Source: Anaerolineae bacterium (lineage in GTDB: Bacteria > Chloroflexota > Anaerolineae > B4-G1 > DUEL01). From it: a stretch of DNA of 64,000 bases. Below are positions 1-64,000 of this stretch, piece by piece. The notes beneath the pieces were generated by a model. The model was not told the DNA's origin, made no database searches, and worked only from the letters and a program-made list of their open reading frames with translations. The position numbers were made by a program, and so were the translations under genes. Numbering within the stretch: the stretch's first letter is position 1; each line of letters starts with the position of its first letter. Location of the stretch: assembly GCA_041082215.1 (NCBI GenBank), contig JBDOIF010000058.1, forward strand, positions 1,406 through 65,405. Direction: 5' to 3'.

Positions 1-2
1 TG

Positions 3-1430
3 GTGACTCCCTTCACGAAGGATGGGGCGTTCGACGAGGCTGCCTACCGGGCGCTCATTCGCTATGTCCTGCCCCACGTGAACGGGGTGGTCCCCTGCGG
101 GACCACAGGCGAGTTTTCTTATATGAGCATCGAGGAACGCAAGCGGGTCATCGGGGTCTGCCTGGATGAGGTGGGGGGACGGGTGCCGGTGGTGGCCGGG
201 ACCGGCTGCCCCTCCACCCGCGACACGCTGGCCCTCACCGAGTGGGCCCGCGACGCCGGGGCGACCGGCGTGCTGGTCGTCGCCCCCTACTATCTCAAAC
301 CCTCTTTCAACGAGGTGTATGACCACTACCGGGCGCTGGACGGGCTGGGCGTCCCCCTGGTCCTTTATAACATCCCCCAGTGTGCCGGCACCCACTTCCG
401 CTGGTGGACGGCCGAGGGGATGCTCCTCGATTTCGACAACGTGGTGGGCATCAAGGACTCCTCCGGCGACCTGCCTTTTATGGAGGCCCTCTTCGAAAAG
501 GTCAAGGGCCGGGTGGGGATCTTCGTCGGCCACGACGAGGTGGTGCAGGCGGCGCTGGCCGCTGGCGCCGACGGGGCGATTCTGGCCTCGGCCAATCTGA
601 TCCCCGACATCTGGCAGATGGTCTATCGGGCCACCCTGGAGAGGGACCTGGAGACGGCGCAGATGTGGCAGCAGAAGGTGCAGAAGCTGGTGCGCATCGT
701 CGTACAGTGCAGCTCCACCCAGGCGGTCAAGGAAGGGTTGCGGATGATGGGGCTGCTGGTGGGCGACTCCCGCCATCCGATCATGCCCGGCGGCGGCTTC
801 CGGCGGGAGGACTACGAGGAGATGCGGCTCCAGCTTGAGGACCTGGGCAAGCTCCGGGATGCGGAGGTAGTGTACGACCTGGGAAGCAGGCAGGTGCACA
901 CCTGCGTCCCCGCCACGCCGGATACCCCGTCCGTGGTGGCTGGCTGGACCCTGCGGGTGGGCGAGGGGTTCGCCGGGCCGCCCTTCCAGGAAATTGCCCA
1001 CGTGGACCTGTTGCTGGGCCGCCGGGACGGGCCGGTGGGCCGCGCGGTGGAGCGGGCGCTGGCCGGTTGGGGCCAGGAGCGGGGGCTGAAGGTGATCTGC
1101 GAGCGCCCGTTGACGTTATTGGTCCCCACGGTGACCATCCGCACCGCCAGGCAGCGCCGCCTCTTTTACGAACACGCCGCGGAGGGGATCAGCCTGGCGG
1201 TCCGCAAGAACGTCGAGAGCGGCTACCTGCCGGAGGAGGCGCTGGACGAGCTGGTGCTGATCGTTAACGCCTTCGTCCATCCGGCGGCCTCCATCGCCAA
1301 ACGGGTGGCCCTCAACAACTACAAGGCGATGATGCAGGCGGTGCGCAAGGCCATCGAGGGGCGGCCCACCCTGGCGCAACTCTTCAACGAGAAGGCCGCC
1401 GCCCGCCATCCGTTCCGGTACGCGCCGTAG
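3..1430 (+). CDS. Class I aldolase (DapA / N-acetylneuraminate lyase family) fused to a C-terminal Fae-like (formaldehyde-activating enzyme) domain. The 5' end is cut off by the window edge.
   Basis: N-terminal half carries DapA-family motifs (GTTGEF, YNIPQCAG). C-terminal about 170 aa aligns with Fae: EIAHVDLLLGRRDGP..., LTLLVPTVTI, ELVLIVNAFVHP, NNYKAMMQAVRKAI, ARHPF. The ORF runs from the window edge with no start codon. Confidence 0.7.
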   Translation: MTPFTKDGAFDEAAYRALIRYVLPHVNGVVPCGTTGEFSYMSIEERKRVIGVCLDEVGGRVPVVAGTGCPSTRDTLALTEWARDAGATGVLVVAPYYLKPSFNEVYDHYRALDGLGVPLVLYNIPQCAGTHFRWWTAEGMLLDFDNVVGIKDSSGDLPFMEALFEKVKGRVGIFVGHDEVVQAALAAGADGAILASANLIPDIWQMVYRATLERDLETAQMWQQKVQKLVRIVVQCSSTQAVKEGLRMMGLLVGDSRHPIMPGGGFRREDYEEMRLQLEDLGKLRDAEVVYDLGSRQVHTCVPATPDTPSVVAGWTLRVGEGFAGPPFQEIAHVDLLLGRRDGPVGRAVERALAGWGQERGLKVICERPLTLLVPTVTIRTARQRRLFYEHAAEGISLAVRKNVESGYLPEEALDELVLIVNAFVHPAASIAKRVALNNYKAMMQAVRKAIEGRPTLAQLFNEKAAARHPFRYAP

Positions 1431-1440
1431 GGGTGCCGTA

Positions 1441-1463
1441 GGGGCGCAGCGCCGCTGCGCCCC
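1441..1463. terminator. GC-rich perfect hairpin between convergent genes; likely a bidirectional intrinsic terminator.
   Basis: ggggcgcagcg-c-cgctgcgcccc (11-bp perfect stem) lies between the stop at 1428-1430 (+) and the stop at 1478-1480 (-). It is followed by gttgttt on the + strand. Confidence 0.45.
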
Positions 1464-1477
1464 CACCGTTGTTTCCC

Positions 1478-2188
1478 CTAGGGTTGCGGTGAGACCGACC
1501 CGGCGATCCGGACGAGGGTTTCCACAGTGATCTGAGGAGAGCCGGAGGCGAATTCATACACCACTTCTCTGGATCTCCAGTAAAGGACGGGCCATGCCCT
1601 GGGTTCCCATTGATGGTTAATCCACTTCCCGTAGACCACTGCGGCCGGCTGGCCGTTTACCTTCACCTCCTCGACGACGGCGTCGGGAGGGATCACCGGC
1701 CCCTGCCCTTCTTGGGCCGGGCAAAAGATGAACATCGTCAGAGGAGTCTCGCCGTAGGCGTTGCTCCACATAAGGATCGCCGTGGCGGCTTCGTCGGTGT
1801 AGCGGTCCACCTGCACCGACCGCAACTCCAGCCCTTCCGGCAGCCATTCCGGGAGCGCCAGTTCGCAGGGGAACGCAGCCCGCGCCTCCTCCAGGCTGAC
1901 CGGCGGGATGAGCCGGATTTCGGGCTTTGTCGGACGGGGCAGGCTTTCGGCTTCATAGAACCAGATGCCGCCGATGATGCGGATGCCCTGAGCGACCGCT
2001 TCCCGGACGGAGGGGAAGCACAGAAGGGCAAGGGCGAAAACCACAGCAAGGCCGGTCAGGCCCAGGGCGACCCGCCGGCGCAGTGGGGGTCTCTTCGGCT
2101 CCTGGCGGATCCGCTCGTACAGCGCCTCGGCGAACTCCGGCCGCGGCGGCTGGCGAAGCCGGTACAGGAATTCATCACTCATCGGCAA
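1478..2188 (-). CDS. Membrane-anchored anti-sigma factor (single transmembrane segment; extracytoplasmic DUF4367-like domain).
   Basis: Overlaps the 3' end of the ECF sigma gene by 14 nt (translational coupling). Has a short cytoplasmic N-terminus, one hydrophobic segment (LGLTGLAVVFALALLCF) and a C-terminal extracytoplasmic domain. Confidence 0.5.
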   Translation of the reverse strand: MPMSDEFLYRLRQPPRPEFAEALYERIRQEPKRPPLRRRVALGLTGLAVVFALALLCFPSVREAVAQGIRIIGGIWFYEAESLPRPTKPEIRLIPPVSLEEARAAFPCELALPEWLPEGLELRSVQVDRYTDEAATAILMWSNAYGETPLTMFIFCPAQEGQGPVIPPDAVVEEVKVNGQPAAVVYGKWINHQWEPRAWPVLYWRSREVVYEFASGSPQITVETLVRIAGSVSPQP

Positions 2189-2717
2189 CCTCCTCCCATT
2201 CGGAGCGCAGTCTGCAGACCACGCGGTACAGGATGGTCCCCACGTTGGACTCGCTCAGGCCGGTCAGCCGTGCGATGGCCCGGTTGGTCAGCCCCGCGCC
2301 GTACTTGAGGGCGATCAACTCCTGCTCGCGGGCGGGCAGCCGGGCGATGAGCGATCGGAGGCGACCGGCGTCGTTCCCCCGTTGAACCACCTCTTCGACC
2401 GAGCAGGGGTCAGGCATGCCAGATAGCTCCTCCAGCGGGACCTCCTGAGAGTGGCAGCGGAAGTGGTCTATGGCTACGTTGCGGGCGATGGTGAACAGCC
2501 AGGTGGAGAAAGCCCCCCGGTCATTTCGAAACCGCTTCCGGCTGCGCCACGCCTTCTCGAAGGTCGCCGCTGTAAGGTCCTCCGCCACCGGCCCATCCCC
2601 CACCCGGTAACGAAAGAAGTTGTACACACGGGGCAGCAGGTCGGCATATGCGGCTTCCCAGTCTACTGCCTCGGGTCGGGCATCTTTGTGGATGGACTGG
2701 CCTGTTCTTTTATTCAT
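2175..2717 (-). CDS. ECF-type RNA polymerase sigma-70 factor (sigma-24 family).
   Basis: Region 2 (FEKAWRSRKRFRNDRGAFSTWLFTIARNVAIDHFR) and region 4 helix-turn-helix (LIALKYGAGLTNRAIARLTGLSESNVGTILYR) motifs; about 180 aa. Confidence 0.85.
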   Translation of the reverse strand: MNKRTGQSIHKDARPEAVDWEAAYADLLPRVYNFFRYRVGDGPVAEDLTAATFEKAWRSRKRFRNDRGAFSTWLFTIARNVAIDHFRCHSQEVPLEELSGMPDPCSVEEVVQRGNDAGRLRSLIARLPAREQELIALKYGAGLTNRAIARLTGLSESNVGTILYRVVCRLRSEWEEVADE

Positions 2718-2725
2718 CCCATAGA

Positions 2726-2760
2726 ATTATACGGGAAAGAAGGAGAAGTGTCACAGGGGG
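2726..2760 (-). promoter_or_regulatory. Putative sigma70-like promoter for the ECF sigma gene, giving a near-leaderless transcript.
   Basis: On the minus strand: GTGACA - 17 nt - TATAAT, with the -10 element ending only 8 nt before the ATG at 2715-2717. Confidence 0.3.
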
Positions 2761-2965
2761 CGTATTTCAATTTCGGGGCGGGTGGTCCTCTCGCCCGCCG
2801 GTGGATCGCGAATCCCACGAATGGCCCGAATACAGCGAACAGGAGAGATCCCTCCCCCATTTGCCGTATTCGTTTCCATTCGCGCCATTCGTGTTTCCCC
2901 AGGTCCGGCCCGGGCCAGGGACATCTCGCCCCCAGACTGAAATACACCTCCCACCCGATGACTCG

Positions 2966-2993
2966 TTGCATCCTGGCCGGGCGATGGTATAAT
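2966..2993 (+). promoter_or_regulatory. Putative sigma70 promoter of the tat operon.
   Basis: TTGCAT (2966-2971) - 16 nt - TGGTATAAT (extended -10; TATAAT at 2988-2993), about 35 nt upstream of the tatA ATG. Confidence 0.45.
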
Positions 2994-3026
2994 AACAGGC
3001 GGCGAATCCAGGATCAGAGGTGAAGG

Positions 3027-3215
3027 ATGAAGTTCGGTAACTTCGGCATCGGGGAGCTTTTGATCATCCTGGCCATCGTTGTCCTCCTTTTCGGAGTCGG
3101 CCGGTTGGGGAAGATCGGGGCCGAGCTGGGGAAGGGGATCCGGAACTTCCGGCAGGCTCTTTCCGGGGAAGAGCGGCAGGAGGAGAGGGGGGAGTCGGAA
3201 CCAGCCAAGGACTAG
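3027..3215 (+). CDS. tatA: Twin-arginine translocase TatA/E-family protein.
   Basis: 62 aa with an N-terminal transmembrane helix and amphipathic helix: FGNFGIGELLIILAIVVLLFG...GKGIRNFRQA. Confidence 0.9.
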   Translation: MKFGNFGIGELLIILAIVVLLFGVGRLGKIGAELGKGIRNFRQALSGEERQEERGESEPAKD

Positions 3216-3245
3216 GCCCGGCGCTGGCTTGCTGAGATTGTCCTG

Positions 3246-3611
3246 ATGGAATTCTTCAACATCGGCACGGGCGAGCTCGTCTTTCTTGTCCTGCTCGCCA
3301 TTCTGCTGGTCGGCCCCAAGCGGGCGGTGGAGCTGGTGCAGCAGGGAGGGCGTCTGATGGCCCGGCTGCGCCGGGAGTGGATGGCCGTCCAGCGGGACGT
3401 GCTCTCAGAGGTCCAGGCGCTCAAGGAGGAGACGCTGGGAGCGGTTGAGCCATCGCTGCGGGAAGACCTGAGACGGGTGGCAGAAGAGACGAAAGCGCTC
3501 GAGAAAGAGGTACAGGCGATCGGAAGGCCAGCCGGGTCTCAGGCCCCGCGCGGGAAGGGCGAAGCTCCTCTCCCCCAGCCGGTGGGGCCGGGTGAAGACA
3601 TGGCGGGATGA
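3246..3611 (+). CDS. tatB: Twin-arginine translocase TatB-like protein (TatA/B family).
   Basis: FNIGTGELVFLVLLAILLVGPKR..GGRLMARLRRE start followed by a longer charged, coiled C-terminal tail (121 aa). Sits between tatA and tatC. Confidence 0.7.
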   Translation: MEFFNIGTGELVFLVLLAILLVGPKRAVELVQQGGRLMARLRREWMAVQRDVLSEVQALKEETLGAVEPSLREDLRRVAEETKALEKEVQAIGRPAGSQAPRGKGEAPLPQPVGPGEDMAG

Positions 3612-4333
3612 GCGAAGAGGCCGGCCAGTCCATATTGGAACACATCGAAGAGCTCCGTCGGCGGTTGTTCCGGGCGCTGCTGGCCCTGGCGGTAGGGGTG
3701 TTGATCAGTGCTCTTTTTGCCCAGCAGCTTCTGGAGTGGCTGGCCCGCCCCGTCGGCGGCCTGGAGAACCTGGAGGCCATCGAGGTTACGGAGAACGTCG
3801 GCGTCTTCATGCAGGTGACCCTTCTGGCCGGTGTCACCCTGGCGATGCCGGTGATCCTATACCAGCTCTGGCGGTTTATCTCCCCGGGCCTTTTCCCCCA
3901 CGAGCGCCGTTACGTTTATCTTCTGGCCCCTCTGGCAACCTTCCTTTTCGTCGGCGGAGCCGCTTTTGCCTATTTCGTTATGCTCCCGACAGCCATCCCT
4001 TTCCTGCTCGGCTTTGTCTCCATCCCTACCCGACCCCGTCCGGCCAACTATATTTCCTTTATCACTAACCTGATGTTCTGGATAGGCCTCAGTTTTGAGA
4101 CCCCTCTGGTGATCTTCTTTCTGGCGAAGGCGCGGGTGGTGGACTACCGGACGTTGCTCAAGAACTGGCGGGTGGCCCTTTTTCTGATCGCTGTGCTGGC
4201 AGCGGTGGTGACTCCCACGCCCGATCCGGTCAATATGGCGCTGGTGATGTTGCCCCTGATCCTGCTGTATGGCCTGAGCATCCTCCTGGCCCGCGTCGCC
4301 TATCGGCCGCAGAGGGACCTGGAGAGTTCCTGA
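3608..4333 (+). CDS. tatC: Twin-arginine translocase subunit TatC.
   Basis: HIEELRRRL motif and six predicted transmembrane segments; start overlaps the tatB stop (ATGA). Confidence 0.9.
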   Translation: MSEEAGQSILEHIEELRRRLFRALLALAVGVLISALFAQQLLEWLARPVGGLENLEAIEVTENVGVFMQVTLLAGVTLAMPVILYQLWRFISPGLFPHERRYVYLLAPLATFLFVGGAAFAYFVMLPTAIPFLLGFVSIPTRPRPANYISFITNLMFWIGLSFETPLVIFFLAKARVVDYRTLLKNWRVALFLIAVLAAVVTPTPDPVNMALVMLPLILLYGLSILLARVAYRPQRDLESS

Positions 4334-4378
4334 GTTTTCCTCATTTTTCCCCCGCTCAGAATAAGCCCGCAGCACGTA

Positions 4379-4420
4379 GCGCCGGATCCAATCCGGCGCT
4401 GTGTTTTAGGAATTTTTTAA
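4379..4420 (+). terminator. Rho-independent terminator of the tat operon.
   Basis: gcgccggat-cca-atccggcgc (9-bp stem) followed by tgtgttttaggaatttttt. Confidence 0.65.
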
Positions 4421-4424
4421 TGAT

Positions 4425-4805
4425 TCTCTAGAAATTGTTTCACTGTCAGGGGTTATACTCATTATTGTGGACTTAGGGGGGTGCAGAGGGCTAGCCACGG
4501 AGGAGAAGGGAGTCTGAGGCATCATTTGTTCTGCCCCTGTTAGTTGACTGTTTCTCAGCTTTTTCCGTACACCTCTCCTCTTCTGCGTTGTAAGAGAGTC
4601 CCGCCTGGGTGGTTGCATTGTCGGGCGGTGATCGGGCGGGCCGTCTCGCTCCGACCGGATCCTCCTGGGTTAGCGGTTGTTTTGGAGAGCCCGACGAGCA
4701 CTGGGGCTGAGGCCATTTCTGGGGCGCTCCAAACGTCTGGCCCCTCATAGCAAGTATGTGCTTCTCCCGGATTGTGGACCGGTGGAGTGAAGGGAGGGTA
4801 ATCAG
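4425..4805 (+). promoter_or_regulatory. AT-rich putative promoter (-10 TATACT at 4454-4459) and a leader of about 340 nt before the first gene of the glycan locus.
   Basis: Local drop in GC, TATACT hexamer, then no convincing ORF until the ATG at 4806. The leader contains a complementary pair (gttttggagagc / gcgctccaaac). Confidence 0.3.
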
Positions 4806-5525
4806 ATGGCTTCGGAAGCCACGAAACCGTGGGGAATGGTGGGGTATGTGTCCCTCGTGGACAGGGGCCGGGGCCGGCTGGGCTACAGGTTCCTCAAGCG
4901 GGCACTTGACGTGGAGGTGGCCTTGTCCTTGCTTTTCCTGCTGGCCCCTCTTATGGCCCTGATCGCGGTCCTCATCCGGCTGGAGTCCCCCGGCCCCGTG
5001 ATCCTGGTGCAGAAGCGAGTGGGGAAGGGGGGACGGGTGTTCGACTTCTATAAGTTCCGTTCGATGCGCCACGAGGGTGACGGGGGAGAACACCGAACCT
5101 ACATAAGAAGATATATCAATGGCCCCCTGGAGGGGGAGGAGCCTGCCTGGATGGAGGGAAGGGTGAGCCGGCCGTTCAAGCCCAGCGCGGCGGGCAAGGT
5201 CACCCGGGTGGGGAGGTTCCTCCGCAAGACCAGCCTGGATGAGCTCCCTCAACTTTTCAATGTGTTGAAGGGGGATATGAGCCTGGTAGGTCCTCGCCCC
5301 CCTATGGCGTATGAAGTGGAGGAATATAAACCCTGGCACTGGCGGCGTTTCGAGGTTCTGCCGGGGATAACGGGATTGGCTCAGATCAACGGGAGGAGTA
5401 AGCTGACCTTTCCTGAGATCATTCGCTGGGACTTTAAATACATCGAGCATTGTTCATTTCTCCTAGATCTGATGATCCTGTTGCGCACAATCCCTATGGT
5501 GCTGACGGGACAGGGGGCGGGCTAG
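4806..5525 (+). CDS. Polyprenyl-phosphate sugar-phosphotransferase (bacterial sugar transferase, WbaP/PglC/WsaP-like small type). This is the enzyme that initiates the glycan on the lipid carrier.
   Basis: N-terminal transmembrane hairpin (VALSLLFLLAPLMALIAVLIRL), PGPVILVQKRVGKGGRVFDFYKFRSM and DELPQLFNVLKGDMSLVGPRP motifs. Confidence 0.85.
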   Translation: MASEATKPWGMVGYVSLVDRGRGRLGYRFLKRALDVEVALSLLFLLAPLMALIAVLIRLESPGPVILVQKRVGKGGRVFDFYKFRSMRHEGDGGEHRTYIRRYINGPLEGEEPAWMEGRVSRPFKPSAAGKVTRVGRFLRKTSLDELPQLFNVLKGDMSLVGPRPPMAYEVEEYKPWHWRRFEVLPGITGLAQINGRSKLTFPEIIRWDFKYIEHCSFLLDLMILLRTIPMVLTGQGAG

Positions 5526-5537
5526 CGGAGGGAGTAC

Positions 5538-6989
5538 GTGAGGGTTTGTCTGGTTGTGCCGCCATGGCGCTACCTGACGACAGAGGCCCCTCCGCTGGGC
5601 GTGGCGTACATCGCAGCCGCGCTCGAACAGGAGGGGCATACTGTACAGGTAGTGGATTGGAGCCAGGAGCCGCTCCCCTCCCTATCGGGAATGCTGGGGG
5701 AGGGGCGGATGACCGCTCTCTCTGCCATACGCCCCGACATGGTGGGCCTGAGCGTGATGAGCGGCAACTGGCTCAGCGGCAGGATGATCCTCCGATGGGT
5801 AAAGGAGAATCTGGGGTGCTGGATTGTAGTCGGTGGCCCGCACGCCACGGCGCTTCCTGAGTCCGTCCTGCAGGCAGGGGCCGACTTCGTGGTCCGGGGG
5901 GAGGGGGAAGAGACCGTCCTCGAGCTGGTCCGGGCTTTGGAGGAGGGAGGGAACGGCCTGGAGCGCATCGCGGGACTCTCCTTCCGGCGGGGGGAGCAGA
6001 TCGTCCATAACCCCCCTCGCCTGCCACAGGCCGATCTGGATAGCCTCCCCCTCCCAGGCTTTCATCTGTGGGACCTGGGACCGTACTCCGAAGGGGGTTC
6101 AGGGTGGGGGGTGATGCTGCCGTTGCTGGTCGGGCGAGGCGGAGAGGGCACATACCGACAGCGAAGCCCGGAGGGTGTGGCAGAGGAGATGGCCCTGCTG
6201 GCCCGGAATCACGGGCGGTATGTGGCGCACCTGATAGGAGATGTGCTGTTTGACGGGGGCCGCTGGCTGGAGGGGCTGGCACACCAGATGGCTGCCCGTT
6301 TGTTGAGGGTGGAATGGCGGTGCCAGGCTCCACTGGAGCACCTCACCCCGCGCCTGCTGGCCCGGATGCGCGAGGCGGGATGTCGGTGGGTGGACTGGCA
6401 TTGGGAGGGTAACGGGGAGGCGCTTTTCGCCAACTGGGAGACGGTGCAGAGAAACGTGCTGTGGATGACCAGTATGGACGTCTTCAGCATCGGCCATTTC
6501 CGGTTGGGCGGGGTGGGGGAACGGCCCGATCATATCCTGCGGATGGTGGAACGGATATCCGAACTGGAGCTGGATGCCGCGGAGTTCTCCTGGTTCATTC
6601 CCCACCCGGCAACTCCCGCATGGGAGCTTGTAAAGGACGGAGGGGGCGGGATGCTCTGGGAGGATTACTACGAAAGTGTCGGGAACCCGCGGGGATGTGC
6701 AACCAGCCTGAACGTCTCCAGGGCCTCTTCAGCAGAGGTGAGGCATCTCCTGCGCCGGGCGCGGTATCTGTTCATCGAGGCCAGGCGCCGGAGAAAGTAC
6801 CAGCTCTACTTCGGTAAGCAGATCGGCGAAGCCCTGTGGTGGGTTTCCAGACAGCCATGGATTCAGAGTCTGGGATGGGAGCTTGCCCACCGACGGATGG
6901 CCCGCGGGAACGGGGGAGGCGAGGAGGCGGAAAGGCCGACAGGCCCTCTCAAAGCGGCGTCGGGGGAAAGCCCCACTGCGGAAGGATAA
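5538..6989 (+). CDS. B12-binding-domain / radical-SAM-like protein that lacks the canonical CxxxCxxC cluster motif; probably a degenerate, non-radical-SAM form.
   Basis: The N-terminus resembles the B12-binding region of B12-radical-SAM enzymes (LVVPPW...[21 protein letters not shown]; [12 protein letters not shown]; [10 protein letters not shown]). Where the Cys triad is expected, the sequence reads [18 protein letters not shown], with no cysteines and a shortened segment. Confidence 0.5.
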
Positions 6990-7003
6990 CAGGAAGGTCG
7001 AAG

Positions 7004-7780
7004 GTGAAGGTCGTCATTCTGGCCGGAGGATATGGGACCCGCCTCAGCGAAGAGACGGGGGTGAAGCCTAAACCGATGGTCGAGATCGGCGAACGGCCCA
7101 TCCTGTGGCATATCATGAAAATCTACTCGACCTATGGCATCAACGACTTCATCATCTGCTGCGGCTACAAGGGGCATGTGATCAAACAGTATTTTGCCTC
7201 CTACTTCCTGTACATGTGCGACGTCACTTTCGACCTGCGGAACAACCGGATGGAGATCCACCAGAACGATGTCGAACCGTGGCGGGTGACGCTGGTGGAT
7301 ACAGGGGAGAAGACGATGACCGGCGGGCGGCTCAAGCGGGTCCGGGAATACGTTGGGGATGAGACCTTCTGCTTCACCTACGGCGACGGGTTAAGCGATG
7401 TGGACATTGCGGACCTCATCGCCTTCCACCGCCAGCAGGGGGTGCTGGCCACGATGACCGCCGTCCAGCCGCCGGGCCGGTTCGGGACCTTCAGGCTGGA
7501 GGAGGGGCAGACGAAGGTCACTCAGTTTCGGGAAAAGCCTCAGGGGGACGGGGCCTGGGTCAACGGCGGCTTCTTCGTCCTGGAACCGGGGGCCATTGAC
7601 TATGTGGACGGGGATGATACCGTCTGGGAGCGGGAGCCGCTCCAGCGGCTGGCCCGGGACGGCCAACTGGCCGCCTACCGGCACTACGGCTTCTGGCATC
7701 CGATGGACACCCTGCGGGATAAGATGGTGCTGGAGGAGCTGTGGACCTCCGCCAACCCGCCCTGGAAGGTCTGGAAATGA
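7004..7780 (+). CDS. rfbF: Glucose-1-phosphate cytidylyltransferase.
   Basis: GTG start after aggaagg. [38 protein letters not shown]; about 258 aa, typical of RfbF/DdhA. Confidence 0.85.
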
Positions 7781-8853
7781 ACCGGGATTTCTGGCGCGGC
7801 AAAAGGGTCCTTGTCACCGGCCACACCGGGTTCAAAGGAAGCTGGCTCTCTTTATGGTTGCAAAGGTTAGGGGCCAGGGTGGTCGGCTACGCCCTCTCCC
7901 CACCCACCCAGCCCAGCCTGTTCGAGATCGCCCACGTCGCCGACGGGATGACCTCCGTTCTGGGCGACATCCGCGACCTGACCTACCTTCGGGCGGTCCT
8001 GGCGGAGCACCGCCCCGAAATCGTGATCCATATGGCAGCCCAGCCGCTGGTTCGCTATTCCTACGAGCACCCGGTCGAGACCTACTCAGTCAACGTGATG
8101 GGGACGGTGAACCTGCTGGAGGCGGTGCGGCAAACGCCGGGGGTCCGGGCAGTGGTCTGCATCACCAGCGACAAGTGCTACGAAAACAGGGAGTGGGTGT
8201 GGGGGTATCGGGAAGAGGACCGGCTGGGCGGGCGGGACCCCTACTCCAGCAGCAAGGGATGCGCGGAGCTGGCCATCTCCGCCTACCGCCGCTCCTACTT
8301 TCCGCCGGAGCGGTACGGGGAGCACGGGGTGGCGCTGGCCAGCACCCGGGCGGGCAACGTGATCGGCGGCGGCGATTGGGCCAGGGACCGTCTGATCCCG
8401 GACATTATGAAAGCGTTGCTGGAAGACCGACCGGTGGTCATCCGCAACCCCCACGCCATCCGGCCCTGGCAGCACGTGCTGGAGCCGCTGAACGGCTACC
8501 TCTGCCTGGCGGAGCGGCTCTACACCGACGGGCCGCCGTTTGCCCAGGCGTGGAACTTCGGGCCGGATAGCGAGAACGCCAGAACGGTGGGCTGGATCGT
8601 CGAGTATCTGACCCGCAGGTGGGGCGAGGGCGCCCGCTGGGAGCTGGACGGGGCCGAGCATCCCCACGAGGACACCTACCTCAAGCTGGATAGCTCCAAG
8701 GCCCGCAGCCTGCTGGGATGGGCGCCCAGACTCCCCCTTGCCACCGCTCTGGAGTGGATTGTGGAATGGTATCAGGGGTATCGGCAGAAGGCGGATATGC
8801 GGGCGCTGACCGAAGCCCAGATCGAGCGGTTTGAGGCGATAGAGGTGGCATGA
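7777..8853 (+). CDS. rfbG: CDP-glucose 4,6-dehydratase.
   Basis: ATGA overlap with rfb[18 protein letters not shown] Rossmann motif and SDKCYEN catalytic YxxxK region; about 358 aa. Confidence 0.85.
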
Positions 8854-9383
8854 TTTTTGAAGAGACCCGGTTAAAGGGAGCTTATATCGTCAGTCTCGAG
8901 CCGATCCAGGACAATCGGGGGTTCTTCGCCCGGGCCTGGTGCCAGAAAGAGTTCGCCGCCCACGGCCTGACCACCACCTTCGTCCAGGCGAACATCACCT
9001 ACAGCCCCAGGCGGGGTACCCTGCGCGGCCTGCACTATCAGATCGCGCCGCACGAGGAGATCAAGCTGGTGCGGTGTGTGCGGGGCGCCATCTTTGACGT
9101 CATCATTGACCTGCGGCCCGACTCGCCTACCTACCTGCAGTGGCTCAGCACCGAGCTGACGGCGGAGAACCGGAAGGCGATCTACATCCCCGGCGGTTTC
9201 GCCCACGGCTATCAGACCCTGGAAGACGACACCGAGGTCTTCTACCAGGTGGGGCAGTTCTACGCCCCTCAGTACGAGCGCGGCATCCGCTGGGACGACC
9301 CGACCTTCGGGATCAAGTGGCCCATCAACCATCCGGTCATCCTCTCGGAAAAAGACCAGCGGTGGCCGGATTTCGAGCCGTAG
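8850..9383 (+). CDS. RmlC-family cupin (dTDP/CDP-4-keto-6-deoxyhexose 3,5-epimerase-like).
   Basis: RGLHYQ, GFAHGYQTLEDDTEVFY motifs; 177 aa; lies directly downstream of the CDP-glucose dehydratase gene. Confidence 0.75.
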   Translation: MIFEETRLKGAYIVSLEPIQDNRGFFARAWCQKEFAAHGLTTTFVQANITYSPRRGTLRGLHYQIAPHEEIKLVRCVRGAIFDVIIDLRPDSPTYLQWLSTELTAENRKAIYIPGGFAHGYQTLEDDTEVFYQVGQFYAPQYERGIRWDDPTFGIKWPINHPVILSEKDQRWPDFEP

Positions 9384-9396
9384 GGCACGTCGAGCG

Positions 9397-10632
9397 ATGG
9401 GAGATGCCGGGCTGGTCGGGCTGCTGGCGGATACATGGTGGTTCGGCCTGACGGACCGTCTGGCAGAGCCGGATTTCAAGGACCTGGCGGCCCGTCGCGC
9501 CAAGCAGGGGTTCTCAGCCATCCAGATGGTCGTCGGCATCCCGCCGGAGGTGGGGCCGGAAAACGAGAACGCCAGAAGCCCGGCCGGGTTCCCGTGGACC
9601 CTGGACGGGCAATTCAATCGGGCGTATCTCCAATTTGCCAGAGGACGTATCGAGTACCTGAACAGCCTGGGGCTGAAAGCTGTCGTCTACGGGGCGTGGG
9701 GGCATCAGATCGAGTGGCTGGGCCGGGAGAGGATGGCCGGGTGGTGGCGGCTGATCGTCGAGACGCTGGACGATCTGGACGTGCTCTACTGCCTCTGCGG
9801 CGAAAGCAGCCTCTGGATCGGCCAGGAGGGGATGCTGCTCCCGGATAAGACAACTGCCGAACTGCTGGCCCGGGTCCGCTTCTCCTGGCTCCCCCCGCGC
9901 CTGAGGGCCTTTCTCGGCGCTGCTGCTCACCGTCTCAAGAAACGGCTGCACCGGCGCCAATGGGAGGCCCGCCGGCAGGCATGGGGATCTGTGCTGGAGG
10001 AGGTAGCCCGGCGCACCGGCCGGCCCATCCTCATCCACCCCACGGCGGACGAGACGGGGTATGAGGCGGTGCCCAACCCCGAGCGGTTGGCGGCCAACAC
10101 CGCCCAAACCGGGCACGACGAGGGGGCCAGGAACCGGCTGTGGCGGCTGCCTCTGGAGCTGGACCGTCGCGGCCTCGCCCCCCGGGGATACATCAACCTG
10201 GAACCCTGGTACGAGGGGATAGGGGATCGGTTCTGGGCCCCGGACCAGCTTTATGCCTACTGGGCCTCGATGCTGGCCGGCGCGCTGGGCCACTGCTACG
10301 GGGCCCACGGCATCTGGAACGTGGGGGACGGAACGTTCCTGGCCCACTGGGGCAGGCAGACCTTTGCCCGGGCGGTGGCGCTGGAGACACCCCGGCTGAT
10401 CGGGCTTTCCCACCGGCTGCTGATGGAGTGCTGGGAGCCTGGGGGGGAGAGCTTTTACCAGACGAGAAGGGGGGAGTTGATCGCCATCGGCAGGCGATGG
10501 GGCGGGAGGGTGGTCCAGTTCTTCCCGGACGTTGCCCGTGTGGATCGGCTGCCGGAGGGGAGGTGCTGGCTTCCGCTGGAAGGGACCTTTGCAGGAACCC
10601 GGCCTTCCAGCGGACCGGCTGTCATTCTGTGA
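9397..10632 (+). CDS. TIM-barrel glycoside-hydrolase-like protein (DUF4038-like); function unknown.
   Basis: 411 aa with no signal peptide. Weak resemblance to DUF4038/GH-like proteins (WWFGLTDRL..., KQGFSAIQMVVGIPPEVGPEN...). Sits inside the sugar-nucleotide operon. Confidence 0.35.
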   Translation: MGDAGLVGLLADTWWFGLTDRLAEPDFKDLAARRAKQGFSAIQMVVGIPPEVGPENENARSPAGFPWTLDGQFNRAYLQFARGRIEYLNSLGLKAVVYGAWGHQIEWLGRERMAGWWRLIVETLDDLDVLYCLCGESSLWIGQEGMLLPDKTTAELLARVRFSWLPPRLRAFLGAAAHRLKKRLHRRQWEARRQAWGSVLEEVARRTGRPILIHPTADETGYEAVPNPERLAANTAQTGHDEGARNRLWRLPLELDRRGLAPRGYINLEPWYEGIGDRFWAPDQLYAYWASMLAGALGHCYGAHGIWNVGDGTFLAHWGRQTFARAVALETPRLIGLSHRLLMECWEPGGESFYQTRRGELIAIGRRWGGRVVQFFPDVARVDRLPEGRCWLPLEGTFAGTRPSSGPAVIL

Positions 10633-10755
10633 GGACGCGAATGACACGAGTGGAGGCGAATTGCACAAATGTGAGCGTCTTTTCCGATTCGTGGGGTTCG
10701 GATCATTCGTGGAATTCGTGATTCGTAATATGCAGGGGGATCGGTTGCCCCAAAA

Positions 10756-12087
10756 TTGAAGCGCGTCGGGAAGGCGCCTATGGTCATCGTGGATAAAGCG
10801 TTGGAGGAGCGGGAGCGGGCAGGGAGTCCGATCCGGGTGGCGATGGTGGGGGCCGGGTACATGGGGCGCGGCATCGCCCTCCAGATCATCACCGCCACGC
10901 CGGGCATGCGGCTGGTGGCGATCGCCAACCGCACCCTCTCCCAGGCGGAGCGGGCCTACCGGCAGGCGGGGGTGGAGTCGGTGCGCGTGGTGGAGACGGA
11001 GGCCGGGTTGGAGGAGGCGGTCTCCCGGGGGGAGTATGCCGTCACCGAAGACGCGATGCTGCTCTGCCGGGCCGGGAACATAGACGCCGTGATCGAGGTG
11101 ACCGGCACCATCGAGTTCGGCGCCCGCGTCGCGCTGGAGGCGATCGAGCACGGCAAGCACGTGATCCTGATGAACGCTGAGCTGGATGCCACCCTGGGGC
11201 CGATCCTGAAGGTCTACGCTGACCGGGCCGGGGTAGTGGTCACCAACGCCGACGGCGACCAGCCGGGGGTGATCATGAACCTCTACCGGTTCGTCCGTGC
11301 CATCGGTTGCCGACCGGTGCTTGCAGGCAACATCAAGGGGTTGCACGACCCCTACCGCACCCCGGAGACCCAGCGGGCCTATGCCGAGAGGTATCGTCAG
11401 AAGCCGCAGATGGTCACTTCCTTTGCCGACGGCACGAAGATTTCGATGGAGATGGCGGTGGTGGCCAATGCGACCGGCTTCCGGGTGGGCCGGCGTGGGA
11501 TGTACGGCCCTCACTGCGAGGATGTGTCGGACGCGCTGGAGCTGTTCCCGATGGATCAGATGCTGGAGACCGGCCTGGTGGATTACATCGTCGGGGCCAG
11601 GCCGGCGCCGGGGGTGTTCGTGCTGGGCTACAACGACCATCCCCTGCAGCAGGAATACCTGAGGTACTACAAGATGGGGGAGGGGCCCCTTTACGTCTTT
11701 TACACCCCTTATCACCTGTGCCACCTGGAGGTGCCGCTGACGGTGGCCCGGGCGGTGCTTTTCCATGACGCTGCCGTTGCCCCGCTGGGAGGCCCGGTGA
11801 CGGAGGTGATCACCGTTGCCAAGCGGGACCTGAGGGCGGGGGAGGTGCTGGACGGCATCGGCGGCTTCACCTGCTATGGTGTGCTGGAGAACTACGAGGT
11901 GGCCCGGGCCGAAGACCTGCTGCCGATGGGACTTTCAGAAGGGTGTCGGCTGCGGCGGGATGTGCCCAGGGACCAGGCTATCGCCTACGGCGACGTCGAA
12001 CTGCCGCCGGATCGGCTGAGCGACCGGCTGCGGGCACAGCAGACGGCCTGTTTCGCCCCGGTCCATGCTTCTGTGGCGGCGGTGTAG
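10756..12087 (+). CDS. NAD(P)-binding oxidoreductase with a C-terminal SAF domain (COG4091-like 'predicted homoserine dehydrogenase').
   Basis: VAMVGAGYMGRG Rossmann motif; ILMNAELDATLGPIL...NADGDQPGV core; C-terminal SAF-like region. The start may be the ATG at 10780. Confidence 0.5.
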   Translation: MKRVGKAPMVIVDKALEERERAGSPIRVAMVGAGYMGRGIALQIITATPGMRLVAIANRTLSQAERAYRQAGVESVRVVETEAGLEEAVSRGEYAVTEDAMLLCRAGNIDAVIEVTGTIEFGARVALEAIEHGKHVILMNAELDATLGPILKVYADRAGVVVTNADGDQPGVIMNLYRFVRAIGCRPVLAGNIKGLHDPYRTPETQRAYAERYRQKPQMVTSFADGTKISMEMAVVANATGFRVGRRGMYGPHCEDVSDALELFPMDQMLETGLVDYIVGARPAPGVFVLGYNDHPLQQEYLRYYKMGEGPLYVFYTPYHLCHLEVPLTVARAVLFHDAAVAPLGGPVTEVITVAKRDLRAGEVLDGIGGFTCYGVLENYEVARAEDLLPMGLSEGCRLRRDVPRDQAIAYGDVELPPDRLSDRLRAQQTACFAPVHASVAAV

Positions 12088-12112
12088 GTTGGGCGGACGG
12101 GGGGAGGAAGTC

Positions 12113-13000
12113 ATGAGTGTCGAAGGTATGGAGGAGCGGCCAGCGGCGGGGTTGCTGACGTCTGCGCCGTCGGGTCAGGTGCCGGTGATCCGGATCAGGC
12201 CCTCCAGAGGATGGGTCTCTCTGAGGCTCGGTGAGCTGTGGGAGTACCGGGAGCTGCTCTATTTCCTGATCTGGCGGGACATCAAGGTGCGCTACAAGCA
12301 GACGGTGCTGGGCGCAGCCTGGGCGATCATCCAGCCCTTCTTTACGATGGTGGTCTTCAGCCTTTTCTTTGGAAAACTGGCACGGGTCCCTTCCGATAAC
12401 ATCCCTTATCCCATCTTCAGCTACGCCGCTCTGGTGCCGTGGTCTTTCTTCGCCAATGGCCTGACCCAGGCCTCGACCGGCATCGTGACCCATGCCAACC
12501 TGATTACGAAGGTATATTTCCCGCGCCTGGCCATACCGATCGCCAGAGTGCTGGCCGGAGTTGTGGACTTCGGGCTGGCCTTTATCGTGCTTTTGGGGAT
12601 GATGTTTGCCTATGGCATTGTGCCGACCGCCAACGTCCTCTGGCTGCCCCTTCTTTTGCTTTTGGCTCTGGTCACCTCGCTGGGGACGGCCCTCTGGCTT
12701 GCGGCGATGAACGTGCAGTTCCGGGATGTGGGCTACATTGTGCCGTTCATCACCCAGTTCTGGATGTTCGCTACGCCGATCGCTTATCCCAGCAGCCTGA
12801 TCGAGGACCCCCTGTTACGGACGCTGTATGGCATCAACCCGATGGTCGGTGTGGTGGAGGGTTTTCGCTGGGCGCTGCTGGGCGTTGAAACCGCGCCGGG
12901 GCCGACGATCCTCGTTTCGTCGCTGGTGGCGTTGACCCTGTTGATCGGTGGGGCGTTTTACTTCCGCCGGATGGAGAAGACCTTTGCGGACGTGGTGTAG
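12113..13000 (+). CDS. wzm: ABC-2 type polysaccharide exporter permease.
   Basis: ATG after ggaggaag; six transmembrane segments; LIWRDIKVRYKQTVLGAAWAIIQP signature of Wzm/TagG permeases. Confidence 0.85.
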   Translation: MSVEGMEERPAAGLLTSAPSGQVPVIRIRPSRGWVSLRLGELWEYRELLYFLIWRDIKVRYKQTVLGAAWAIIQPFFTMVVFSLFFGKLARVPSDNIPYPIFSYAALVPWSFFANGLTQASTGIVTHANLITKVYFPRLAIPIARVLAGVVDFGLAFIVLLGMMFAYGIVPTANVLWLPLLLLLALVTSLGTALWLAAMNVQFRDVGYIVPFITQFWMFATPIAYPSSLIEDPLLRTLYGINPMVGVVEGFRWALLGVETAPGPTILVSSLVALTLLIGGAFYFRRMEKTFADVV

Positions 13001-13009
13001 GGAAGCCCG

Positions 13010-14299
13010 ATGAGCGATATCGCCATTTGGGTGGAAGGTCTGGGTAAGCAATATCGCATCGGCAAGAGGCGCGAGCGGTACATGACCCTGCGCGACCAGT
13101 TGGCCAATGCCTTAGCGGCGCCATTTCGCAGGGCGGGCAGGCTCCTGCGCGGTCAGGCTACCGGCGCGGCCGAGCTGGACGAGACCATCTGGGCTCTGCG
13201 GGATGTCTCTTTCGAGGTCAGACGTGGCGAGGTCGTCGGCATCATCGGCCGCAACGGCGCGGGGAAGAGCACGCTGCTGAAGGTCCTCTCGCGGATCACC
13301 GAGCCCACGGAGGGGCAGGCCGAGATCCGCGGACGGGTAGGCTCCCTGCTGGAAGTGGGGACTGGCTTTCACCCGGAACTGACCGGGCGAGAGAACATCT
13401 ATCTGAACGGCGCCATCCTGGGCATGAAGCGGGTCGAAATCGAGCGCAAGTTCGACGACATCGTTGCTTTTTCCGAGATCGAAAAGTTTATTGATACGCC
13501 GGTGAAACACTACTCCAGCGGCATGTACCTGCGTCTGGCCTTCGCTGTGGCTGCTCATTTAGAGCCGGAGATCCTGTTGATAGATGAAGTCCTGGCGGTG
13601 GGGGATGCGGCGTTTCAGAAGAAGTGCATCGGCAAGATGGGGAGCGTGGCAAGAGAGGGCCGAACGGTTCTGTTCGTCAGCCACAACATGGGGGCGATCA
13701 CCCAGCTATGCGAGCGGACCCTGTGGCTGGACGAGGGGCGGCTGAGGCTCAGCGGGCCCTCTTCGGAAGTCGTCGCTGCTTACCTGTCCTCGGGGACGGA
13801 GGGGCAGGCGACGTGGTGCAACCCCTCTGCGGCGCCGCGCGATCTGGAGGTCCAGTTGAGGTCGGCGCGTGTGTTGCTGGGGGACAACCGGCCGGCGGCG
13901 ACCGTTGATTTCGACAGCCCGTTCAGAATTGAACTCACCTACGACGTTTTTCAGCCGATCAGAGACCTGTCCGTTGCTTACCAGTTGATGGATTCCCAGG
14001 GGAGCCTGGTGTTTGAGGCCATGGACACGGACATGCCTGAATGGAAGGGCCGGGTCAGAGATCCAGGGCGGTATGTAGCCACCTGCCGGGTTCCCGGTTA
14101 CCTGCTCAAACCGGGCCGCTATCACCTCTCCCTTGTTTCATTCGTCGAGCGGGTGAAGATCATCGAACGGCAGGAGGGGGTGCTGACTTTCGACGTTTCT
14201 GAGGTGGGGTATTGCCTGAATCCCGGCCGGTTGGGCGTTGTCTCGCCCGTGCTGGAGTGGGAAGTGAATCGGGTGGATGGGGCTGGGCGAGTCCTGTGA
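13010..14299 (+). CDS. wzt: Polysaccharide ABC exporter ATP-binding protein with a C-terminal carbohydrate-binding (Wzt_C-like) domain.
   Basis: Walker A GRNGAGKST, signature YSSGMYLRLAF, Walker B LLIDEVLAVGD. An extra C-terminal beta-rich domain of about 170 aa follows the nucleotide-binding domain. Confidence 0.85.
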   Translation: MSDIAIWVEGLGKQYRIGKRRERYMTLRDQLANALAAPFRRAGRLLRGQATGAAELDETIWALRDVSFEVRRGEVVGIIGRNGAGKSTLLKVLSRITEPTEGQAEIRGRVGSLLEVGTGFHPELTGRENIYLNGAILGMKRVEIERKFDDIVAFSEIEKFIDTPVKHYSSGMYLRLAFAVAAHLEPEILLIDEVLAVGDAAFQKKCIGKMGSVAREGRTVLFVSHNMGAITQLCERTLWLDEGRLRLSGPSSEVVAAYLSSGTEGQATWCNPSAAPRDLEVQLRSARVLLGDNRPAATVDFDSPFRIELTYDVFQPIRDLSVAYQLMDSQGSLVFEAMDTDMPEWKGRVRDPGRYVATCRVPGYLLKPGRYHLSLVSFVERVKIIERQEGVLTFDVSEVGYCLNPGRLGVVSPVLEWEVNRVDGAGRVL

Positions 14300-14348
14300 A
14301 GATAGCCTGAAATAACCAGCGCTTGGGTCTGTACGGAGCTGACGAGTT

Positions 14349-15230
14349 ATGGGTGCGACATCTATAGATGCTGTGAGGCTCAGCGTGATTATCCCCTGTC
14401 TGAATGCGGCTGATACGATCGCTGTCCAACTGGAGGCGCTTGCCGATCAGCAATGGTCCGAGCCATGGGAGGTCATCATTTCCGACAATGGCTCGACGGA
14501 TGGGACCTTAGCGGAGGTTGAGCGATACCGGGGAAAGTTGCCCAATCTGCGGGTCGTTGATTCTTCCGACCGGCGCGGGCAGCCGCATGCTCTTAATATT
14601 GGCGCACTGGCTGCTCGTAGCGAGGCGTTGGCGTTTTGCGACGCCGACGACGAAGTGGCCCCTGGCTGGGTGGCCGCCATGGGTGAGGCCCTTCGTCAAC
14701 ACGATTTCGTCGCTGGTCGGTTCGAGGTGAAAAAACTTAACCCTCCCTGGCTGCAGGCAAGTCACCCCCAGCAGGAAGGACTCAACAGGTTCCGTTATCC
14801 CCTGTTCCTTCCGCATGCGGGAAGCGGCAACATGGGCATCAAACGCGCGATCCATGAAGCTGTGAGCGGATTTGATGAATCCATGCCCTACCTTTTTGAT
14901 ACCGACTATTGCTTCAAGATACAACTGGCCGGAACGCCACTGCACTTTGTGCCGGATGCGGTCGTCCATATCCGAAGGCGCAGCAGGTTGAGCGACATTT
15001 TCCGCCAGGGGCGAAACTACGGTGAGTATCACGTCCTGCTGTACAAGCGATACCGACCGCTGGGCATGCCCCGGCTTTCGTGGAAGGCGGGCTTAAAGGG
15101 ATGGGCGTATCTATTGTGGCAGTTGGTTCAGGTACGCAGCAAAGCCCAGATGGCGAACTGGATATGGAATTTCGGGTGGCGAGTGGGACGATTGAAGGGG
15201 TGTGTCCGGTATCGGGTGCTGGCCTGGTGA
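14349..15230 (+). CDS. Glycosyltransferase family 2.
   Basis: LSVIIPCLNAADTI...EVIISDNGSTDGT with a DAD motif (FCDADDE). Confidence 0.8.
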   Translation: MGATSIDAVRLSVIIPCLNAADTIAVQLEALADQQWSEPWEVIISDNGSTDGTLAEVERYRGKLPNLRVVDSSDRRGQPHALNIGALAARSEALAFCDADDEVAPGWVAAMGEALRQHDFVAGRFEVKKLNPPWLQASHPQQEGLNRFRYPLFLPHAGSGNMGIKRAIHEAVSGFDESMPYLFDTDYCFKIQLAGTPLHFVPDAVVHIRRRSRLSDIFRQGRNYGEYHVLLYKRYRPLGMPRLSWKAGLKGWAYLLWQLVQVRSKAQMANWIWNFGWRVGRLKGCVRYRVLAW

Positions 15231-15239
15231 GGAGCTTCG

Positions 15240-16022
15240 ATGGGGTTTGATCGGTTGAATCCGCGCAGAATCATTACAGGGGGACTCCGAAGGGTGCTGG
15301 GCACCATCACTCACGTCTCGACTCAGAAGCCGGTGGTCGCCCTCACCTTCGACGACGGGCCCCATCCCGAATTCACGCCCCGTCTGCTCGAGATTCTGCA
15401 AAAGCACCAGGCTCACGCCACCTTCTTCATGGTCGGCGGGGCCGCACAGCGACACCCGGACATTGTACGACGGGTCGCAGAGGCCGGCCACGCCATCGGT
15501 AACCATTCCTGGGATCATTCATCGCTCCCTTTACTTACCGGGAAGGAACGGCGGGCCCAGATCCGCGCCTGCGAAAAGGCCCTGGCTCCATACGGGCAGC
15601 GGCTGCTTCGCCCTCCATATGGCCATCAGAGCGTGGCCTCTCGCCTGGATGCCCTGTGGCTTGGCTATCAGGTCATCACGTGGAACGTGACCGCAAGCGA
15701 CTGGCAGGATCGCAGTGCGAACTGGATCACCGACCGGCTGGTGAACGAGGTCAGGCCTGGAGACATCGTCCTTTTCCACGATGCACTCTACACCTACGTG
15801 GAGAAGCGCTACACCGACCGGGGGCCGACCCTCCAGGCGGTGGACCTGCTCCTGGAGCGCCTCGGCGAGCGCTTTCGTTTTGTGACAGTGCCCGAGTTGC
15901 TGCGAAGCGGCAGGCCGCAGCGGCGAAACTGGTACCAGAAAGCGGATGTGGACTGGCTGAACCGCCTGGAGGGAGCCTGCGGGGAGCCCCGGCGCTACGC
16001 CCACAGCAGCGGTGGGGGGTGA
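15240..16022 (+). CDS. Polysaccharide deacetylase (CE4 / NodB homology domain).
   Basis: VALTFDDGP, HATFFMVG, IGNHSWDH motifs. Confidence 0.8.
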   Translation: MGFDRLNPRRIITGGLRRVLGTITHVSTQKPVVALTFDDGPHPEFTPRLLEILQKHQAHATFFMVGGAAQRHPDIVRRVAEAGHAIGNHSWDHSSLPLLTGKERRAQIRACEKALAPYGQRLLRPPYGHQSVASRLDALWLGYQVITWNVTASDWQDRSANWITDRLVNEVRPGDIVLFHDALYTYVEKRYTDRGPTLQAVDLLLERLGERFRFVTVPELLRSGRPQRRNWYQKADVDWLNRLEGACGEPRRYAHSSGGG

Positions 16023-16029
16023 TCGGCCA

Positions 16030-17079
16030 ATGGAGAGAAACAGCCTGACATCAGAACCCCTGGTCAGCGTGGTGACGCCGGTCTACAACGCGGAACCGTA
16101 TCTGGCCGAGTGCATCGAGAGCGTCCTGGCGCAGACGTACAGGAACTGGGAATACGTGATCGTCAACAACTGCAGCACCGACCGCTCTCTGGAGATCGCG
16201 GAGCGCTATGCCCGCCAGGATGCCCGCATCCGCGTCCATAACAATCGCGAGTTCCTGAAGCAATTTCAGAACTGGAACCATGCCTTGCGCCAGATTTCCC
16301 CTGCCAGCAAGTACTGCAAAGTGGTGCATGCCGATGACTGGCTCTTTCCTGAATGCATTGCCCGCATGGTGGAGGTGGTCGAGGCGCATCCGTCGGTGGG
16401 GATTGTCAGCGCTTACCGGCTGGATGAGAACCGGGTGGATCTGGACGGGCTGCCGTATCCCAGTACCGTTGTGCCGGGGCGGGAGATCTGTCGGCTGAGC
16501 CTGCTGGGGGACCTGTGGGTGTTCGGCTCCCCCACTTCCCTGCTCATCCGCTCGGATATCGTCCGCAGCCGTGAGGCTTTCTACGACGAGTCCACGCTTC
16601 ATGCGGATACGGCGGTATGCTTCGAGATTCTAAAGGATTGGGATTTCGGGTTCGTCCATCAGGTCCTGACCTTCACCCGCCGGCACAACGAATCCCTGAC
16701 TTCATTTACTAACCGGTTTGAGACCCGTCGCCTGGCGAATTTTATAGTGCTCGTCCGGTACGGCCCGGTCTATCTGGGAGAGGCGTATGAGGATCGCCTG
16801 GAGCAGGCACTGGAAAGCTACTACAGGTTTCTGGCCAGGAGCATCTTTGCGCTGAAAGGCAGGGAGTTCTGGAACTTTCACACCAGCGAGCTGAGAAAAC
16901 TGGGATTTCCTCTCCGGACCGCCAGGTTGGCCAGGGCACTGTTTTTCGAGCTCTGGGATTTCAGAGAGGCTACCCGGCTGGCAAGGCAGGGCATCAAGCT
17001 GAGGAGGGATCAGAGGGCATCTGAAGGGACTCCGGAGTTCAAGGCAGTGCTCAGCTCGATATATAGTCGGGAAAGCTGA
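16030..17079 (+). CDS. Glycosyltransferase family 2.
   Basis: VSVVTPVYNAEPYLAECIESVLAQTY..EYVIVNNCSTD. The start may instead be the GTG at 16012. Confidence 0.8.
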   Translation: MERNSLTSEPLVSVVTPVYNAEPYLAECIESVLAQTYRNWEYVIVNNCSTDRSLEIAERYARQDARIRVHNNREFLKQFQNWNHALRQISPASKYCKVVHADDWLFPECIARMVEVVEAHPSVGIVSAYRLDENRVDLDGLPYPSTVVPGREICRLSLLGDLWVFGSPTSLLIRSDIVRSREAFYDESTLHADTAVCFEILKDWDFGFVHQVLTFTRRHNESLTSFTNRFETRRLANFIVLVRYGPVYLGEAYEDRLEQALESYYRFLARSIFALKGREFWNFHTSELRKLGFPLRTARLARALFFELWDFREATRLARQGIKLRRDQRASEGTPEFKAVLSSIYSRES

Positions 17080-17089
17080 GGGTTCTGAT

Positions 17090-17845
17090 ATGAACTCAGG
17101 CCAGGGTAAGGTCAGGTTTAACCCGTTTCATCTGCGCCAACCCGCCGTCAAGACCCTGGGCGAGATCGGGATCCGGGCCTGGATGCGGCTCCTGCTCGCC
17201 CTCCTGCCCGGGTCGCCGTCCTTTACCTATCTGGCCGCACTGCCCCTGGGACCCTATAAGGACAAGCGGCTGGTGTTCGATTACGCCCGCAATCGGTCTT
17301 ACGTCTCGCCGAAAGCGCAGATCAAGTGTTCGAAATTGCAGATGGGTGCTCGCTGTTTCATTGACGACTATGTGACCATCTACGCTCATCCAGGCGCTCA
17401 GGGCGGAGTCTACCTGGCGGATAACGTCCATCTTTACCGTTGGTCTATTGTGGAACTGGGCCGGGGGGAAAGCTCTCTTCGGGTCGGCGCGAACACTTAT
17501 ATCCAGGCCGGGTGCATACTGAACGCTTTTGTCGGTAGCATCGTCATCGGGGCAAACTGCATGATCGCCCAGCATTGCGTCTTCATGCCCTATCAACACG
17601 GGTTTGCCGATGCTGCCCGTCCGATGCGGGAGCAACCGCTGACCAGCCGGGGAGACATCGTGCTGGAGGACGATGTGTGGCTGGGGGCCAACGTGTGTGT
17701 GCTGGATGGGGTGACCATCGGCAAGGGGGCTATTGTCGGTGCGGGTGCCGTGGTCACGAAGGACATCCCGCCCTACGCCATCGCCGGCGGCGTTCCGGCG
17801 ACCGTGATCCGCTTCCGGGAGAGGGAGGTCCCTGAAGGTGAGTGA
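17090..17845 (+). CDS. Left-handed beta-helix (hexapeptide-repeat) acyl/acetyltransferase.
   Basis: Hexapeptide repeats in the C-terminal half (LGANVCVLDGVTIGKGAIVGAGAVVTKDIPPYAIAGGVPA). Confidence 0.75.
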   Translation: MNSGQGKVRFNPFHLRQPAVKTLGEIGIRAWMRLLLALLPGSPSFTYLAALPLGPYKDKRLVFDYARNRSYVSPKAQIKCSKLQMGARCFIDDYVTIYAHPGAQGGVYLADNVHLYRWSIVELGRGESSLRVGANTYIQAGCILNAFVGSIVIGANCMIAQHCVFMPYQHGFADAARPMREQPLTSRGDIVLEDDVWLGANVCVLDGVTIGKGAIVGAGAVVTKDIPPYAIAGGVPATVIRFREREVPEGE

Positions 17846-19877
17846 GGGGAAACCAGCGTCGGGCCGGATCATCCCTTTCTGTCTCAGCATCGGACTGGGG
17901 GTGGCTATGCTACTCCTGAGCCTGACCCTGAGCCTGACCCTGCCGGGTGCGACTGACGCCTCCGGGCCGGGGGGAAAAGGGGAGGTCGTTGCCGGCCTGG
18001 CTTCCGACGCTCTGGAATGCCTGGCTGTGGGCGGTAACCTTGGAGCTGTGGATGGGGGTGTTGTTCACCTGAACTGGTCAGGCCAGGCTGAGCGGGCGCG
18101 ATTGATATTGAGCGTCTCCGGGGCGGATGCCTCTCACACAATCCGGGTGAACGGACAGCCGGTGGCTTCGTCTCCCATTCATCCCCAGGGGCAGCCATGT
18201 CGCGATGGCGAGGTCTTTTACATCGCGATTCCGCCCCAAGTCCTGGTGCAGGGAGAGAATCTCATCGAAATCACCAACGATGCTATGGCCAGCGATGAGT
18301 GGACCGCGTCCCGGGTTCGGCTGGAGGTGCTGGGCCACTTCGTGGTCTTTCCGACCGGTGGGGCCGTCGTCGGCGCCGACGTGGCCGCGACCGACGTGAG
18401 TTCGTTCACGATCACATTTATCAACCCTTACGATGGAACGGACCAGGAGGCCAGGGTGGTGCTTCCCGACGGTTACAGTGGCGATCCAGCGCCGCTGGTG
18501 GTCTATGTCCACGGTCGTACTTCCGATATGTACGAAGGTGAGAATACCCTTGGTGAAGCCACAAGGAGCAGGGGCTGGCTGCTGGCCTCACCGCAGTTGC
18601 ACGGCCGCTGGCCCTACCCTCCCGACCCGCCGGGAAAGTACGCTTACGCCTCGCTGGAGAGCCAGTACGACATCATCGGCACGGTGAACTATATGCTCGA
18701 TCACTATAACGTGATTACAGACCAGATCTACCTGGTGGGCTATTCGATGGGGGGGCAGATCGCGGCGGTCACGGCGGCCAAGTTCCCCCATGTCTTTGCC
18801 GCCGTCTTTGACAACAAAGGCCCCACCGATATGGCCCGCTGGTATGACGAGCAGTGGGAAAAGGAGTGGATGGAGCGGGAATGCCACATCGCCGAAGTGC
18901 CTCGGAATCCGACGCAAAATCCTTTCTGCTATCAGCGCCGTTCAGGCATCAACTTCGCCAGCAACTATATCCATATACCGATTTCCATAACCCATAGCGT
19001 GAGCGACACGCTGGTGCCCATCCATCACTCCCGCGATCTGCGCGATGCTATCAATAGCTATGGCCCGGACCGTACAGTCCTTGTTTATGAAGATAGGGTG
19101 GTGGGTCCCACATGTGATGACGGCGGTAGATACCACTGTTACGAACCTGACCCGATGGATGTACTGGGTTTTCTGGAGCAGTTCACGCTGGGCAATCATC
19201 CGACCAGTATGTACGTCGCCACCGATGAGTCAAAGTCCTATTACTGGTTGAAAATCGCCCAGACGGGTGGCGATCACTGGTCGCAGGTGCAGGTGGCCTG
19301 CTACCCCCTTACGGCTACCGTGACGGCCTGGATCTCAGATACCGCGCCGTTGACCCTGGCTTTCAATCTGGGCTCAGCAGCCCTGGCTTATGAGAGAATC
19401 TCCGATCGGTTGAGACAACCGGGGATGGGGTTCCCGGCGACGACCTATCTGATCAAGGGGGGAGGTAACAACTACCTCTATGATTACGGGTCCGGTTATC
19501 TGACCACGGCCCTCTCCACGACAGGCGACTTTGGCCTGACTATCTCTGCGGTCAGGCTCGATCTGTCGGCTCAGCCGGATATGGTGTCGGGGTGGCAGGT
19601 GGTGACCTCGACGATCAGGGCCGAGGGGAGGGACGGTCTGGGTAATCCCGTACCGGATGGCACAGCCGTTGGGTTTTCGACAACCAGGGGTATCTTCCCC
19701 AACGGCAGTACGGTTTACACCGCTACCATCACGGGAGGTCAGGCCACCGTCACCTTGACCCTGCAGCCTGGAGAGATTTTGGCGGAGATTACCGCCCGCC
19801 TGGGAAGCGTGACCGCCACCACCTCTGTGGAGGGATTCCCTTTTAAAGTTTGTCTCCCTCTCATCATTAGGGAGTGA
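17838..19877 (+). CDS. Secreted alpha/beta-hydrolase (S9/esterase-like catalytic triad) with a C-terminal bacterial Ig-like domain.
   Basis: Signal peptide or transmembrane anchor (IIPFCLSIGLGVAMLLLSLTLSLTLPGA). GYSMGG nucleophile elbow, downstream SDTLV and HHS. C-terminal Big-like beta domain (GQATVTLTLQPGEILAEITARLGSVTAT). Confidence 0.55.
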   Translation: MSEGKPASGRIIPFCLSIGLGVAMLLLSLTLSLTLPGATDASGPGGKGEVVAGLASDALECLAVGGNLGAVDGGVVHLNWSGQAERARLILSVSGADASHTIRVNGQPVASSPIHPQGQPCRDGEVFYIAIPPQVLVQGENLIEITNDAMASDEWTASRVRLEVLGHFVVFPTGGAVVGADVAATDVSSFTITFINPYDGTDQEARVVLPDGYSGDPAPLVVYVHGRTSDMYEGENTLGEATRSRGWLLASPQLHGRWPYPPDPPGKYAYASLESQYDIIGTVNYMLDHYNVITDQIYLVGYSMGGQIAAVTAAKFPHVFAAVFDNKGPTDMARWYDEQWEKEWMERECHIAEVPRNPTQNPFCYQRRSGINFASNYIHIPISITHSVSDTLVPIHHSRDLRDAINSYGPDRTVLVYEDRVVGPTCDDGGRYHCYEPDPMDVLGFLEQFTLGNHPTSMYVATDESKSYYWLKIAQTGGDHWSQVQVACYPLTATVTAWISDTAPLTLAFNLGSAALAYERISDRLRQPGMGFPATTYLIKGGGNNYLYDYGSGYLTTALSTTGDFGLTISAVRLDLSAQPDMVSGWQVVTSTIRAEGRDGLGNPVPDGTAVGFSTTRGIFPNGSTVYTATITGGQATVTLTLQPGEILAEITARLGSVTATTSVEGFPFKVCLPLIIRE

Positions 19878-19899
19878 CGGTTGCTGATAACGGAGCGAA

Positions 19900-21093
19900 A
19901 TGCTGGCAGGATATGATCTTGTCTATTTTGGGCCGGGGCCTTGGTCGGGCCTGTGGCGCAACCGGCATTACCTGATGAGCCGTTTTGCTCGTCAGAATCG
20001 GGTGTTGTATGTGGAGCCGCCGCCATATCTTCGACCCGTAGTGAGACAACTGCTGCAGGACAGGAAGCCCTGGCGGATGCTGCGGAGGCCATTTTTGAGC
20101 CAGGTACAGGACGGCCTGCATGTCTATCACAGTCCAGTTTTCGCCCCAATCAGCGGCCGCTGGCCCCTGAGTGCGATGACGCGCCTGATACGTCGGGCCC
20201 TGCTGCTTCGGACAATGCGGCGGCTGGGGATGGAGCGCCCCATCATCTGGCTCTCACGGCCGGAGATGGGGAGCCTGATCGGGCAGTTCCGGGAGCGGTT
20301 GACAATTTACCATGTGGTGGATGAGTACACCGCTTACCAGGGTGTGACGGAGGAGCTCGCCTCGCGGCTTCGCCGGCAAGAGGAGGAGCTGATCGCCCGG
20401 GCCGACCTGGTGATCGTGGTCTCGCAAATGTTATGGGAATCCAAACGACAGCGCAATCCACACACCTATCTGGTGCCAAACGGCGTGGATTTTGAGGCTT
20501 TTCAGCACGCTATGACCGGAGAGAATCCTCCACCAGAGGACCTGATCGCCATAAAGGAGCCTCGCCTGGTCTATGCCGGGCTGATCGGCTTCCGCCTGGA
20601 TCTGCCTTTGCTGATTGCGGTAGCGCGGCGGCGACCGGAGTGGTCATTTGTCCTGATCGGGCAGGTGGATGGGCGGGGGTGCGAGGATGAGCTGAAAAAG
20701 CTGCAGGGCCTGCCCAATGTCCACTTTTTGGGTATCCGGCCTGCCTCTATGGTGCCTTCCTGCCTGCTGGCCTGTCAGGTCTGTCTGTTGCCTTATCGCC
20801 GGAGTGAGGAATCCCGGCATATTGACCCGATCAAGCTCTACGAGGGGATGGCTTCGGGGAGGCCTGTGGTATCCACCCCTATTCCGGCGGTGCTGCCTTA
20901 CAGCGACCTGATCTGGATTGCTTCTGATGACAGGGCCTTTGAGGCGGCGATAGAGGGGGCCTTGGGGGAACAGGATGGAGAGAAGGCGAGAAACAGGCGG
21001 TCTGTAGCGGCTGCCAATACCTGGGAGAAGAGGGTCGAGCAGATCTCCGCGCTGATCCAGGCGCGTCTTGGCGACGGTCAACAGGTGAAGTGA
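19900..21093 (+). CDS. Glycosyltransferase family 1 (GT4-like, GT-B fold).
   Basis: C-terminal EGMASGRPVVSTP motif typical of GT1; about 397 aa. Confidence 0.7.
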   Translation: MLAGYDLVYFGPGPWSGLWRNRHYLMSRFARQNRVLYVEPPPYLRPVVRQLLQDRKPWRMLRRPFLSQVQDGLHVYHSPVFAPISGRWPLSAMTRLIRRALLLRTMRRLGMERPIIWLSRPEMGSLIGQFRERLTIYHVVDEYTAYQGVTEELASRLRRQEEELIARADLVIVVSQMLWESKRQRNPHTYLVPNGVDFEAFQHAMTGENPPPEDLIAIKEPRLVYAGLIGFRLDLPLLIAVARRRPEWSFVLIGQVDGRGCEDELKKLQGLPNVHFLGIRPASMVPSCLLACQVCLLPYRRSEESRHIDPIKLYEGMASGRPVVSTPIPAVLPYSDLIWIASDDRAFEAAIEGALGEQDGEKARNRRSVAAANTWEKRVEQISALIQARLGDGQQVK

Positions 21094-21099
21094 AATACC

Positions 21100-22341
21100 A
21101 TGGTCGGTCATCGTTATCGAGTCCTTTATGTGGAAAACGCAAACAGTGTGGGGGGGTCCATTATCAGCGTCTACCGGCTGGTCCAGGAGCTGGACCGACG
21201 GTATGAGCCTGTCATCCTGTTTCACCGGCCCAACGGTTATGCTGCCCGCTTCCATGAGCTGGGCCTTGAGGTGATCGTGCTGGAGGAGGGAGACGGGCCT
21301 TCGCTTCAGGGTGGGCGTGGCCGGTCACGCGACATAGCAGCCTGGCTGGGCCGCTACAGCTCAGGCCTGGCCCGGGCTTACCGGGGAGCGAAATTCATTT
21401 ATCTGCTTGGGAGGCAGACCCTACCGGAATCCTGGCGCATTTATCGGGTGATCAGGAGCCGGGGGATTGACCTGGTGCATCTGAACAATCGGTTGAGCAG
21501 TAACCGTAGTGGGGCTCTGGCCGCACGGCTGGCTCGCGTTCCGTGCGTATGTCACGTCCGCGACTTCGACCGACTGACCTGGTTCGACCGCTGGTTGCTG
21601 GGAAGTGTGGATTACTTCGCCTTTATGTCGCGTGCTTTGGAGCAGCAGTTAAGAGCGATAGCGCCCTCTCTTCGCGGATCAGTCGTTTACGATGGCCTGG
21701 ATTTGAGCCGATTCGTTTATTCTCGGGGAGGGGATGGGGTTCGTCGAGAATTGGGCCTGAACCGGGAGGACTTCGTGGTGGGGAATGTGGGGCGGTTGGT
21801 GCCGTGGAAAGGGCAGGAGGTCTTCTTGCGTGCGCTGGCCCGCGTCGCGCCGCAGGTGCGCAATCTCAAAGCGCTGATTGTGGGCGAGCCGGACCCGCCA
21901 ACGGAGACCGCCTATTTGAAGCATTTGCAGTCCCTGGTTCAGGAACTGGGCCTGTCGGATATTGTCCGGTTCACGGGGTTCTATTCGGATATTCCCCGCC
22001 TCATGGCTTCGCTGGATGTGGTGGTACACAGTTCCTCGTCACCGGAGCCGTTCGGCATCGTGGTGATCGAGGGCATGGCGGCGGGCAAGCCGGTGATCGC
22101 TACCGGGGCTGGGGGGGTGCTGGATATTGTCGAGGATGGGCGGAACGGGTTGTTAGTGCCGGTGGGAGACGACCAGGCGATGGCTGAGGCGATCTTGAGC
22201 CTGGCCCACAGCCCCGATCTGGCGGTTCAGTTGGGGACGAATGCATGCCAGCGTGTGAAGGCGCATTTCGCGGTGACCCGGTACGCCCAGACGGTGCAGG
22301 CCATCTATCAGGGTTTACTGCTGGGAGGGGAGTCGGCCTGA
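21100..22341 (+). CDS. Glycosyltransferase family 1 (GT4).
   Basis: GQEVFLRALA...; FGIVVIEGMAAGKPVIATGAGGVLDIVEDGRNGLLV (E-x7-E region). Confidence 0.85.
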   Translation: MVGHRYRVLYVENANSVGGSIISVYRLVQELDRRYEPVILFHRPNGYAARFHELGLEVIVLEEGDGPSLQGGRGRSRDIAAWLGRYSSGLARAYRGAKFIYLLGRQTLPESWRIYRVIRSRGIDLVHLNNRLSSNRSGALAARLARVPCVCHVRDFDRLTWFDRWLLGSVDYFAFMSRALEQQLRAIAPSLRGSVVYDGLDLSRFVYSRGGDGVRRELGLNREDFVVGNVGRLVPWKGQEVFLRALARVAPQVRNLKALIVGEPDPPTETAYLKHLQSLVQELGLSDIVRFTGFYSDIPRLMASLDVVVHSSSSPEPFGIVVIEGMAAGKPVIATGAGGVLDIVEDGRNGLLVPVGDDQAMAEAILSLAHSPDLAVQLGTNACQRVKAHFAVTRYAQTVQAIYQGLLLGGESA

Positions 22342-23465
22342 TGGTGCTGACGGATTTTCTGCTGCCAAGGCCCTATAAGCTGTATACCATTCTCAGAGCC
22401 AGGCGTCATCCAGCGCCGATAGACCGGGCTCGGGTTGAGAGGGTGTTGGCCTCTTTTGACTGTGGTCAGTTGAAAGGCTGCCGACGGCCAGCAATCGGAC
22501 CCAGCCGTTCCGCAAATTTCATTCTGGAGACGAGTGATGGTCTGAAGGTCCTGAAGCAGTATAGGCCAGATATGAGCCTTGGGGGCATCACCTATGAACA
22601 CTCGGTTCTGAAACACCTGGCCAATCATCACTTCCCTTCACCCAGGCTGATCCCGAACAGGGAAGGAGAGACCTGTGTAGAGATAGACGGCAGACATTAC
22701 GCCCTTTTTGAGTTCATCCCTGGTTTCCGCTACAGTGATTACTTTTTTCTTTCCAGGAAGATGAGGTTCTTTCTTACAGAGGCAGGCAAGACTCTCGCCC
22801 ATTACCATCAAGTTGTAGAGGGTTTGGTTCCATCCGGTAGGAAGCTGGACGGTTTTGTCCCCGATGGCTCGCGGCGGTGGCGCGATCAGAGCTGGTATCT
22901 GGATCTGTTTGCAGCATCTGAGGAGTTGTTTAGGGCGAGGGGGGCGGGATCGGAATCAAGCCGGTTTTTCCTCGATAACCTGGCGCGGCTTGAGGAATGC
23001 TATATTGATCTCAACCAGAGGCTTGCTCAAAGTTTGATCTCGCTACCCAAGTTGGTTATCCATGGAGATTATGGTCCCTATAATCTTCTTTTCAATGGGG
23101 GGGCACTGGTGGCTGTACTGGATTTCGAATGCACTCATCTCGATCTGCGGGCCATCGAGATCATTACATCTCTGGTCCGCTTTGCCAGCTCAGATGCAAG
23201 GTTTGACTATGATAAAGCCAGGGTTTTCTTCAGGGCCTATGTTTCACAGTGTCCCCTCTCGAGGGGCGAGATCGAAAGGATGCCGGATCTCTTCCGGCTG
23301 GAGAAAATCAGAGTATTGGCTTGTCTGCTGGAAGAATACTTTAGTTTAGCAGATTCACTGATGCTTCGCTACGCTCGTCAGTTGATGGGCCGGATTGATT
23401 GGATGGCAAAGAACAGCGACGAGTTGGTTCAGGTCTTGCTGGAGTGTGCGGAGACAAGAGGCTGA
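22341..23465 (+). CDS. Protein-kinase-fold phosphotransferase (APH / choline-kinase / homoserine-kinase II family).
   Basis: Brenner motif VIHGDYGPYNLLF and downstream LDFE; about 374 aa; ATG overlaps the stop of the upstream GT gene. GC content is locally lower. Confidence 0.7.
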   Translation: MVLTDFLLPRPYKLYTILRARRHPAPIDRARVERVLASFDCGQLKGCRRPAIGPSRSANFILETSDGLKVLKQYRPDMSLGGITYEHSVLKHLANHHFPSPRLIPNREGETCVEIDGRHYALFEFIPGFRYSDYFFLSRKMRFFLTEAGKTLAHYHQVVEGLVPSGRKLDGFVPDGSRRWRDQSWYLDLFAASEELFRARGAGSESSRFFLDNLARLEECYIDLNQRLAQSLISLPKLVIHGDYGPYNLLFNGGALVAVLDFECTHLDLRAIEIITSLVRFASSDARFDYDKARVFFRAYVSQCPLSRGEIERMPDLFRLEKIRVLACLLEEYFSLADSLMLRYARQLMGRIDWMAKNSDELVQVLLECAETRG

Positions 23466-23466
23466 G

Positions 23467-24567
23467 ATGACTCAGATGCCGAGAACGAACGAAGCCAGCA
23501 CAGCCTCACATCCTAAGGCTTCGGGAGGAATAGATATGAGCACAGAAGAGTTTGGGCAGTATATCCATATTTTGCTGAAGAGATGGTGGCTCTTTCTGAT
23601 CCTGTGTGGCACTACTCTGGGAGCGATCTTTTTCACCTTCTACACAGCACCGCCCCAGTACAGGGCTACAGTTCGCTTTCTCGTCAATGCCCCTCCTTCT
23701 GCGGATGTCACCCTTTATCCTGGTTTTGATCAGCCCACCCAGAACCAGCAGATCGCGGCCACACAGGCGCGCTTTATGGAGATACTGAAGAACTCCACAG
23801 TGGCCTGGGAAACGGTGAGGGCCATTGAGACCTCGATGGATGGGGATGAGTTGCTCCAGCGAACCGAGGTGGAAAAGCCGACGGACTCGGAGTTTGTCCG
23901 GGTGTCTGTGCTGGCCGACGACCCGCAGGAGGCGGCCGATCTGGCCAATGGGCTGGTGGATACGGCCAAAAAGTACTACGGCCAGATTCTGGCGCGTCCT
24001 TCGGCGCTGGCCCGGCAGTTCATTTCCCAGCAGGTGGAGGAAGCCTTTCAGGAACTCCAGGCAGCCAGGCAGGCTCTGGCTGATTTCAAGAGGGAAAATC
24101 AGATTGGGGACCTGCCAGCCGAGATTCAGTCGCAAAGGAACATCCTTTGGAATCTGGTTCTGGAGCACGATCAGGCCCTGGCCCAGAGGCAGGTGGAGCA
24201 GGCTCTGGCCTACGAGAGCCTCATCGCCCAGCGGCAGGAAGAGCTTCAGCGGCTGATCGCGCTGAGCGATGAATATGAGGAATTGAACAACGCGATCCGG
24301 AGAGCCGAGGCCTATTACGAGTTCCTGCTGGATAAAGAGACCGAGGCCAAGCTGAAAGAGAACGAGATTCTCAATGCGGGCTTTATCCAGATCGTCGAAC
24401 CGGCTCGTCCACCGACCCGGCCTGTGTCACCTCTCGATCTCAAGGTCCTCGTTATCGGTGTGATGGCAAGCCTGGTCGTCAGCACAGTGGTCGCCTTTGT
24501 GCTCGAATACAGGGAATCCCGACGGCCACGACAGGCGAAAGAGGCGGCGGCAAGCTTTATCTCCTGA
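23467..24567 (+). CDS. Polysaccharide co-polymerase / chain-length determinant (Wzz-like, PCP family, with no kinase domain).
   Basis: N-terminal transmembrane segment (WWLFLILCGTTLGAIFFTF), long coiled-coil periplasmic region, C-terminal transmembrane segment (LKVLVIGVMASLVVSTVVAFVLEY), then a basic tail. Confidence 0.7.
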   Translation: MTQMPRTNEASTASHPKASGGIDMSTEEFGQYIHILLKRWWLFLILCGTTLGAIFFTFYTAPPQYRATVRFLVNAPPSADVTLYPGFDQPTQNQQIAATQARFMEILKNSTVAWETVRAIETSMDGDELLQRTEVEKPTDSEFVRVSVLADDPQEAADLANGLVDTAKKYYGQILARPSALARQFISQQVEEAFQELQAARQALADFKRENQIGDLPAEIQSQRNILWNLVLEHDQALAQRQVEQALAYESLIAQRQEELQRLIALSDEYEELNNAIRRAEAYYEFLLDKETEAKLKENEILNAGFIQIVEPARPPTRPVSPLDLKVLVIGVMASLVVSTVVAFVLEYRESRRPRQAKEAAASFIS

Positions 24568-24645
24568 TCCGTCCATTGCGCATGTTGCCTGTGGATTGGA
24601 TGTGTGTCCCCCTGGTCGGTAGGCCGTGGAGGATAAGGGCAGGTA

Positions 24646-26121
24646 TTGATGAGAATACCGATGCTATCTGCTGGTTGGGCGCGTTTTCGCCCGTTATCTG
24701 GAGTGCGGTGGGTCCTCTATGCCCTGATCGCGGGGGCATTGGGAGGGTTGCTGGGTCGGATGCTGGCCTCCCCCTTCAGGGATTTCGTGGCTCCCTTGAT
24801 CTTTATGGGGGCCTGCATCCTCCTTGCGCTTAAACACCCGCTGGATGGGCTTCTCTTTGCGCTGATCGTGCATCCCTTCATCAATTTCTTCTATCTCAAC
24901 ATAGATCTCGGTGCAGGCATTCCCTCTATCAGCTTGTTGCGAGTGATCGTCGCCCTCACGTTCGCGCTGATCCTTGCCCGGATAGCCACAGGAAGGTATC
25001 GCTCTTCACGCCTCACTTCGGTTGAGGTGTTGATGGTTTTGGCCACGATAGGGCTGGGGCTGGCCGCAGCACGAGGTACTGCCAAGACGACGTACTTCCA
25101 GTGGCTGTTCGATAAGTTTATGGCACCTTATATGCTCTATTATGTCACAAAACATCTGACGCTCAACCGCCCGGCGGTCGAGCGAACGCTGTGGACTGTG
25201 ATGCTCATCGGTGCTTATTGTGGCATCTATGGGATTTACACCCAGACAACAGGCAACATCCTTTTTGTGGAAGGGGAACTCACAGGGCCGCTCTGGTACA
25301 ATGAGCATCTCCGGATTATGCGGGGGCTGCTGGATTCCCCCCACGTTTTCGGGCTTGTGTTCTCGCTGGCGCTTCCCATAGACTTTTACCTGCTGATCAG
25401 GGCCTCCGGGGTGGGTAAGAAGCTCCTGCTGAGCGTTATGTTGCTGGCCACTCTGGGCGGGCTCTTCTTTACCTACAAGCGCACTGCCTGGATAGCCACA
25501 ATGGCCAGCTTCCTGGTCGTCATGTTCTTTTTCCCCCGCTTCCGGCGTTTGTTCCTCGTCCTTCTCATCCTGTCCGGCGTGGTCATTGCGCTGTACTCGG
25601 ACCAGATCAGCGATAGCGCCGTGGTCTCCCAGCGGCTGGGTGAAAAAGCGAACACGCTGAACGGACGGCTTGAGCTGTGGCAAGCTGCCTGGCAGGAGTG
25701 GAAGCGAGCGCCTTATTTTGGACATGGCTTTGGGGGTTTTTTCGCCAGAACCTCTTTAAAAGCTATAGAAAGTCATTATCTGTGGCTGCTGGTAGATAGC
25801 GGCCTTGCGGGTTTCATCCCTTACGTCCTGATTTTCCTGCTTGTTTTCAGGAACAGCGTCCGGCTCTTCCGGGCCAGGGCGCCAGTGGTTTTTGTGGAAC
25901 CCGACCTGGTGGCGATCTTCTGGGGTGTGTTTGTCGCCTACCTGGTCAGTCTCTCTACAGTCGTTATGAACCACGAGCTCCCCCATACCCTGTTCTTCCT
26001 GCTGGCCGGAGCAATAGTTGGCTCACAGGAAGTAGCTCTTGCTCAGGAGGCGGGCGAACCCTCGGGGAAAGGGCGTCCCATGCGGCTGGTCCAGGCCGAC
26101 AAGAGGGAGGGTATGCGATGA
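24646..26121 (+). CDS. O-antigen ligase family (Wzy_C domain) membrane protein, WaaL/WsaB-like.
   Basis: About 11 predicted transmembrane segments; a large loop containing ESHYLWLLVDSGLAG (an H...D/E-x-G-x-x-G ligase-type motif). Confidence 0.65.
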   Translation: MMRIPMLSAGWARFRPLSGVRWVLYALIAGALGGLLGRMLASPFRDFVAPLIFMGACILLALKHPLDGLLFALIVHPFINFFYLNIDLGAGIPSISLLRVIVALTFALILARIATGRYRSSRLTSVEVLMVLATIGLGLAAARGTAKTTYFQWLFDKFMAPYMLYYVTKHLTLNRPAVERTLWTVMLIGAYCGIYGIYTQTTGNILFVEGELTGPLWYNEHLRIMRGLLDSPHVFGLVFSLALPIDFYLLIRASGVGKKLLLSVMLLATLGGLFFTYKRTAWIATMASFLVVMFFFPRFRRLFLVLLILSGVVIALYSDQISDSAVVSQRLGEKANTLNGRLELWQAAWQEWKRAPYFGHGFGGFFARTSLKAIESHYLWLLVDSGLAGFIPYVLIFLLVFRNSVRLFRARAPVVFVEPDLVAIFWGVFVAYLVSLSTVVMNHELPHTLFFLLAGAIVGSQEVALAQEAGEPSGKGRPMRLVQADKREGMR

Positions 26122-27323
26122 GAGTGGCCATTCTCGGCGACTACCCCCTTGAGCCCAATCGCATTGCCGGTGGCGTCGAGGCCGTCGTCAGTTATCTGGT
26201 CGCCGAGCTGAGGAAGTTTGAGGACCTCGAGCTTCACGTGGTGACATTTCACGAGGATGTACGACAGCGATATGTATGTCAGCAGGGAAGCAATCTCACG
26301 GTGCACTATCTGCCGCCCGCCTACCGCTTTGCCAACGTGACCTTTTTTGTTATTAACAAGTTCCGGTTGCTCCGGGAGCTGGCAGGCATTGAACCGGACC
26401 TGATCCATGCTCATATCGCGGGCACTTACGCTGAGGTAGCCCATATGACAGGGCTTCCCACCGTCTTGACCTTGCATGGCATCCGATATCGCAGCAAATG
26501 GCTACAGCAAGGGTGGCTGAACCGGCTGGTGCGACGGCCGTTGATCGCCCGCGAGGAAAGGGCCAGCGTCAGAAAGGCCCGTCATATCATCGCTATCAAT
26601 CCTTATATTCAGGAAGAATTCGGCTCCCTCATCCGGGCGACCGTCTACCCTATCGAGAATCCGGTTCCCGATAAGTTCTTCAACCTGGAGAGGCGGGAGA
26701 AAGGGGCCTGGGTCCTCTATGTAGGCCGCATTACCGGGGGCAAGGGGGTAGAGCTTTTGATCCAGGCTATGGCCTCCGTGCGAGATCGCATACCTGAAGC
26801 TCGGCTTCATCTGGCTGGTGGGGCAGGTGACGCTTCTTATCAGCGGTCTTTGCAGGAGCTGGTGAAAAGCCTGGAGCTGGACGAGAGCGTGCACTTCCTG
26901 GGCCTTCTGGATGAGGAGCGCCTGCTTGAGGCATATGAGCAATGTGCGCTGGTGGTCCTCCCCTCTTATCATGAAACGGCCCCTATGGCTATCCAGCAAG
27001 CTATGGCGGCGGGGAAACCTGTGGTGGCCACCAGGGTTGGAGGTGTGCCCCATCTGGTTGCTCATGGGAAGACAGGCTTGCTGGTTGATTATGGAGATAT
27101 AGCCGGACTAGCAGAGGCCATCATCCATATCTTGTCTGACGATGTGTCGCGAGTTCGGATGGGGGAACAAGCCCGAAGGGAGGCATTGCAACGATTCCAT
27201 GTAGCCGTTGTGGCCCGCCAGACATACGAGGTATACCAGAGAGTTTTTAAGGAACACGTCAGGGGCAAATCATGGCAGGGATTTTTGGTATTTATGACCC
27301 GAAAACGGCTCGGGAGCACCTGA
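26118..27323 (+). CDS. Glycosyltransferase family 1 (GT4).
   Basis: GGVEAVVSYLVAEL; YETAPMAIQQAMAAGKPVVATRVGGVPHLVAHGKTGLLV. Confidence 0.85.
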   Translation: MRVAILGDYPLEPNRIAGGVEAVVSYLVAELRKFEDLELHVVTFHEDVRQRYVCQQGSNLTVHYLPPAYRFANVTFFVINKFRLLRELAGIEPDLIHAHIAGTYAEVAHMTGLPTVLTLHGIRYRSKWLQQGWLNRLVRRPLIAREERASVRKARHIIAINPYIQEEFGSLIRATVYPIENPVPDKFFNLERREKGAWVLYVGRITGGKGVELLIQAMASVRDRIPEARLHLAGGAGDASYQRSLQELVKSLELDESVHFLGLLDEERLLEAYEQCALVVLPSYHETAPMAIQQAMAAGKPVVATRVGGVPHLVAHGKTGLLVDYGDIAGLAEAIIHILSDDVSRVRMGEQARREALQRFHVAVVARQTYEVYQRVFKEHVRGKSWQGFLVFMTRKRLGST

Positions 27324-29161
27324 CAGCTCTGGCCTTGCGTATGCAGTCCGTTATCACCCATCACTCGTGGTACCAGGGCCAGGCGGTCGTGCAGCCGCCG
27401 CTGGCCGCCGGACGGGTGGGCCTGGGGATCCTCAACCCGCAACCGCAGCCAGCTGGCAATGAAGATGAGGCGGTCCTGGTATGGATGGATGGCGAGATTT
27501 ACGATTTCCAGCGCCAGGAGCTTGCCCGTCGGTTGCAGGCCGCCGGTCACCGGCTTGAGGGTAAGGGTGATGCAGAGCTACTGGCTCACTTATATGAGGA
27601 TGAGGGTGAGGATTGTTTGCGTGACCTTGACGGTACGTTCGCCGTGGCGGTTTTCGACAAGCGTCTGAACAAGTTATTGATCGGCGTGGATCGTAGTGCC
27701 TCACGGCAGTTGTACTTCTATACCTGCGACAACCGATTCCTGTTTGCCTCCGAAGTGAAGGCCATCCTGCAGGACCATCGTGTGCCACGCCAGTTGGATG
27801 AGCAGGGGTTGATCGAGTTCTTCACCTTTCGCCATCCCCTTGGCGAGCGTACGCTGATCAGGGATGTACGCTTCCTGCCTGCGGGTTGTCTGGCCGTCTT
27901 CTGCGATGGTCAGGCTCAAGTTAAGCGTTACTGGGAACCGTTTGTTGTCGATGATTTCTCCAGAACGCGAGAGGATTACCTGGCCGGGCTGGAGGCGGGG
28001 TTGCGACTGGCACTGGAGCGACAGTTATACGATGACAGGCCTATTGGCGAAATGTTGAGCGGAGGCCTGGATTCTCGCTTGTTGGCCGGTCTGGTGCCGC
28101 CCCAGCGGATGGAGCATTTTCATACTTTTGGTCGAGGCCCGCTGGAATGCTGGGATGTCAAATTCGGCGCAATGGTTGCCAGGGCGGTGGGCAGCCAGCA
28201 TCATATCTTTGAACTCAAACCAGACTTTCTCCCTCCTCTGGCCAGGCAGGGCGTGTGGTTGACCGACGGACTGATGACCGTGGTGGATATCTATGAATTG
28301 AGTTCCATCGAGCTGGTTAAGTCCTATGTTGATGTTGTTTTCCTGGGTCTTGGCCGGGGGTGTGGCGTTTTGGGCGGCGTAGAATTGAGCAACCGGCTGC
28401 TGGAGGCCCGAAATCTAGACGAAGCAGCACAGGAATTCTTCGCTCGACAGGGGACTTATATTCCCCAGGATGTGCAGGCCCGGTTGCTCTCCGGCCAGCT
28501 CTATCAGGATACGCAGGGCGCAGCCTTTGAGACCTTCCGTCAGATGCTGGAGAGCTGTCGGGCTGACACTCCCGCCGGTCATGTTGAGGTCTTCTGTATC
28601 CAGTGCCGTTGGCCGCGCTCGGCAGGCTATGGCCCTTTCCTGGCCCGCACGCGGGTTGAGACCCGCCACCCCTATCATGACAATGACTTCTCCGATCTGG
28701 TGTGTCGGGTGCCTGCCCGCTGGCGGCTGAAGCGGCAGATGGAAATAGCCCTTCTCAAACGCGCCCGGCCTGACCTGGCCCGGATCCCCTATGACTATAC
28801 CGGCTTGCCGGCCAGCATCAGCACCCCCACCGTCATGTTTATTCAGCGCGGGCTTTACTATATGCGCCGTAGGGCAAGTTATCTGACCCGCGGATGGATC
28901 CCGGCCGGTACAGAGCGAGAGCGGGCTAATTACCCTGTCTGGTTTCGCACCAGCCTGAGGAAGTGGCTGGAAAGTATCCTGCTGGATAAGCGTACTCTGG
29001 ATCGTGGCTACTTGAACGAGGCCTTTCTCAGGCAAATGATCAGCGACCATATGGAGGGTCGGCGGGACTATTCCGTGCAGTTCGGGCTTCTGCTGACCTT
29101 TGAGCTGTGGAACCGCCTGTTCATAGACGGGGAGCCTGTGGTCACCGATGAGCCATTTTGA
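27272..29161 (+). CDS. Asparagine-synthetase (AsnB) family ATP-dependent amidotransferase-like protein in which the nucleophile Cys2 is replaced by Ala.
   Basis: MAGIFGIY at the position of the canonical MCGIxGI. PP-loop SGGLDS present (EMLSGGLDSRLLAGL). 629 aa. Confidence 0.8.
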   Translation: MAGIFGIYDPKTAREHLTALALRMQSVITHHSWYQGQAVVQPPLAAGRVGLGILNPQPQPAGNEDEAVLVWMDGEIYDFQRQELARRLQAAGHRLEGKGDAELLAHLYEDEGEDCLRDLDGTFAVAVFDKRLNKLLIGVDRSASRQLYFYTCDNRFLFASEVKAILQDHRVPRQLDEQGLIEFFTFRHPLGERTLIRDVRFLPAGCLAVFCDGQAQVKRYWEPFVVDDFSRTREDYLAGLEAGLRLALERQLYDDRPIGEMLSGGLDSRLLAGLVPPQRMEHFHTFGRGPLECWDVKFGAMVARAVGSQHHIFELKPDFLPPLARQGVWLTDGLMTVVDIYELSSIELVKSYVDVVFLGLGRGCGVLGGVELSNRLLEARNLDEAAQEFFARQGTYIPQDVQARLLSGQLYQDTQGAAFETFRQMLESCRADTPAGHVEVFCIQCRWPRSAGYGPFLARTRVETRHPYHDNDFSDLVCRVPARWRLKRQMEIALLKRARPDLARIPYDYTGLPASISTPTVMFIQRGLYYMRRRASYLTRGWIPAGTERERANYPVWFRTSLRKWLESILLDKRTLDRGYLNEAFLRQMISDHMEGRRDYSVQFGLLLTFELWNRLFIDGEPVVTDEPF

Positions 29162-31481
29162 TGTCCGGTATCCCGTCTGGCGAGTTCGAGCCGTCCTCGC
29201 CAAAGGCCCGGGACACCTGCTGAGGCTGGGACAGTGGTATGCAAGGAGGGCCGTTCAGCAGGCCCGCAGGTGCTGGCGTCCCTCGGCGGTGGGCGAAAGC
29301 GCGTTTCTGGCCCAGCTTTCCCTGCCCTCCATCGGGCAGACTGAGTGGGACGACGGTCCTGCAATGGTCAGGCAGGCAGCGGTTCAGCATTTCAGAAGGC
29401 GCGCCCGGCCCGTGTTTTTCTTCGACCCGAACGACATCCAGGCCCTGGTCGTCAATGTGAGAGATGTGGATAAAGAAAGAACCATCATTCAGGCCAATGA
29501 GATCTGTGACCTTGTTTTCCGCTTCCGTGGCGAACCGCCTGTCGCGTTCAATGGGCTGGTGGATTGGTTCTACTGCCCACGGGGGAACCGCGACTGGACA
29601 TGGGAGTTGAATCGCCATAGCTACTTTGTGACCCTGGGGCGGGCCTATGCCTATACCGGGGACGAACGTTACGTCCGCACGTTTCGCGATCTGTTGCTCG
29701 ATTGGCTCAAGCACAATCCGGTGGGGCTCGATCAGCCCAATTGGGCCAGCGTGCTCGAGGTTGCTTACCGCATCAATGCCTGGATTTGGGCCTACCATCA
29801 CTTCCTGACAGCCACTGGCCTCGACGACGATGCCCTGCTTGCCTGTCTTCGTGGCCTGTGGATTCACGGCCGTTATCTGGCGACCAACCTGGAGTATCAC
29901 GTGCCCAACAATCACCTGCTGCTGGAAAGCAAGGCATTAGCGATGTGTGGCCTGTTGTTCCCCGAGTTCAGGGACGCAGAAAGGTGGCTCGAACAAGGGC
30001 TTTCGATCCTGTGGCGGCAACTCCGCCAGCAGGTCAGTCCAGATGGCGTGCACAGAGAACAGGCGACGATGTATCACCGGATGATCGCCAGCGAGTTGCT
30101 TGAGATGCTCGTGCTATTAGAGAACAACAGCATCGCCGTGCCCCCAGACATAATGGGCATTTTCAGGCGATTGCTCGATTTTGAGCGTGCCTTTACAGCG
30201 CCCGATGGCCAGGTCCCTTTGATTGGCGACTCGACCCTCAGCGATAGCTATATCCGCTTCTCCGCCCTGGCTGGCGGCGCGGCTTTCCTGGGTTATACCG
30301 ATGGGGCATCCGCCACCGTTGACGAGGCAACTCTGTGGCTCCTGGGTCCGGAGCGGGCTTTGCGATCACCCCTCTCTGGTGAAGTTTTGGCCCCTCCGGC
30401 CTCGCAGGCTTTCCCTGAAGGCGGCTATTTCATTATGCGGGATAGCGATGGCCGGGGAGCTCCTTTTCTGATCTTCGACTGCGGGCCTTTCGGCTATCGG
30501 CCAGCACCGGGCCACAGCCACGCGGATGCCCTGAGCTTTGAGCTGCATGCCTGCGGGCGGCCGCTGGTCGTGGATCCGGGAGTATATAGCTACCACCTGG
30601 GGGGGCAGTGGCGCAACTACTTTCGGAGCACCCCTGCTCACAATACGGTCGCTGTGGACGGAGAGGACCAGTCGTTGTTGCTGGGTATGTGGCATGTCCT
30701 CCGACCAGCCCGGGCCACACTCCACGAGTGGGTTACCACCCAGCAATTTGACTTTGTGGACGGTTCCCACGACGGATATGCGCGCCTTCGTCAACCCATC
30801 ATTCATCGGCGACAGATCTTCTTCGCCAAACCTGAATACTGGGTTATCCTCGACCTCCTCACCGGGCAGGGCCAGCACCGGTTTGACCTTTACTTCCATC
30901 TGATGCCCGATGCCCGGGTCGCCCTGGATCCGCTTTCGGGCGCAGCTCACATCAGTTATGGCGATGGAGCGGGCCTTCTGATTTATCCGGCCACCTGCGC
31001 CGATTCCCAGGTCGAGGTTATCACCGGCAGCCTCGACCCGATCCAGGGCTGGGTTTCCCGACTTTCAGGGGAAAAGACTCCCGCGCCAACCCTGCGATAC
31101 AGGAAAGTCACAGATGCCCCGATCATGTTCGTCACCGTTCTTTATCCCTCTGCCCGGATAGGCCGGGCCGCTGTCAATGTGTCGCCCTTGGTTGTGACCG
31201 ACGGGGAGGACGTCTTCGACGAGGTGGCGGTAACCGGGCTAAGGGTCGAAGTGGACCCATATGTGGACTATCTGGTGGTGGACCGTCGTAAGCGGCCGGG
31301 TCATAAGACCTTCGAGGATTACACCACCGACGGAGGGCTTGTTTACCTGCGACGGCGTGTCTCAGAGGGTACGCCGATCAAGGCCATCGTGCACCGGGGC
31401 AGCGAGCTCAGGCTGAACAACGAGCCCCTGATCATGCACACCGAAGGGCGCGTGTTCTGTGGGGCGAATACTGAAGGTTAG
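29148..31481 (+). CDS. Heparinase II/III-family protein (alginate-lyase-like alpha/alpha toroid plus beta-sandwich).
   Basis: NWASVLEVAYRINAWIWAYHH region and PAPGHSHADALSFELHACGRPLVVDPGVYSY (Hepar_II_III-type motif); 777 aa. Confidence 0.7.
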   Translation: MSHFDVRYPVWRVRAVLAKGPGHLLRLGQWYARRAVQQARRCWRPSAVGESAFLAQLSLPSIGQTEWDDGPAMVRQAAVQHFRRRARPVFFFDPNDIQALVVNVRDVDKERTIIQANEICDLVFRFRGEPPVAFNGLVDWFYCPRGNRDWTWELNRHSYFVTLGRAYAYTGDERYVRTFRDLLLDWLKHNPVGLDQPNWASVLEVAYRINAWIWAYHHFLTATGLDDDALLACLRGLWIHGRYLATNLEYHVPNNHLLLESKALAMCGLLFPEFRDAERWLEQGLSILWRQLRQQVSPDGVHREQATMYHRMIASELLEMLVLLENNSIAVPPDIMGIFRRLLDFERAFTAPDGQVPLIGDSTLSDSYIRFSALAGGAAFLGYTDGASATVDEATLWLLGPERALRSPLSGEVLAPPASQAFPEGGYFIMRDSDGRGAPFLIFDCGPFGYRPAPGHSHADALSFELHACGRPLVVDPGVYSYHLGGQWRNYFRSTPAHNTVAVDGEDQSLLLGMWHVLRPARATLHEWVTTQQFDFVDGSHDGYARLRQPIIHRRQIFFAKPEYWVILDLLTGQGQHRFDLYFHLMPDARVALDPLSGAAHISYGDGAGLLIYPATCADSQVEVITGSLDPIQGWVSRLSGEKTPAPTLRYRKVTDAPIMFVTVLYPSARIGRAAVNVSPLVVTDGEDVFDEVAVTGLRVEVDPYVDYLVVDRRKRPGHKTFEDYTTDGGLVYLRRRVSEGTPIKAIVHRGSELRLNNEPLIMHTEGRVFCGANTEG

Positions 31482-31487
31482 GAGGCG

Positions 31488-32720
31488 GTGACGATGCCCG
31501 TTGTCGCTTATGTCTCGCAACAGTTTCCCTGCCTGACGATGACCTTCATCTACCGCGAGGTTCTGGCCCTCCGCCGTCAGGGTCTGACCATCCGCCCGAT
31601 CTCGACCTGGCGTCCTCCGGCGGGCGTGATGTCCAAGGAGGCAGAAGGGCTCATCGGTGAGACCTTCTACATCTTCCCGTTGCCCTGGCTAAGGCTGCTG
31701 GGCAACCATCTGCGCTATTTGCTCACGCGGCCGAAGCGCTATCTGGGGACGTTGGGGCAACTTGTGCTCTTTAACCGCGAACCGCTCAGGCACCGATTGC
31801 GCCTGCTGGCCCATTTTGTCTATGCCGTCCGGGCCGCTGCCGAGGTAGAGCGCTGCCAGGCTCAGCATATTCATGCCGACTTTGCGCTGAACGCCGCCAC
31901 GGTCGCTATGGTGGCGTCGCGGCTTACAGGCAGGCCTTTCAGCTTTACCGCCCACGCTGCCGATATCTTTGTTGACCCCATCCTGCTCCGGGAAAAGATC
32001 GCCGCCGCCTCCTTCGTCGTAGCGATCTCAGAGTATAACAGACGATACCTGATCAGTATAGCGGGTGATAACGGAGTAGCCGACAAGATTCATATCGTTC
32101 ACTACGGACTGGATATCGGTCAATTCACTCCCGATCCGGAACGGAAACCCAATGCCATTCCGGTGCTTCTGACCATCGGGCGGCTGGTTGAGAAGAAAGG
32201 TCTCCCGTATCTCGTGAAAGCCTGTCGCATCCTCGTCGAACAGGGTTACGAGTTTGAGAGCCTTGTTATTGGGCAGGGGCCTGAAGAAAAGATGCTACGC
32301 CAACTTGTCCAGGAATATGGCCTGGACGATCGGGTTCATTTGCTCGGGGCGATGCCTCAGGAACGGGTGCGGGAATTGCTCCGGCAAGCGGACATTTTTG
32401 TCCTTCCGTGCGTGGTGGCCAGCGACGGCGATCGGGACGGCATCCCCGTGGTCCTGATCGAGGCGATGGCTATGGGGTTGCCTGTGATCTCGACCTCTCT
32501 TTCTGGTATCCCGGAACTGATCGAAAACGGGGTAAGCGGCTGGGTGGTCTCCCCGCAGGACGAGGAGGAGCTGGCCAGAGCAGTGGCTATACTGTTACGA
32601 GATCCCCAGCAGCGAGCAAAGATGGGCGCTGCTGGGCGACGTAAGGTCCTGGAGGAATTCAACATAGAGCGGAGTGCAGCCCAACTGCGTGCTCTGTTTG
32701 GTGGATTGGCGACCGGATAA
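31488..32720 (+). CDS. Glycosyltransferase family 1 (GT4).
   Basis: KGLPYLVKAC...; GIPVVLIEAMAMGLPVISTSLSGIPELIENGVSGWVV. Confidence 0.85.
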   Translation: MTMPVVAYVSQQFPCLTMTFIYREVLALRRQGLTIRPISTWRPPAGVMSKEAEGLIGETFYIFPLPWLRLLGNHLRYLLTRPKRYLGTLGQLVLFNREPLRHRLRLLAHFVYAVRAAAEVERCQAQHIHADFALNAATVAMVASRLTGRPFSFTAHAADIFVDPILLREKIAAASFVVAISEYNRRYLISIAGDNGVADKIHIVHYGLDIGQFTPDPERKPNAIPVLLTIGRLVEKKGLPYLVKACRILVEQGYEFESLVIGQGPEEKMLRQLVQEYGLDDRVHLLGAMPQERVRELLRQADIFVLPCVVASDGDRDGIPVVLIEAMAMGLPVISTSLSGIPELIENGVSGWVVSPQDEEELARAVAILLRDPQQRAKMGAAGRRKVLEEFNIERSAAQLRALFGGLATG

Positions 32721-32734
32721 GAGGATGGGGTGGA

Positions 32735-33817
32735 ATGCTTTTCAAGAGATGGTTCTGGGTGGGGAAGGCGGTTGCGCAGGATGAGCTTGTCCGATGGGCA
32801 ATTTGCACGATGCTTGCCGGTTTTCTTCTACTGTTGTTATTTGCTTTTCAGGGCACGGGTGCGGAATCGCCTGTTCCTGGCGGACCGGGAAGTCTGAGCA
32901 CCGATGGTTCACCGACTCCCCTCGGCGATTACAGGATGTTCCTGCCGCTTGTCATGCGCAGTGAAACCTGGCGGCCTTTCTCCGACGATAGCCCCTGGAA
33001 TATCCCCATCCCTGCCAATCCGAAAATAGATCCCAATTCCAGTGCAATGATCGCCCATCTCCAGCAATCGTCGAGCCCAGTATTCTGGATCAACATCTAC
33101 ACCTATACCGTGCCGGTCTGGATGGCCGATAGTTCGACTCCTGAATACAAGGTGACCTGCACACAGGGGTACTGCGGCCCCGACTTTGACCACGTCCCTA
33201 TACCCGACGGGGCCGTTCCTGACCCGGGCAACGATGCCCACATGCTCATTCTTGATCTGGGGAGGCATACATCGTGGGACTTGTGGCTGGCGCAACGATC
33301 CCCGAACGGCTCCTGGACGGCCGGGTTCGGCACGACGTTTGACCTGAACGGAGATGGCGTAAAGCCCTACGGTCAGGGAAGCGCGCGCGGCTCGGGTTTT
33401 CCCTTGGCAGCAGGGTTGATTTATGCAGATGAGGTCAGGGCAGGACACATCCGCCATGCGCTGGTTATGGGTTATGACTGGCCCCGCAACTGTCTGGTGT
33501 ATCCGGCCAGCACCAACTGCGGCCTGAGCACCGATCCGAATGCCATCCCAATCGGCGCTCGCCTGCAGTTGGACCCGTCATTGAACCTGGATTCGCTGGG
33601 TTTGAGTCCGGGGGCCAGAGTTGTGGCCCGGGCTATGCAGGAGTACGGCCTGTACATTGGCGACAACACCTATGGCCTGAGCCTCTATGCTGAATCTTTC
33701 TATGGCAAGCCCGTGGACGGATGGGCAGGGCTTCTGAGAGAAAACGATCTGGTCGGAATCCCAATTGACAGACTGCGCGTACTCGAATTGGGGGAGCTGA
33801 GATGTGACCCCCATTAG
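32735..33817 (+). CDS. Secreted or membrane-anchored protein of unknown function.
   Basis: N-terminal hydrophobic anchor (WAICTMLAGFLLLLLFAF) followed by a Pro/Gly/Ser linker; no recognisable catalytic motifs. Confidence 0.4.
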   Translation: MLFKRWFWVGKAVAQDELVRWAICTMLAGFLLLLLFAFQGTGAESPVPGGPGSLSTDGSPTPLGDYRMFLPLVMRSETWRPFSDDSPWNIPIPANPKIDPNSSAMIAHLQQSSSPVFWINIYTYTVPVWMADSSTPEYKVTCTQGYCGPDFDHVPIPDGAVPDPGNDAHMLILDLGRHTSWDLWLAQRSPNGSWTAGFGTTFDLNGDGVKPYGQGSARGSGFPLAAGLIYADEVRAGHIRHALVMGYDWPRNCLVYPASTNCGLSTDPNAIPIGARLQLDPSLNLDSLGLSPGARVVARAMQEYGLYIGDNTYGLSLYAESFYGKPVDGWAGLLRENDLVGIPIDRLRVLELGELRCDPH

Positions 33818-36224
33818 ACATGGCACAATGGAGCGTTTCATCTTCCCGGTGTGGTTGTCCATCGCCGTTATGACCCTCCTGGTCGGTTTACTGCCAGCAT
33901 GCAGGGTGACGAAGCCGTCCGCCGGGCCGATCACCGCGCCTCGCCAGTCGCCCCCCATGGGGTTGCCAGATAGCCATCCGGCTGCTACTGCCGGCTCTCT
34001 GGATTTGTGGACCCGCCACACGCTTGGTGGCGGTGGCGGACAGACCGGCATCGCTATTGACCCGATGAATACCGATGTCATATATGTGACCACCGATAAC
34101 GGCGGGATCGTCAAGTCAACCGACGGCGGGGAAACCTGGTTCTCGATCAACAACAACATTGGCAATCGCCTGCTCGCGGATGTGGAACTCGATCCCCTTA
34201 ACCCTGAGGTCGTTTACGTGACGGCACAGGTCTATGCCCGAAGCCCGGATTGGAGCGACGACCCCACAAATGGAGAATTATACCGCTCCAGGGACGGCGG
34301 ACGGAACTGGGAGGTGGTGTATGCCGAGGGCATGGGGGCGGGAGATGGGAGAAGTTTTGGGATTGTGCAGTGGCCGAGCACAAGGAGCATCCTGATCCCC
34401 TGCGATCCGGCCGATCCAAACCGCTACGATGCCGACGGCGACCGTCTCACAGATGTCATTTTCATTGGAGGATGGGATGCAGATGAGGCAGCCGCTGACA
34501 AGCGGGCGGGCATCTGGAAAAGCACCGATGAGGGGGTTACCTTCACCCAGATGGCTTTGAACGATAAGAATATCTGGGTGTTGCGTCAGGACCCCGATGA
34601 TCTGGAAACCCTGTATGCCGGGACATACGGGGACGGCCTGTTTGTCAGCCGGGATGGGGGAGCGACCTGGGAGGACTGGAGCGATCGGATTCCGGTGCCT
34701 GTGATCAGCGACATCGCGATTGTGCCCGGCAGCGACGTCCTGTACGTCGCCACGAACGGATTCTTCACCCCTTATGGCGATGATGAATACCACAACGAGC
34801 GGGGAATCTTTAAAAGCATAGATGGAGGGGCAACCTTTTTCCCCGTTAACTCGGGGTTGGAAAAAACCAGCCTGAACTTCGAGGTACTGCTCCTGGATCG
34901 GACCGACCCCTCCGGCCAGACGCTCTACACCGGCCCCTGGGGGGGAGAGAGGCAGGGTATTTATAGAACCACCAATGGGGGAGATCGCTGGGTGCGGATG
35001 GAACACGAGGTCAGAGACCACCCTCACTGGTTTTCCCGTTTCGACAATCTATGGACGCTTGAACAGGCTGGTGATGGGACGATATTTGCAGGAACCTGGC
35101 GGGGGATCTATCGCTATAGCCCAGCGAGCCGTCGCTGGGAGATTAAAGTGGATGGATTGGGCAATGTGAGCGTCCGGAGCATCGCCTTCGAACCGGGCAA
35201 CCGTTCGACCATCTATCTCGGCATCCTGGACAGTACTCCCTGGAAGAGCACCGATGGAGGGTTGACGTGGACGAACATCGGCAGGGGGTTTACCACAGCG
35301 GATGGAAAACAGCCGGCCGCCGCTTCTGACTTTGCAATCCCCGAAGTGGAACCTCAGACGATATACGCGACAGGCGTTGGGGCCAGCGGCCGTTTTCTGA
35401 GCGCCGTCAACAGGTCGGAGGACAGAGGCGCTCACTGGCATCGGATCATCCGTGGCCTGCCGCCGACCACGGCTGAAGACCCCCAGTGGCAGGCAAGCGC
35501 GATCGTTGTCCATCCTCACCACCCTGAGGTGGCCTACGTCGCTTTACGGATGAAGTCCGGGGGCGGGCGTATCTACAAGACGACCAGCGGTGGGGAGCAA
35601 TGGGACGAGGTGTATGCATTTCCTGAGAACCCTACGGATCTGGCCATTTCCGCAACCGACCCGGAGACGGTTGTATGCGCGACGGAGCGGGGGATCGTCT
35701 ATGTGGGCAGAGGGGGCGGCAGCCAGTGGCAGTCGTACGATCTGGGGTTGGGATTGCTCTATGCGGTTGATGTATTTCCCACCGATCCGGACAGAATTCT
35801 GATCGGCGCCAATATCGCCGGCGCTTTTTTGACAACCGACGGCGGTGAGTCCTGGCGCCATATCTTTGATGCCGACGATCTCCAGCCCTTCATCGGCGAT
35901 CTGGCTTTGAGCGATTTTGCGCATGATCGGTACTGGCCGACGATCAGAGCCGTGCGGTTCGATCCCCTTGATCCCAACGTGCTCTACATCGGGCACAACC
36001 CGGGCATCTGGATGGGGGTCGGCGTGCTGAGATCCCTCGACGGAGGGGAGAGCTGGGAGTCACTGGCGGATGGGAAGTTTCAGATGCGCTCTGTCTATGG
36101 TTTTGACCTCGACCCTGAGAGCCGTGATCTGGTCGTGGGGACGTGGGAGATATACTACTATCACGCAGGTCATGCCCACATCTACAGGCAATACCTGCCT
36201 GCCATTCTTGTCCCTGGGAGGTGA
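33804..36224 (+). CDS. Lipoprotein containing multiple BNR/Asp-box repeats (beta-propeller; sialidase / GH74 / Ycf48-like).
   Basis: Lipobox LLPAC. Repeated S-x-D-G-G-x-T-W motifs: STDGGETWF, SRDGGRNWE, SRDGGATWE, SIDGGATFF, STDGGLTWT, SLDGGESWE. 806 aa. Confidence 0.75.
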   Translation: MTPIRHGTMERFIFPVWLSIAVMTLLVGLLPACRVTKPSAGPITAPRQSPPMGLPDSHPAATAGSLDLWTRHTLGGGGGQTGIAIDPMNTDVIYVTTDNGGIVKSTDGGETWFSINNNIGNRLLADVELDPLNPEVVYVTAQVYARSPDWSDDPTNGELYRSRDGGRNWEVVYAEGMGAGDGRSFGIVQWPSTRSILIPCDPADPNRYDADGDRLTDVIFIGGWDADEAAADKRAGIWKSTDEGVTFTQMALNDKNIWVLRQDPDDLETLYAGTYGDGLFVSRDGGATWEDWSDRIPVPVISDIAIVPGSDVLYVATNGFFTPYGDDEYHNERGIFKSIDGGATFFPVNSGLEKTSLNFEVLLLDRTDPSGQTLYTGPWGGERQGIYRTTNGGDRWVRMEHEVRDHPHWFSRFDNLWTLEQAGDGTIFAGTWRGIYRYSPASRRWEIKVDGLGNVSVRSIAFEPGNRSTIYLGILDSTPWKSTDGGLTWTNIGRGFTTADGKQPAAASDFAIPEVEPQTIYATGVGASGRFLSAVNRSEDRGAHWHRIIRGLPPTTAEDPQWQASAIVVHPHHPEVAYVALRMKSGGGRIYKTTSGGEQWDEVYAFPENPTDLAISATDPETVVCATERGIVYVGRGGGSQWQSYDLGLGLLYAVDVFPTDPDRILIGANIAGAFLTTDGGESWRHIFDADDLQPFIGDLALSDFAHDRYWPTIRAVRFDPLDPNVLYIGHNPGIWMGVGVLRSLDGGESWESLADGKFQMRSVYGFDLDPESRDLVVGTWEIYYYHAGHAHIYRQYLPAILVPGR

Positions 36225-36225
36225 G

Positions 36226-37302
36226 ATGGAAGCGGTTAAGGAGGGGAAGTGTTCGGAGATCGAGAGGCGTGCCGCTGTGCGCATTCCGCCTGCTCTGTTT
36301 CTGGCCTGGGCGCCCCCCAGCCACACCCGGCGCAGCGAGTTGATGGCCCGCAGGCTGGGCATCCCTCTGCGACGGGTCCATGTCCTGAAACTGAAGCCTT
36401 ACCTGGCGCCACTGCGCTACAGCATCCAGGCCGTTCTGACCCTGATCATCCTGTTTCGCGAACGCCCGAAAGTGGTGTTTGTCCAAAACCCTCCCATCTT
36501 TGCGCCTCTGTTTGCCTGGATGTACTGTGCCCTCACAGGGTCTGGCCTGATCATTGACTCCCACACAGATGCGCTACAAAGCCGAATCTGGCGATGGTCT
36601 CTCCCGATCCACCGCTTTCTCTCCCGTCGTGCTGTGGTAACGATTGTGACCAACGAACACTTGAGTCAGATTATTTCCGGTTGGGGGGCCAGGAGCCAGA
36701 TCGTTGTGGACATTCCCAGTGATCTCCCTTCAGGAACGCCCTATCCGGTGCAGCATCCATTTAACATAGCTATGGTGAGTTCGTTCGCTCCTGACGAACC
36801 GCTGGATGAGGTGGTGGAGGTAGCAAGGAGTCTGCCCGATGTGGGCTTCTACGTCACCGGCGATCCGGTGCAGGGCTTCAAGCGCCTGCCAGCCGATCCG
36901 CCCCCCAACCTGCACCTGACCGGGTTCCTGCCCGACGATAAATACTACGGCCTGTTGCGCTCGGTACAGGCGGTCATGGCCCTGACGACGGAAGATCACA
37001 CCATGCAGCGCGGCGCCTGCGAAGCGGTCTGGTTGGGTCAGCCTGTCATTACTTCCAACTGGCCCCTGTTGCGTCAGACCTTCCACAAAGGCACGGTCCA
37101 TGTGGATAACACCGCTGAGGGTATCCGGACTGGCGTGTTGGACATGCGCGCCCAATACCAGCGACTGGCTGAAGAAGTGGCATTGCTCCAGGAAGAGCGC
37201 CGGCGTCAGTGGGGGGAGATCGAAGATTGGCTAGAAAGGCTGGTCTCTGGGGCTTTTGAACATCCGGCTCCGAAGTGGAAGCATGGGGATAGCATATCTT
37301 GA
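36226..37302 (+). CDS. GT-B fold glycosyltransferase (GT4-like, divergent).
   Basis: C-terminal GACEAVWLGQPVITSNWPLL resembles the GT1 donor-binding region. Confidence 0.5.
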   Translation: MEAVKEGKCSEIERRAAVRIPPALFLAWAPPSHTRRSELMARRLGIPLRRVHVLKLKPYLAPLRYSIQAVLTLIILFRERPKVVFVQNPPIFAPLFAWMYCALTGSGLIIDSHTDALQSRIWRWSLPIHRFLSRRAVVTIVTNEHLSQIISGWGARSQIVVDIPSDLPSGTPYPVQHPFNIAMVSSFAPDEPLDEVVEVARSLPDVGFYVTGDPVQGFKRLPADPPPNLHLTGFLPDDKYYGLLRSVQAVMALTTEDHTMQRGACEAVWLGQPVITSNWPLLRQTFHKGTVHVDNTAEGIRTGVLDMRAQYQRLAEEVALLQEERRRQWGEIEDWLERLVSGAFEHPAPKWKHGDSIS

Positions 37303-38233
37303 ATTCCTTCGCCGCGCCAGGGGATTGGGGTCCCTGCGGCGTCGCGCGCAGACGATCGCCCGGCGGTATGGCCTGACGTCATCCAGGATGATGGAGGCTA
37401 TAGATGCCTTGGTAAGTGAACTGGAGCAGTATGAGTGCCGGGCGACCTTTCCCGTCACCGCGGTGGCCCTGGCCCGAAACCCCGCTCCTATCCGCTACCT
37501 GAGGGAGCGGGGGGCGGAGATAGCGGTTCACGGGTGGAACCATGTAGACCTGGAGCGCTACTCGCTGGAACAGCTACGCGAGTACCTCTCGCGTGCTCTG
37601 GAACTCTTTGAGCGGCAGGGGATCCCGGTTTGGGGTTTCCGGTCCCCCTATCTGCGGCACAACGGCGCGATCCGCCAGGCGGCTGAGGAGGCGGGCTTTC
37701 GCTATGTGAGCAATCAGCCGGTGTTATGGGACACCATCGAACTCTCCGGGTATTCCCGGGAAAGGCTTCAGGCCTATCAGCAGGCGATAGACTTCTACGG
37801 GCCGAAGGTGTCTGCCGAGCATCTTTCGCTGCCCGTCATGCAGGGGCGGATCGTTGAAATCCCTGTGTCGTTGCCGGATGACGAGATGCTGGTTGAGCGG
37901 CTGGGGGCCGGGAGTGCCCAGATAGCCGAAGTGTGGACGAGGATTCTACACCAGACCTATGCCAGGGGGGAGTTGTTTGTCTTGCAGCTTCACCCGGAGA
38001 GGGCGGAGGTCTGTGCCCCGGCCCTGGGCCGTGTCCTGTCCGAGGCGCGTGCCCTGAACCCACCGGTGTGGATCGCATCCCTGCATGAGGTTGCTGAATG
38101 GTGGAGACAGCGGCAAATTGAATCCGGCCGGGCACCTTTCTGGCCAGGGAATGCCCGCAGTGCCCTTTCAATCACCGGCGACATTGACGCGCTGACCCTG
38201 TGGGACTACGGGGCACGCTTTATCGGAAGATGA
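37283..38233 (+). CDS. Polysaccharide-deacetylase-like protein (divergent NodB fold).
   Basis: HGWNHVDL and a surrounding beta/alpha pattern, but no TFDDG motif (the sequence reads TFPVTAVAL). Confidence 0.45.
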   Translation: MGIAYLEFLRRARGLGSLRRRAQTIARRYGLTSSRMMEAIDALVSELEQYECRATFPVTAVALARNPAPIRYLRERGAEIAVHGWNHVDLERYSLEQLREYLSRALELFERQGIPVWGFRSPYLRHNGAIRQAAEEAGFRYVSNQPVLWDTIELSGYSRERLQAYQQAIDFYGPKVSAEHLSLPVMQGRIVEIPVSLPDDEMLVERLGAGSAQIAEVWTRILHQTYARGELFVLQLHPERAEVCAPALGRVLSEARALNPPVWIASLHEVAEWWRQRQIESGRAPFWPGNARSALSITGDIDALTLWDYGARFIGR

Positions 38234-38240
38234 AGGGAAT

Positions 38241-39449
38241 GTGGAGGGCCTGATGGGAAAACGGGCGTGTATCGTCCGTCAGGACTGCTACCCGCAGGAC
38301 TTGCTCGTCCGTCGCGAGGCAGAGGCGCTGAAAGAAGCTGGCCTTAACGTAGACGTCATCTGCGTACACTCCTCTGGCCAGCCCCGACAAGAGACGGTCA
38401 ACGGGGTGCATGTATATCGCCTGCCGCTTCAACGTAAGAAGCGGGGTGTGGCCCGGTATCTGTTTGAGTATTCTGCCTTCTTCCTCCTGGCAGCGATCAG
38501 GCTGACCCTCCAGCACCTGCGAGATCCTTACGCCCTTATCCAGGTCAATACGATGCCGGACTTCCTGGTGTTTGCCACGCTGATCCCACGATTGCTGGGG
38601 GCAAAGGTCGCGTTGCAGATGTATGAGCCTATGCCAGAACTGTGGGCAACCAAGTTCAACTTCCCGGCGTTTATCAAGGTGCTTGAACTGATCCAGCAAT
38701 GGAGCCTGAAGTATGCTCACGCTGTTTTCACGGTGACCGAGCAGTTGAAAGAGACCCTGGTCGCCCGCGGAGCCGATCCCGACAAGATCACGGTGATGCT
38801 CAATGTTCCGGATGAGCGGTTCTTTGAGACAGAGGTGAATGGGGCGTTGTCCCCTGCCGATGGTCGCTTCACATTGATATGCCACGGAGCTATAGAAGAG
38901 CGATATGGGCACGATACGATGCTGGAGGCAATTCGCCTTCTCAAACCGACAATCCCTCACATTCAGCTTCGTATCATGGGCAAAGGTAGCTACGAGGAGG
39001 AGTTCCTGAGGCAGATCAGGGCATCGGGGCTTGAAGATCATGTCAGGTATCTGGGCTTTGTGCCACTGCCTCAATTGGTGGCAGAGTTGCGCAGAGCAGA
39101 TGTGGGAATCGTGGCCCAGAAATCTTCACCTTATTCTCACCTGGTGCATACAGGTAAGATGTATGATTACCTGTACTTCAATAAGCCGGTGATTGCTTCG
39201 AGGTTGAAAGCGGTGAGAGCCTATTTTGACGAGGAAAGCATATGTTATTTCACGCCAGGCGACGCTGAGGACCTTGCACGGGCAATCCGATATCTCTACG
39301 AACACGGGGAGATTCGTGAAAAGTTTGCCAGAAATTCCAGACGTCTCTATGAACGGTACCGCTGGCAGCGGCAACGGGAAGCATACATCCAGGTCGTCCG
39401 AAAGCTGGTTGGAATTGCGGCCGTTGAGGTCTGCACAGGTGAGGCCTGA
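38241..39449 (+). CDS. Glycosyltransferase family 1 (GT4).
   Basis: RYLFEYSAFFLLAAIRL...; C-terminal GT1 region HTGKMYDYLYFNKPVIASR. Confidence 0.75.
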   Translation: MEGLMGKRACIVRQDCYPQDLLVRREAEALKEAGLNVDVICVHSSGQPRQETVNGVHVYRLPLQRKKRGVARYLFEYSAFFLLAAIRLTLQHLRDPYALIQVNTMPDFLVFATLIPRLLGAKVALQMYEPMPELWATKFNFPAFIKVLELIQQWSLKYAHAVFTVTEQLKETLVARGADPDKITVMLNVPDERFFETEVNGALSPADGRFTLICHGAIEERYGHDTMLEAIRLLKPTIPHIQLRIMGKGSYEEEFLRQIRASGLEDHVRYLGFVPLPQLVAELRRADVGIVAQKSSPYSHLVHTGKMYDYLYFNKPVIASRLKAVRAYFDEESICYFTPGDAEDLARAIRYLYEHGEIREKFARNSRRLYERYRWQRQREAYIQVVRKLVGIAAVEVCTGEA

Positions 39450-39451
39450 GT

Positions 39452-40528
39452 ATGGCGATAACGATTGTCCGACAGCTTGACGTAGAACGGTGGCGAGATT
39501 TCGTGGACAACCACCCCTCAGGTAATATCTTCCACACCCCGGAGATGTTTCAGGTGTTTGAGCAGGCCAAAGGGCATTGCCCCGCTTTGTGGGCAGCCGT
39601 TGACAGTGGGGAGCGGGTATTGGCCCTTTTGCTGCCCGTGAAAATCACGCTGATGGGAGGCCCGCTGCGTCGCCTGACGACCCGGGCAGTCGCTTACGGC
39701 AGTGTTTTATGTGAACCCGGCCCGATGGGCGAGGAGGCGCTGGCGGTTTTGCTCCGTACCTACGTCCGACAAACAGGCGGTGAGGTGCTCTTCACCGAAC
39801 TGCGCAATCTCTCGGACCAGAGGAGGATTCAGGCGGTGCTTTCCGATTGCGGGTTTGTCTATGAAGACCATCTAAATTATCTGATTGACCTGGATCGCCC
39901 GGTGGATCAGATTTTCCAGAGCATCGGTGCCCGAACGCGCAAGCACATCCGCCGCGCTCTCAGGCGGGGAGAGGTGGTGATTGAGGAAATCAAAGAACGA
40001 GAACAGATAGCTGCCTGCTATGATCTCCTCCGCCGGACCTATCAGACGGCCCGCGTCCCTCTGGCCGACCGTTCTCTGTTTGAAGCTGCCTTCGACGTGC
40101 TTCACCCCAAAGGCATGGTGCGGTTCACCCTGGCCCGTGTGGGTCAGGTGCCTGTGGCTACTTCGGTAGAGCTGCTGTATAAGGACACGGCCTACGCCTG
40201 GTACGGCGGCGTGGATCGCGCCTACAAGTCCTGCCGGCCCGGCGAGTTCCTGACGTGGCATATTCTCCAGTGGAGTGCCGAGAACAATTATAAGATATAC
40301 GATTTCGGCGGCGCGGGCAAACCAGATGAGAAGTATGGCGTGCGCGATTTCAAGGCCAAGTTTGGGGGGGAGCTGGTCTGCTACGGCCGCAACACTTTCA
40401 TTCACTCCCCATTCCGGTTGTTCTTGAGCAAACTCGGATATGGGGTCTACCGCCGGTTATATAGCGTTGTTCCCGATCGAAGTCGGCGAGGCAGGGACGA
40501 GGCGGATTCCAATGATGAAGTGGGGTAG
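39452..40528 (+). CDS. FemAB-like / GNAT-fold (Acetyltransf_6-type) protein.
   Basis: About 358 aa with two tandem GNAT-like halves (ELLYKDTAYAWYGGVDRAYKSCRPGEFLTWHILQWSAENNYKIYDFGG) typical of FemABX-like aminoacyl / acyl transferases. Confidence 0.5.
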   Translation: MAITIVRQLDVERWRDFVDNHPSGNIFHTPEMFQVFEQAKGHCPALWAAVDSGERVLALLLPVKITLMGGPLRRLTTRAVAYGSVLCEPGPMGEEALAVLLRTYVRQTGGEVLFTELRNLSDQRRIQAVLSDCGFVYEDHLNYLIDLDRPVDQIFQSIGARTRKHIRRALRRGEVVIEEIKEREQIAACYDLLRRTYQTARVPLADRSLFEAAFDVLHPKGMVRFTLARVGQVPVATSVELLYKDTAYAWYGGVDRAYKSCRPGEFLTWHILQWSAENNYKIYDFGGAGKPDEKYGVRDFKAKFGGELVCYGRNTFIHSPFRLFLSKLGYGVYRRLYSVVPDRSRRGRDEADSNDEVG

Positions 40529-41156
40529 GCGGCTGATCGAATTGATCGAGGACTGGAACTATCTGATCGGGCGCGATGGATGGCGGGCAGCGCTGCCGGT
40601 AGTGGGGAGAGAGGTCATAGAATTGCCCTGCCGGTGTAAGAAATTCGCAATTCTGACACGATCCCTCCTGGAGCCTCTGCCCGACCTGGAGCCTCCTCTG
40701 GCCCTTGAGATCCGCGAGTTCAGGCCCGCCGACTTGGAGCTGGTGCGGCCGATCAACCGCCCTTCGGAAATCAGGACCTGCGCGCTGAGATTGGCCCGCG
40801 GTCATCAGGGCCTGCTGGGCCTGTACCAGGGCCGGCCGGTGGGGTATGCCTGGAGTTGTGCAGAGACATCCCTGGAGAGGGTACACCTGAGGCTCGAACC
40901 GGGCGATGCACTCTGCACAGATGCCTATACAGTCCCAGACTTCCGCAGGCGTGGTATACAGACTGCGCTGACAATCGCTCGCTTTCGTCTGCTCCGCGAT
41001 CTGGGTTACCGGAGGGCCGTTGCTTATATCGAACAGAATAACCGCCCATCCCTTGCCGTGTGGCGTCGTGTGGGCGGTCAGGTGGCAGGATATTTCTGCT
41101 TCATTCGGATCGGCCCCTGGCGCTGGGTGCGGTATAGGAAGGGAGTGGGAGAATGA
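40512..41156 (+). CDS. GNAT family N-acetyltransferase.
   Basis: RRRGIQTALTIARFRLLRDLGYRRAVAYIEQNNRPSLAVWRRVG (acetyl-CoA binding motif A region). Confidence 0.7.
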   Translation: MMKWGRRLIELIEDWNYLIGRDGWRAALPVVGREVIELPCRCKKFAILTRSLLEPLPDLEPPLALEIREFRPADLELVRPINRPSEIRTCALRLARGHQGLLGLYQGRPVGYAWSCAETSLERVHLRLEPGDALCTDAYTVPDFRRRGIQTALTIARFRLLRDLGYRRAVAYIEQNNRPSLAVWRRVGGQVAGYFCFIRIGPWRWVRYRKGVGE

Positions 41157-42469
41157 GGATCAGCATCTTCGGTCTGGGATATGTGGGCGCCGTCTCCGCG
41201 GCCTGTCTGGCCCGGGATGGCCACGAGGTGATCGGGGTGGACATCAACCCGATGAAGGTGCAGTTCATCAACGACGGATGCAGCCCCATCAGCGAGGAAT
41301 CGCTTGATACGCTGATCCGGCAGGGGGTGGAGCAGGGCCGCCTGCACGCTACCACCGACTCGCGGGCCGCTGTCCTCAACTCCGAAATCTCCCTCATCTG
41401 CGTCGGCACACCCAGCCACGATAACGGTAGCCTCGACCTCACCGCCGTCCGACGGGTGTGCCGGGAGATCGGCGAGGCGCTGGCCGAAAAACAGGGGGAG
41501 CATATCGTCGTGGTCCGCAGCACCGTCCTCCCTGGCACAACCCACCGGGTGGTCGTTCCGGAGCTGGAGCAGGCCTCCTCCAGACGGGTGGGCGAGGGCC
41601 TGGGGGTCTGCGTCGCTCCGGAGTTCCTCCGCGAGGGAAGCTCGGTGGAGGACTTCTACCATCCCCCCTTTACCCTGATCGGCCAGGAGGAGGCCCGGGT
41701 CGGCGAAAGGGTGGCCCGGCTCTTTGCAGCGGTCGAAGCGCCGGTGATCTATACCTCCATCCCCGTCGCCGAGATGGTCAAGTACGTCTGCAACGCCTAC
41801 CACGCCCTTAAGGTCGCCTTCGCCAACGAGATCGGCGCCATCTGTAAACAGCTCGGGATTGACAGCCACGAGGTGATGGACATCTTCTGCCTGGACCGGA
41901 AACTGAATATCTCCACCGCCTATCTCAGGCCGGGTTTTGCCTTCGGCGGTTCCTGCCTGCCCAAGGACCTGCGCGCTCTCCTCTACGCCGGCCACCATCT
42001 GGACCTCCAGCTCCCGCTCCTGGAGGCCGTCCTCCCCAGTAACGAGCTCCAGATCCGAAGGGCATGGGAGATGATCCAGAGGACAGGTAAAAAGCAGGTG
42101 GGCGTGCTGGGGCTCAGCTTCAAGCCGGGGACCGACGACCTGCGCGAAAGCCCGATGGTCGCGCTGACCGAGCGGCTGATCGGGAAAGGATATACGGTCT
42201 GGCTGTACGACCGCTACGTCTCCTGGGCCAAACTCCACGGGGCGAACAAGGCCTACATCGAGCGCGAAATCCCCCACATCTCCCGCCTCCTCTGCGCTGA
42301 ACTGGAGGAGGTGGTGGAACGGAGCGAGGTGCTTGTGATCGGCCACCGGTTCCCGGAGAGGGACCGGCTGCAGGCGCTCCTGCGGGCGGACCAGGTGGTG
42401 ATCGATCTGGTCCGCCTCAGCCCCGACGGGTGGCACGGCCCCGGGCGGTATGAGGGGATCTGTTGGTGA
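41153..42469 (+). CDS. Nucleotide-sugar 6-dehydrogenase (UDP-GlcNAc / UDP-Glc / GDP-Man 6-dehydrogenase family; WbpA/AlgD-like).
   Basis: MRISIFGLGYVGAVSAACLARDGHEVIGVD and the catalytic Cys region GFAFGGSCLPKD. Confidence 0.85.
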   Translation: MRISIFGLGYVGAVSAACLARDGHEVIGVDINPMKVQFINDGCSPISEESLDTLIRQGVEQGRLHATTDSRAAVLNSEISLICVGTPSHDNGSLDLTAVRRVCREIGEALAEKQGEHIVVVRSTVLPGTTHRVVVPELEQASSRRVGEGLGVCVAPEFLREGSSVEDFYHPPFTLIGQEEARVGERVARLFAAVEAPVIYTSIPVAEMVKYVCNAYHALKVAFANEIGAICKQLGIDSHEVMDIFCLDRKLNISTAYLRPGFAFGGSCLPKDLRALLYAGHHLDLQLPLLEAVLPSNELQIRRAWEMIQRTGKKQVGVLGLSFKPGTDDLRESPMVALTERLIGKGYTVWLYDRYVSWAKLHGANKAYIEREIPHISRLLCAELEEVVERSEVLVIGHRFPERDRLQALLRADQVVIDLVRLSPDGWHGPGRYEGICW

Positions 42470-42493
42470 GAGTGGAGCGGAAAGGAGGGTGAT

Positions 42494-43519
42494 ATGCTCA
42501 GGGCAGCCGTGATCGGCGTGGGCAGTATGGGGGCCAACCACGCCAGGATATACAACGAGCTGGAGGAGGCCGATCTGGTGGCGGTGGCCGACGTTCGGGA
42601 GGAGGTTGCCCGACGGGTCGGCCGCGTCTACAGCGCCCGGCCCTATACCGACTACCGCTGTCTGCTGGAAAAGGAGCGGCCGGACATTGTCTCTGTGGCG
42701 GTGCCGACGAAGGAGCACTTCGCTGTGGCAGTAGACGCGCTCGAGGCAGGCGCCTACGTGCTGGTGGAAAAACCGCTGGCCGCCACCGTGGAGGAGGGAA
42801 AACAGCTTGTCAAACGGGCGCATGCCTTAGGACGGCATCTGATGGTGGGCCACATCGAGCGGTTCAACCCCGCTGTCGCCGAGCTGAAGGCTCGCATTGA
42901 CGCTGGCTGCTGTGGCACTCTCTTGGAAATCCATACCCGCCGCCTCGGTCCCTTCCCATCCCGCATCCGCGATGTCGGGGTCATTGTGGATCTGGCCACT
43001 CACGATCTGGATATCATGCGTTACCTCACCGGCTCCGAAGTCCTCCGCCTCTACGCCGAAACCGGCTCCCATATCCATACCTGCGAGGATGTCCTTTCCG
43101 GCCTGGTCCGTTTTGCCAATGGGGTGCTCGGAGTCCTGGATGTGAGCTGGCTCATCCCCACCAAGATTCGGGAGCTGTACGCCGTGGGGGAGCAGGGGAT
43201 GTTCCGGGTGGACTACGTCACCCAGGACCTCTACTTCTACGAAAACGGCTTTTCTGACAGCCAGTGGGGCTCCCCCGGCACTCTCTGGGGGGTCGCAGAG
43301 GGGCAGATGATCCGCCTCTGCATCCGTAAACAGGAGCCCCTCCGCGTCGAGCTGGCCTCCTTCGTCCAATCTGTGCTGGAGGACCGGCCTCCGCCGGTCC
43401 GCGGGGAGGACGGCCTGGCCGCGCTGGAGCTGGCCCAGCACCTGCGCCTGTCCGGCCAGAGCCAGGAGGTCGTTCGGCTGAAGCGGCTGCAGGAACCAGC
43501 AGGAGTGTATCCGACATAA
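42494..43519 (+). CDS. Gfo/Idh/MocA-family NAD-dependent oxidoreductase (WbpB-like sugar 3-dehydrogenase).
   Basis: AAVIGVGSMGANHARIY...; EKPLAATVEEGKQLV. Confidence 0.8.
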   Translation: MLRAAVIGVGSMGANHARIYNELEEADLVAVADVREEVARRVGRVYSARPYTDYRCLLEKERPDIVSVAVPTKEHFAVAVDALEAGAYVLVEKPLAATVEEGKQLVKRAHALGRHLMVGHIERFNPAVAELKARIDAGCCGTLLEIHTRRLGPFPSRIRDVGVIVDLATHDLDIMRYLTGSEVLRLYAETGSHIHTCEDVLSGLVRFANGVLGVLDVSWLIPTKIRELYAVGEQGMFRVDYVTQDLYFYENGFSDSQWGSPGTLWGVAEGQMIRLCIRKQEPLRVELASFVQSVLEDRPPPVRGEDGLAALELAQHLRLSGQSQEVVRLKRLQEPAGVYPT

Positions 43520-43614
43520 GTACCGGCAAGATACGGATGAACAGCCGGAAGATCAGTGGAGCTCCGCAGAACTCCATATTCTCTGTGCTCCGCGGTGCAA
43601 AGACAGGAGGAGAT

Positions 43615-44226
43615 ATGAGCCCGGAAGCCTTCATCCACCCCACGGCCGAGGTCTCTCCCCAGGCCCGGGTCGGGGCCGGGACCCGCATCTGGCATCAGGC
43701 TCAGGTCCGTGAGGGGGCCTCGCTGGGTAACCACTGTATTGTAGGAAAGGGGGCGTATATTGACAGGGATGTATCCGTCGGCAACAATGTCAAAATTCAA
43801 AACGGCGTCTTCCTCTACCACGGCTCTACCGTCGAGGACGGCGTCTTCCTCGGCCCCGGCGTAGTGCTGACCAATGACAAGTACCCCCGCGCCATTACCC
43901 CTGAAGGGGAGCTGAAGGGGGACGCCGACTGGGAGGTAGGACCGATCCGCGTGAGGGAGGGAGCCTCCCTGGGGGCAGGGGCCATCGTCCTCCCCGGCGT
44001 CACCATTGGCCGCTTCGCGATGGTCGCGGCAGGCGCAGTCGTCGTGCGAGACGTGCCCGACTACGGGCTGGTCGTCGGCGTCCCCGCCCGCCTGCTGGGC
44101 TTCGTCTGTCTCTGCGGCCGTCCCCTGGAGATCGAAGCCCATATGGAAGAGGCCGTGTTGATGCGCTGTCCCGTCTGTCAAAGGTCGGTGGAAATCCCCC
44201 GTACCATCTGGGAGGAAAGCCAATGA
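43615..44226 (+). CDS. Hexapeptide-repeat N-acetyltransferase (WbpD-like).
   Basis: ATG preceded by aggagg. LbH repeats throughout (IHPTAEVSPQARVGAGTRIWHQAQVREGASLG...). Confidence 0.75.
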   Translation: MSPEAFIHPTAEVSPQARVGAGTRIWHQAQVREGASLGNHCIVGKGAYIDRDVSVGNNVKIQNGVFLYHGSTVEDGVFLGPGVVLTNDKYPRAITPEGELKGDADWEVGPIRVREGASLGAGAIVLPGVTIGRFAMVAAGAVVVRDVPDYGLVVGVPARLLGFVCLCGRPLEIEAHMEEAVLMRCPVCQRSVEIPRTIWEESQ

Positions 44227-45302
44227 TCCCTGTCGCCCAACCGCTGATCGGTGAGGAGGAAAAACAGGCTGTACTGGAGGTCCTTTCCTCTGGCCAATTG
44301 GCCCAGGGGCCGAAGGTGGCAGCCTTCGAAGAAGCGTTCGCCGAATATTGTGGGGTGCGGTTTGCCATCGCTACCTCCTCCGGCACGACCGCCCTCCACC
44401 TGGCCCTCCTGGCCCACGGGATCGGCCCGGGAGACGAGGTGATCACCACCTCCTTCTCCTTCATCGCCACCGCCAACGCCGTCCGCTACGCCGGGGCCCG
44501 CCCGGTGTTTGTGGACATCGAACCGCACACCTTCAATCTGAATCCAGCCGGGATCGAAGAGGTCATCACCCCCCGGACCCGCGCCATTATCCCTGTCCAC
44601 CTTTTTGGCCTCCCCTGCGACATGGAGCCGATCTTGGAGATCGCCGACCGGCACGGGCTGGTGGTGATCGAAGATGCCTGCCAGGCCCACGGCGCGGCGG
44701 TCAACGGACGAAGAGTGGGCAGTTTCGGCACAGGCTGCTTTTCCTTTTACCCCACCAAGAATATGACCACCGCCGAGGGGGGAATGGTCACCACTGACGA
44801 CGAAGAGGTGGCCGAACGATTGCGGGTGATCCGCAACCACGGGATGCGGCAACGCTACAAACACGAGATTCTGGGGTATAATTACCGCATGACCGACGTC
44901 CACGCCGCCCTGGGGCTGGGACAACTGGCCCGACTGGAAGCGTTCAACGCACGGCGCAGGGCCAACGCCCGGTACCTCAACCAGCATCTACGGGGGGTTG
45001 TAACTCCCTGGGCGCCGGAGGGGTTTTATCACGTCTTTCACCAGTATACCGTCCGGGTGCCGGACGGGAAGCGGGATTGGCTGGCCGAGCGCCTTCGGGA
45101 GCAGGGGATCGGTACAGCGGTCTATTATCCGATCCCGATCCATCAGCAGCCGACTTTCCGCGGCCTGGAGAACCCGGTCGGGCTGCCGGAGACGGAGCGA
45201 GCCGCCCGGGAGGCGCTCTCCCTGCCCGTCCATCCGGCGCTCGGTGAGGAGGAGCTGCAGAGGATCGTCGAGGCGGTGAACCGCTCGCTGGAAATCATCT
45301 GA
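44223..45302 (+). CDS. DegT/DnrJ/EryC1/StrS-family PLP-dependent sugar aminotransferase (WbpE-like).
   Basis: IPVAQPLIGEEEKQAVLEVLSSGQLAQGPKV...; overlaps the upstream stop. Confidence 0.85.
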   Translation: MIPVAQPLIGEEEKQAVLEVLSSGQLAQGPKVAAFEEAFAEYCGVRFAIATSSGTTALHLALLAHGIGPGDEVITTSFSFIATANAVRYAGARPVFVDIEPHTFNLNPAGIEEVITPRTRAIIPVHLFGLPCDMEPILEIADRHGLVVIEDACQAHGAAVNGRRVGSFGTGCFSFYPTKNMTTAEGGMVTTDDEEVAERLRVIRNHGMRQRYKHEILGYNYRMTDVHAALGLGQLARLEAFNARRRANARYLNQHLRGVVTPWAPEGFYHVFHQYTVRVPDGKRDWLAERLREQGIGTAVYYPIPIHQQPTFRGLENPVGLPETERAAREALSLPVHPALGEEELQRIVEAVNRSLEII

Positions 45303-45404
45303 TCCAGACAAAATCCCGCGGAGTCGCAGAAGGGCGCAGAGGGGAGCTCTGTCCGCCTCCTCTCAGCGTTCTCCGCGCCCCAGCGGTAATGAGTTGTACA
45401 CCCT

Positions 45405-45938
45405 ATGCCGATCCGCCTCTATGTGAGCAGCAGCCCGGATATGGAACCGGAGCGGGAGGCGGTGGGACGAGCCGTCGCTTCTCTGCCCATCTCCACTGGC
45501 TGGGAGATCCACCACACCCCCCATCCTGAGGAGCCGCTCGATCAGGCCCTCGCCCTTGCGGCCTCCTGCGACCTGTTTGTCGTCCTCCTGGGGGCGGACT
45601 TCGCCGCTCCGATGGGGGGCGAGTGGCGGCAGGCGATGGAGAGCCGCCGGGTCGTGCTGGCCTTTCACAGGGAAGGGCTCCACTCCCCCTCGGGGGAATG
45701 GGCGCTCCGCCAGCGGGACGTCGCCTGGGAGCCCTTCTCCTCCGCCCAGGAGCTGGAGGGGCTGCTGGCCCGCCGACTGGCCCGCGCCCTCCTCGACCGG
45801 GGGGAGCGGCTGGGGCTGCGTGTGGAAGATGTGGAAAGGCTGCTGGCTTTCCTGAGCGAGGAGGAACCCCCTTCCCCCGGACCAGACCGTCGCACCGGGG
45901 CTGGCCGCTCCGGGGTGATCCTGGGACGGGAAGGGTGA
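45405..45938 (+). CDS. DUF4062-domain protein.
   Basis: LYVSSSPDMEPEREAV...CDLFVVLLGADF...RRVVLAFHRE matches the DUF4062 pattern (VFISS..DL..ER...CDvyV.ilG). Confidence 0.45.
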   Translation: MPIRLYVSSSPDMEPEREAVGRAVASLPISTGWEIHHTPHPEEPLDQALALAASCDLFVVLLGADFAAPMGGEWRQAMESRRVVLAFHREGLHSPSGEWALRQRDVAWEPFSSAQELEGLLARRLARALLDRGERLGLRVEDVERLLAFLSEEEPPSPGPDRRTGAGRSGVILGREG

Positions 45939-45984
45939 CGCTCTCCCCTCCGCCGGGGAGAGGGCAAATGGTGGAGGCATCCGG

Positions 45985-47097
45985 ATGACCCTGGTCTCCG
46001 TCGTCGGCTGCGATACCTACGACCCCGCTGCCGTCCGGCGGGCGGTGGAAAATGTGCTCGCCCCTCTGGGAGGGATCGGCCGCTTCGTCCGCCCCGGAAT
46101 GCGGGTGCTCCTCAAGCCCAACCTGCTGGCCGCCGCCCCGCTGGACCGGGCTGTCACCACTCACCCGACGGTGGTGCAGGCGGTGGCGGAGATGGTACAG
46201 GAGGCCGGTGGGGAGGTCTGGATCGGCGACTCCCCGCCCGGACCGGCCAGGGAGGTCCCTTCCATCTGGCGCAGGAGCGGGATGGCGGACGTGGCCGACC
46301 GGACCGGAGCCCGGCTCCTCCTCTTCGACAGCGTGGCCTGGAAGCGGCTAAATGGCAACGACTACTTCATCGCCCGCCCCCTCCTCGAGGCCGACCTGGT
46401 GATCAACCTCCCCAAGCTGAAGACCCACGTCCTTACCCTCTATACGGGAGCGGTGAAGAACCTCTTTGGCTCTATCCCCGGCGCTCGAAAACGGGAGGTC
46501 CACCTGCGGGCCCCCGGCGTGCAGGATTTCAGCCGGGCACTGGCCGATGTGCTGGAGCTGGTCCGGCCCGGACTGACGATCCTGGACGGGGTGGTGGGGC
46601 AGGAGGGGAACGGGCCGGGAATGGGAGGAACGCCCCATCCCTACCGGTGCATCGCGGCCTCGACTGACCCGGTGGCGCTGGATGCGGTGGTTGCCCGCGC
46701 GATGGGATACCGGCCCGGCGAGGTGCTCCACCTGGTCGAGGCGGACCGGCGGGGGCTCGGCCAGGCCAGTCCCGATACAGTGCGGGTGGAGGGGGATCGG
46801 CAGGCGCTCGATTTCGGCCCCCTCCGCCTGCCCAGACCGCGGTGGTATTTCCGCATCCCCTCCTGGATGGCCGCACCGCTCCGACGGGGGGTCCGGTTGC
46901 AGCCCTATCTTTTGCCATCCCTCTGCGCTGGCTGCGGTCGTTGCGCCGGGGCCTGCCCCCGCCAGGCCATCACCCCTGGTCACCCCCCGGCATTCGATCT
47001 GGAACGCTGCATCGGCTGTCTCTGCTGTGCCGAGGTCTGCCCCCAGGCGGCCATCGAGCCCCGCCGCAGTCTCCTCGCCCGGCTGGTGGGGATGTGA
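45985..47097 (+). CDS. DUF362-domain protein with two C-terminal 4Fe-4S ferredoxin-type motifs.
   Basis: VVGCDTYD...VLLKPNLL...TTHPTVVQAV...IGDSPPG, then CAGCGRCAGACP and CIGCLCCAEVCP. Confidence 0.65.
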   Translation: MTLVSVVGCDTYDPAAVRRAVENVLAPLGGIGRFVRPGMRVLLKPNLLAAAPLDRAVTTHPTVVQAVAEMVQEAGGEVWIGDSPPGPAREVPSIWRRSGMADVADRTGARLLLFDSVAWKRLNGNDYFIARPLLEADLVINLPKLKTHVLTLYTGAVKNLFGSIPGARKREVHLRAPGVQDFSRALADVLELVRPGLTILDGVVGQEGNGPGMGGTPHPYRCIAASTDPVALDAVVARAMGYRPGEVLHLVEADRRGLGQASPDTVRVEGDRQALDFGPLRLPRPRWYFRIPSWMAAPLRRGVRLQPYLLPSLCAGCGRCAGACPRQAITPGHPPAFDLERCIGCLCCAEVCPQAAIEPRRSLLARLVGM

Positions 47098-47141
47098 TCC
47101 GAATCTTTCTGCGGCCGCAGTAGCTTCAGTGACAGTACTGA

Positions 47142-47993
47142 TCAGTGATGGGTCTCCCGGTCGAACAGGCCCCGTTCCCGCGCCACACGCTCGCACCAGC
47201 GGAACACCCCCAGCCCCACTCCGGCGGAGAGAAGGGCGATGCCGGCCAGGATGGCCAGGAGCCAGCCGTTGCTCAGCGGGCCCAGGAAGCTGAACTCCGC
47301 TTCTATCCCCGCCAGCAGCGCCCGTCGAACCAGCTCCAGCCAGTAGGTGAGGGGCATGGCGTAGCCCAGAGGCTGGAGAAAGGGGGGCAGGAGGGACAGG
47401 GGGAAGATCGCCCCGCTGAAGAGGTACAGTGCTCCGGCCACCGCCTCCCCCACCATCCAGGCCTCGCGGGCCGTCCGCAGCGTGACGCCGGCCAGGATAA
47501 GCCCCAGAAAAGCCAGCGCGGGCAACCCCAGCCCCATCGCTGCCGCCAGGAGCAGCCAGTTGATCCCTCCCAGGCGGAGGGGGACCTGCAGGAACACCAC
47601 CCCGAAGAGCAGGGTGATGAGCACCGAGAGGGTGCCGGTGAGCACGCGGGCCATTGCCCGCCCCATCAGATAAGGGACCATCCGCACCGGCGAGGCGTAG
47701 AGGTATTTCAGGGTTTGATAATGCTCCCGGTCATCAATCACAGCCCAACTGACCCCCATCAGCACGCTGCCGACGTAGATGTAGAAGGCGTTCCCCAGGA
47801 AGATATAAGCGAAAAGAGGGTCGTTTGTCTGCCTGCCGCCGCTGACGACGGTGTACATCAGCACCAGGATCATCGCCCCTGCCACCGGTTTGATGATGGA
47901 GTAGATGGCGAAGAGGAAGGGATCGGTCCAGTTCGACTCGATCTGCCAGCCCAGCCAGGTGGCCATACGGAAGGATCGGAGCGCCTCTTTCAT
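47142..47993 (-). CDS. ABC-2 family transporter permease with no adjacent ATPase gene.
   Basis: Six transmembrane helices, ABC-2 topology. Preferred start is the ATG at 47991-47993 (MKEALRS); the ORF track extends it to a TTG at 48018-48020. Confidence 0.65.
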   Translation of the reverse strand: MKEALRSFRMATWLGWQIESNWTDPFLFAIYSIIKPVAGAMILVLMYTVVSGGRQTNDPLFAYIFLGNAFYIYVGSVLMGVSWAVIDDREHYQTLKYLYASPVRMVPYLMGRAMARVLTGTLSVLITLLFGVVFLQVPLRLGGINWLLLAAAMGLGLPALAFLGLILAGVTLRTAREAWMVGEAVAGALYLFSGAIFPLSLLPPFLQPLGYAMPLTYWLELVRRALLAGIEAEFSFLGPLSNGWLLAILAGIALLSAGVGLGVFRWCERVARERGLFDRETHH

Positions 47994-48015
47994 AACAAAT
48001 ATTATACCGCTGTAA

Positions 48016-48035
48016 GACAACTCGCGCGAGTTGTC
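48016..48035. promoter_or_regulatory. Perfect 20-bp palindrome (putative operator) overlapping the permease promoter.
   Basis: gacaactcgcgcgagttgtc. On the minus strand it lies immediately upstream of TATAAT (complement of 48001-48006), which ends about 7 nt before the ATG. Confidence 0.4.
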
Positions 48036-48252
48036 CTAACCGGAATTTGTGGTAAAATTTATAGGTGGCCGCAGCCTGAAGAGTCAAATTCCGGCTGGCT
48101 ACAGCATCCGGCCCGATGGGTTTTGGGGCGGAGGGCTGCCTGTTCTGGGTCCCCGTAAATGGCCCGGCCATCCCCGGCCGGGCTTTGCTGTGGAAAGGGC
48201 GGGGGAACAACCGGCCTCCAATTCGAGTTGATAATAAATTGAATCCGCAATT

Positions 48253-48281
48253 TTGACGATATTCTCATTTCGTGTTATACT
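48253..48281 (+). promoter_or_regulatory. Putative sigma70 promoter for rpoB.
   Basis: TTGACG (48253-48258) - 17 nt - TATACT (48276-48281), with an AT-rich UP-like element upstream. Confidence 0.45.
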
Positions 48282-48320
48282 TTAAGTTCGCATTTTTCTA
48301 CCCGGCCCTGGAGGGCTGGG

Positions 48321-48489
48321 CTTCGGACAGGAGTTCGGACAGGGTAGGATAGTGGACCTCACCCCTCCCCTACCCCCTCCCTTCTCCCGCCGCGCGGGAG
48401 AGGGGAGGGGGCCAGGGGGTAGGGTGAGGGGGATGGGGTGAGGTCAGAAGCGACCGATGAGCGTTTGTGTCCGAACTAGCGTCCGAATC
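48321..48489 (+). repeat. Nested inverted repeats in the rpoB leader. The outer arms are cttcggacaggagttcggacagg / tgtccgaactagcgtccgaatc; the inner element is a long G-rich / C-rich imperfect palindrome.
   Basis: agttcggaca (48332-48341) is the reverse complement of tgtccgaact (48468-48477). The inner arms gacctcacccctcccctaccccctccc...cccgc and gcggg...gggagggg...ggggtgaggtc are complementary with bulges. Confidence 0.5.
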
Positions 48490-48527
48490 TCAGTGGGGGG
48501 CCGTTGACGGTGATTTGAGGGGGAGGT

Positions 48528-51500
48528 ATGCAGACATCGGGTTGGGGCAGTAAGTCCTACGCTCGTATGGCAGGCTCTTTGAGCTTGCCGACATTGATCG
48601 AAGTCCAGCTGGAATCCTATCGCTGGTTCCAGGAACAGGGGCTGAGAGAGCTCTTCGATGAAATCTCGCCTATCGAGAGCTACACCGGCACCCTTCGTCT
48701 CCATTTCCCCAGCTTCAGGCCGGAGAGCGCCCAGTTGGGGCTGAAGTACCGCTTCGGCGAACCCACTTACAGCCAGGAAGAGTGCCTGGAGCGGGATGTC
48801 ACCTACGCCGCGCCCCTCTTCGTCGAGGTCGCGCTGGAAAACCGGGAGACAGACGAGATCATCAAGTCGGAGATCTTCCTGGGCGACTTCCCGCTGATGA
48901 CCGAGAACGGTACTTTCATCATCAACGGGACGGAGCGGGTGGTGGTCAGCCAGTTGATCCGCTCCCCCGGCGTCTATTTTGACGTCGAGGAGGACCGGGC
49001 CACCGGCCGGCGGCTCTGTATGGCCAAGCTGATCCCGGACCGGGGCGCCTGGATGGAGTTTGAGACCCGCAAGACCGGCTATCTTACCCTCAAATTCAAC
49101 CGGAAGCGCACGGTCCCGGTCACGATCATCCTCCGGGCCCTGGCCGCGGTGGACGATGGGACGGGGTCAGATGTCCTCACCCAGGGGACAGACGAGGAGC
49201 TGCTGGAGCTGTTCGCCGATGTGGATGTGCTCCCTGAGGTCCAGTGGATCCCTACCACCATCCGCCAGGAACCCAATTGGGAGCCGGAGGAGGGGCGGAC
49301 CATCGCTCAGGAAGCGTTGCTTGAGTTCTATCGCCGCATGCGGCCGGGTGACCCGCCCACGCTGGAGAATGCCAGGGAATTCCTCACCTCTCAGCTCTTC
49401 GATGAACGGCGGTACGACCTGCAGCGGGTGGGGCGGTACAAGCTGAACCAGCGGCTGGGGCTGAATCTGCCGCCCGATTGGCGGACGGTGACCAAAAGGG
49501 ACATCGTCGCGCTGGTCCAGCATATGATCCGCATCAACAACGGGATCGAGGACGCCGACGACGTAGACCACCTGGGCAACCGGCGGGTTAAGACGGTCGG
49601 CGAGCTGATCCAGAGCAAGTTCCGCGTCGGCCTCCTGCGTATGGAGCGGGTGGTCAAAGAGCGAATGTCCCTCCGAAGCGAGACGGAGTCCCCCACACCG
49701 GTCAATCTGATCAACATCCGCCCTGTGGTCGCCGCTATGCGGGAGTTCTTCGGCTCCAGCCAGCTTTCCCAGTTTATGGACCAGACCAACCCGCTGGCGG
49801 AGCTGACCCACAAGCGAACCCTCTCCGCCCTCGGGCCCGGGGGGTTGCGAAGGGAGCGGGCCGGCTTCGAGGTCCGCGATGTCCACCACTCCCACTATGG
49901 CCGTATCTGCCCCATCGAGACCCCCGAGGGACCCAACATCGGCCTCATCGGCCGTCTGGCTACCTACGCCCGGGTGAATGACCTGGGCTTCATCGAGACC
50001 CCCTACCGCCGGGTGATCCGCTCCGTGCCCCCTACGGTGGAAGCCCTGACCGGGAAGACGCTGCGGGAACCGGTGGTGGACCCCGAAAGCGGGGAGGTGG
50101 TGGCCGAGGCGGGGGCCGAGGTCACTCCCGAACTGGCCGAGCGGATCGCGGCTCTGAACCTCCCCGATGAGGTGCCCATCCGCCCTCAGGTGACGGACGA
50201 GATCGTTTACCTTTCCGCAGACAGGGAAGAGCACTATACCGTCGCTCAGGCCAATGCCCGGCTGGACGAGAAGGGCCACTTCGTCCATCCCCGCATCTCC
50301 GCCCGAAGGGGGGAGGAGTTCCTGCTCACCTCTCCGGAGCAGGTAGATTTCATTGACGTGGCCCCCTGCCAGGTCGTGGGCGTCTCGGCTGCCCTGATCC
50401 CCTTCCTGGAGCACGACGACGCCAACCGGGCTCTGATGGGCTCCAATATGCAGCGGCAGGCGGTCCCCCTGATCCAGCCGGAGGCTCCCCTGGTAGCCAC
50501 AGGGATCGAGCGGCAGGCGGCGGTTGACTCCGGTCAGGTGATCCTGGCCGAGGCCGACGGCGAAGTGGTCAGCGTCACCGGCGACCGGATCGTGGTGCTG
50601 GAGGAGAACGGCCGCAAGCGGGCCTACTCCCTCCGCAAATACGACCGCTCCAACCAGTCCACCTGCATTGACCAGCGGCCGACGGTCTACAAGGGGCAAA
50701 AGGTAAGAAAGGGAGACGTGCTGGCGGATAGCTCTTCCACCTGCGGGGGGGAGCTGGCCCTGGGCCATAACGTCCTCTGCGCCTTTCTCTCCTGGGAGGG
50801 CGGGAACTTCGAGGATGCGATCCTGATCAGCGAGAGCCTTATCCGGGAGGACAAGTTCACCTCCGTCCACATCGAAAAGCACGAGGCGGAAGCAAGGGAT
50901 ACCAAGCTCGGACCGGAGGAGATCACGCGGGATATCCCCAACGTGGGGGATGAGGCTTTGAAGGACCTGGACGAGGACGGGATCATCCGCATCGGCGCAG
51001 AGGTCGGCCCCTCCGACATCCTGGTGGGCAAGATCACCCCTAAGGGAGAAAAGGAGCTGACGCCGGAGGAGAAGCTGCTGCGGGCCATCTTTGGGGAGAA
51101 AGCGCGGGAGGTGAAGGATTCCAGCCTCCGTATGCCCCACGGCGAACGGGGTAAGGTCGTGGATGTGAGGATCTTCGACCGGGAGGAGTATCAGGACCTG
51201 CCCACCGGTGTCGAGCGGATGGTGCGGGTGAGCGTGGCACAACGGCGCAAGATCACCGAAGGGGATAAGATGGCCGGCCGCCACGGTAACAAGGGGGTCA
51301 TCTCCCAGGTGGTGCCGATCGAGGATATGCCGTTCCTGAAAGACGGCACGCCGATCGAGCTGATCCTGAACCCCCTGGGGGTGCCGGGCCGGATGAACAT
51401 CGGGCAGGTGCTGGAAACCCATCTGGGGTGGACGGCCAGTCGGCTGGGGCTTCAGGCGATCAGCCCTGTCTTCGACGGCGCGACGGAGGACCAGATCGCC

Positions 51501-52454
51501 GCCGAGCTGGCCCGCGCCTGGCTGATTGACCGGGCCTGGAAGGAGATCACGGAACGGGCCTGGGCCTGGCTGAAGGCCCAGGATTACCCGCTGGAGACCC
51601 TCACCGATGACGATGAAGCCCGTCTGCTGTACATCGTCGCCTGGCTGGCCAATCGGGGGTATGACGAGGGGCAACTGGTGGAGAACGTCGTCTACGCCCG
51701 CCGTTCCGTCCTGCGGGAATGGCTGAAAGAGCGGGGGTATGACCCCGATGAGCTTCTCTCCTTTGAGGACGACACCCGGTCGCTGGTCGAGCGGGAGGAG
51801 GCGGACCGGGCCGCCCGGGTGGCCTGCCTGCGGATCTGGCTGGAGGACCGGGGACGGGATACGGCGGCCCTGAAGGACGAGGAGGTGGAGCTGCTGGCGA
51901 CCGAGGTGAGCCTGGAGCTGAAGGACCCATTGCCGACGCTGGGAAAGGCGATCCTCTACGATGGGAAGACCGGTGAGCCCTTCGACCAGCCAGTGACGGT
52001 GGGGATGATCTATATGATGAAGCTGGCCCACATGGTCGAAGATAAGGTGCACGCCCGTTCCACCGGCCCCTACAGCCTGGTCACTCAGCAGCCGCTGGGC
52101 GGGAAGGCCCAGTTCGGCGGGCAGCGGTTCGGCGAGATGGAGGTGTGGGCGCTGGAAGCCTACGGGGCGGCCTACACCCTGCAGGAAATGCTCACCATCA
52201 AGTCGGACGACGTGCAGGGGCGGGTGCAGGCCTATGAGTCCATCGTCAAAGGGGAGCCGATCGGCGAGTCCGGTGTGCCTGCCTCCTTTAAGGTGCTGGT
52301 CAAAGAGCTCCAGAGCCTCGGCCTGGCGGTGGAAGCGGTGACGGAGAGCGGCGAGGTCCTCCACTTCGGCCGGGAGGAGAGCCGCTTCCGCGTCCCCCGT
52401 CTGGCTATGGGGTTGCTGGGACTGGGAGATCGCAAGAGTGGCCCATTTGACTAA
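48528..52454 (+). CDS. rpoB: DNA-directed RNA polymerase beta subunit.
   Basis: Canonical rpoB blocks throughout (e.g. [69 protein letters not shown]). Compared with E. coli, the dispensable region near residues 1000-1130 is about 60 aa longer. Confidence 0.97.
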
Positions 52455-52606
52455 ATTCCGCTCTTGTGTTAAAATATCTGTTCGTTGGGAGGGCGACAGC
52501 CATATCTCCTGTCGCCTGGTTGACAGAGTAGCTTTTGGACATGGGGAGAAGGAGGCCATCGAAAGGGTGGATGGCCTTCTTCGCTGACGCATCTGGGGGG
52601 AGTAGC

Positions 52607-53026
52607 GTGCCTACGATCAACCAGTTAGTACATAAGGGGAGAAAACCGAAGCGGAGGAAGACAAAGGCTCCGGCGTTGCAGTTTGTCTTCAACTCCTACC
52701 GGCAGCGGCGGTACCGGGAGCCTAAAGGGGCCCCGCAAAAACGGGGGGTCTGTACCCAGGTCCGCACGATGACGCCGAAGAAGCCGAACTCCGCCCTGCG
52801 GAAGATCGCCCGCGTGCGGCTGACCAACGGCATTGAGGTCACTGCCTATATTCCGGGTGAGGGGCACAACCTGCAGGAGCACTCGGTGGTGCTGGTGCGC
52901 GGTGGCCGCGTGAAGGACCTGCCCGGTGTCCGCTATCACATCATCCGCGGCGCGCTGGATGCCGCAGGAGTTGATGGCCGTGTCCAGCAGCGGTCCAAGT
53001 ATGGCACCAAGCTGGGCAAGAAGTAG
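52607..53026 (+). CDS. rpsL: 30S ribosomal protein S12.
   Basis: GTG start, then PTINQLV...[59 protein letters not shown]. The ORF track extends to an upstream ATG at 52535. Confidence 0.9.
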
Positions 53027-53039
53027 GGGGTAGGGAAGC

Positions 53040-53510
53040 ATGCCCAGACGGTATCGTCCACCCAGAAGGTCAGTTGAGCCAGACCTGCGGTACAACAGCG
53101 AAATGGTCGCCCGGTTCATCAACAAGGTGATGAGGGACGGCAAGAAGAGCCTCGCAGCCCACATCGTCTACCGGGCGATGGATATCGTCGAGGAGCGGGC
53201 GAAGCGGCCTGCGCTGGAGGTCTTCGAGGAGGCGATTCGGAACGTCTCCCCGGTGCTGGAGGTGAAGCCCCGCCGTGTGGGAGGTTCCACATATCAGATT
53301 CCGGTGGAAGTGCCACCCCATCGGCAGGCCAGCCTGGCGATGCGTTGGATCCTGACGGCAGCCCGCCAGCGACCCGGCCTTTCGATGGCAGAAAAGCTGG
53401 CTGCCGAGTTGATTGACGCGGCCAATCGGACCGGGGCGGCGGTTAAGAAACGGGAAGATACGCACAGGATGGCGGAAGCCAACCGGGCGTTTGCCCATTA
53501 CCGGTGGTAG
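53040..53510 (+). CDS. rpsG: 30S ribosomal protein S7.
   Basis: [10 protein letters not shown]...[23 protein letters not shown]. Confidence 0.95.
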
Positions 53511-53581
53511 TACGCAACACGCAATACGCAACACGTGCCTTGTGTTTCGTGTTGCGTGCTCCATAAGCGGTGTGGCGGGCG
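53511..53581. repeat. Inverted / direct repeat spacer between rpsG and fusA: 2x acgcaacacg plus the complement cgtgttgcgt.
   Basis: tagtacgcaacacgcaatacgcaacacgtgccttgtgtttcgtgttgcgtgctcc. The same 11-mer tacgcaacacg occurs at 62634-62644 in the rplN-rplX spacer. Confidence 0.5.
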
Positions 53582-55660
53582 ATGAGCAGTGCACACTCTC
53601 TGGAGCGCGTTCGCAATATCGGCATCATCGCCCACATTGACGCCGGAAAGACGACGACCACCGAGCGGGTGCTCTTTTACACAGGTAGAACCCATCGGAT
53701 GGGGACGGTTGACGAAGGGACAACCGTCACCGACTGGATGGTCCAGGAAAAGGAGCGGGGGATCACTATCACCGCTGCGGCGGTGACCTGCTTCTGGCGG
53801 GACCATCAGATTAACATCGTGGATACACCGGGGCACATTGATTTCACCGCCGAGGTCCAGCGCAGCCTGCGAGTCCTCGACGGCGGAGTCGTGGTCTTCG
53901 ACGCTGTAGCGGGAGTCGAGCCGCAGTCGGAAACGGTCTGGCGACAGGCTCGCTCCTTCGGCGTGCCCCTGATCGCGTTCGTTAACAAAATGGATAAGCT
54001 GGGCGCCGACTTCGCCCACGCGGTGGGGACAATCCGCGAACGGCTGGGTGCCAACCCTGTGATGGTCCAGTGGCCCATCGGCCGGGAGTCCTCCTTCCGG
54101 GGAGTGGTGGACCTCCTGGAGATGCATGCGGTGGTGTGGGTGGACGAGCTGGGGAAGTTGCCTCAGATCGAGCCGATCCCCCCCGAACTGCTCGACGAGG
54201 TAATGGAGGTCCGGGAACAGACGCTGGAGCAGATCGTCGAGCTGGACGACGAGCTGACCCTCCGCTACCTGGAAGGGGAAGAGATCGCGGCAGCGGAGCT
54301 GAGACGGGTTCTGCGGGTAGCCACCTTGAAGGGGGAGCTGACTCCCGTGCTCTGCGGCTCGGCGCTGCGGAACAAGGGGGTACAGCCCCTGCTGGATGCC
54401 ATCGTGGATTACCTGCCCTCCCCGCTGGACATCCCACCGGTGGAGGGGGAGAACCCCTACACGGGAAAGGTGGAGACCCGTCCGGCCGATATGAATGCGC
54501 CGCTGGCGGCCCTGGCTTTTAAGGTGGCCAGCGATCCCTATGTGGGCCGCCTGGTCTATCTGCGGATCTACTCCGGCAAGCTCAAAGTCGGCAGCACTGT
54601 CTACAACCCTGGGCGGGAGCGAAAGGAGCGGATCGGCAAGCTCCTGCGTATGTTCGCCCGCGACCGGGAGGAGGTGCCGGAGCTTGCGGCGGGGGACATC
54701 GGGGCGGTGGTGGGGTTGAAGCACACCTTCACCGGCGATACGCTCTGCGTACCCACTGCCCCTATCGTCCTTGAGTCCATCCGCTTTCCGGAGCCGGTCA
54801 TCTTCGTCGCCATCGAGCCGAAGACGGCCGCCGACCAGGACCGGATGAGCGAGGCGCTGCAGCGGCTGGCCGAAGAGGACCCCACTTTCGTGGTCCGCAC
54901 CGATGAGAACACCGGGCAGACCATCCTCTCGGGGATGGGGGAGCTCCATCTGGAGATTCTGGTGGACCGGCTGGTGCGGGAGTTCCACGTGGAGGGGCGG
55001 GTCAGTCGCCCGCGGGTGGCCTACCGGGAGACGGTCACTGCCTGGGCGGAGGCGGAGGGGCTCTTCGACCGGCTGGCAGGCGGCAAGCCCCAGTATGCCC
55101 GGCTACGGCTGGCAGTGGAGCCGCAGCCTCCGGGAGAGGGGTTCCGCTTCGAGGACAGGACCGGGGAGAAGGATTTCCCCCCAGCATTCCTGCGGGCAGT
55201 GGAGGAAGGCTGCCGCGAGGGGATGGAGAGCGGGGTCCTGGCTGGCTATCCGCTGACAGATGTGGGGGTTATGCTCCTGGAAGTGGAGTGGGATCGGGAG
55301 CTCTCCTCCGAACTGGCCTTTAAGGTGGCCGGTTCGATGGCCTTCCGGGAGGCGGTGGAGCGGGCGGAGCCGGTGCTTCTGGAGCCGGTGATGCGGGTCG
55401 AGGTAGTGGTGCCGGAGCCTTTCACCGGCGAGGTGGTGGGGGATCTGAACGCGCGGGGGGCGAGTATTGAGTCCCTGGGGGCCCGCCCAGGAGGTTTCCA
55501 GGTGGTGCGGGCTTCAGTCCCCCTGGCAAGGATGTTCGGCTACGCCACCGACATTCGGTCCCTTACCCAGGGGCGCGGAACCTTTACGATGGAATTCCAC
55601 CATTACGCGCCGGTGGATAAGGAGAGGATGGACGCTATTATCTATGGCGGTGCCTGGTAG
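53582..55660 (+). CDS. fusA: Elongation factor G.
   Basis: [44 protein letters not shown]. Start chosen at [14 protein letters not shown]; the ORF track starts 12 nt earlier. Confidence 0.95.
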
Positions 55661-55702
55661 AAAACGCTCTCGGCGTCGGGAGTTGTTCTCCAGAGCCTTT
55701 TT

Positions 55703-55740
55703 GGGCCGGAGGATGACTCCGGCCCGTAGTTTGTCTGTGA
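55703..55740 (+). terminator. Hairpin plus U-rich tract after fusA (attenuator or weak terminator).
   Basis: gggccggag-gatga-ctccggccc followed by gtagtttgtctgt. Confidence 0.35.
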
Positions 55741-55843
55741 GAACGCTAGATTGGTGAGGCTGTGCCTTCGTGGTGGAAAAACAGAAAGGCATAAATCCTG
55801 TTAGGGAAACGAATCGTTTGCAAATCTGAAAGGAGAGAGGAGA

Positions 55844-57061
55844 ATGGCCAAGCCAAAATTCGTACGGGAAAAGCCGCATGTCAACGTCGGGACCATCGGT
55901 CACATTGACCACGGCAAGACGACATTGACCGCGGCCATCACAAAGGTGCTCGCCCTCAAGGGGATGGCGCAGTATCAGTCCTACGATCAGGTGGCAAAGG
56001 CGGACGCCAAGATGTTCCGCCGGGATGCGACCAAGATCCTGACCGTCGCTATTGCCCACGTGGAATATGAGACGGAAAAGCGACACTACGCCCACGTGGA
56101 CTGCCCGGGCCACCGGGACTACATCAAGAACATGATCACCGGTGCGGCCCAGATGGACGGGGCGATCCTGGTCGTTTCCGCTGCCGACGGCCCGATGCCT
56201 CAGACGCGGGAGCACGTGCTGCTGGCCCGGCAGGTGAACGTCCCGGCGATCGTGGTCTTCCTGAACAAGGTGGACCTGATGCCGGATGAGGAGCTGCTGG
56301 AGCTGGTCGAGCTGGAGCTGCGGGAGCTGCTGGACTCCTACGGCTTCCCCGGGGACGAGACGCCGATCGTGCGGGGCTCTGCCCTTCAGGCGCTCCAGTC
56401 GGATAGCACCAATCCCGACGCGCCGGAGTACCAGCCCATCTGGGAGCTGATGCGGGTGGTGGATGAGTACATCCCCACGCCGGTGCGGGAGGAGGATAAG
56501 CCGTTCCTGATGCCCGTCGAGGATGTCTTCAGCATCAAGGGACGGGGCACGGTGGTGACCGGCCGCGTCGAGCGAGGCACGCTCGTCCCGATGACCGAGG
56601 TGGAGATCGTTGGCCTCCGCGACCAGTCGATCAAGACCGTCGTCACCGATATGGAGATGTTCCGCAAGAAGCTGGATAAGGTGGTGGCGGGCGACAACGC
56701 CGGCCTGCTCCTGCGGGGTGTCGGGCGGGAGGAGGTGGCCCGCGGGATGGTGGTGGCCAAGCCCGGCTCGATCACGCCCCACAAGGAGTTCGAGGCCGAG
56801 GTGTACGTGCTCCGCAAGGAGGAGGGCGGCCGCCACAAGGCCTTCTTCTCCGGCTATCGGCCGCAGTTCTATATCCGCACCACCGACGTCACGGGCGAGA
56901 TCCGGCTGCCCGAGGGTGTCGAGATGGTCATGCCGGGCGACAGCGTCAACCTGCGGGTGAAGCTGATCGAGCCGGTGGCCCTGGAGCAGGGCTCCCGCTT
57001 CGCCATCCGCGAGGGCGGCCTCACCGTCGGCGCCGGCGTGATCACCAAGATTCTGGACTAG
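55844..57061 (+). CDS. tuf: Elongation factor Tu.
   Basis: [28 protein letters not shown], full three-domain length (405 aa). Switch I is atypical; see findings. Confidence 0.93.
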
Positions 57062-57068
57062 ACAAGCA

Positions 57069-57377
57069 ATGGCCAAACAGAAGATCCGTATCCGCCTGAA
57101 AGCTTATGATCACCGGGTGCTCGATGAGTCCGCCAGGCGCATCGTGGAGGCGGCTGAGCGAACGGGCGCAACGGTCGTGGGGCCGGTGCCCCTGCCGACG
57201 AAGATCGAACGCTTCACCGTGCGTCGTTCGACGTTCATTGACAAGGATTCGCACGAGCACTTCGAAATCCGGACGCACAAGCGGCTCATCGACGTGATCG
57301 AGCCGGATAACAAGACGATCGACACGCTGATGCGGCTCAATCTGCCGGCCGGGGTGGATATCGAGATCAAACTGTGA
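57069..57377 (+). CDS. rpsJ: 30S ribosomal protein S10.
   Basis: [34 protein letters not shown]. Confidence 0.95.
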
Positions 57378-57380
57378 CCT

Positions 57381-57439
57381 ATGACGTATGACGTATGACG
57401 TCAAACGTCAGGCGTCAAACGTCAGGCGTCAAACGTCAG
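57381..57439. repeat. Tandem-repeat spacer between rpsJ and rplC: 3x tatgacg followed by 3x gcgtcaaacgtcag, with mutually complementary cores tgacgt / acgtca.
   Basis: atgacgtatgacgtatgacgtcaaacgtcaggcgtcaaacgtcaggcgtcaaacgtcagg. The rpsJ-rplC spacer is 118 nt, unusually long. Confidence 0.6.
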
Positions 57440-57495
57440 GAGTGGGATGATGTGGCCTGGCCCAGGGCCGACAGTCCCATGGTAGGAGTGTTGCC

Positions 57496-58170
57496 TTGAA
57501 AGGGATTCTGGGAAAGAAAGTGGGAATGACCCGCATCTTCACCGAGAAGGGTGAGGCGGTCCCGGTCACCGTGATCGAGGCCGGGCCCTGCTGGGTTACC
57601 CAGGTGAAGTCGGTCGAAAAGGATGGCTATAGCGCGGTCCAGTTGGGGTTTGAGGAAGTGAAGCCCGGCCGGCTGACGCGAGGCCAGTTGGGCCATCTGG
57701 GCTTTCTGAAACCGGACGGAAAGCACCCGCGGCGCCGGGAGCTGCCCAATCCGGTACCACCTCTGCGATACCTGCAGGAGTTCCGGATGAAAGCAGAGGA
57801 GATACCCGCAGAGGGAGAGAAGATCACCGTGGAGGTCTTCGAGGTGGGGGACCGGGTGGACGTGGTCGGTACCTCGAAGGGACGGGGGTTCGCCGGGGTC
57901 ATCAAGCGGCACCACTTCAGAGGCCAGCCCAAAACCCACGGCCAGTCCGACCGACACCGGGCTCCTGGCTCCATCGGCGCCACCACCACTCCCGGCCGGG
58001 TTCTGAAGGGGACCCGTATGGCCGGGCGGATGGGAGGCCACCGCGTGACGGTGCAGAACCTGGAGGTGGTGCTGGTGGACCCTGAACGGAATCTCCTGGC
58101 GGTGCGGGGAGCTGTCCCGGGTCCGAAGGGGGGGCTTGTGGTGGTCAAACGGGCCCGCAAACAGGGCTGA
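57496..58170 (+). CDS. rplC: 50S ribosomal protein L3.
   Basis: TTG start after ggtaggagtg; [15 protein letters not shown]. Confidence 0.95.
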
Positions 58171-58193
58171 GGCGGATCGGGAGGAGATGAGGC

Positions 58194-58814
58194 ATGGTCG
58201 TTCCTGTTCGGAACATGGCCGGAGAACAGGTGGATGAGGTTGAGCTGCGGCCTGAAATCTTCGAGGCCCCGGTCAATGTGGCGCTGATGCATCAGGCTCT
58301 GGTGCGACAACTGGCGAACGCCCGCCTGGGGACGCATAAGACGAAGGGCCGGGGCGAGATCAACCGGACGAAGCAGAAGTGGTATCGGCAGAAGGGGACG
58401 GGCCGGGCCCGTCACGGCAGCCGCAACGCTCCGATCTTCGTCGGTGGTGGCATCGCCCACGGGCCTCAGCCCCGCAGCTACGGGCTGCGGATGCCGCGGA
58501 AGATGCGCCGGGCCGCCCTGCGCAGCGCCCTCTCCGCGAAGGCGGCGCAGGAGCAGATCGTGGTGCTGGATCGGCTGGAGATGGAGAAGCCCAGGACCAG
58601 GGAGATGGAGATGGTCCTGCAGAATCTGGGCGCGGAGAGGGGAGCGCTGATCCTCCTGCCCGAACGGAACGAGGCTGTGGAGAAATCGGCGCGCAACCTG
58701 CCCGGGGTGAAGACGCTGCGGGCCAGTTACCTGAACATCCGGGACCTCCTGCAGTATGAAAAGGTCCTGATCCCCCTGGGCGCGCTAGAGGTCATCGAGT
58801 CCATTTTGGGGTAG
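58194..58814 (+). CDS. rplD: 50S ribosomal protein L4.
   Basis: Conserved L4 core; lies between rplC and rplW. Confidence 0.93.
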   Translation: MVVPVRNMAGEQVDEVELRPEIFEAPVNVALMHQALVRQLANARLGTHKTKGRGEINRTKQKWYRQKGTGRARHGSRNAPIFVGGGIAHGPQPRSYGLRMPRKMRRAALRSALSAKAAQEQIVVLDRLEMEKPRTREMEMVLQNLGAERGALILLPERNEAVEKSARNLPGVKTLRASYLNIRDLLQYEKVLIPLGALEVIESILG

Positions 58815-58818
58815 TGCC

Positions 58819-59112
58819 ATGCATCTGTACCAGGTGATCAAACGCCCTGTCATCACAGAGAAGACGCAGTCCCTGGCCGCTGCGCACCGGCAGTACACTT
58901 TCGAGGTGGACCGGCGGGCGAACAAGGCGCAGGTGAAGCAGGCCGTGGAGACGGTATATGGCGTGCGGGTGACGGCAGTGAACCTGGCGAACATGCCGGC
59001 CAAATCCACCAAACGGTGGGGCCGCCGCCGGGTGGTGCGCCGCCCGATGTGGAAGAAGGCCGTGGTGACGGTGGCGGAAGGGGATACGATCCCGGTGTTC
59101 GAGGGAGGCTAA
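58819..59112 (+). CDS. rplW: 50S ribosomal protein L23.
   Basis: [16 protein letters not shown]. Confidence 0.93.
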
Positions 59113-59113
59113 C

Positions 59114-59950
59114 GTGGGAATCAAGGTCTATAAGCCGACGTCGCCGGGCCGACGGGGGATGACCGGCTTAACCTTTGAGGAGGTTACGAAGGCGGAGCCG
59201 GAGCGAAGCCTGCTGGTCCCCCTGCGGAAGAAGGGCGGCCGGAATGTAGAGGGGCGAGTCACGATCCGCCATCGTGGCGGAGGACACAAGCGGATGTACC
59301 GCCTGATCGACTTCAGACGGGACAAGCACGGCATCCCCGCCCGGGTGGCCTCCATCGAATACGACCCCAACCGGTCGGCCCGGATCGCCCTTCTGGCCTA
59401 CGCCGATGGGGAGAAGCGGTACATCATTGCCCCCCTGGGCCTCCGGGTCGGAGATACGGTGGTGAGCGGTCCGAATGCGGATATCCGGGTGGGCAATTCC
59501 CTGCCGCTGGAGCGGATCCCTCTGGGGACGATGATCCACAACATCGAGCTGTTCCCGGGGCGAGGTGGGCAGTTGGTCCGTGCGGCGGGGACCTCGGCCC
59601 AGTTGCTGGCCAGGGAGGGTGATTACGCTTCTGTCCGACTGCCCAGCGGAGAGGTCCGGCTGATCCGCAAGGAATGCATGGCCACCATCGGTCAGGTGGG
59701 GAATGTGGATCACGGCAACATCAAGCTGGGGAAGGCCGGGCGGAAGCGGTGGCTGGGGCGGCGACCCCATGTACGTGGCTCGGCTATGACCCCGCGGGAC
59801 CACCCGCACGGCGGCGGAGAGGGGCGGACGCCCATCGGGATGCCAGGGCCGAAGAGCCCGTGGGGAAAGCCCACGCTGGGTAAGAAGACGCGGCGCAACA
59901 AGGCCACGGACAAATACATCGTCCGTCGGCGGGGCGTACGGCGACGGTAG
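59114..59950 (+). CDS. rplB: 50S ribosomal protein L2.
   Basis: [15 protein letters not shown]...GGGHKR...HPHGGGEG. Confidence 0.96.
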
Positions 59951-59967
59951 CAGTTGGGGAGGGATAA

Positions 59968-60249
59968 ATGTCGCGGTCGCTGAAAAAGGGCCCGTATGTA
60001 GACCCAAAGCTGTTGGGGAAAATCGAAGAGATGAACCGGAAAGGGGAGAAACGGGTCATCCGCACCTGGTCGCGCGATTCGACCATCTTCCCCCAGATGG
60101 TTGGCCACACCATCGCTGTCCACGATGGGAGGCGGCATGTGCCCATCTATATCACCGAGAACATGGTGGGCCACAAGTTGGGAGAGTTCGCCCCTACACG
60201 GACGTTCCGGGGGCATGTGGTGAAGGAGAAAAAGGGGAAGGTCAGGTAG
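59968..60249 (+). CDS. rpsS: 30S ribosomal protein S19.
   Basis: [12 protein letters not shown]...[33 protein letters not shown]. Confidence 0.96.
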
Positions 60250-60274
60250 CAGTAAGGGCCGGAGGAGCGAGGAG

Positions 60275-60631
60275 ATGGAGGTTCGTGCAAGAGCAAGCCA
60301 CGTGCCGATGTCGGCACAGAAAGTGCGCCGGGTGATCGATCAGGTGCGGGGGATGGACGTGGTGCCGGCCCTGGAGGTGCTCCGCTTCCTGCCCCACGCC
60401 GCAGCCCGCCCGGTGGAAAAGCTGGTCCGCTCCGCCGTTGCCAACGCCGAGGAGAACATCGGCCTTTCCCGGGACAACCTGTACATCGCATACATCATCG
60501 CCGATGAGGGGCCAGGTGTGGCTCCTGGCAAAGGACGGCGGCCCCGCTTCGGCGGGCGCGGACGGTATCGCCCCATCCGCAAGCGCTCCTCCCACATCAC
60601 TGTGGTCCTGGACGAGCGGGTGGAGGAGTAA
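60275..60631 (+). CDS. rplV: 50S ribosomal protein L22.
   Basis: MEVRARASHVPMSAQKVRRVIDQVRG. Confidence 0.95.
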   Translation: MEVRARASHVPMSAQKVRRVIDQVRGMDVVPALEVLRFLPHAAARPVEKLVRSAVANAEENIGLSRDNLYIAYIIADEGPGVAPGKGRRPRFGGRGRYRPIRKRSSHITVVLDERVEE

Positions 60632-60646
60632 AAAAGGAGGTCGGAT

Positions 60647-61312
60647 TTGGGACGCAAGGTTCACCCCCACGGTTTCCGGCTGAAGGTCATCCGCGATTGG
60701 CAGACGCGCTGGTATGCCGAGGACCCTGAATACGCCGATCTGCTGCGGGAGGATATGCTGATCCGCGATATGATCGAAGAGCAGTTGATGAACGCCGGCG
60801 TCTCCCGGGTGGAGATCGAGCGGTTCCCCAACCAGGTGCAGGTGGTCGTCTGGACTGCCCGGCCTGGGATCGTGATCGGCCGGAAGGGAACCTCGGTGAA
60901 GGCGCTGCGGCGGGACCTTGAGGAGCTGACCGGCAAGAAGGTCCATGTAGACGTGCAGGAAGTGGAACAGCCAGAGCTGGATGCCCGGCTGGTGGCCCAG
61001 AATATCGCGGCACAGTTGGAACGCCGTATCTCCCATGGGCGAGCGATGAAACGGGCGGTCCAGCAGGCGATGCGGGCTGGCGCGAAGGGGATCAAGGTGA
61101 TGTGCAAGGGCCGTATCGCCGGCGCGGAGATGGCAAGGGCCGTCTGGATGCGGGAGGGCCGGGTTCCTCTCCAGACCCTGCGGGCGGATATCGAGTTTGC
61201 CAAAGGGGAGGCCCATACGACCTATGGCCGGATCGGGGTGAAGGTGTGGATTTATAAGGGCGAGGTGCTGCCCGAGGCGAAGGCGAAGGAAGAGGAACCT
61301 TTCATTGCCTGA
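60647..61312 (+). CDS. rpsC: 30S ribosomal protein S3.
   Basis: [24 protein letters not shown] (KH domain). Confidence 0.96.
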
Positions 61313-61339
61313 CAACCTCGCCGTGGAGGGGATGAGCCG

Positions 61340-61762
61340 ATGTTGATGCCGAAGCGGGTCAAGTACCGTAAGCAGTTTCGTGGACGCATGAAGGGGCAGG
61401 CAGGTCGGGGTACGGAGGTGGCCTTTGGGGAGTACGGCCTCCAGGCCCTGGAGCCGGCCTGGGTCACCAGCCGGCAGATCGAGGCAGCCCGTCGGGCCAT
61501 CGTCCGCTACGTCCGGCGACGTGGCAAGTACTGGATCCGCATCTTCCCCGATAAGCCGGTGACCGCCAAGCCGGCGGAGACCCGGATGGGTAAGGGGAAG
61601 GGTGCGGTGGATCACTGGGTGGCTGTGATCAAGCCGGGCCGCATCCTCTTTGAGCTGGCGGGCGTCCCGGAGGATCAGGCCCGGGAAGCGATGCGGCTGG
61701 CGGCCAACAAGCTGCCTATCAAGTGCCAGTTTGTGGTCCGTCACGAGGGAGTGGGGGATTAG
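61340..61762 (+). CDS. rplP: 50S ribosomal protein L16.
   Basis: [19 protein letters not shown]. Confidence 0.96.
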
Positions 61763-61763
61763 G

Positions 61764-61979
61764 ATGCTGGCAAGGGAACTCCGTCTGTTGACCGATGAGG
61801 AACTCCGGAACCGCCTGAATGAGGCATATCGGGAGCTTTTCAACCTCCGGCAGGAATGGTATCTGGGGCGGCTGGAGGATAACAACCGGGTCACCGCGGC
61901 CAAGCGGGAGATCGCCCGCATCCAGACGATCCTGCGGGAGCGGGAGTTGGCGAAACGGGTGGAAGGAGGCGCGCTGTGA
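61764..61979 (+). CDS. rpmC: 50S ribosomal protein L29.
   Basis: [29 protein letters not shown]. The ORF track runs on from an upstream, out-of-context ATG. Confidence 0.9.
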
Positions 61980-62260
61980 GGGAGCAGCGAAAGTGTTTGG
62001 AGGGGCGCGTCGTCAGCGATAAGATGCAGAAGACCGTCGTGGTGCTGGTCGAGCGGACCCGACGCCACCCCCGGTACGGGAAGGTGGTGAAGGTGTGGAA
62101 GAAGTTCTATGCCCACGACGAGGGGAATGAATGTCGGATCGGCGATCGGGTGCGCATTGTCGAACACCGGCCCCTCAGCCGGCTCAAGCGGTGGGTGGTA
62201 GAGGAGATCGTCGAGCGAGCGGAGGCGCCGGAGGAAGTGGCTGAGGAGGTGACGGCATGA
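61976..62260 (+). CDS. rpsQ: 30S ribosomal protein S17.
   Basis: [18 protein letters not shown]...[22 protein letters not shown]. Confidence 0.95.
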
Positions 62261-62628
62261 TCCAGCAGGAGACCAGCCTGCATGTGGCCGACAACACAGG
62301 TGCAAAAGAGATCCTCTGCATCCGCGTCCTGGGCGGCTCGAAGCGACGGTATGGGCGGGTGGGAGATGTCATTGTGGCGACGGTCAAACAGGCTGTGCCG
62401 AACTCCTCCGTCAAAAAGGGGGATATCGTCCGGGCGGTGATCGTCCGCTCCGCCAAAGAGTACGCCCGACCCGACGGCTCTTCCATCCGCTTCGACGACA
62501 ACGCTGCGGTCCTTCTGGATCAGACCGGCACCAACCCGCGCGGGACCCGGATTTTCGGGCCGGTGGCCCGGGAGCTGCGCGATAAAGGCTTTATGAAGAT
62601 TATTTCTCTGGCGCCAGAGGTACTCTAA
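62257..62628 (+). CDS. rplN: 50S ribosomal protein L14.
   Basis: [18 protein letters not shown]. Confidence 0.97.
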
Positions 62629-62689
62629 CGGAATACGCAACACGATCCGCATTTCGTATTCCGTGTTCCGTATTTTCGTGAGGTGAAGA
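62629..62689. repeat. Inverted-repeat spacer between rplN and rplX containing tacgcaacacg and its near-complement.
   Basis: acggaatacgcaacacgatccgcatttcgtattccgtgttccgtattttcg: ggaatacg / cgtattcc and cgcaacacg / cgtgttccg pairings. Confidence 0.5.
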
Positions 62690-63016
62690 GTGGGTATCCG
62701 GATCAGAAAGGGAGATACGGTGGAAGTCATCAGCGGGAACGACCGCGGGGTGCGCGGTAAGGTCCTGCGGGTTGTCCCGAAGAAGGATCGCGTGGTGGTC
62801 TCCGGCGTGAACATCGTCAAGAAACACCAGCGTCCGGTTCGGGCGGGTCGTGGTCAGGTGCAGCCGGGCATCATCGAGTTCGAGGCTCCCATCCATCTCT
62901 CCAACGTCATGCTGGTCTGCCCGCACTGCAACGCCCGGACGCGCGTCGGCTTCGAGCTTCTGGAGGACGGGCGCAAGGTGCGTATGTGCAGGAAGTGCGG
63001 CCGGGCAATTGACTAG
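62690..63016 (+). CDS. rplX: 50S ribosomal protein L24 with a C-terminal zinc-ribbon extension.
   Basis: GTG start; KOW motif [14 protein letters not shown]; C-terminal CPHC...CRKC. Confidence 0.93.
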
Positions 63017-63033
63017 GCCGAGGGGTTTATGGA

Positions 63034-63585
63034 GTGAGCGGAATGCAACGACTGCAGGCTTTCTATCGGGAACACGTTCGGCCAGCCTTGATCAAGGAAT
63101 TCGGCTACCAGAACGTGATGGAAGTGCCGACGGTCCGGAAGATCGTCGTCAACGTCGGCATGGGGGAGGCGCTGGATAACCCGAAGGCACTGGATTACGC
63201 GGTGCAGGACCTGATGGCGATCACGGGGCAGCGGCCGGTGATCACCCGGGCCCGTAAGTCTATCGCCGGATTTAAGCTGCGGGCTGGCCGCCCCATCGGC
63301 GTGAAGGTGACCCTGCGGGGGGAGCGGATGTGGGCCTTCCTGGATCGGCTGTGCAATGTCGCTCTGCCCCGCCAGCGGGACTTCCGGGGGGTGCCGGCCG
63401 CTTTCGACGGGCGCGGGAACTATACCCTGGGGCTGCGGGAGCAACTGGTCTTCCCCGAGGTGGATTACAACAAGATTGACAAGATCCGGGGGCTGGAAAT
63501 CAGCATCACTACCACGGCAAGGACCGATGATGAAGGGCGACGGCTCCTGGAGCTTCTGGGAATGCCGTTTCGGCGGGAAAGGTAG
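63034..63585 (+). CDS. rplE: 50S ribosomal protein L5.
   Basis: [26 protein letters not shown]. Confidence 0.95.
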
Positions 63586-63596
63586 CGGAGGAGCGT

Positions 63597-63779
63597 ATGA
63601 CGAGGAAGTGCCTTCCAATTCGTGAGACCAGGCGGAAGTATAAGGTGCGGGTACGCAATCGTTGCGCGCGATGCGGCCGCCCACGCGGTTACTACCGGCG
63701 CTTCCAGTTGTGTCGAATCTGCCTGCGGGAACTGGCGCTGGAAGGAAAGATCCCCGGCGTCGTGAAGTCCAGTTGGTAG
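63597..63779 (+). CDS. rpsZ: 30S ribosomal protein S14 type Z (zinc-binding).
   Basis: 61 aa; [20 protein letters not shown]. Confidence 0.93.
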
Positions 63780-63795
63780 GGATGAGGATGGGCCG

Positions 63796-64000
63796 ATGAC
63801 AGTGATAGACCCGATCGCTGATATGTTGACGCGCATTCGAAACGCCATCGCGGTGGGACAATCCGTGGTGACGATGCCTTCGTCCAACATGAAGGTCGCT
63901 ATCGCCCGAATCCTGAAGGACGAAGGGTACATTGAGGATTACCAGGTGGTGGAGTACGAAGAACAGCCGCGCTACCGGCTGGTGATCCGGCTCAAATATG
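63796..64000 (+). CDS. rpsH: 30S ribosomal protein S8, 3'-partial (runs off the window end; not in the ORF track).
   Basis: [49 protein letters not shown]... Confidence 0.9.

Follow-up and report, generated by a model that had tools for sequence, protein, structure and literature searches.

What does an enzyme do that carries, in one polypeptide, a class I aldolase and a domain that handles formaldehyde? The question is raised by a gene at the very edge of a 64-kb stretch of DNA from an Anaerolineae bacterium, the whole of which is called the window here. A single open frame runs on the plus strand from window position 3 to a stop codon at 1428–1430 and encodes the C-terminal 475 residues of a 490-residue protein, the first 15 codons lying outside the window. 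That the N-terminus is missing had been pointed out in the initial annotation and agrees with an identical 490-aa protein (P0001, from a 76.9-kb NCBI contig), which reveals the 15 absent residues.

The fused gene

The gene, called B below, and the features that the argument draws on are the following.

3..1430, plus strand: 3′ 1428 nt of the B-type DHDPS-Fae gene (residues 16–490 of 490 aa, plus stop codon)
3..788, plus strand: DHDPS/NAL-family class I aldolase domain, a TIM barrel (PF00701; Foldseek)
99..113, plus strand: GTTGE, with the carboxylate-binding Thr-Thr pair (Thr49/Thr50, full-length numbering)
366..389, plus strand: YNIPQCAG, with the catalytic Tyr137 and Cys142 (YNIP at 366–377)
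402..407, plus strand: Trp149-Trp150
447..467, plus strand: GIKDSSG, with the codon of the Schiff-base Lys166 at 453..455
789..956, plus strand: inter-domain segment, one helix and two beta-strands in the AlphaFold2 model
957..1427, plus strand: Fae-family domain, beginning VGEGFAG (PF08714; PDB 1Y5Y)
996..1013, plus strand: AHVDLL, with the codon of His348 at 999..1001 (the counterpart of Fae His22, which is proposed as acid catalyst)
1167..1184, plus strand: YEHAAE, the degenerate counterpart of FGPAQ (Gly85-Pro86-Ala87-Gln88)
1272..1283, plus strand: FVHP motif
1401..1427, plus strand: C-terminal arm ARHPFRYAP, found in B and single-gene forms and not in A

The proposed fusion of an aldolase with a formaldehyde-activating enzyme (Fae) is real. 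One frame contains a DHDPS domain (PF00701, E 4.2e-68, window-protein residues 1–262, profile positions 10–273 of 289) and a Fae domain of full length (PF08714, E 2.1e-30, residues 319–471, profile positions 1–158 of 159), and every motif first quoted for it (GTTGE, YNIP, EIAHVDLLLG, VTI, FVHP and HPF) is found in the protein. The AlphaFold2 model of the window protein has a mean pLDDT of 87 and a pTM of 0.87. The segment between the domains is not a floppy linker, the confidence of the model dipping solely at full-length residues 276–278.

The aldolase half of the model fits solved structures of the DHDPS family with a Foldseek TM of 0.94 (normalised to the target) at about 28–35 % identity, and the presence of Lys166, Tyr137 and Thr49/Thr50 upholds its assignment to class I. 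The score of the window protein falls below the cutoff of every characterised aldolase subfamily model in NCBIfam. The whole-protein Foldseek search was dominated by this half, and the Fae fold of the other half rests on sequence matches: the domain aligns over its full length with solved Fae (1Y5Y; E 3.7e-18, about 30 % identity) and scores 113.6 on the NCBIfam Fae model TIGR03126, narrowly under the cutoff of 118.05, a shortfall that counts against the reading developed below. The description of this domain as “full” holds for its length, and its catalytic histidine is kept, but Gly85-Pro86-x-Gln88 is missing and the 47–63 loop is shortened to 11 residues from 17.

A full-text literature search found no paper on the DHDPS-Fae fusion, in line with the original remark that no characterised enzyme of this architecture was known. 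The family occurs in Chloroflexota, Thermodesulfobacteriota, Bathyarchaeia, Lokiarchaeota and Korarchaeota; the fusion is real, widespread and uncharacterised. To our knowledge, Fae is the only enzyme family that puts free formaldehyde on a pterin, and we know of one understood context for it outside methylotrophs, the Fae-Hps fusion for pentose synthesis.

Paired paralogues and a divided Fae site

As a rule, the counterpart of the window gene in related genomes is the downstream member of a tandem pair of paralogues. Its partner, a paralogous DHDPS-Fae gene called A, precedes B in 44 of 50 testable related B loci; the two lie end to end, or share 4 bp, in four archaeal contigs. The two proteins are about 38 % identical, and across the domains of life A clusters with A and B with B. 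Residues were counted over 118 members, comprising 45 upstream genes (A), 45 downstream genes (B) and 28 single genes (S), classes that were assigned by gene order alone.

The catalytic apparatus of the aldolase is retained in all three classes. The Schiff-base lysine is found in all but one of the upstream genes (44/45), all but one of the downstream genes (44/45) and all of the single genes (28/28), and Tyr137 in 45/45, 44/45 and 28/28, respectively, while the Thr-Thr pair is kept with at most three exceptions per class (downstream, Thr50 in 44/45 and Thr49 in 42/45). Arg272, an aldolase-pocket residue, is found in 117 of the 118 members. Trp149 occurs in all 45 B-type genes and in 26 of the 28 single genes; 41 of the 45 A genes have arginine instead.

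The elements of the Fae site, by comparison, are divided between the two partners. Upstream genes rarely have His22 (2/45) or the C-terminal arm (3/45) and invariably have Gly85, Gln88 and the full 47–63 loop (45/45 each). Downstream genes show the converse, with His22 and the arm in 45/45, Gly85 in 2/45 and Gln88 in 3/45. The Gly85-Pro86-x-Gln88 turn and full loop that the window protein lacks are therefore present in the A partners of related loci, and all four elements (His22, Gly-Pro-x-Gln88, loop and arm) are kept together in 22 of the 28 single genes. Archaeal single-gene forms reach 193–223 bits on TIGR03126 and look like true Fae by this measure.

The complementary pattern suggests a composite site at the interface of A and B. 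Methylene-H4MPT is reported to lie in a cleft between two neighbouring Fae subunits, with His22 acting as acid catalyst and with a rearrangement of Gln88 and of the C-terminal arm upon binding; the distribution of residues over A and B matches this structure with its inter-subunit ligand cleft. However, canonical Fae is a homopentamer, into which an alternating A/B arrangement fits poorly, and this counts against the reading developed below. The complementary decay of a Fae site in two paralogues would be a clear case of a subfunctionalised inter-subunit active site.

Gene neighbourhoods

A member of one of two orphan families, F1 and F2, is encoded within 4 kb of the fusion in all 19 testable single-gene loci. 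Relatives from Bathyarchaeia and Lokiarchaeota are among the forms with such an orphan TIM-barrel gene beside them. Neither family has a credible match in Pfam or NCBIfam, and searches against PDB sequences, profiles included, gave nothing credible (best E-values 0.56–0.71). F2 is modelled as a TIM barrel that weakly resembles class II aldolases and ketose epimerases, its matches to known structures being generic TIM-barrel ones with a TM of about 0.5. F1 and F2 match each other weakly by hhalign (probability 58 %, E 1e-4). Two other kinships were considered and rejected: F2 is unrelated to a neighbouring xylose-isomerase-like barrel, and the open reading frame upstream of the Lokiarchaeota gene is not a decayed A paralogue, since no similarity was found and it belongs to the F1 family.

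The 64-kb window itself has no F1 or F2 homologue, and gene neighbourhoods vary among related loci; both facts count against the main reading. Downstream of the fusion lies an ECF sigma factor gene with a DUF4367 gene on the other strand, followed by TatC, sugar transferase and rhamnose genes; these are uninformative, and their being unrelated is a further point against that reading. No tRNA and no Rfam match were found in this context.

Among 126 flanking proteins, no Pfam family occurs in more than four members. The recurring neighbours are MttB (four), AdoHcyase (three to five), and CN_hydrolase, MR_MLE and GH57 (three each). Sparser ones include ATP-sulfurylase (two), ThrC and a threonine-aldolase-type Beta_elim_lyase (one each), a GHMP kinase (one), and RibD_C with MtnA/B-like genes (one). 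Each of these themes is either too faint or too confined to particular lineages to carry weight, and the link to homoserine and threonine is a lead only.

In three Thermodesulfobacteriota-type loci an enolase-superfamily gene directly follows B, and the best match of its product, below cutoff, is galactonate dehydratase. The units in L130 and L132 are flanked by sugar-metabolism genes, namely those for TAL_FSA, a class II aldolase, an FGGY kinase and AFOR.

A candidate bifunctional lyase

The sections above show which domains and catalytic residues are present, how the genes pair, how the Fae residues complement each other, where the family occurs and what lies nearby; a substrate, a carrier, a direction, an A/B heteromer and a role for F1 and F2 are what we infer. 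The reading that we prefer, at a little short of an even chance, is a lyase like Fae-Hps for the reversible reaction between a 4-hydroxy-2-oxo acid and pyruvate plus formaldehyde, in which a tetrahydropterin takes up or donates the C1 unit. The window gene would encode one subunit, B, of a bifunctional A+B enzyme built on the Fae-Hps principle, with a DHDPS-type aldolase in place of Hps. A precedent exists in Fae-Hps, where a lyase that releases formaldehyde is fused to Fae. The high conservation of the Fae domain and the Fae-like scores of archaeal single-gene forms also count in favour of this reading.

In the proposed mechanism, the aldolase lysine would form a Schiff base at the 2-oxo group of its substrate, either pyruvate or the 4-hydroxy-2-oxo acid, and the C3–C4 bond of an acid unsubstituted at C4 would be made or broken, the simplest such acid being 4-hydroxy-2-oxobutanoate. 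Since C4 would carry no substituent, the aldehyde partner would be formaldehyde. The Fae domains would then join formaldehyde to N5/N10 of the tetrahydropterin, yielding its 5,10-methylene form, or would run the reaction backwards and set formaldehyde free. The carrier in archaeal members would be H4MPT; Chloroflexota are not known to us to make H4MPT, and this too counts against the reading. In the paired form, B would contribute His22 and the C-terminal arm to the composite Fae site, and A would contribute Gln88, the Gly-Pro turn and the 47–63 loop. The oxo acid is probably supplied or consumed by F1 or F2, the orphan TIM-barrel proteins, and in some bacteria probably by the dehydratase-like protein of the enolase superfamily instead. 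Transfer of formaldehyde from aldol cleavage to a pterin, much as the initial annotation suggested, is the most economical reading.

Alternative explanations

The coupling of the two activities is not obligatory everywhere. In one archaeal lineage (L042), both A and B have lost the lysine, the Thr-Thr pair and the tyrosine of the aldolase while the Fae motifs are intact. The Fae part can thus stand without the aldolase chemistry, which counts against the preferred reading and favours an explanation, unlikely in our judgement, in which the Fae heteromer is the functional core. The protein would then be the formaldehyde-activating enzyme of its host and would capture formaldehyde that another enzyme produces, one like Hps or F1/F2, while the DHDPS domain would act chiefly as scaffolding, its barrel there just to bring the Fae domains of A and B together. 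This explanation is consistent with the disproportionate share of invariant positions in the Fae domain, 29 of the 64 that are invariant across bacterial and archaeal B and single-gene sequences (VGE, AH.DL, GP, FVHP, NN and RHP among them), and with the scores of archaeal single-gene forms, which are those of bona fide Fae; the formaldehyde-producing lyase could then be F1 or F2. However, all sampled lineages other than L042 keep the lysine, Tyr137 and, with few substitutions, the Thr-Thr pair, which a pure scaffold hardly explains, and the high conservation of Trp149 (in B and single genes) and Arg272 in the aldolase pocket speaks against it as well.

The converse assignment, to which we give a small probability, has the Fae-like domain take no part in catalysis and serve oligomerisation or regulation. 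The enzyme would be an ordinary 2-keto-3-deoxy-acid aldolase of the KDG/YagE/HOGA type, and its aldehyde product would not be formaldehyde but, for instance, glycolaldehyde, glyoxylate or glyceraldehyde. The DHDPS family is rich in such aldolases, and the enolase-superfamily gene that follows B in three loci, which resembles acid-sugar dehydratases, fits this picture, as do the sugar-metabolism genes around L130 and L132. Against it, the Fae histidine, Asp24, Gln88, the Gly-Pro turn and the arm are retained and split precisely between A and B, which argues for a working ligand site rather than a structural module, and a module of this kind sits badly with single-gene forms that score so high on the Fae equivalog model.

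The name given to many family members by JGI and NCBI is DapA, 4-hydroxy-tetrahydrodipicolinate synthase, and a genuine DapA of lysine and DAP synthesis with an extra domain is a most improbable reading. DapA is indeed the best NCBIfam match of the window protein, and archaeal single-gene forms exceed the cutoff of the dapA equivalog TIGR00674 (232.6–245.6 against 206.15 bits); the A paralogue scores 203 and the window protein 179, both under it. Where E. coli DapA has Arg138, the residue that binds aspartate semialdehyde, the window protein has Cys142, and the family as a whole has Cys, Val, Thr, Ala, Leu or Tyr, with arginine in 0 of 118 members; judged from these residues, the large-substrate site of DapA is lost in the family. 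Moreover, none of the ten adjacent genes scanned in the window belongs to the lysine pathway, nor do any of the 25 families met most often in related loci, and two paralogues that always travel together are not a DapA trait. A true DapA is rejected on the low score of the window protein and the missing arginine, the latter making “DapA” a mis-annotation.

A chimeric assembly, or read-through of two separate genes, was raised at the outset as something that could explain the fusion away and is rejected. The fusion lies far beyond chance: both domains are present in all of the best 120 independent homologue clusters (71–100 % identity; NCBI, JGI, ENA and Logan), mostly at a length of 489–500 aa in independent assemblies from these four data sources, and the same architecture recurs in about 130 fetched loci.

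Wider significance

Whatever the reaction, a pyruvate-type aldolase is a second fusion partner for Fae, conserved across bacteria and archaea. Annotation pipelines label DHDPS-Fae genes as DapA or as Fae, and metabolic reconstructions could inherit the error; the DapA label on these genes is no basis for inferring lysine biosynthesis. If the preferred lyase reading is true, it adds an unrecognised reaction by which C3 and C1 metabolism meet in the dominant organisms of anoxic sediments. The protein would then also be a natural enzyme for the condensation of pyruvate with formaldehyde, a step that synthetic methylotrophy at present takes from promiscuous aldolases.

A bolder extension, which we regard as doubtful, is that the DHDPS-Fae unit and the F1/F2 protein together form an unrecognised short pathway between pyruvate and a pterin-bound C1 unit, with a split heteromeric Fae site where the genes are paired. 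In one version, a natural route by way of a 4-hydroxy-2-oxobutanoate aldolase would take formaldehyde from, or deliver it to, the methyl branch of the Wood-Ljungdahl pathway; if true, this would be the natural counterpart of a step in the engineered “homoserine cycle”. In another version, a C4 acid sugar would be catabolised to pyruvate and methylene-pterin. The hosts of such a pathway would be Bathyarchaeia, Lokiarchaeota and Anaerolineae, which are among the most abundant anaerobic lineages of sediments.

Comparison with known systems

The closest relatives of the aldolase half are DapA/DHDPS (TIGR00674), NanA, KDG aldolase, YagE/YjhH and HOGA1, with which it has in common the TIM barrel, the lysine, the tyrosine and the Thr-Thr pair. 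It differs from DapA in its sub-cutoff score and in the lack of arginine at the aspartate-semialdehyde site. The Fae half resembles the Fae of Methylorubrum extorquens (1Y5Y/1Y60; PF08714; TIGR03126) in His22, Asp24, VHP and the HPF arm, and departs from it in the absent Gly85-Pro86-x-Gln88, the shorter loop and a score below the model's cutoff. While the Methylorubrum enzyme is a free homopentamer, the window protein is fused and of a type that is normally paired.

PanB and serine hydroxymethyltransferase are functional analogues rather than homologues. PanB moves a C1 unit from methylene-pterin onto an oxo acid, and DHDPS-Fae, if it works in the synthetic direction, would be PanB-like in moving a formaldehyde-level C1 unit from methylene-pterin onto an oxo-acid carbanion or enamine. 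The folds are unrelated, and the two known enzymes rely on a metal enolate or PLP, whereas DHDPS-Fae would use a Schiff-base enamine and a separate Fae site.

The nearest parallel is Fae-Hps (NF009833) of methanogens and other archaea, in which Fae is fused to a C–C lyase with formaldehyde as product, so that a toxic aldehyde is trapped on a pterin; the same logic is proposed for DHDPS-Fae. The N-terminal Fae motifs VGE...AH(I/V)DL...GP are common to both proteins, and the window protein scores 79 bits on NF009833 (cutoff 274), matching the Fae part only (positions 2–161 of 392). The order of the domains is reversed, with Fae N-terminal in Fae-Hps and C-terminal in the window protein, and the partner of Fae is an Hps of the OMP-decarboxylase fold in the former and a DHDPS-type Schiff-base aldolase in the latter. 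Unlike Fae-Hps, the DHDPS-Fae family has divided into two paralogues whose Fae residues complement each other.

The DHDPS-Fae fusion

The window opens inside a gene whose product joins a DHDPS-family aldolase to a formaldehyde-activating enzyme (Fae) domain:

Window 3-1430, + strand: DHDPS-Fae ORF, 475 codons in a single open frame, stop at 1428-1430
Window-protein residues 1-262, + strand: DHDPS-family domain (Pfam, E 4.2e-68)
Window-protein residues 319-471, + strand: Fae domain (Pfam, E 2.1e-30, profile positions 1-158 of 159)

The initial annotation had read this gene as an aldolase-Fae fusion, which the Pfam matches of both domains in one frame bear out, and every motif it had quoted was found in its place. 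It had also put the N-terminus outside the window; since the identical protein P0001 of a public collection (NCBI contig of 76.9 kb) has a full length of 490 aa, only the first 15 codons are missing. Both domains occur in all of the best 120 homologue clusters (71-100% identity, mostly 489-500 aa), drawn from NCBI, JGI, ENA and Logan assemblies, and this recurrence in separate sources rules out the chimeric assembly that had been allowed for. Modelled by AlphaFold2 with 50 homologues, the protein reached a pLDDT of 87 and a pTM of 0.87. The N-terminal half of the model fits solved DHDPS-family structures with a TM of 0.94 (normalised to target), and the C-terminal domain by itself matches 1Y5Y, the solved Fae of Methylorubrum extorquens, with an E of 3.7e-18.

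With the Fae domain alone as query, only 265 clusters among 1.84 billion representative proteins were recovered at E <= 0.001, and the nearest full-length matches all have 467-500 aa with the match at the C-terminus. Judged by source name, the bacterial hosts of the fusion are Anaerolineae, Thermoflexia, Caldilineae and other Chloroflexota MAGs as well as Thermodesulfobacteriota, and the archaeal ones Lokiarchaeota/Promethearchaeota, Korarchaeota/Thermoproteota and Bathyarchaeia. A separate Fae-family group carries an N-terminal extension of about 120 aa (P0135, P0139, P0166, P0168, P0185 and P0232, 279-288 aa; P0145, P0146 and P0226 are cited alongside); JGI names its members Fae or tetrahydromethanopterin hydro-lyase.

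A tandem pair of paralogues

Related loci were collected from species-representative genomes (35), from metagenomes (80) and, in several cases, by exact look-up. Most bacterial loci carry, directly 5' of the window-type gene (B, about 490 aa) and in the same orientation, a paralogue of about 475 aa (A); where the sequence upstream of a B-type gene was long enough to look for it, A was found at 44 of 50 loci. The window begins within B, and its closest relatives (L002-L004, 89-90% identity) possess the A gene. On the archaeal contigs L040, L042, L044 and L046, A runs straight into B or overlaps it by 4 bp. Identity between the two paralogues is about 38%. Across bacteria and archaea, A proteins are generally nearer to one another than to their own B partner, the same holds for B proteins, and unpaired, single-gene forms are roughly equidistant from both. 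Such a pattern of similarity is compatible with one old duplication, the archaeal pairs L044 and L046 being ambiguous.

At about nine loci a Cys-rich 64-aa DUF6485 ORF (CTCTYEPCPRKGICCEC...), absent from the window, is inserted between A and B:

L130:9505-9699, + strand: Cys-rich DUF6485 ORF, 64 aa
L055, L057, L061, L062, L065, L066, L109, L110, L132: DUF6485 ORF between the A and B genes

Distribution of the Fae site between A and B

Genes were classed by gene order alone, as upstream or downstream member of a pair or, where at least 1.7 kb flanked the gene on both sides, as single, and Fae residues were scored from columns aligned to 1Y5Y.

Table. Fae elements retained in each class (1Y5Y numbering; A n=45, B n=45, single n=28)
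His22: A 2/45 (Gln in 32); B 45/45; single 26/28
Asp24: A 37/45; B 45/45; single 28/28
Gly85: A 45/45; B 2/45; single 23/28
Pro86: A 43/45; B 0/45; single 22/28
Gln88: A 45/45; B 3/45; single 22/28
Full-length (17-residue) 47-63 loop: A 45/45; B 0/45 (11 residues in 33); single 22/28
C-terminal arm: A 3/45; B 45/45; single 26/28

The window protein matches the B pattern, with AHVDLL, YEHAAE replacing FGPAQ, and ARHPFRYAP. Among the single genes, 22 of 28 retain all elements, and these belong to contigs of Bathyarchaeia or Lokiarchaeota type; the remaining six are B-like, and at least one of them (L029) had an A gene that dropped from the residue tally. In Fae, methylene-H4MPT reportedly sits where two neighbouring subunits form a cleft, with His22 as the proposed acid catalyst; on ligand binding, the C-terminal arm reportedly becomes rigid and Gln88 flips. 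The split between A and B is what one would expect if the cleft face with His22 and the arm persisted in B, and the face with Gln88, the Gly-Pro turn and the loop in A.

Genomic neighbours

Beyond the A/B pair the context is variable, each Pfam family occurring in at most 4 of 126 flanking proteins. Two orphan families recur, F1 (about 430 aa, 27 loci) and F2 (about 316 aa, 21 loci), for which no credible match was found in Pfam, NCBIfam or PDB sequences:

L037:8674-9966, + strand: F1
L082:6493-7785, - strand: F1
L032:7034-8422, + strand: F1
L021:3498-4448, + strand: F2
L130:7001-7951, + strand: F2
L127:7001-7939, + strand: F2

All 19 single-gene loci with enough flank carry F1 (16) or F2 (3) within 4 kb. 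F1 adjoins the single-gene form in Bathyarchaeia- and Lokiarchaeota-type loci; F2 is usually just upstream of DHDPS-Fae genes, including a position 5' of the A-B pair in several Chloroflexota loci, and stands alone in L133. The two resemble each other weakly (hhalign probability 58%, E 1e-4). Both are large families of "hypothetical protein" entries. F1, strongly conserved (mean column identity 70%), counts 8,000 homologues or more; most are from Bathyarchaeia, and some bear the wrong name "DNA-binding phage protein". The 2,639 homologues of F2 are all named "hypothetical", and F2 proteins of Chloroflexota and Bathyarchaeia share 62-64% identity. The predicted F2 model is an eight-stranded TIM barrel (pLDDT 81) with no close solved relative and a generic likeness only (TM about 0.5) to class II FBP/tagatose-bisphosphate aldolases, ketose 3-epimerases and methylisocitrate lyase. 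Homologues of F1 and F2 were not found within the 64-kb window.

In three Thermodesulfobacteriota-type loci B is followed directly by an enolase-superfamily protein whose best match, below cutoff, is galactonate dehydratase. At L024, L028 and L034, also of this type, one or two non-Pyl MttB-family methyltransferase genes lie beside the pair, together with an MR_MLE (enolase-superfamily) gene and adenylate kinase, and L024 and L034 have additional stand-alone DHDPS-family genes; the region may represent an island for quaternary-amine or acid-sugar catabolism. Less firm leads are MttB, SAH hydrolase, threonine synthase, a threonine-aldolase-type lyase, ATP sulfurylase, GHMP kinase, TAL_FSA and AFOR. 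In close relatives of the window (L001/L014:1-8557; upstream regions of L002-L006) the pair lies directly 3' of glycogen/alpha-glucan genes (GH57 enzymes including branching enzyme, GDE_C, DUF4912, starch synthase), an adjacency that may be lineage synteny with no functional link.

The genes 3' of the fusion inside the window are unrelated to it:

Window 1478-2188, - strand: DUF4367 protein gene
Window 2175-2717, - strand: ECF-type sigma factor, overlapping the DUF4367 gene
Window 2754-2726, - strand: near-consensus promoter-like site, 11/12 matches
Window 4806-40500, + strand: long same-strand run of cell-envelope polysaccharide genes
Window 48528-57061, + strand: rpoB (1,308 aa), two small ORFs, fusA, tuf

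The sigma factor and DUF4367 genes (1478-2717) are convergent with the fusion gene. The polysaccharide run includes a sugar transferase, a B12-binding-domain protein, dTDP-rhamnose genes, an apiosidase-like protein, a Wzt-type ABC ATPase, a Wzy_C ligase and asparagine-synthase-like, heparinase II/III-like and BNR/sortilin-repeat proteins. Judged by ORF size, nothing between rpoB and fusA is large enough for rpoC.

A possible reaction

Upstream, downstream and single genes alike retain the Schiff-base Lys and the Thr-Thr pair, each class having three exceptions at most, and Tyr137 (numbered, like Trp149, on the full-length window protein) is retained in 45/45, 44/45 and 28/28, respectively. The position of E. 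coli DapA Arg138, the site binding aspartate semialdehyde, is occupied by Cys, Val, Thr, Ala, Leu or Tyr and by Arg in none. Trp149 is present in 45/45 B and 26/28 single genes, Arg replacing it in 41/45 A genes. By its residues the aldolase domain is equipped for catalysis, yet other than DapA.

Fae-Hps, in which a formaldehyde-releasing lyase (3-hexulose-6-phosphate synthase) is fused to Fae, offers a precedent. By analogy, and with a likelihood that we put somewhat below even, the aldolase domain would form or cleave the C3-C4 bond of a 4-hydroxy-2-oxo acid; this bond is proposed because the class I catalytic residues are kept, the large-aldehyde Arg of DapA is lost and a near-invariant Trp is nearby. 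The aldehyde fragment would be formaldehyde, in the simplest case 4-hydroxy-2-oxobutanoate <-> pyruvate + formaldehyde, a tetrahydropterin would receive the C1 unit from the Fae site or give it up there, and F1/F2 or the enolase-superfamily protein would produce or consume the oxo acid.

A mainly scaffolding role of the barrel, in support of a heteromeric Fae, seems unlikely across a family with such widely retained catalytic residues, and draws its support from one archaeal A/B pair (L042:6544-9449, + strand, assembly GCA_003560875.1). There, Schiff-base Lys, Thr-Thr and catalytic Tyr are lost in both paralogues, so that the barrel can only be structural, and the Fae motifs are kept; the pair looks like a natural "aldolase-dead" version of the fusion. 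A non-catalytic Fae domain beside an aldolase acting on a larger aldehyde is about as unlikely. A true DapA is highly improbable. The window protein falls under every NCBIfam equivalog cutoff (dapA 179 vs 206.15; one_C_fae 113.6 vs 118.05). Archaeal single-gene forms exceed both (dapA 232.6-245.6, Fae 193-223), which may be why public records name them DapA or Fae.

Comparison with known systems

The initial annotation knew of no characterised enzyme with this architecture, and a full-text literature search likewise found no paper describing the fusion. Domain databases catalogue it and annotate it as DapA, in our view wrongly. As far as could be found, neither the A/B pairing nor the split active-site pattern has been described, nor have the spread across domains and the orphan F1/F2 partners; each of these can be tested directly. 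Compared with known Fae fusions, DHDPS-Fae carries a different lyase partner; it falls outside the definitions of both DapA and Fae-Hps, and the window protein alone outside that of a complete Fae.

What the first reader, a model, noticed from the sequence alone, without database searches (positions are those of the whole stretch)
4806..45302. A 40-kb locus for an ABC-transporter-dependent, heavily decorated heteroglycan (possible S-layer or cell-wall glycan system)
About 35 same-strand genes begin with a polyprenyl-P sugar-phosphotransferase and include two nucleotide-sugar branches (a CDP-6-deoxyhexose branch and a UDP-diacetamido-uronate branch). There are about ten GT1/GT2 enzymes, and Wzm plus a Wzt with a carbohydrate-binding C-domain. 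Modifying and processing functions include a kinase, a Wzz-like co-polymerase, a WaaL/WsaB-like O-antigen-ligase-family protein, deacetylases, acetyltransferases and a FemAB-like enzyme. Also present are a Cys-less AsnB homologue, a heparinase II/III-like protein, a BNR lipoprotein and a secreted hydrolase. Having a Wzt-type exporter, a Wzy_C ligase and a kinase together in one locus is the architecture of terminator-controlled O-polysaccharide systems and of S-layer protein O-glycosylation (slg) loci in thermophilic monoderms. The accessory enzymes (pseudo-radical-SAM, FemAB-like, heparinase-like, AsnB without Cys) are not part of any described pathway I know.
Basis: partly seen in the sequence, partly recalled or inferred. 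Interest (0 to 1): 0.75.

Follow-up and report, generated by a model that had tools for sequence, protein, structure and literature searches.

The report
Conserved Anaerolineae surface-glycan gene cluster
This is a real 34-gene cluster for building and exporting a decorated, acidic cell-surface sugar polymer in an uncultured Chloroflexota bacterium, and its core is shared across the class Anaerolineae, so it may make one of the unidentified envelope layers of these bacteria.

Summary

- **Confirmed unusual details:** the AsnB homologue has no Cys2, the B12-binding protein has lost its radical-SAM motif, and Wzt has a carbohydrate-binding C-domain.
- **Host:** an uncultured Anaerolineae (Chloroflexota) bacterium. 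The phylum is reported to lack LPS and BAM genes, so an LPS O-antigen is very unlikely.
- **Conserved core:** about 19.9-42.5 kb keeps its gene order in relatives as distant as Caldilineaceae: GT1, GT4, (kinase), Wzz, Wzy_C, GT4, Cys-less AsnB, heparinase-III-like, GT4, unknown secreted protein, BNR lipoprotein, GT4, CE4, GT4, FemAB-like, sugar dehydrogenase.
- **Variable parts:** the initiating transferase, the CDP-6-deoxyhexose branch, Wzm/Wzt and the 2,3-diacetamido branch.
- **No Wzx flippase** appears in any context examined.
- **Wzy_C role is undecided.** Its conserved pairing with Wzz favours a polymerase/co-polymerase, teichuronic-acid-like reading.
- **Rejected family assignments:** the kinase is not WbdD-like, and the XrtA/PEP-CTERM families are hit only far below cut-off.
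- **Side finding:** secreted proteins in and next to the cassette carry a 'YLP-box' motif.

Verdict: a new variant of a known kind, of moderate interest.

The parts
4806..5525 (+). Small polyprenyl-phosphate sugar-1-phosphate transferase that initiates the glycan (one N-terminal TM helix plus the catalytic domain)
   Evidence: Pfam Bac_transf 206.8 bits. TIGR03025 scores 270 bits, below its cut-off because only the C-terminal domain is present. TM scan.
5538..6989 (+). B12-binding domain protein that is a decayed radical-SAM enzyme and a relic specific to this genome
   Evidence: Pfam hits B12-binding only. There is no CxxxCxxC motif and only 5 Cys. A 12-residue deletion removes the cluster motif, and the GIESGN motif is degraded, compared with intact homologues of 34-37% identity. 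Those homologues sit in other contexts.
6836..7780 (+). Glucose-1-phosphate cytidylyltransferase (true start probably near 7001)
   Evidence: TIGR02623 scores 453 bits against cut-off 300, aligned from residue 57.
7741..8853 (+). CDP-glucose 4,6-dehydratase
   Evidence: TIGR02622 scores 512 bits against cut-off 278.
8850..9383 (+). RmlC-type 3,5-epimerase acting on the 4-keto-6-deoxy sugar
   Evidence: PF00908 scores 233.8 bits. TIGR01221 scores 198 bits against cut-off 156.
9397..10632 (+). Apiosidase-like (GH140-type) TIM-barrel protein with no signal peptide and an unknown role
   Evidence: PF13204 scores 99 bits. No NCBIfam hit.
10756..12087 (+). DRL-type NAD(P) oxidoreductase, a candidate non-canonical reductase for the CDP-sugar branch (inferred)
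   Evidence: PF21135 DRL_cat scores 189.5 bits, plus a Rossmann domain.
12065..13000 (+). Wzm, the ABC-2 permease
   Evidence: PF01061 scores 72.5 bits. 5-6 TM helices. Nearest NCBIfam model is the galactan Wzm, below cut-off.
13010..14299 (+). Wzt, the ABC ATPase with a C-terminal carbohydrate-binding domain
   Evidence: ABC_tran plus Wzt_C, 39.9 bits against cut-off 30.4. Best PDB match is Aquifex Wzt with its CBD, 8dku/7k2t, E=5e-67, aligned over residues 57-375.
14349..15230 (+). GT2 glycosyltransferase a
   Evidence: PF00535 scores 102 bits.
15240..16022 (+). CE4 (NodB/PgdA-like) deacetylase a, with no signal peptide
   Evidence: PF01522 scores 119.7 bits. NodB and PdaB models are hit below cut-off.
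16012..17079 (+). GT2 glycosyltransferase b (its best named relative is TuaG, below cut-off)
   Evidence: PF00535 scores 101 bits. NF047683 scores 76 bits against cut-off 400.
17090..17845 (+). Hexapeptide-repeat O-acetyltransferase (WbbJ/WcaF-like)
   Evidence: Hexapep. PRK09677 scores 83.7 bits, below cut-off.
17838..19877 (+). Secreted S9/alpha-beta hydrolase (GYSMGG nucleophile motif) ending in a YLP-box (…KVCLPLIIRE)
   Evidence: Peptidase_S9/BD-FAE. N-terminal signal/TM. The C-terminal motif is conserved in all orthologues.
19900..21093 (+). GT-B glycosyltransferase (TuaH-like), the first gene of the conserved cassette
   Evidence: Glyco_trans_1_4. NF047676 TuaH scores 99 bits, below cut-off. 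Conserved at 42-76% identity in L084-L095.
21100..22341 (+). GT4 glycosyltransferase a (conserved cassette)
   Evidence: PF00534 scores 141 bits. Synteny.
22245..23465 (+). Cytoplasmic APH-fold kinase (probable start 22341), present in many but not all cassettes
   Evidence: PF01636 scores 84 bits. Best PDB matches are homoserine kinase 2ppq and YtaA 2q83, with no WbdD match. Gene call of 374 aa.
23395..24567 (+). Wzz-like chain-length (PCP) protein with 2 TM helices and no kinase domain (probable start 23536)
   Evidence: Wzz 25.1 and GNVR 27.2 bits, both just under the Pfam cut-offs. TIGR03007, TIGR01006 and TIGR03017 hit at E about 1e-15. Lies next to Wzy_C in about 15 of 17 contexts.
24646..26121 (+). 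Wzy_C-family polytopic membrane protein (about 12 TM helices), either a polymerase or a ligase (probable start 24661)
   Evidence: PF04932 scores 59.8 bits. 43 orthologues found. The only PDB relative by sequence and by fold is WaaL 7tpg. AF2 model has pLDDT 82. R279 and R341 are invariant, H377 is not.
26118..27323 (+). GT4 glycosyltransferase b (conserved cassette)
   Evidence: PF00534 scores 144.7 bits. Synteny.
27272..29161 (+). AsnB-family adenylating amide synthetase without the glutaminase Cys (starts MAGIFG; SGGLDS PP-loop intact)
   Evidence: Asn_synthase plus GATase_7. Sequence. All orthologues begin MAG or MPG.
29148..31481 (+). Heparinase-III-like protein with no signal peptide, retaining the Asn/Tyr/His aligned to the HepIII catalytic residues
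   Evidence: Hepar_II_III_N plus Hepar_II_III_C. PDB 4mmh at E=1e-38 with alignment.
31488..32720 (+). GT4 glycosyltransferase c (WcaL/EpsE-like, conserved cassette)
   Evidence: PF00534 scores 147.7 bits. NF041876 scores 232 bits, below cut-off.
32735..33817 (+). Conserved secreted protein of unknown family with a YLP-box just after the signal/TM segment
   Evidence: No Pfam, NCBIfam or PDB hit. NF050076 scores 16.6 bits against cut-off 15 when the fragment is searched alone. Orthologues at 50-74% identity.
33804..36224 (+). BNR/Sortilin beta-propeller lipoprotein (a putative extracellular glycan-processing enzyme), with a C-terminal YLP-box in this genome
   Evidence: Sortilin-Vps10/BNR. NF045728 glycosylhydrolase scores 132 bits against cut-off 175. 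Lipobox in this protein and its orthologues.
36070..37302 (+). GT-B glycosyltransferase d, the most conserved protein of the cassette (probable start 36226)
   Evidence: Only weak Pfam Glyco_trans_4_4. 883 homologues at E<1e-10, many at 70-85% identity.
37256..38233 (+). CE4 deacetylase b (conserved cassette)
   Evidence: PF01522 scores 58 bits. Synteny.
38241..39449 (+). GT4 glycosyltransferase e (conserved cassette)
   Evidence: PF00534 and Glyco_trans_4_4. Synteny.
39452..40528 (+). FemAB/Acetyltransf_6-type transferase, probably an aminoacyl transfer to a de-N-acetylated sugar (inferred)
   Evidence: PF13480 scores 85.5 bits and PF02388 54.6 bits. TIGR03019 scores 60.7 bits against cut-off 260. 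Conserved in L116 and L122.
40440..41156 (+). GNAT acetyltransferase
   Evidence: PF00583 scores 29 bits. Orthologue in L116.
41153..42469 (+). NDP-sugar 6-dehydrogenase that forms the uronic acid (conserved cassette)
   Evidence: TIGR03026 scores 405 bits against cut-off 190. Conserved in L091, L116, L117 and L122.
42494..43519 (+). GFO/IDH/MocA oxidoreductase resembling UDP-GlcNAc 3-dehydrogenase
   Evidence: NF040723 scores 328 bits against cut-off 450. Best PDB match is 7bvj.
43537..44226 (+). WlbB/WbpD-like 3-amino-sugar N-acetyltransferase
   Evidence: Best PDB match is 3mqg, E=4e-40.
44223..45302 (+). DegT-family sugar aminotransferase, the last gene of the locus
   Evidence: PF01041 scores 472 bits. 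PDB matches include WbpE at 252 bits.

Best explanation
This is a surface-glycan assembly locus of an uncultured Anaerolineae (Chloroflexota) bacterium, a group reported to have no LPS.

**Proposed pathway**
1. A small polyprenyl-phosphate sugar-phosphate transferase starts a lipid-linked glycan.
2. Eight cytoplasmic glycosyltransferases extend it, using a hexuronate or 2,3-diacetamido sugar and a CDP-6-deoxyhexose.
3. The glycan is decorated:
   - de-N-acetylation followed by re-acylation (CE4, FemAB-like and GNAT enzymes);
   - O-acetylation;
   - phosphorylation (APH kinase);
   - ATP-dependent amidation of a carboxylate without glutamine (Cys-less AsnB);
   - C5 chemistry on the uronate (heparinase-III-like enzyme).
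4. In this genome Wzm/Wzt carries the lipid-linked product across the membrane.
5. Outside the membrane, the always-paired Wzy_C and Wzz proteins most likely join lipid-linked blocks into a polymer of regulated length, as TuaE/TuaF are thought to do for teichuronic acid.
6. Secreted enzymes (S9 esterase, BNR lipoprotein, the unknown 360-aa protein) trim or place the polymer.
7. The product is an acidic wall-, sheath- or layer-associated polysaccharide.

**What is shown and what is inferred**
- Shown: the gene content, the host lineage, the conservation of the core cassette, and the sequence features listed above.
- Inferred: the sugar identities beyond the first CDP steps, the roles of every decorating enzyme, the polymerase role of Wzy_C, and the final location of the polymer.
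For: - **Gene inventory:**
- **Host:** the 80 best rpoB hits are nearly all labelled Chloroflexota/Anaerolineae MAGs, the best at 83% identity. Chloroflexota are reported to lack LPS and BAM genes and to have layers of unknown composition (PMC13319060).
- **Conserved gene order** from GT1 to the sugar dehydrogenase: L084 (73% Wzy_C identity), L085+L116 (59%), L086 (55%), L091, L093, L095, L122 and Caldilineaceae L117.
- **GT-B 'd':** 883 homologues, many at 70-85% identity.
- **Wzz adjacency:** Wzz lies within two genes of Wzy_C in about 15 of 17 contexts. Wzz-type co-polymerases form complexes with Wzy polymerases (PMC10030265, listed).
- **Link to Wzt:** Wzt with its CBD is contiguous with the cassette in this window and in GCA_040960625.1.
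- **Membrane proteins:** Wzm and Wzy_C are the only polytopic membrane proteins in the locus, and the window has no Wzx.
- **Uronate chemistry:** the dehydrogenase is conserved. The heparinase-III homologue keeps the Asn, Tyr and His that align with the HepIII catalytic residues.
- **AsnB:** orthologues in 8 loci all lack Cys2, while the PP-loop is intact in the window protein.
- **Teichuronic-acid flavour:** the best named relatives of several genes are TuaG, TuaH, TuaC and TuaD.
Against: - No Wzx-type flippase was seen in any of about 8 long contexts, which is unusual for Wzy-dependent polymerisation.
- An ABC-transporter pathway normally exports a finished polymer and needs no polymerase.
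- The only solved relative of Wzy_C, by sequence and by fold, is the ligase WaaL. The two Arg equivalent to WaaL R191 and R265 are invariant.
- All Tua-family hits are far below their cut-offs, and neither Wzy_C nor Wzz hit any Tua-named NCBIfam model.
- No LCP wall-attachment enzyme lies in the window.
- Large YLP-box surface proteins flank the cassette in L086 and L122. This would also fit protein glycosylation.
Confidence: 0.45

Rival explanations
1. The whole glycan is finished in the cytoplasm and capped, for example by phosphorylation. Wzt's binding domain recognises the cap and Wzm/Wzt exports the glycan. Wzy_C then acts as a WaaL/WsaB/PglL-type ligase and transfers the glycan en bloc to an S-layer or other surface protein.
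For: - PHPT, Wzm/Wzt and Wzy_C together match the Geobacillus slg cluster, and the Paenibacillus alvei slg cluster even has an asparagine-synthase homologue (PMC2943079).
- Wzt has a CBD.
- WaaL is the only solved relative of Wzy_C, and the WaaL-equivalent Arg residues are invariant.
- No Wzx is present.
- Wzy_C is a coherent orthologous family at 36-78% identity.
- YLP-box surface proteins flank or sit inside the cassette.
- A lattice-like protein layer is seen on a Caldilineae relative.
Against: - The conserved Wzz partner has no role in known ligase systems.
- The kinase is unrelated to WbdD and has no methyltransferase or coiled-coil part.
- Wzt is not within 10 kb of Wzy_C in L086, L091 or L093.
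- The residue aligned near the WaaL catalytic His is His in only 19 of 31 family members.
- Pfam finds no TPR domain or TPR partner.
- There is no S-layer gene in the window.
Confidence: 0.3
2. Two independent pathways merely lie next to each other. The first is an ABC-transporter pathway for a 6-deoxyhexose glycan (about 4.8-19.9 kb). The second is a Wzz/Wzy_C pathway for an acidic glycan (about 19.9-45.3 kb) whose flippase and initiating enzyme are encoded elsewhere. Alternatively the two chains are later joined, as in the lactococcal and enterococcal dual-chain wall polysaccharides (known to me from the literature, not tested here).
For: - The right-hand cassette occurs without Wzm/Wzt, without the CDP genes and without an initiating transferase within 10 kb in L086, L091, L093, L117 and L122.
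- Accessory modules differ between genomes: C-methyltransferases, a sulfotransferase, an Alg13/14 pair, a CapK-like ligase.
Against: - The window has only one initiating transferase and one exporter.
- All 34 genes are on one strand with gaps of at most about 125 nt.
- The same fusion, from Wzt through the GNAT gene, is collinear in GCA_040960625.1 at about 60-74% identity.
- HexAT and S9 orthologues sit upstream of the cassette in L095 as well.
Confidence: 0.13
3. It is an ordinary LPS O-antigen locus of a diderm bacterium, with Wzy_C acting as WaaL or as the O-antigen polymerase.
For: The gene families are the same as in O-antigen loci.
Against: - The host is Anaerolineae.
- Chloroflexota are reported to lack LPS biosynthesis and BAM genes (PMC13319060).
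- The window has no Lpx, Lpt, Waa or OPX genes.
- No described syntenic O-antigen locus was found.
Confidence: 0.02

Closest known systems
S-layer protein O-glycosylation (slg) clusters of Geobacillus stearothermophilus NRS 2004/3a and Paenibacillus alvei CCM 2051 (PMC2943079)
   Same: - A monoderm-type host.
- A WbaP-family initiating transferase combined with Wzm/Wzt.
- A Wzy_C-domain membrane protein.
- A nucleotide-sugar branch for a 6-deoxyhexose.
- Tightly packed one-strand organisation.
- The P. alvei cluster also has an asparagine-synthase homologue (WsfA).
   Different: - A conserved Wzz-like partner is present here.
- There is no TPR motif or TPR partner.
- The initiator is the small one-TM type, not the 5-TM WsaP type.
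- There are far more transferases and modifying enzymes, plus uronate and diacetamido chemistry.
- No S-layer gene is nearby.
- The glycan acceptor is unknown.
Teichuronic acid (tuaABCDEFGH) operon of Bacillus subtilis (operon composition from my own knowledge)
   Same: - The family set matches: Bac_transf initiator (TuaA), GT4/GT2/GT1 transferases whose best named NCBIfam relatives are TuaC, TuaG and TuaH, a sugar 6-dehydrogenase (TuaD), a Wzy_C-family membrane protein (TuaE) and a Wzz-like protein (TuaF).
- The product is an acidic uronate polymer of a wall without LPS.
   Different: - There is no TuaB/Wzx flippase. Wzm/Wzt is present instead in this genome.
- All Tua model scores are far below cut-off.
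- The locus is four times larger, with amidation, C5 chemistry and secreted processing enzymes.
Terminator-controlled ABC-transporter O-polysaccharide systems (E. coli O9a type; own knowledge)
   Same: Wzm, Wzt with a C-terminal carbohydrate-binding domain, and a kinase in the locus.
   Different: - The kinase is not WbdD-like and has no methyltransferase or coiled-coil part.
- Initiation is by a PHPT-family enzyme, not WecA.
- Wzz is present.
- The host has no lipid A-core acceptor.
XrtA/PEP-CTERM exopolysaccharide loci (the NCBIfam/TIGRFAM family set TIGR03007, TIGR03097, TIGR03108, TIGR03019, TIGR03006, TIGR03087/88, TIGR04063)
   Same: - The same unusual combination of families: chain-length protein, Wzy_C 'O-glycosylation ligase', AsnB-type amidotransferase, FemAB-like protein, CE4 deacetylase and several GT4s.
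- Secreted proteins nearby carry a short terminal sorting-like motif.
   Different: - Every hit is far below the family cut-off (38 against 188, 54 against 279, 181 against 817, 61 against 260, 46 against 276 bits).
- There is no exosortase gene and no PEP-CTERM tail.
- The AsnB here lacks the catalytic Cys.
- The motif here is a YLP-box.
UDP-2,3-diacetamido-2,3-dideoxy-glucuronate pathways (Pseudomonas/Bordetella WbpABDE/WlbABC, and the methanogen route that starts with UDP-GlcNAc 3-dehydrogenase; own knowledge)
   Same: The four enzyme types are adjacent: a 6-dehydrogenase, a GFO-type 3-dehydrogenase, a DegT aminotransferase and a WlbB-like N-acetyltransferase (3mqg, E=4e-40).
   Different: - The 3-dehydrogenase is closest to the UDP-GlcNAc-specific type (NF040723 at 328 against 450 bits; PDB 7bvj). 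This implies the order seen in methanogens.
- There is no 2-epimerase.
- Relatives keep the dehydrogenase but lack the other three genes.

Membership tests
ABC-transporter-dependent glycan export (Wzm/Wzt) | An ABC-2 permease and an ABC ATPase encoded side by side in a glycan locus | tested here: met
   PF01061 scores 72.5 bits and PF00005 83.4 bits. Best PDB matches are O-antigen and teichoic-acid exporters.
ABC-transporter-dependent glycan export (Wzm/Wzt) | A Wzt C-terminal carbohydrate-binding domain | tested here: met
   PF14524 scores 39.9 bits against cut-off 30.4. The alignment to full-length Aquifex Wzt reaches residue 375.
Terminator-controlled O-PS system (E. coli O9a type) | A WbdD-type kinase/methyltransferase chain terminator | tested here: not met
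   The APH kinase matches only homoserine kinase 2ppq and YtaA 2q83. No WbdD chain appears at E<=1 and there is no methyltransferase domain.
Terminator-controlled O-PS system (E. coli O9a type) | WaaL ligation to lipid A-core in a diderm host | not testable with these tools
   Only the window is available. The host class belongs to a phylum reported to lack LPS genes.
S-layer O-glycosylation (slg) locus | A WbaP-family initiating transferase together with Wzm/Wzt | tested here: met
   The initiator here is the short one-TM form, whereas WsaP has five TM helices.
S-layer O-glycosylation (slg) locus | A Wzy_C-domain oligosaccharyl:protein transferase | tested here: inconclusive
   The Wzy_C domain is present and the fold is nearest to WaaL. 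Sequence and fold do not separate a ligase from a polymerase. The His aligned near the WaaL catalytic His is kept in 19 of 31 members.
S-layer O-glycosylation (slg) locus | A TPR motif in the transferase or in an adjacent partner | tested here: not met
   No TPR family was hit in any of the 34 proteins.
S-layer O-glycosylation (slg) locus | An identified glycoprotein target | not testable with these tools
   There is no S-layer gene in the window. YLP-box surface proteins flank the cassette in L086 and L122, which is only suggestive.
Wzy-dependent pathway | A Wzx (MOP-family) flippase | tested here: not met
   No such family appears in the window. Apart from Wzm in this window, the TM scans of the window locus and of L086, L091, L093 and L095 show no polytopic + strand protein other than Wzy_C. 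No flippase family is listed for the genes called in the other contexts.
Wzy-dependent pathway | A polymerase paired with a Wzz/PCP co-polymerase | tested here: inconclusive
   The Wzz-like protein (2 TM helices, weak Wzz/GNVR, chain-length NCBIfam hits at E about 1e-15) is adjacent to Wzy_C in about 15 of 17 contexts. Polymerase activity itself cannot be tested here.
Teichuronic acid (tua) operon | Equivalog-level matches to the Tua proteins | tested here: not met
   TuaG scores 76 against 400, TuaH 99 against 550, TuaC 86-110 against 550, TuaD 246 against 700. Neither Wzy_C nor Wzz hit any Tua-named model.
XrtA/PEP-CTERM EPS system | An exosortase gene and family scores above cut-off | tested here: not met
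   All scores are far below cut-off. The window has no exosortase-like polytopic protein.
CDP-6-deoxyhexose pathway | Glucose-1-P cytidylyltransferase and CDP-glucose 4,6-dehydratase | tested here: met
   TIGR02623 scores 453 against 300 and TIGR02622 scores 512 against 278.
CDP-6-deoxyhexose pathway | An epimerase and a 4-ketoreductase that fix the final sugar | tested here: inconclusive
   The RmlC-type epimerase is above cut-off. No SDR reductase is present, only a DRL-type oxidoreductase. No RfbH/E1 dehydrase is present, so a 3,6-dideoxy sugar is not indicated.
UDP-2,3-diacetamido-2,3-dideoxyglucuronate pathway | A 3-dehydrogenase, a 3-aminotransferase, a 3-N-acetyltransferase and a 6-dehydrogenase | tested here: inconclusive
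   The N-acetyltransferase is clearly WlbB-like (3mqg, E=4e-40). The dehydrogenase family is met (TIGR03026, 405 against 190). The 3-dehydrogenase is below the equivalog cut-off (328 against 450). The aminotransferase is family-level only.
Glutamine-dependent asparagine synthetase (AsnB) | An N-terminal nucleophile Cys2 in the glutaminase domain | tested here: not met
   The protein begins MAGIFG. TIGR01536 scores 187 against 267. All 8 orthologues begin MAG or MPG.
B12-dependent radical SAM enzymes | A CxxxCxxC [4Fe-4S] motif and a Radical_SAM domain | tested here: not met
   There is no motif and no PF04055 hit. A 12-residue deletion lies exactly where the homologues have CPYNCSYC.
Heparinase III (PL12-type) lyases | The two-domain fold with catalytic Asn/Tyr/His | tested here: met
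   Both Pfam domains are present. 4mmh matches at E=1e-38. N, Y and H align with chain N216, Y270 and H400. Their identity as the catalytic residues N240, Y294 and H424 is from my memory. Secretion is not met, because there is no signal peptide.

The most novel reading that the evidence does not exclude
The conserved cassette could be the biosynthetic machine for one of the chemically undefined envelope layers of filamentous Chloroflexota: the 'inner' or 'outer' layer, or the glycan of the lattice-like protein layer. Under this reading it works as a new hybrid pathway with three features:

- a Wzz/Wzy_C pair operates without any Wzx;
- an ABC transporter feeds it where one is present;
- it is functionally tied to a Chloroflexota-specific 'YLP-box' sorting signal. 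Wzy_C would then couple an acidic, glycosaminoglycan-like glycan (sulfated in Caldilineaceae) to YLP-box surface proteins, or those proteins would dock onto the glycan.
Probability: 0.12. Interest if true: 0.8.

Novelty: new variant of a known kind. Interest (0 to 1): 0.5.

Why it matters
Filamentous Chloroflexota have multilayered envelopes. The composition of their layers is unknown and is only 'suggested to be polysaccharides or proteins' (PMC13319060). They have no LPS and no described wall-polymer genetics.

A collinear 20-kb cassette shared from this genome to Caldilineaceae gives a concrete genetic candidate for one of those layers. Its most conserved transferase is 70-85% identical in many of its closest homologues. 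The cassette can be looked for and disrupted, or its product analysed chemically, in cultured relatives.

It also supplies several clean enzymology questions:
- What does an AsnB enzyme that has lost its glutaminase Cys across the whole lineage amidate?
- What does a cytoplasmic heparinase-III homologue with an intact catalytic set do in biosynthesis (lyase or C5-epimerase)?
- Can a Wzz/Wzy_C pair work downstream of an ABC exporter with no Wzx?

If it turns out to be an ordinary wall polysaccharide, the value is mainly descriptive.

Tried and rejected
1. **Synteny around rpoB.** None of 80 Anaerolineae rpoB neighbourhoods carries any gene of the locus. The position next to rpoB is private to this genome.
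2. **Naming the source genome.** Exact look-ups returned only Logan SRA assemblies (SRR27730040/43, SRR28530377/80/81). The 76.9-kb NCBI contig was not shown.
3. **XrtA/PEP-CTERM membership.** Rejected, because all scores are far below cut-off and there is no exosortase.
4. **WbdD-like terminator.** Rejected.
5. **Ligase versus polymerase by structure.** The AF2 model is good (pLDDT 82). Foldseek against the PDB returns only WaaL and then FtsW, and no Wzy-type structure matched, so the question stays open.
6. **The B12 'pseudo-radical-SAM' as a pathway component.** Rejected. It has no close relatives apart from identical copies. Its intact homologues (34-37% identity) sit with a SPASM radical-SAM enzyme and PMT_2 glycosyltransferases, not in this cassette.
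7. **The unknown 360-aa protein.** There is no Pfam, NCBIfam or PDB sequence hit. The single-sequence AF2 model is unusable (pLDDT 43), so no fold search was run.
8. **RNA and signal scans.** Rfam found nothing, the tRNA scan found nothing, and the promoter/terminator scans at both borders gave nothing above shuffled expectation that helps define transcription units.
9. **Literature.** No paper was found describing this cassette in Anaerolineae or describing the YLP-box.

Full report
**1. What is in the sequence**

The + strand between 4806 and 45302 is one unbroken chain of 34 ORFs. After start sites are corrected from alignments and from gene calls on identical contigs, neighbouring genes overlap or are separated by at most about 125 nt.

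Left of the locus lie a DHDPS-Fae fusion, an ECF sigma factor with its anti-sigma factor on the other strand, and TatC. A 473-nt gap follows. Right of the locus lie a DUF4062 protein, a DUF362/ferredoxin protein, an unassigned 337-aa ORF, and then rpoB-rpsL-rpsG-fusA-tuf. G+C drops from 64-67% in the flanks to 55-60% in the middle of the locus.

Pfam and NCBIfam scans give the following gene order:

- a small Bac_transf initiating transferase;
- a B12-binding protein;
- glucose-1-P cytidylyltransferase, CDP-glucose 4,6-dehydratase and an RmlC-type epimerase, all three above NCBIfam cut-offs;
- an apiosidase-like TIM-barrel protein;
- a DRL-type oxidoreductase;
- Wzm, then Wzt with Wzt_C;
- GT2, CE4, GT2, a hexapeptide O-acetyltransferase, and a secreted S9/alpha-beta hydrolase;
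- a TuaH-like GT-B and a GT4;
- an APH kinase, a Wzz/GNVR protein and Wzy_C;
- GT4, an AsnB homologue, a heparinase II/III protein and GT4;
- a 360-aa protein with no family;
- a BNR/Sortilin lipoprotein;
- a weakly recognisable GT-B, CE4, GT4, a FemAB/Acetyltransf_6 protein and a GNAT;
- an NDP-sugar dehydrogenase, a GFO oxidoreductase, a hexapeptide N-acetyltransferase and a DegT aminotransferase.

- **AsnB homologue.** It starts MAGIFG, so the glutaminase nucleophile Cys2 is missing. The SGGLDS pyrophosphatase loop is intact.
- **B12-binding protein.** It has no CxxxCxxC motif. Compared with intact homologues, a 12-residue deletion removes exactly the CPYNCSYC segment.
- **Wzt.** It aligns with full-length Aquifex Wzt into the binding domain.
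- **Hydrolase and BNR protein.** They have a signal sequence and a lipobox respectively.

**2. Who carries it**

rpoB finds its 80 best relatives almost exclusively in MAGs labelled Chloroflexota, Anaerolineae or their orders. The best match is 83% identical, and Thermoflexales are at about 72%. The host is therefore an uncultured Anaerolineae species with no species-level representative in that collection.

Identical proteins occur in several SRA assemblies and on a 76.9-kb NCBI contig.

According to a 2026 study of a Caldilineae relative:

- Chloroflexota are regarded as monoderm and lack BAM and LPS-biosynthesis genes.
- They have a multilayered envelope made of cytoplasmic membrane, peptidoglycan, an 'inner layer', a shared 'outer layer' and a lattice-like protein layer.

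**3. The locus is a conserved cassette plus variable modules**

The Wzy_C protein has a coherent orthologue family: 43 hits at 36-100% identity, and 189 clusters at E<=1e-30 in the 50%-identity library. Gene neighbourhoods of these orthologues and of the GT-B 'd' orthologues show the same gene order.

- **L084 (73% Wzy_C identity)** runs from CE4a to the heparinase-like gene.
- **L085 and L116** are one contig of GCA_040960625.1 (59% identity). It is collinear from Wzt(+Wzt_C) through CE4, GT2, GT2, the acetyltransferase, S9 hydrolase, GT1, GT4, Wzz, Wzy_C, GT4, AsnB, heparinase-like, GT4, the unknown protein, BNR, GT-B 'd', CE4, GT4, FemAB-like, dehydrogenase and GNAT. Protein identities are 50-74%.
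- **More distant loci** (L086/L090, L091, L093, L095, L122 and the Caldilineaceae contig L117) keep the core: GT1, GT4a, Wzz, (APH), Wzy_C, GT4b, (AsnB), heparinase-like, GT4c, (unknown protein), BNR, GT-B 'd', (CE4), GT4e, (FemAB-like), dehydrogenase.
- **The surroundings vary.** Different genomes add two C-methyltransferase-like genes, an Alg14/Alg13-like pair, a sulfotransferase or a CapK-like ligase.
- **GT-B 'd' is the best conserved member,** with 883 homologues at E<1e-10 and many at 70-85% identity.

By contrast, some parts were not found next to the more distant cassettes. These are the initiating transferase, the B12 relic, the CDP-sugar genes and the last three genes of the diacetamido branch. 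Wzm/Wzt was seen next to the cassette only in this window and in GCA_040960625.1. None of 80 rpoB neighbourhoods contains any gene of the locus.

So roughly 19.9-42.5 kb is an ancestral, lineage-wide cassette. The left 15 kb and the right 3 kb are accessory.

**4. Reading the chemistry (inference from family knowledge)**

- **CDP branch.** It has the first two committed enzymes and an epimerase, but no E1/E3 3-deoxygenation enzymes and no SDR 4-reductase. A CDP-6-deoxyhexose is indicated, with the DRL-type oxidoreductase as a possible unconventional reductase.
- **Diacetamido branch.** The N-acetyltransferase is closest to WlbB (3mqg, E=4e-40). The GFO enzyme is closest to UDP-GlcNAc 3-dehydrogenases (NF040723 at 328 against 450 bits; PDB 7bvj, which I recall as GnnA). 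The DegT enzyme is generic. This fits UDP-GlcNAc going to the 3-keto, then 3-amino, then 3-acetamido sugar. Oxidation by the conserved dehydrogenase is a plausible last step.
- **A hexuronate is probably a core constituent.** Relatives keep the dehydrogenase without the other three genes.
- **Heparinase-like protein.** It is clearly homologous to heparinase III (E=1e-38). It keeps Asn, Tyr and His at the positions aligned with chain N216, Y270 and H400 of 4mmh. To my recollection these are the catalytic N240, Y294 and H424. It has no signal peptide. A cytoplasmic enzyme able to abstract the C5 proton of a uronate would act as a trimming lyase or as a C5-epimerase.
- **AsnB homologue.** It lacks Cys2 in all eight orthologues examined (MAG or MPG starts). 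The loss is therefore ancient and selected. The likely activity is ATP-dependent amide formation on a carboxylate with ammonia or an amine, not with glutamine.
- **CE4, FemAB-like and GNAT genes.** Their conserved grouping suggests de-N-acetylation followed by aminoacyl transfer and acetylation.

None of these roles is shown.

**5. How the polymer is assembled and exported**

Wzm and Wzy_C are the only polytopic membrane proteins in the locus. The window contains no Wzx/MOP flippase, no LCP ligase and no BY-kinase. No other polytopic protein, and no flippase family, appears within 10 kb of Wzy_C or GT-B 'd' in the relatives.

Two readings compete for Wzy_C.

*For a polymerase:*
- A Wzz-like two-TM protein lies within two genes of Wzy_C in about 15 of 17 contexts. 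Wzz proteins are known partners of Wzy polymerases (PMC10030265).
- The family content mirrors the teichuronic-acid operon. The best named relatives are TuaG, TuaH, TuaC and TuaD, although all are far below cut-off.
- The residue aligned near the catalytic His of WaaL is His in only 19 of 31 family members.

*For a ligase:*
- The exporter is an ABC transporter with a glycan-binding domain, which normally handles finished chains.
- No Wzx is present.
- The only solved relative of Wzy_C, by sequence (7tpg, E=2.6e-8) and by fold (TM 0.50/0.59), is WaaL. The Arg residues matching WaaL R191 and R265 are invariant.
- The described S-layer glycosylation clusters share the PHPT, Wzm/Wzt and Wzy_C combination, and one has an asparagine-synthase homologue (PMC2943079).

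The kinase does not help the terminator idea. It is unrelated to WbdD. It also accompanies Wzz/Wzy_C in loci with no Wzt nearby.

I rank the polymerase, teichuronic-acid-like reading first (0.45). The S-layer or protein-ligase reading is second (0.30). Two independent or dual-chain pathways come third (0.13), and LPS is last (0.02).

**6. The accessory oddities**

The 'pseudo-radical-SAM' protein has only identical copies and then homologues at 37% identity or less. Those homologues are intact B12/radical-SAM enzymes sitting beside a SPASM radical-SAM protein and PMT_2 glycosyltransferases. It is best seen as a decaying relic, not as part of the conserved system.

The AsnB-like, FemAB-like, CE4, Wzy_C and chain-length combination is not unprecedented. 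It is the family set that NCBIfam associates with XrtA/PEP-CTERM EPS loci. Membership in that system is rejected here because the scores are far below cut-off and there is no exosortase.

**7. A side observation worth recording: the YLP-box**

- The unknown secreted protein carries DYRMFLPLVMRS right after its signal segment. This reaches the NCBIfam 'YLP-box putative sorting motif' cut-off when the fragment is scanned alone (16.6 against 15 bits).
- The S9 hydrolase ends in …KVCLPLIIRE and the BNR protein in …YRQYLPAILVPGR.
- All S9 orthologues end in the same kind of motif.
- So do the large surface proteins flanking the cassette in L086 and L122.
- C-terminal occurrences number 7 of 620 six-frame ORFs in cassette loci, against 3 clear cases of 2099 (4 by the raw pattern) in the rpoB neighbourhoods (Fisher p=0.002 on 7 against 3).

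This is a crude comparison, but the motif is clearly real and is associated with the cassette. I found no paper on it.

**8. Verdict**

- This is a new variant of a known kind of system, a polyprenol-linked surface-glycan pathway.
- It is notable for its lineage-wide conserved core and for its hybrid Wzz/Wzy_C-plus-ABC make-up without Wzx.
- It is also notable for its conserved Cys-less AsnB and its cytoplasmic heparinase-III homologue.
- It has possible relevance to the undefined envelope layers of filamentous Chloroflexota.
- Interest: 0.5.

Noticed in passing
window 17838-19877 (C-terminus), 32735-33817 (residues 66-75), 33804-36224 (C-terminus); L084, L085, L086, L095, L116, L122: A short 'YLP-box' motif ([YFC]LP[LAV][IVL]..R) marks several secreted proteins. 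It sits at the extreme C-terminus of the S9 hydrolase and all its orthologues, of the BNR lipoprotein in this genome, and of the large surface proteins flanking the cassette in L086 and L122. In the unknown 360-aa family it lies just after the signal peptide. It matches NCBIfam NF050076 (16.6 against 15 bits on the fragment) and is enriched near the cassette (7 of 620 ORFs against 3 of 2099, p=0.002). No paper was found.
   Followed up: partly
window 48528-57061; L002-L081: rpoB is followed directly by rpsL, rpsG, fusA and tuf, with no rpoC in between. The same order holds in most of the 80 Anaerolineae loci fetched wherever the downstream flank was long enough to show it, so the separation of rpoB from rpoC looks like a trait of the class.
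   Followed up: partly
window 5538-6989; L113 929-3516; L114 3334-5795: Intact homologues of the decayed B12/radical-SAM gene sit next to a SPASM radical-SAM gene and arrays of PMT_2 (GT-C) glycosyltransferases, with DegT, GNAT and YfhO genes nearby in L113. This looks like a different, uncharacterised envelope-glycan system in Anaerolineae.
   Followed up: partly
L117 4160-5098 (GCA_020846635.1, Caldilineaceae); L117 11189-12159; L122 11757-12679: In the Caldilineaceae version of the cassette a sulfotransferase sits between the sugar dehydrogenase and a GT4, next to the heparinase-III homologue. This hints at a sulfated, glycosaminoglycan-like polymer. L117 and L122 also carry an Alg14/Alg13-like split glycosyltransferase pair.
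   Followed up: no
window 3-1430: One ORF fuses a dihydrodipicolinate-synthase-family domain (residues 1-262) to a formaldehyde-activating-enzyme (Fae) domain (residues 319-471). The ORF runs off the left end of the window.
   Followed up: no
window 1478-2717 (- strand) and 3608-4333: An ECF sigma factor with an adjacent DUF4367 anti-sigma-like protein, and a TatC gene, lie immediately upstream of the glycan locus. A regulatory link was not examined.
   Followed up: no
window 45405-48158: Three genes lie between the locus and rpoB: a DUF4062 protein, a DUF362 protein with two 4Fe-4S ferredoxin motifs, and a 337-aa ORF with no Pfam or NCBIfam hit. None of them is found upstream of rpoB in the relatives.
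   Followed up: no
window 22001-40000: G+C falls to 55-60% in the centre of the locus, against 64-67% in the flanks. This is so even though the central genes are the lineage-conserved ones, so low G+C here does not by itself indicate recent transfer.
   Followed up: no
L115 (CP070818.1, 4.87-Mb Anaerolineae MAG) 700-12000: This genome shows a reduced version of the cassette (GT4b-AsnB-heparinase-like-GT4c-GT-B 'd'-GT4e). It has fragmentary gene calls, including a 112-aa ABC2_membrane piece upstream, and no Wzy_C within 10 kb. Either assembly frameshifts or real decay could explain this.
   Followed up: no

Follow-up and report, generated by a model that had tools for sequence, protein, structure and literature searches.

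A Cys-less descendant of cobalamin-dependent radical-SAM enzymes in an Anaerolineae glycan operon

The product of an open reading frame at 5538–6989 in a 64,000-nucleotide stretch of Anaerolineae DNA (the whole stretch analysed, from contig JBDOIF010000058.1, being the window) is derived from a class B (cobalamin-dependent) radical-SAM enzyme and has lost the radical-SAM machinery. Taken as a whole, the explanation we favour is a selected pseudoenzyme of this descent, with a probability of roughly 0.55. We refer to the product as the window protein, and to it and its two orthologues as the Cys-less proteins.

The Cys-less gene and its operon

The Cys-less gene is the second gene of a glycan operon, where the sequence-only reading had placed it: a sugar-phosphate transferase gene (Bac_transf) precedes it, with its end at 5525 and a gap of 12 nt, and rfbF follows after 14 nt, with its start at 7004. 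Features of the region, all on the plus strand, are:

4806..5525, +, small polyprenyl-phosphate sugar-phosphate transferase (Bac_transf, 239 aa), operon gene 1; PF02397, E 2.4e-61
5527..5534, +, Shine-Dalgarno-like GGAGGGAG ahead of the GTG start of the Cys-less gene, by direct sequence reading
5538..6989, +, Cys-less class-B radical-SAM homologue, 483 aa, GTG start
7004..7780, +, rfbF, glucose-1-phosphate cytidylyltransferase; TIGR02623, 456 bits against 300; 79% identical to the L008 gene
7741..8853, +, rfbG, CDP-glucose 4,6-dehydratase; TIGR02622, 512 bits against 278; 73% identical to the L008 gene
8850..9383, +, RmlC-type sugar-nucleotide 3,5-epimerase; TIGR01221, 198 bits against 156; syntenic in L008
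9397..10632, +, PF13204 (Apiosidase-like) protein, in synteny with the Cys-less gene; identity with its L008 counterpart 63%
10780..12087, +, NAD oxidoreductase of the DRL type, likewise in synteny; PF21135; identity with its L008 counterpart 72%
12113..14299, +, Wzm/Wzt ABC exporter, Wzt with a Wzt_C glycan-binding domain; PF01061, PF00005, PF14524; starts as in L004

Matches of the transferase to EPS_sugtrans/WbaP-type NCBIfam models stay under the equivalog cut-offs. GC content by codon position in the Cys-less gene (0.70/0.49/0.76) resembles that of neighbouring genes, and a promoter and terminator consensus scan of 4200–7200 gave nothing above shuffle expectation.

The order Bac_transf, Cys-less gene, rfbF, with rfbG next, recurs in all three lineages that carry the gene. 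Intact relatives of the window protein are instead encoded in a cassette of B12-rSAM, rSAM/SPASM and PMT_2 glycosyltransferase genes (5/5 loci), and no Radical_SAM, SPASM or PMT_2 partner gene was matched by Pfam among 51 window ORFs between 3 and 48020. The switch from this ancestral cassette to the Bac_transf/rfbF/rfbG slot coincided with the loss of the machinery.

Loss of the cluster loop and the SAM-binding motifs

Comparisons used two alignments, A1 (the window protein and its 20 closest full-length homologues) and A2 (118 homologues). The N terminus of the Cys-less protein, MRVCLVVPP, aligns in A1 with that of the family (MRIALISPK), and its parts are:

5538..5987, +, Rossmann-type cobalamin-binding domain, aa 1–150; PF02310 at 73.1 bits (cut-off 32.1)
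6111..6632, +, remnant radical-SAM core, six β/α units of a partial TIM barrel, aa 192–365, from the AlphaFold model
6135..6152, +, site of the lost cluster-binding loop, with R200 G G E G T205 in place of RGCPYNCSYCFKGIVGRT, from the alignment gap
6429..6434, +, site of a second deletion, where 6 aa, the helix-4a Lys among them, are missing between A298 and N299; gap in A1
6633..6926, +, C-terminal helical cap, aa 366–463, with the subfamily signature RRRKYxLYFGxxxGxxLWxxS; helices 398–425, 427–437 and 440–459
6927..6986, +, tail, aa 464–483, probably disordered; pLDDT below 50, not conserved

The B12-binding profile PF02310 matches aa 15–130 with E 2.2e-20, bearing out an earlier assignment of this region to the B12-binding domain of B12-radical-SAM enzymes, and it matches both orthologues as well. 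The match to PF04055 (Radical_SAM), at 13.6 bits, stays below the gathering score of 29.5, and the first profile position it covers is 21, past the Cys motif; in both orthologues (P0121 and L012) PF04055 is absent at E ≤ 1.

Where the family reads SRGCPYNCSYCFKGIVGRTYRQRSP, the window protein has GRGGE, a 12-residue gap and GTYRQRSP (A1), an in-frame deletion by which, relative to the nearest subfamily, all three cluster cysteines were lost. The sequence-only reading had reported CxxxCxxC as missing from a segment 'roughly ten residues shorter': the motif is indeed absent and the segment shortened, the exact figure being 12. Only five cysteines are present (4, 94, 262, 282 and 387), and they form no CxxxCxxC. 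A second in-frame deletion, overlooked in that reading, removes 6 residues after β4 (A1) and takes out a helix-4a Lys column at least 90% conserved in the family. This Lys sits 12 residues past the ribose-motif Glu, a spacing equal to that of OxsB E436/K448 and TokK Q312/R324 (for these spacings and the roles of the SAM motifs, see PMC9204698). D234 (GGE-equivalent), the ribose-motif neighbours S291/G292, Y320/M322 in the GxIxGxxE region and M349/T353/T354 on β6 are altered in all three Cys-less proteins; E290 is the sole survivor among SAM-binding motif residues, and in the window protein only. As a set, the SAM-binding motifs (GGE, ribose, helix-4a Lys/Arg, GxIxGxxE and β6) are not retained by the window protein, and across the radical-SAM core 18 family-conserved positions are kept against 36 changed in all three Cys-less proteins. 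Because reductive cleavage of SAM should no longer be possible, the window protein very probably does no radical-SAM chemistry.

A cluster might still be bound through other residues, making this a non-canonical radical-SAM enzyme. Such ligation occurs elsewhere in the superfamily (for example, in ThiC and Dph2), and C94, C262 and C282 are kept in all three Cys-less proteins; yet the same cysteines are conserved or common in intact relatives with the normal motif and so are not replacement ligands. With C94 belonging to the Rossmann domain, and the SAM-contact Lys and motifs gone as well, we regard this reading as highly improbable.

Less credible still is an artefact, in which a normal B12-radical-SAM gene would have been altered by an error of sequencing, assembly or frame. 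An intact CxxxCxxC in a frameshift-corrected reading, which the sequence-only reading had named as the sign of such an artefact, does not exist here: all six frames lack it for several kilobases around the gene, the other two plus-strand frames over 6000–6300 are full of stops or unrelated sequence, and CxxxCxxC strings elsewhere in the window fall in unrelated ORFs or in the strand or frame opposite high-GC3 ORFs. Rescue of the motif by a frameshift or alternative frame was ruled out, as no frame restores it. The identical 483-aa protein recurs in SRR28530377, SRR27730042 and SRR27730043, and SRR27730030 encodes 426 aa of it; these four independent assemblies include a 99.5% strain variant. 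Both deletions are, moreover, common to the orthologues, and we give an artefact practically no chance.

Predicted fold and structural relatives

The AlphaFold2 model of the window protein has high confidence (pLDDT 89, pTM 0.88), although, with the underlying alignment made up of intact homologues, it gives no independent proof of folding for the trimmed protein. Its six barrel strands (192–197, 228–233, 259–263, 282–289, 316–323 and 347–352; pLDDT mostly above 90) match one for one those modelled for the intact homologue P0003. Secondary structure is the same in the two models except for two trimmed loops, and the β1–α1 loop has 6 residues in the window protein against 18 in P0003. The window protein is thus predicted to retain a partial (β/α)6 TIM barrel, a Rossmann B12-type domain and a C-terminal cap. 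The earlier reading had left open the persistence of the barrel and of the SAM-binding motifs: the former persists in a confident model and the latter do not.

Foldseek returns TsrM (E 2e-18), MgmA, CysS, AprD4 (TMq 0.67), OxsB and TokK as the top PDB matches of the model, and all PDB matches down to E 1e-7 are radical-SAM enzymes. The class B structures TsrM, TokK, OxsB, CysS and MgmA share with the window protein the Rossmann B12 domain, (β/α)6 barrel and helical cap (E 2e-18 to 1e-13, TMq 0.55–0.63, 13–20% identity), and class B enzymes share its GxS/TxX, GG and GE cobalamin motifs; unlike them, the window protein has no CxxxCxxC and no helix-4a Lys/Arg, and its GGE, GxIxGxxE and β6 motifs are degraded. 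The highest TM-scores among the PDB matches belong to AprD4, an apramycin 1,2-diol dehydratase (TMq 0.65–0.67, TMt 0.69–0.71). This sugar-acting enzyme is likewise class-B-like with one of two cofactors lost, but the losses are reciprocal: AprD4 keeps the Fe–S/SAM site and binds no cobalamin (PMC12931638), whereas the window protein lacks that site and keeps the cobalamin motifs.

In sequence, the nearest relatives are an uncharacterised Chloroflexota/Anaerolineae B12-rSAM subfamily (P0002–P0021), 33–37% identical to the window protein over more than 90% of its length. The two are co-linear and share TYRQRSP after the Cys loop and the RRRKY..FG..G..LW..S signature, the C-terminal RRRKYxLYFGxxxGxxLWxxS element of the Cys-less protein being common to the intact subfamily. 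Unlike the window protein, all subfamily members carry the Cys motif; they are 49–86% identical to one another, and the core, which is their most conserved part (70%), is only 31% identical to that of the window protein. A membrane-anchoring amphipathic helix in the conserved RRRKY region was considered and dropped, as a hydrophobic-moment scan did not single out this part of the Cys-less protein.

The cobalamin-binding domain

Three cobalamin-contact motifs, as defined in PMC9204698, could be located by alignment:

5745..5759, +, downstream Cbl-binding motif G70-L-S72-V-M74 after β3; aligns to TokK A70-x-S72-x-Y74
5832..5843, +, GG motif on β4, G99 G100 P101 H102; near-invariant across 118 homologues
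5898..5909, +, GE motif G121-E-G-E124 at the start of helix α5; E124 invariant in A2, model helix from residue 123

All three (GxS/TxX, GG and GE) are intact in the window protein when aligned to TokK, and of the B12-domain positions at least 90% conserved in the family, 16 are kept and 4 changed in all three Cys-less proteins. Judged by its intact motifs, cobalamin binding by the window protein is plausible. As a conserved role it is weakened by the orthologue P0121, which retains the motifs in part (GLIAL, GG, SA) and lacks both the motif Ser/Thr and E124, a residue that is otherwise invariant (GESA); L012 also retains them in part (GLTAA, AG, GE). MetH-type proteins, AdoCbl mutases and corrinoid proteins share the PF02310 Rossmann domain and its GG pocket, but, unlike the MetH/AdoCbl mutase type, the window protein has no DxHxxG and its partner domain is a radical-SAM-derived barrel. 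This His-on motif is absent from the Rossmann domain of all three Cys-less proteins; the sole D.H..G of the window protein (aa 286) lies on barrel strand β4 and is not conserved in the orthologues. No cobalamin riboswitch, or any other Rfam family, reached the gathering score in the window, L008 or L012, and Pfam identified no B12-metabolism gene in the 51 window ORFs between 3 and 48020.

These observations bear on a possible cobalamin-dependent enzyme freed from SAM and the Fe–S cluster, in which the Rossmann domain would hold methyl- or adenosyl-cobalamin over a remodelled barrel. Its substrate would be a lipid-linked sugar or a CDP-6-deoxyhexose, and its reaction methyl transfer or else a radical rearrangement or dehydration of the AdoCbl type. 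A Rossmann domain with a TIM barrel is the architecture used by AdoCbl enzymes, and the window protein matches it. Its intact class-B cobalamin motifs, the 16 kept positions, the close structural match to a sugar 1,2-diol dehydratase (AprD4) and new conserved polar residues along the barrel strands all fit such an enzyme; the motif losses in the sister orthologue P0121 do not, nor does deletion of the Cys-loop residues that contact cobalamin in TsrM, TokK and OxsB (PMC9204698). Adenosine- and ribose-binding positions are not conserved, neither riboswitch nor B12 gene lies nearby in the regions scanned, and the gene evolves much faster than the neighbouring enzymes, leaving this reading unlikely in our estimation. 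Its boldest form, a founder of a new cobalamin enzyme type in which a class-B scaffold would use cobalamin alone with a re-lined polar barrel pocket, is more doubtful again; it would act while the glycan is assembled, on a polyprenyl-linked sugar or a CDP-6-deoxyhexose.

Orthologues, selection and descent

Two orthologues, P0121 (from a Chloroflexota MAG) and L012:8999-10501 (from a JGI metagenome contig), share both deletions and have no intact motif. The original description of the product as a 'pseudo-enzyme or B12-dependent but non-radical-SAM protein', offered with reserve, therefore stands: PF02310 exceeds its cut-off, PF04055 falls short, the motifs are lost and the orthologues share the loss.

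In 200/200 neighbour-joining bootstraps (100%) the Cys-less proteins form one clade, and in the tree this clade is sister to the intact Chloroflexota subfamily (P0002–P0021). Loss of the machinery is single and old, predating the split of three lineages that are now very divergent. Between P0121 and L012 the core (54% identity) is as conserved as the B12 domain (47%); change was heaviest on the stem branch, with stabilisation afterwards.

The clade is rare, with three lineages in 5.8 and 1.84 billion proteins and two contig collections. Word-indexed protein searches and an exhaustive phmmer search (1.84 billion representatives) gave no member of it beyond P0121. A scan of GTDB genomes gave no match with the single window protein; repeated with a two-sequence alignment, it returned the P0121 MAG and, apart from that, just an unrelated partial match in Paenibacillus. 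L012 was recovered only by a metagenome contig scan using two peptide patterns; L013 and L014, also from that scan, were rejected as ordinary proteins, L013 having CPFQCAFC.

Rarity and destroyed catalytic motifs could be taken as signs of a decaying, functionless remnant that still happens to be an open reading frame, as could its rate of change, the Cys-less protein being the fastest-evolving product of the operon. Between P0121 and L012 its dN is 0.39–0.43 against 0.11–0.17 for the flanking enzymes, an evolution 2.5–4 times faster; between the window and L008 it is 35% identical and the flanking enzymes 57–79%, and neighbouring genes are 57–83% identical among the three lineages. Against decay, the ORFs are intact at 483–503 codons in three lineages whose proteins are only 35–49% identical, every indel is in frame and operon position is conserved, when about 3.7% of random single-base changes in this gene would give a stop. 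For P0121 and L012, ω is about 0.25 (dS about 1.7–1.8), an approximate value because dS is near saturation, and all 3 SNPs that a strain variant carries in the gene are synonymous (P = 0.016–0.037 by chance). Decay is very unlikely on this evidence, and the gene is almost certainly real and under selection. Because selection kept it in the same operon slot in three lineages, it is a repurposed 'dead enzyme' and not an error or a decaying gene.

At 17 core positions the three Cys-less proteins share a residue that is rare in the family; many are polar, including R261, Q263, D286, N306, D314, H320 and E349. These residues could mark a new catalytic or ligand pocket, and hence an enzyme in place of a scaffold. 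As proof of a new active site they were rejected: the count is close to background at 35–49% identity, and, not being above it, decides nothing either way. A cofactor-independent enzyme of this kind would use the emptied SAM/cluster pocket (Asp, Glu, His and Arg) to convert a CDP-glucose-pathway sugar nucleotide by acid–base chemistry. In keeping with that, R261, Q263, D286, D314, H320 and E349 lie on barrel strands, at or beside ancestral SAM-binding positions, the gene adjoins rfbF/rfbG in all three lineages and, the core is under as much constraint within the clade as other parts of the protein. However, the number of shared residues is not above that expected from overall three-way identity, the orthologues are far less alike (35–49%) than true pathway enzymes (57–83%), and neither Pfam nor NCBIfam detects similarity to known sugar-nucleotide enzyme families; we consider such an enzyme a poor prospect.

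Discussion

The selected pseudoenzyme that we favour is probably a non-radical, non-catalytic, ligand-binding accessory protein, as judged from sequence and context. In its history, two in-frame deletions took the [4Fe-4S]-binding Cys loop and the SAM-holding helix-4a Lys, and most remaining SAM-contact positions were replaced. It may now serve as an accessory of the initiation/CDP-6-deoxyhexose module of the glycan pathway, its conserved scaffold holding a partner or ligand; candidates are cobalamin, bound by the Rossmann domain, the type of sugar-linked substrate used by its ancestor, or both. Evolution 2.5–4 times faster than that of the flanking enzymes argues for an accessory over a core enzyme, and we put a non-catalytic accessory, as opposed to a new enzyme, at about even odds.

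Other radical-SAM homologues flagged as lacking the defining site are the NCBIfam 'pseudo-SAM/SPASM' families (for example, TIGR04347), which are, to our knowledge, uncharacterised. Unlike the window protein, TIGR04347 belongs to another branch of the superfamily (SPASM type) and has no B12 domain; it is not among the 18 NCBIfam matches of the window protein at E ≤ 1.

B12-dependent radical-SAM enzymes are defined by two cofactors placed side by side, and cases that have lost cobalamin are known (AprD4 and ArsL). A full-text literature search returned no conserved, selected lineage in which the Fe–S/SAM half is lost and the cobalamin half kept, nor any account of a class-B radical-SAM homologue lacking the cysteines. 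As the clade is rare, with three lineages found, general impact is limited unless new chemistry is shown. In NCBI the sole annotated orthologue bears the name 'B12-binding domain-containing radical SAM protein', which overstates its chemistry, and pathway predictions counting a radical enzyme here would be mistaken. Comparison with the intact relatives also draws attention to an uncharacterised B12-rSAM, rSAM/SPASM and PMT_2 cassette in Chloroflexota-type bacteria. If cobalamin is bound, the window protein would offer a natural 'half enzyme' for studying the B12 domain alone and the origin of pseudoenzymes in the superfamily; if it should act with cobalamin alone, it would link radical-SAM with AdoCbl-type chemistry in evolution.

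Two cofactor-binding loops are missing from a class B radical-SAM scaffold

The second gene of the glycan operon (5538–6989, + strand) starts at a GTG codon behind a ribosome-binding site, GGAGGGAG, and specifies 483 aa; its GC per codon position (0.70/0.49/0.76) is like that of its neighbours. The sequence-only reading had seen a look-alike of B12-binding radical-SAM enzymes, and Pfam agrees: the B12-binding domain (PF02310) matches at aa 15–130 (E = 2.2e-20), whereas Radical_SAM (PF04055) reaches 13.6 bits where 29.5 are required, in a partial match that begins at profile position 21, past the cysteine motif. NCBIfam returns class B (cobalamin-dependent) radical-SAM models at sub-threshold scores only (BchE, ladderane-type, ApyD, HpnJ and others). 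The probability of a sequencing or assembly artefact is negligible: a CxxxCxxC motif is found in no frame near the gene, the other frames being closed or unrelated, and three independent assemblies encode an identical 483-aa protein, while a fourth encodes 426 aa of it. In one of these assemblies the DNA matches window positions 2921–13258 at 100% identity; the others represent a strain variant (99.5–99.8%). The frameshift envisaged as a refutation thus fails to restore the motif, and the original observation holds.

The 20 nearest full-length homologues locate the loss in an alignment where family SRGCPYNCSYCFKGIVGRTYRQRSP is represented by GRGGE, a 12-residue gap and GTYRQRSP. Beyond strand β4, in the family segment GIESGNxEILxxIGKGITLEQVR, another 6 residues are missing, among them a Lys conserved at 90% or more in 118 homologues, 12 residues past the ribose-motif Glu. 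In the solved class B enzymes OxsB (E436/K448) and TokK (Q312/R324), helix 4a supplies, at an equal spacing from the Glu/Gln, the basic residue that binds the SAM carboxylate (PMC9204698); both deletions therefore take out cofactor-binding loops. The cluster loop and SAM-binding Lys have been excised and the remaining SAM motifs replaced; Cys motif, PF04055 and SAM motifs all fail as signs of a functional radical-SAM enzyme, whereas the B12 domain and the predicted fold are retained.

That fold comes from an AlphaFold2 model built with a 118-sequence alignment (pLDDT 89, pTM 0.88), laid out as a five-stranded Rossmann domain, a β-hairpin, six β/α units and a helical cap, with TsrM, MgmA, CysS, AprD4, OxsB and TokK as top PDB matches (E 2e-18 to 1e-13). 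A model of P0003, an intact Chloroflexota relative (pLDDT 93.8), has identical elements, with a β1–α1 loop of 18 residues versus 6 and a longer helix-4a segment, both models resting on alignments of intact enzymes. The protein is descended from a class B radical-SAM enzyme and has kept its scaffold.

The loss defines a small clade under purifying selection

An exhaustive phmmer search of 1.84 billion representatives gave as nearest non-self relative P0121 (37% identity; Chloroflexota MAG, JBMOMT010000043.1), also without the Cys motif, and a metagenome scan yielded a third such protein (L012:8999–10501). Both deletions are common to the three (loop lengths −12/−8/−9 and −6/−5/−5), so the orthologues with the same loss that the earlier reading proposed to look for do exist; they also share the clade-specific residues WRCQA, GCRxVD, GH[FL] and xNVxW. 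The three form one clade in 200/200 neighbour-joining bootstraps, on long branches adjoining the intact subfamily, and the clade is rare, with three lineages found. Separately, P0145 (L009:1537–2988, JGI 3300033153), of the same B12-rSAM subfamily, has its three cluster cysteines substituted (SRGSARKRVFYV) with no deletion and a PF04055 match still at 6e-12; the genes around it (CLC channel, ComFB, DUF481) have no connection with glycans, it groups with the cysteine-less clade at 42% bootstrap only, and this single contig suggests an independent and perhaps more recent loss of the cysteines.

The window protein is 35–37% identical to its two orthologues, which share 49% with each other; flanking genes share 57–79% and 73–83% respectively, and the protein has evolved 2.5–4 times faster than the adjoining enzymes. 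Each copy is an intact ORF of 483–503 codons, P0121 and L012 differ with dN 0.39–0.43 and dS ~1.7–1.8 (near saturation; ω ~0.25), and all three SNPs in the window organism's strain variant are synonymous third-position changes (P = 0.016–0.037). The gene is therefore clearly under purifying selection, though fast-evolving, and its product is a real, selected protein.

Constraint has shifted between domains. Among members of the intact subfamily, conservation peaks in the radical-SAM core (mean identity 70%, versus 58% for the B12 domain); the cysteine-less protein matches that subfamily at 31% in the core and 44% in the B12 domain. Family positions conserved at 90% or more are kept in all three cysteine-less proteins at 16 sites and changed in all three at 4 in the B12 domain, versus 18 and 36 in the core, where the changes include the GGE-equivalent Asp, ribose-motif neighbours, the GxIxGxxE region and β6. 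Within the clade, core conservation is no lower than that of the B12 domain (54% versus 47% for P0121/L012; 35% versus 40% for window/P0121). Most of the change fell on the stem branch and later stabilised, the pattern expected of a change of function, not ongoing decay; with intact ORFs in three lineages and the low ω, a decaying remnant is very unlikely.

At 17 core positions the three proteins share a residue that is infrequent in the family, often a polar one (for example R261, Q263, D286, N306, D314, H320 and E349). They are suggestive of a re-lined pocket, as a new, cofactor-free enzyme would have, but the count is not above the overall three-way identity expectation and is treated as a lead only; such an enzyme seems unlikely.

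The gene sits in a new, conserved operon position

The window from 4.8 to ~45 kb is a single large + strand glycan cluster, in which the gene is second, as first described.

Gene order of the glycan cluster (+ strand)
Start: priming Bac_transf transferase, then the cysteine-less gene
Next: rfbF and rfbG, both above NCBIfam equivalog cut-offs
After rfbG: RmlC-type epimerase; 9397–10632, apiosidase-like protein (PF13204); 10780–12087, DRL-type oxidoreductase
Further on: Wzm/Wzt (Wzt at 13010–14299, with Wzt_C)
After Wzm/Wzt: several GT2/GT4 transferases, deacetylases and acyltransferases
Then: 22245–23465, APH-type kinase
Then: Wzz- and Wzy_C-like proteins
Then: heparinase II/III-like and asparagine-synthase-like proteins
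Last: UDP-sugar dehydrogenase, oxidoreductase, acetyltransferase and DegT aminotransferase set

The order Bac_transf, cysteine-less gene, rfbF, rfbG, epimerase, apiosidase-like, DRL, ABC2 recurs in the P0121 MAG, and its visible part on the shorter L012 contig; the operon position is new and conserved. Intact relatives instead occupy, in 5/5 loci examined, a B12-rSAM, rSAM/SPASM, then two to four PMT_2 (GT-C) cassette, and no Radical_SAM, SPASM or PMT_2 match was found among window ORFs scanned up to 48 kb. Shedding the radical machinery thus went together with losing the radical partner and joining a different operon. The intact cassette is itself conserved and uncharacterised in Chloroflexota/Anaerolineae-type contigs, followed in two loci by a DegT aminotransferase and an acetyltransferase.

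Loci with the intact cassette
L001:3334–12800
L003:2453–10205
L015:145–5764
L016:351–2821
L017:327–5936

Several neighbouring features merit record. The apiosidase-like and DRL-type proteins, syntenic with the CDP-glucose genes (counterpart L008:17346–19982; between-lineage identity 63% and 72%), make an unexpected pair in a CDP-6-deoxyhexose pathway, in which the DRL-type oxidoreductase may be the missing 4-ketoreductase. The APH-family kinase may act like WbdD as a chain terminator in this ABC-transporter-type cluster, whose Wzt has the glycan-end-binding Wzt_C domain. Between tatC and the first glycan gene lie 472 bp (4334–4805) that vary more than any other stretch in a 10.3-kb strain comparison, with 5/42 substitutions and both single-base indels; presumably they form the operon control region, and their + strand shows no consensus sigma-70 promoter.

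Outside the cluster, an ORF incomplete at the window start (3–1430, +) unusually fuses a DHDPS-family domain to a C-terminal formaldehyde-activating-enzyme (Fae) domain, and a DUF362 protein with a C-terminal 2x[4Fe-4S] ferredoxin domain (45985–47097, +), just past the cluster, is the sole Fe–S protein recognised in the window, with no evident tie to the cysteine-less gene. In a 15-billion-protein collection no relative of the window EF-Tu reaches 90% identity. The 90%-identity cluster of the cysteine-less protein also includes a 40-aa fragment (WP_277882561.1, deposited as hypothetical from Pseudanabaena sp. FACHB-2040), which probably derives from a co-culture or contaminant contig and hints that the window organism lives with cyanobacteria.

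Cobalamin binding and probable role

Class B enzymes contact cobalamin through GxS/TxX past β3, GG on β4 and GE opening α5 (PMC9204698). In the window protein they read G70-L-S72-V-M74, G99-G100 and G123-E124, aligned residue for residue with TokK (A70-x-S72-x-Y74, GG, GE), and E124 is invariant in 118 homologues. The motifs are weaker in L012 (GLTAA, AG, GE) and two are lost in P0121 (GLIAL; S-A for G-E). Cys-loop residues that touch cobalamin in solved class B enzymes (PMC9204698) are deleted in all three proteins, and neither a cobalamin riboswitch nor, by Pfam, a B12 gene was found near the gene. Cobalamin binding is thus plausible for the window protein and unlikely to be the role holding the clade together. 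Residues 286–291 (DWHWEG, window 6393–6410), on barrel strand β4, carry the letters of the classical His-on motif D-x-H-x-x-G, in the wrong domain; the orthologues read DYHFCF and DYFFQF, and we take this as coincidence.

The protein would be incapable of reductive SAM cleavage, and non-canonical Fe–S ligation is scarcely credible. The sequence-only reading, a pseudo-enzyme or a B12-dependent protein outside radical SAM, is supported. An enzyme using cobalamin only finds support in the window motifs and little in the eroded ones of the orthologues; we consider it improbable. For a protein that evolves quickly yet under constraint, binding or scaffolding is a better fit than core enzymatic work, and we infer a non-radical, most likely non-catalytic accessory to the initiation/CDP-sugar module, which would bind cobalamin and/or a sugar-linked ligand or protein partner.

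'Pseudo-SAM/SPASM' families are already named in NCBIfam, so cysteine-less radical-SAM relatives are known; a full-text literature search turned up none described for the cobalamin class. AprD4 and ArsL are class B-like enzymes that lost cobalamin binding (PMC12931638), and the cysteine-less protein is the reciprocal case. The label of the sole annotated orthologue, 'B12-binding domain-containing radical SAM protein', over-states its chemistry. The window protein is most probably a pseudoenzyme derivative of class B radical SAM, whose significance would rise sharply only if SAM-free cobalamin-dependent catalysis were true.
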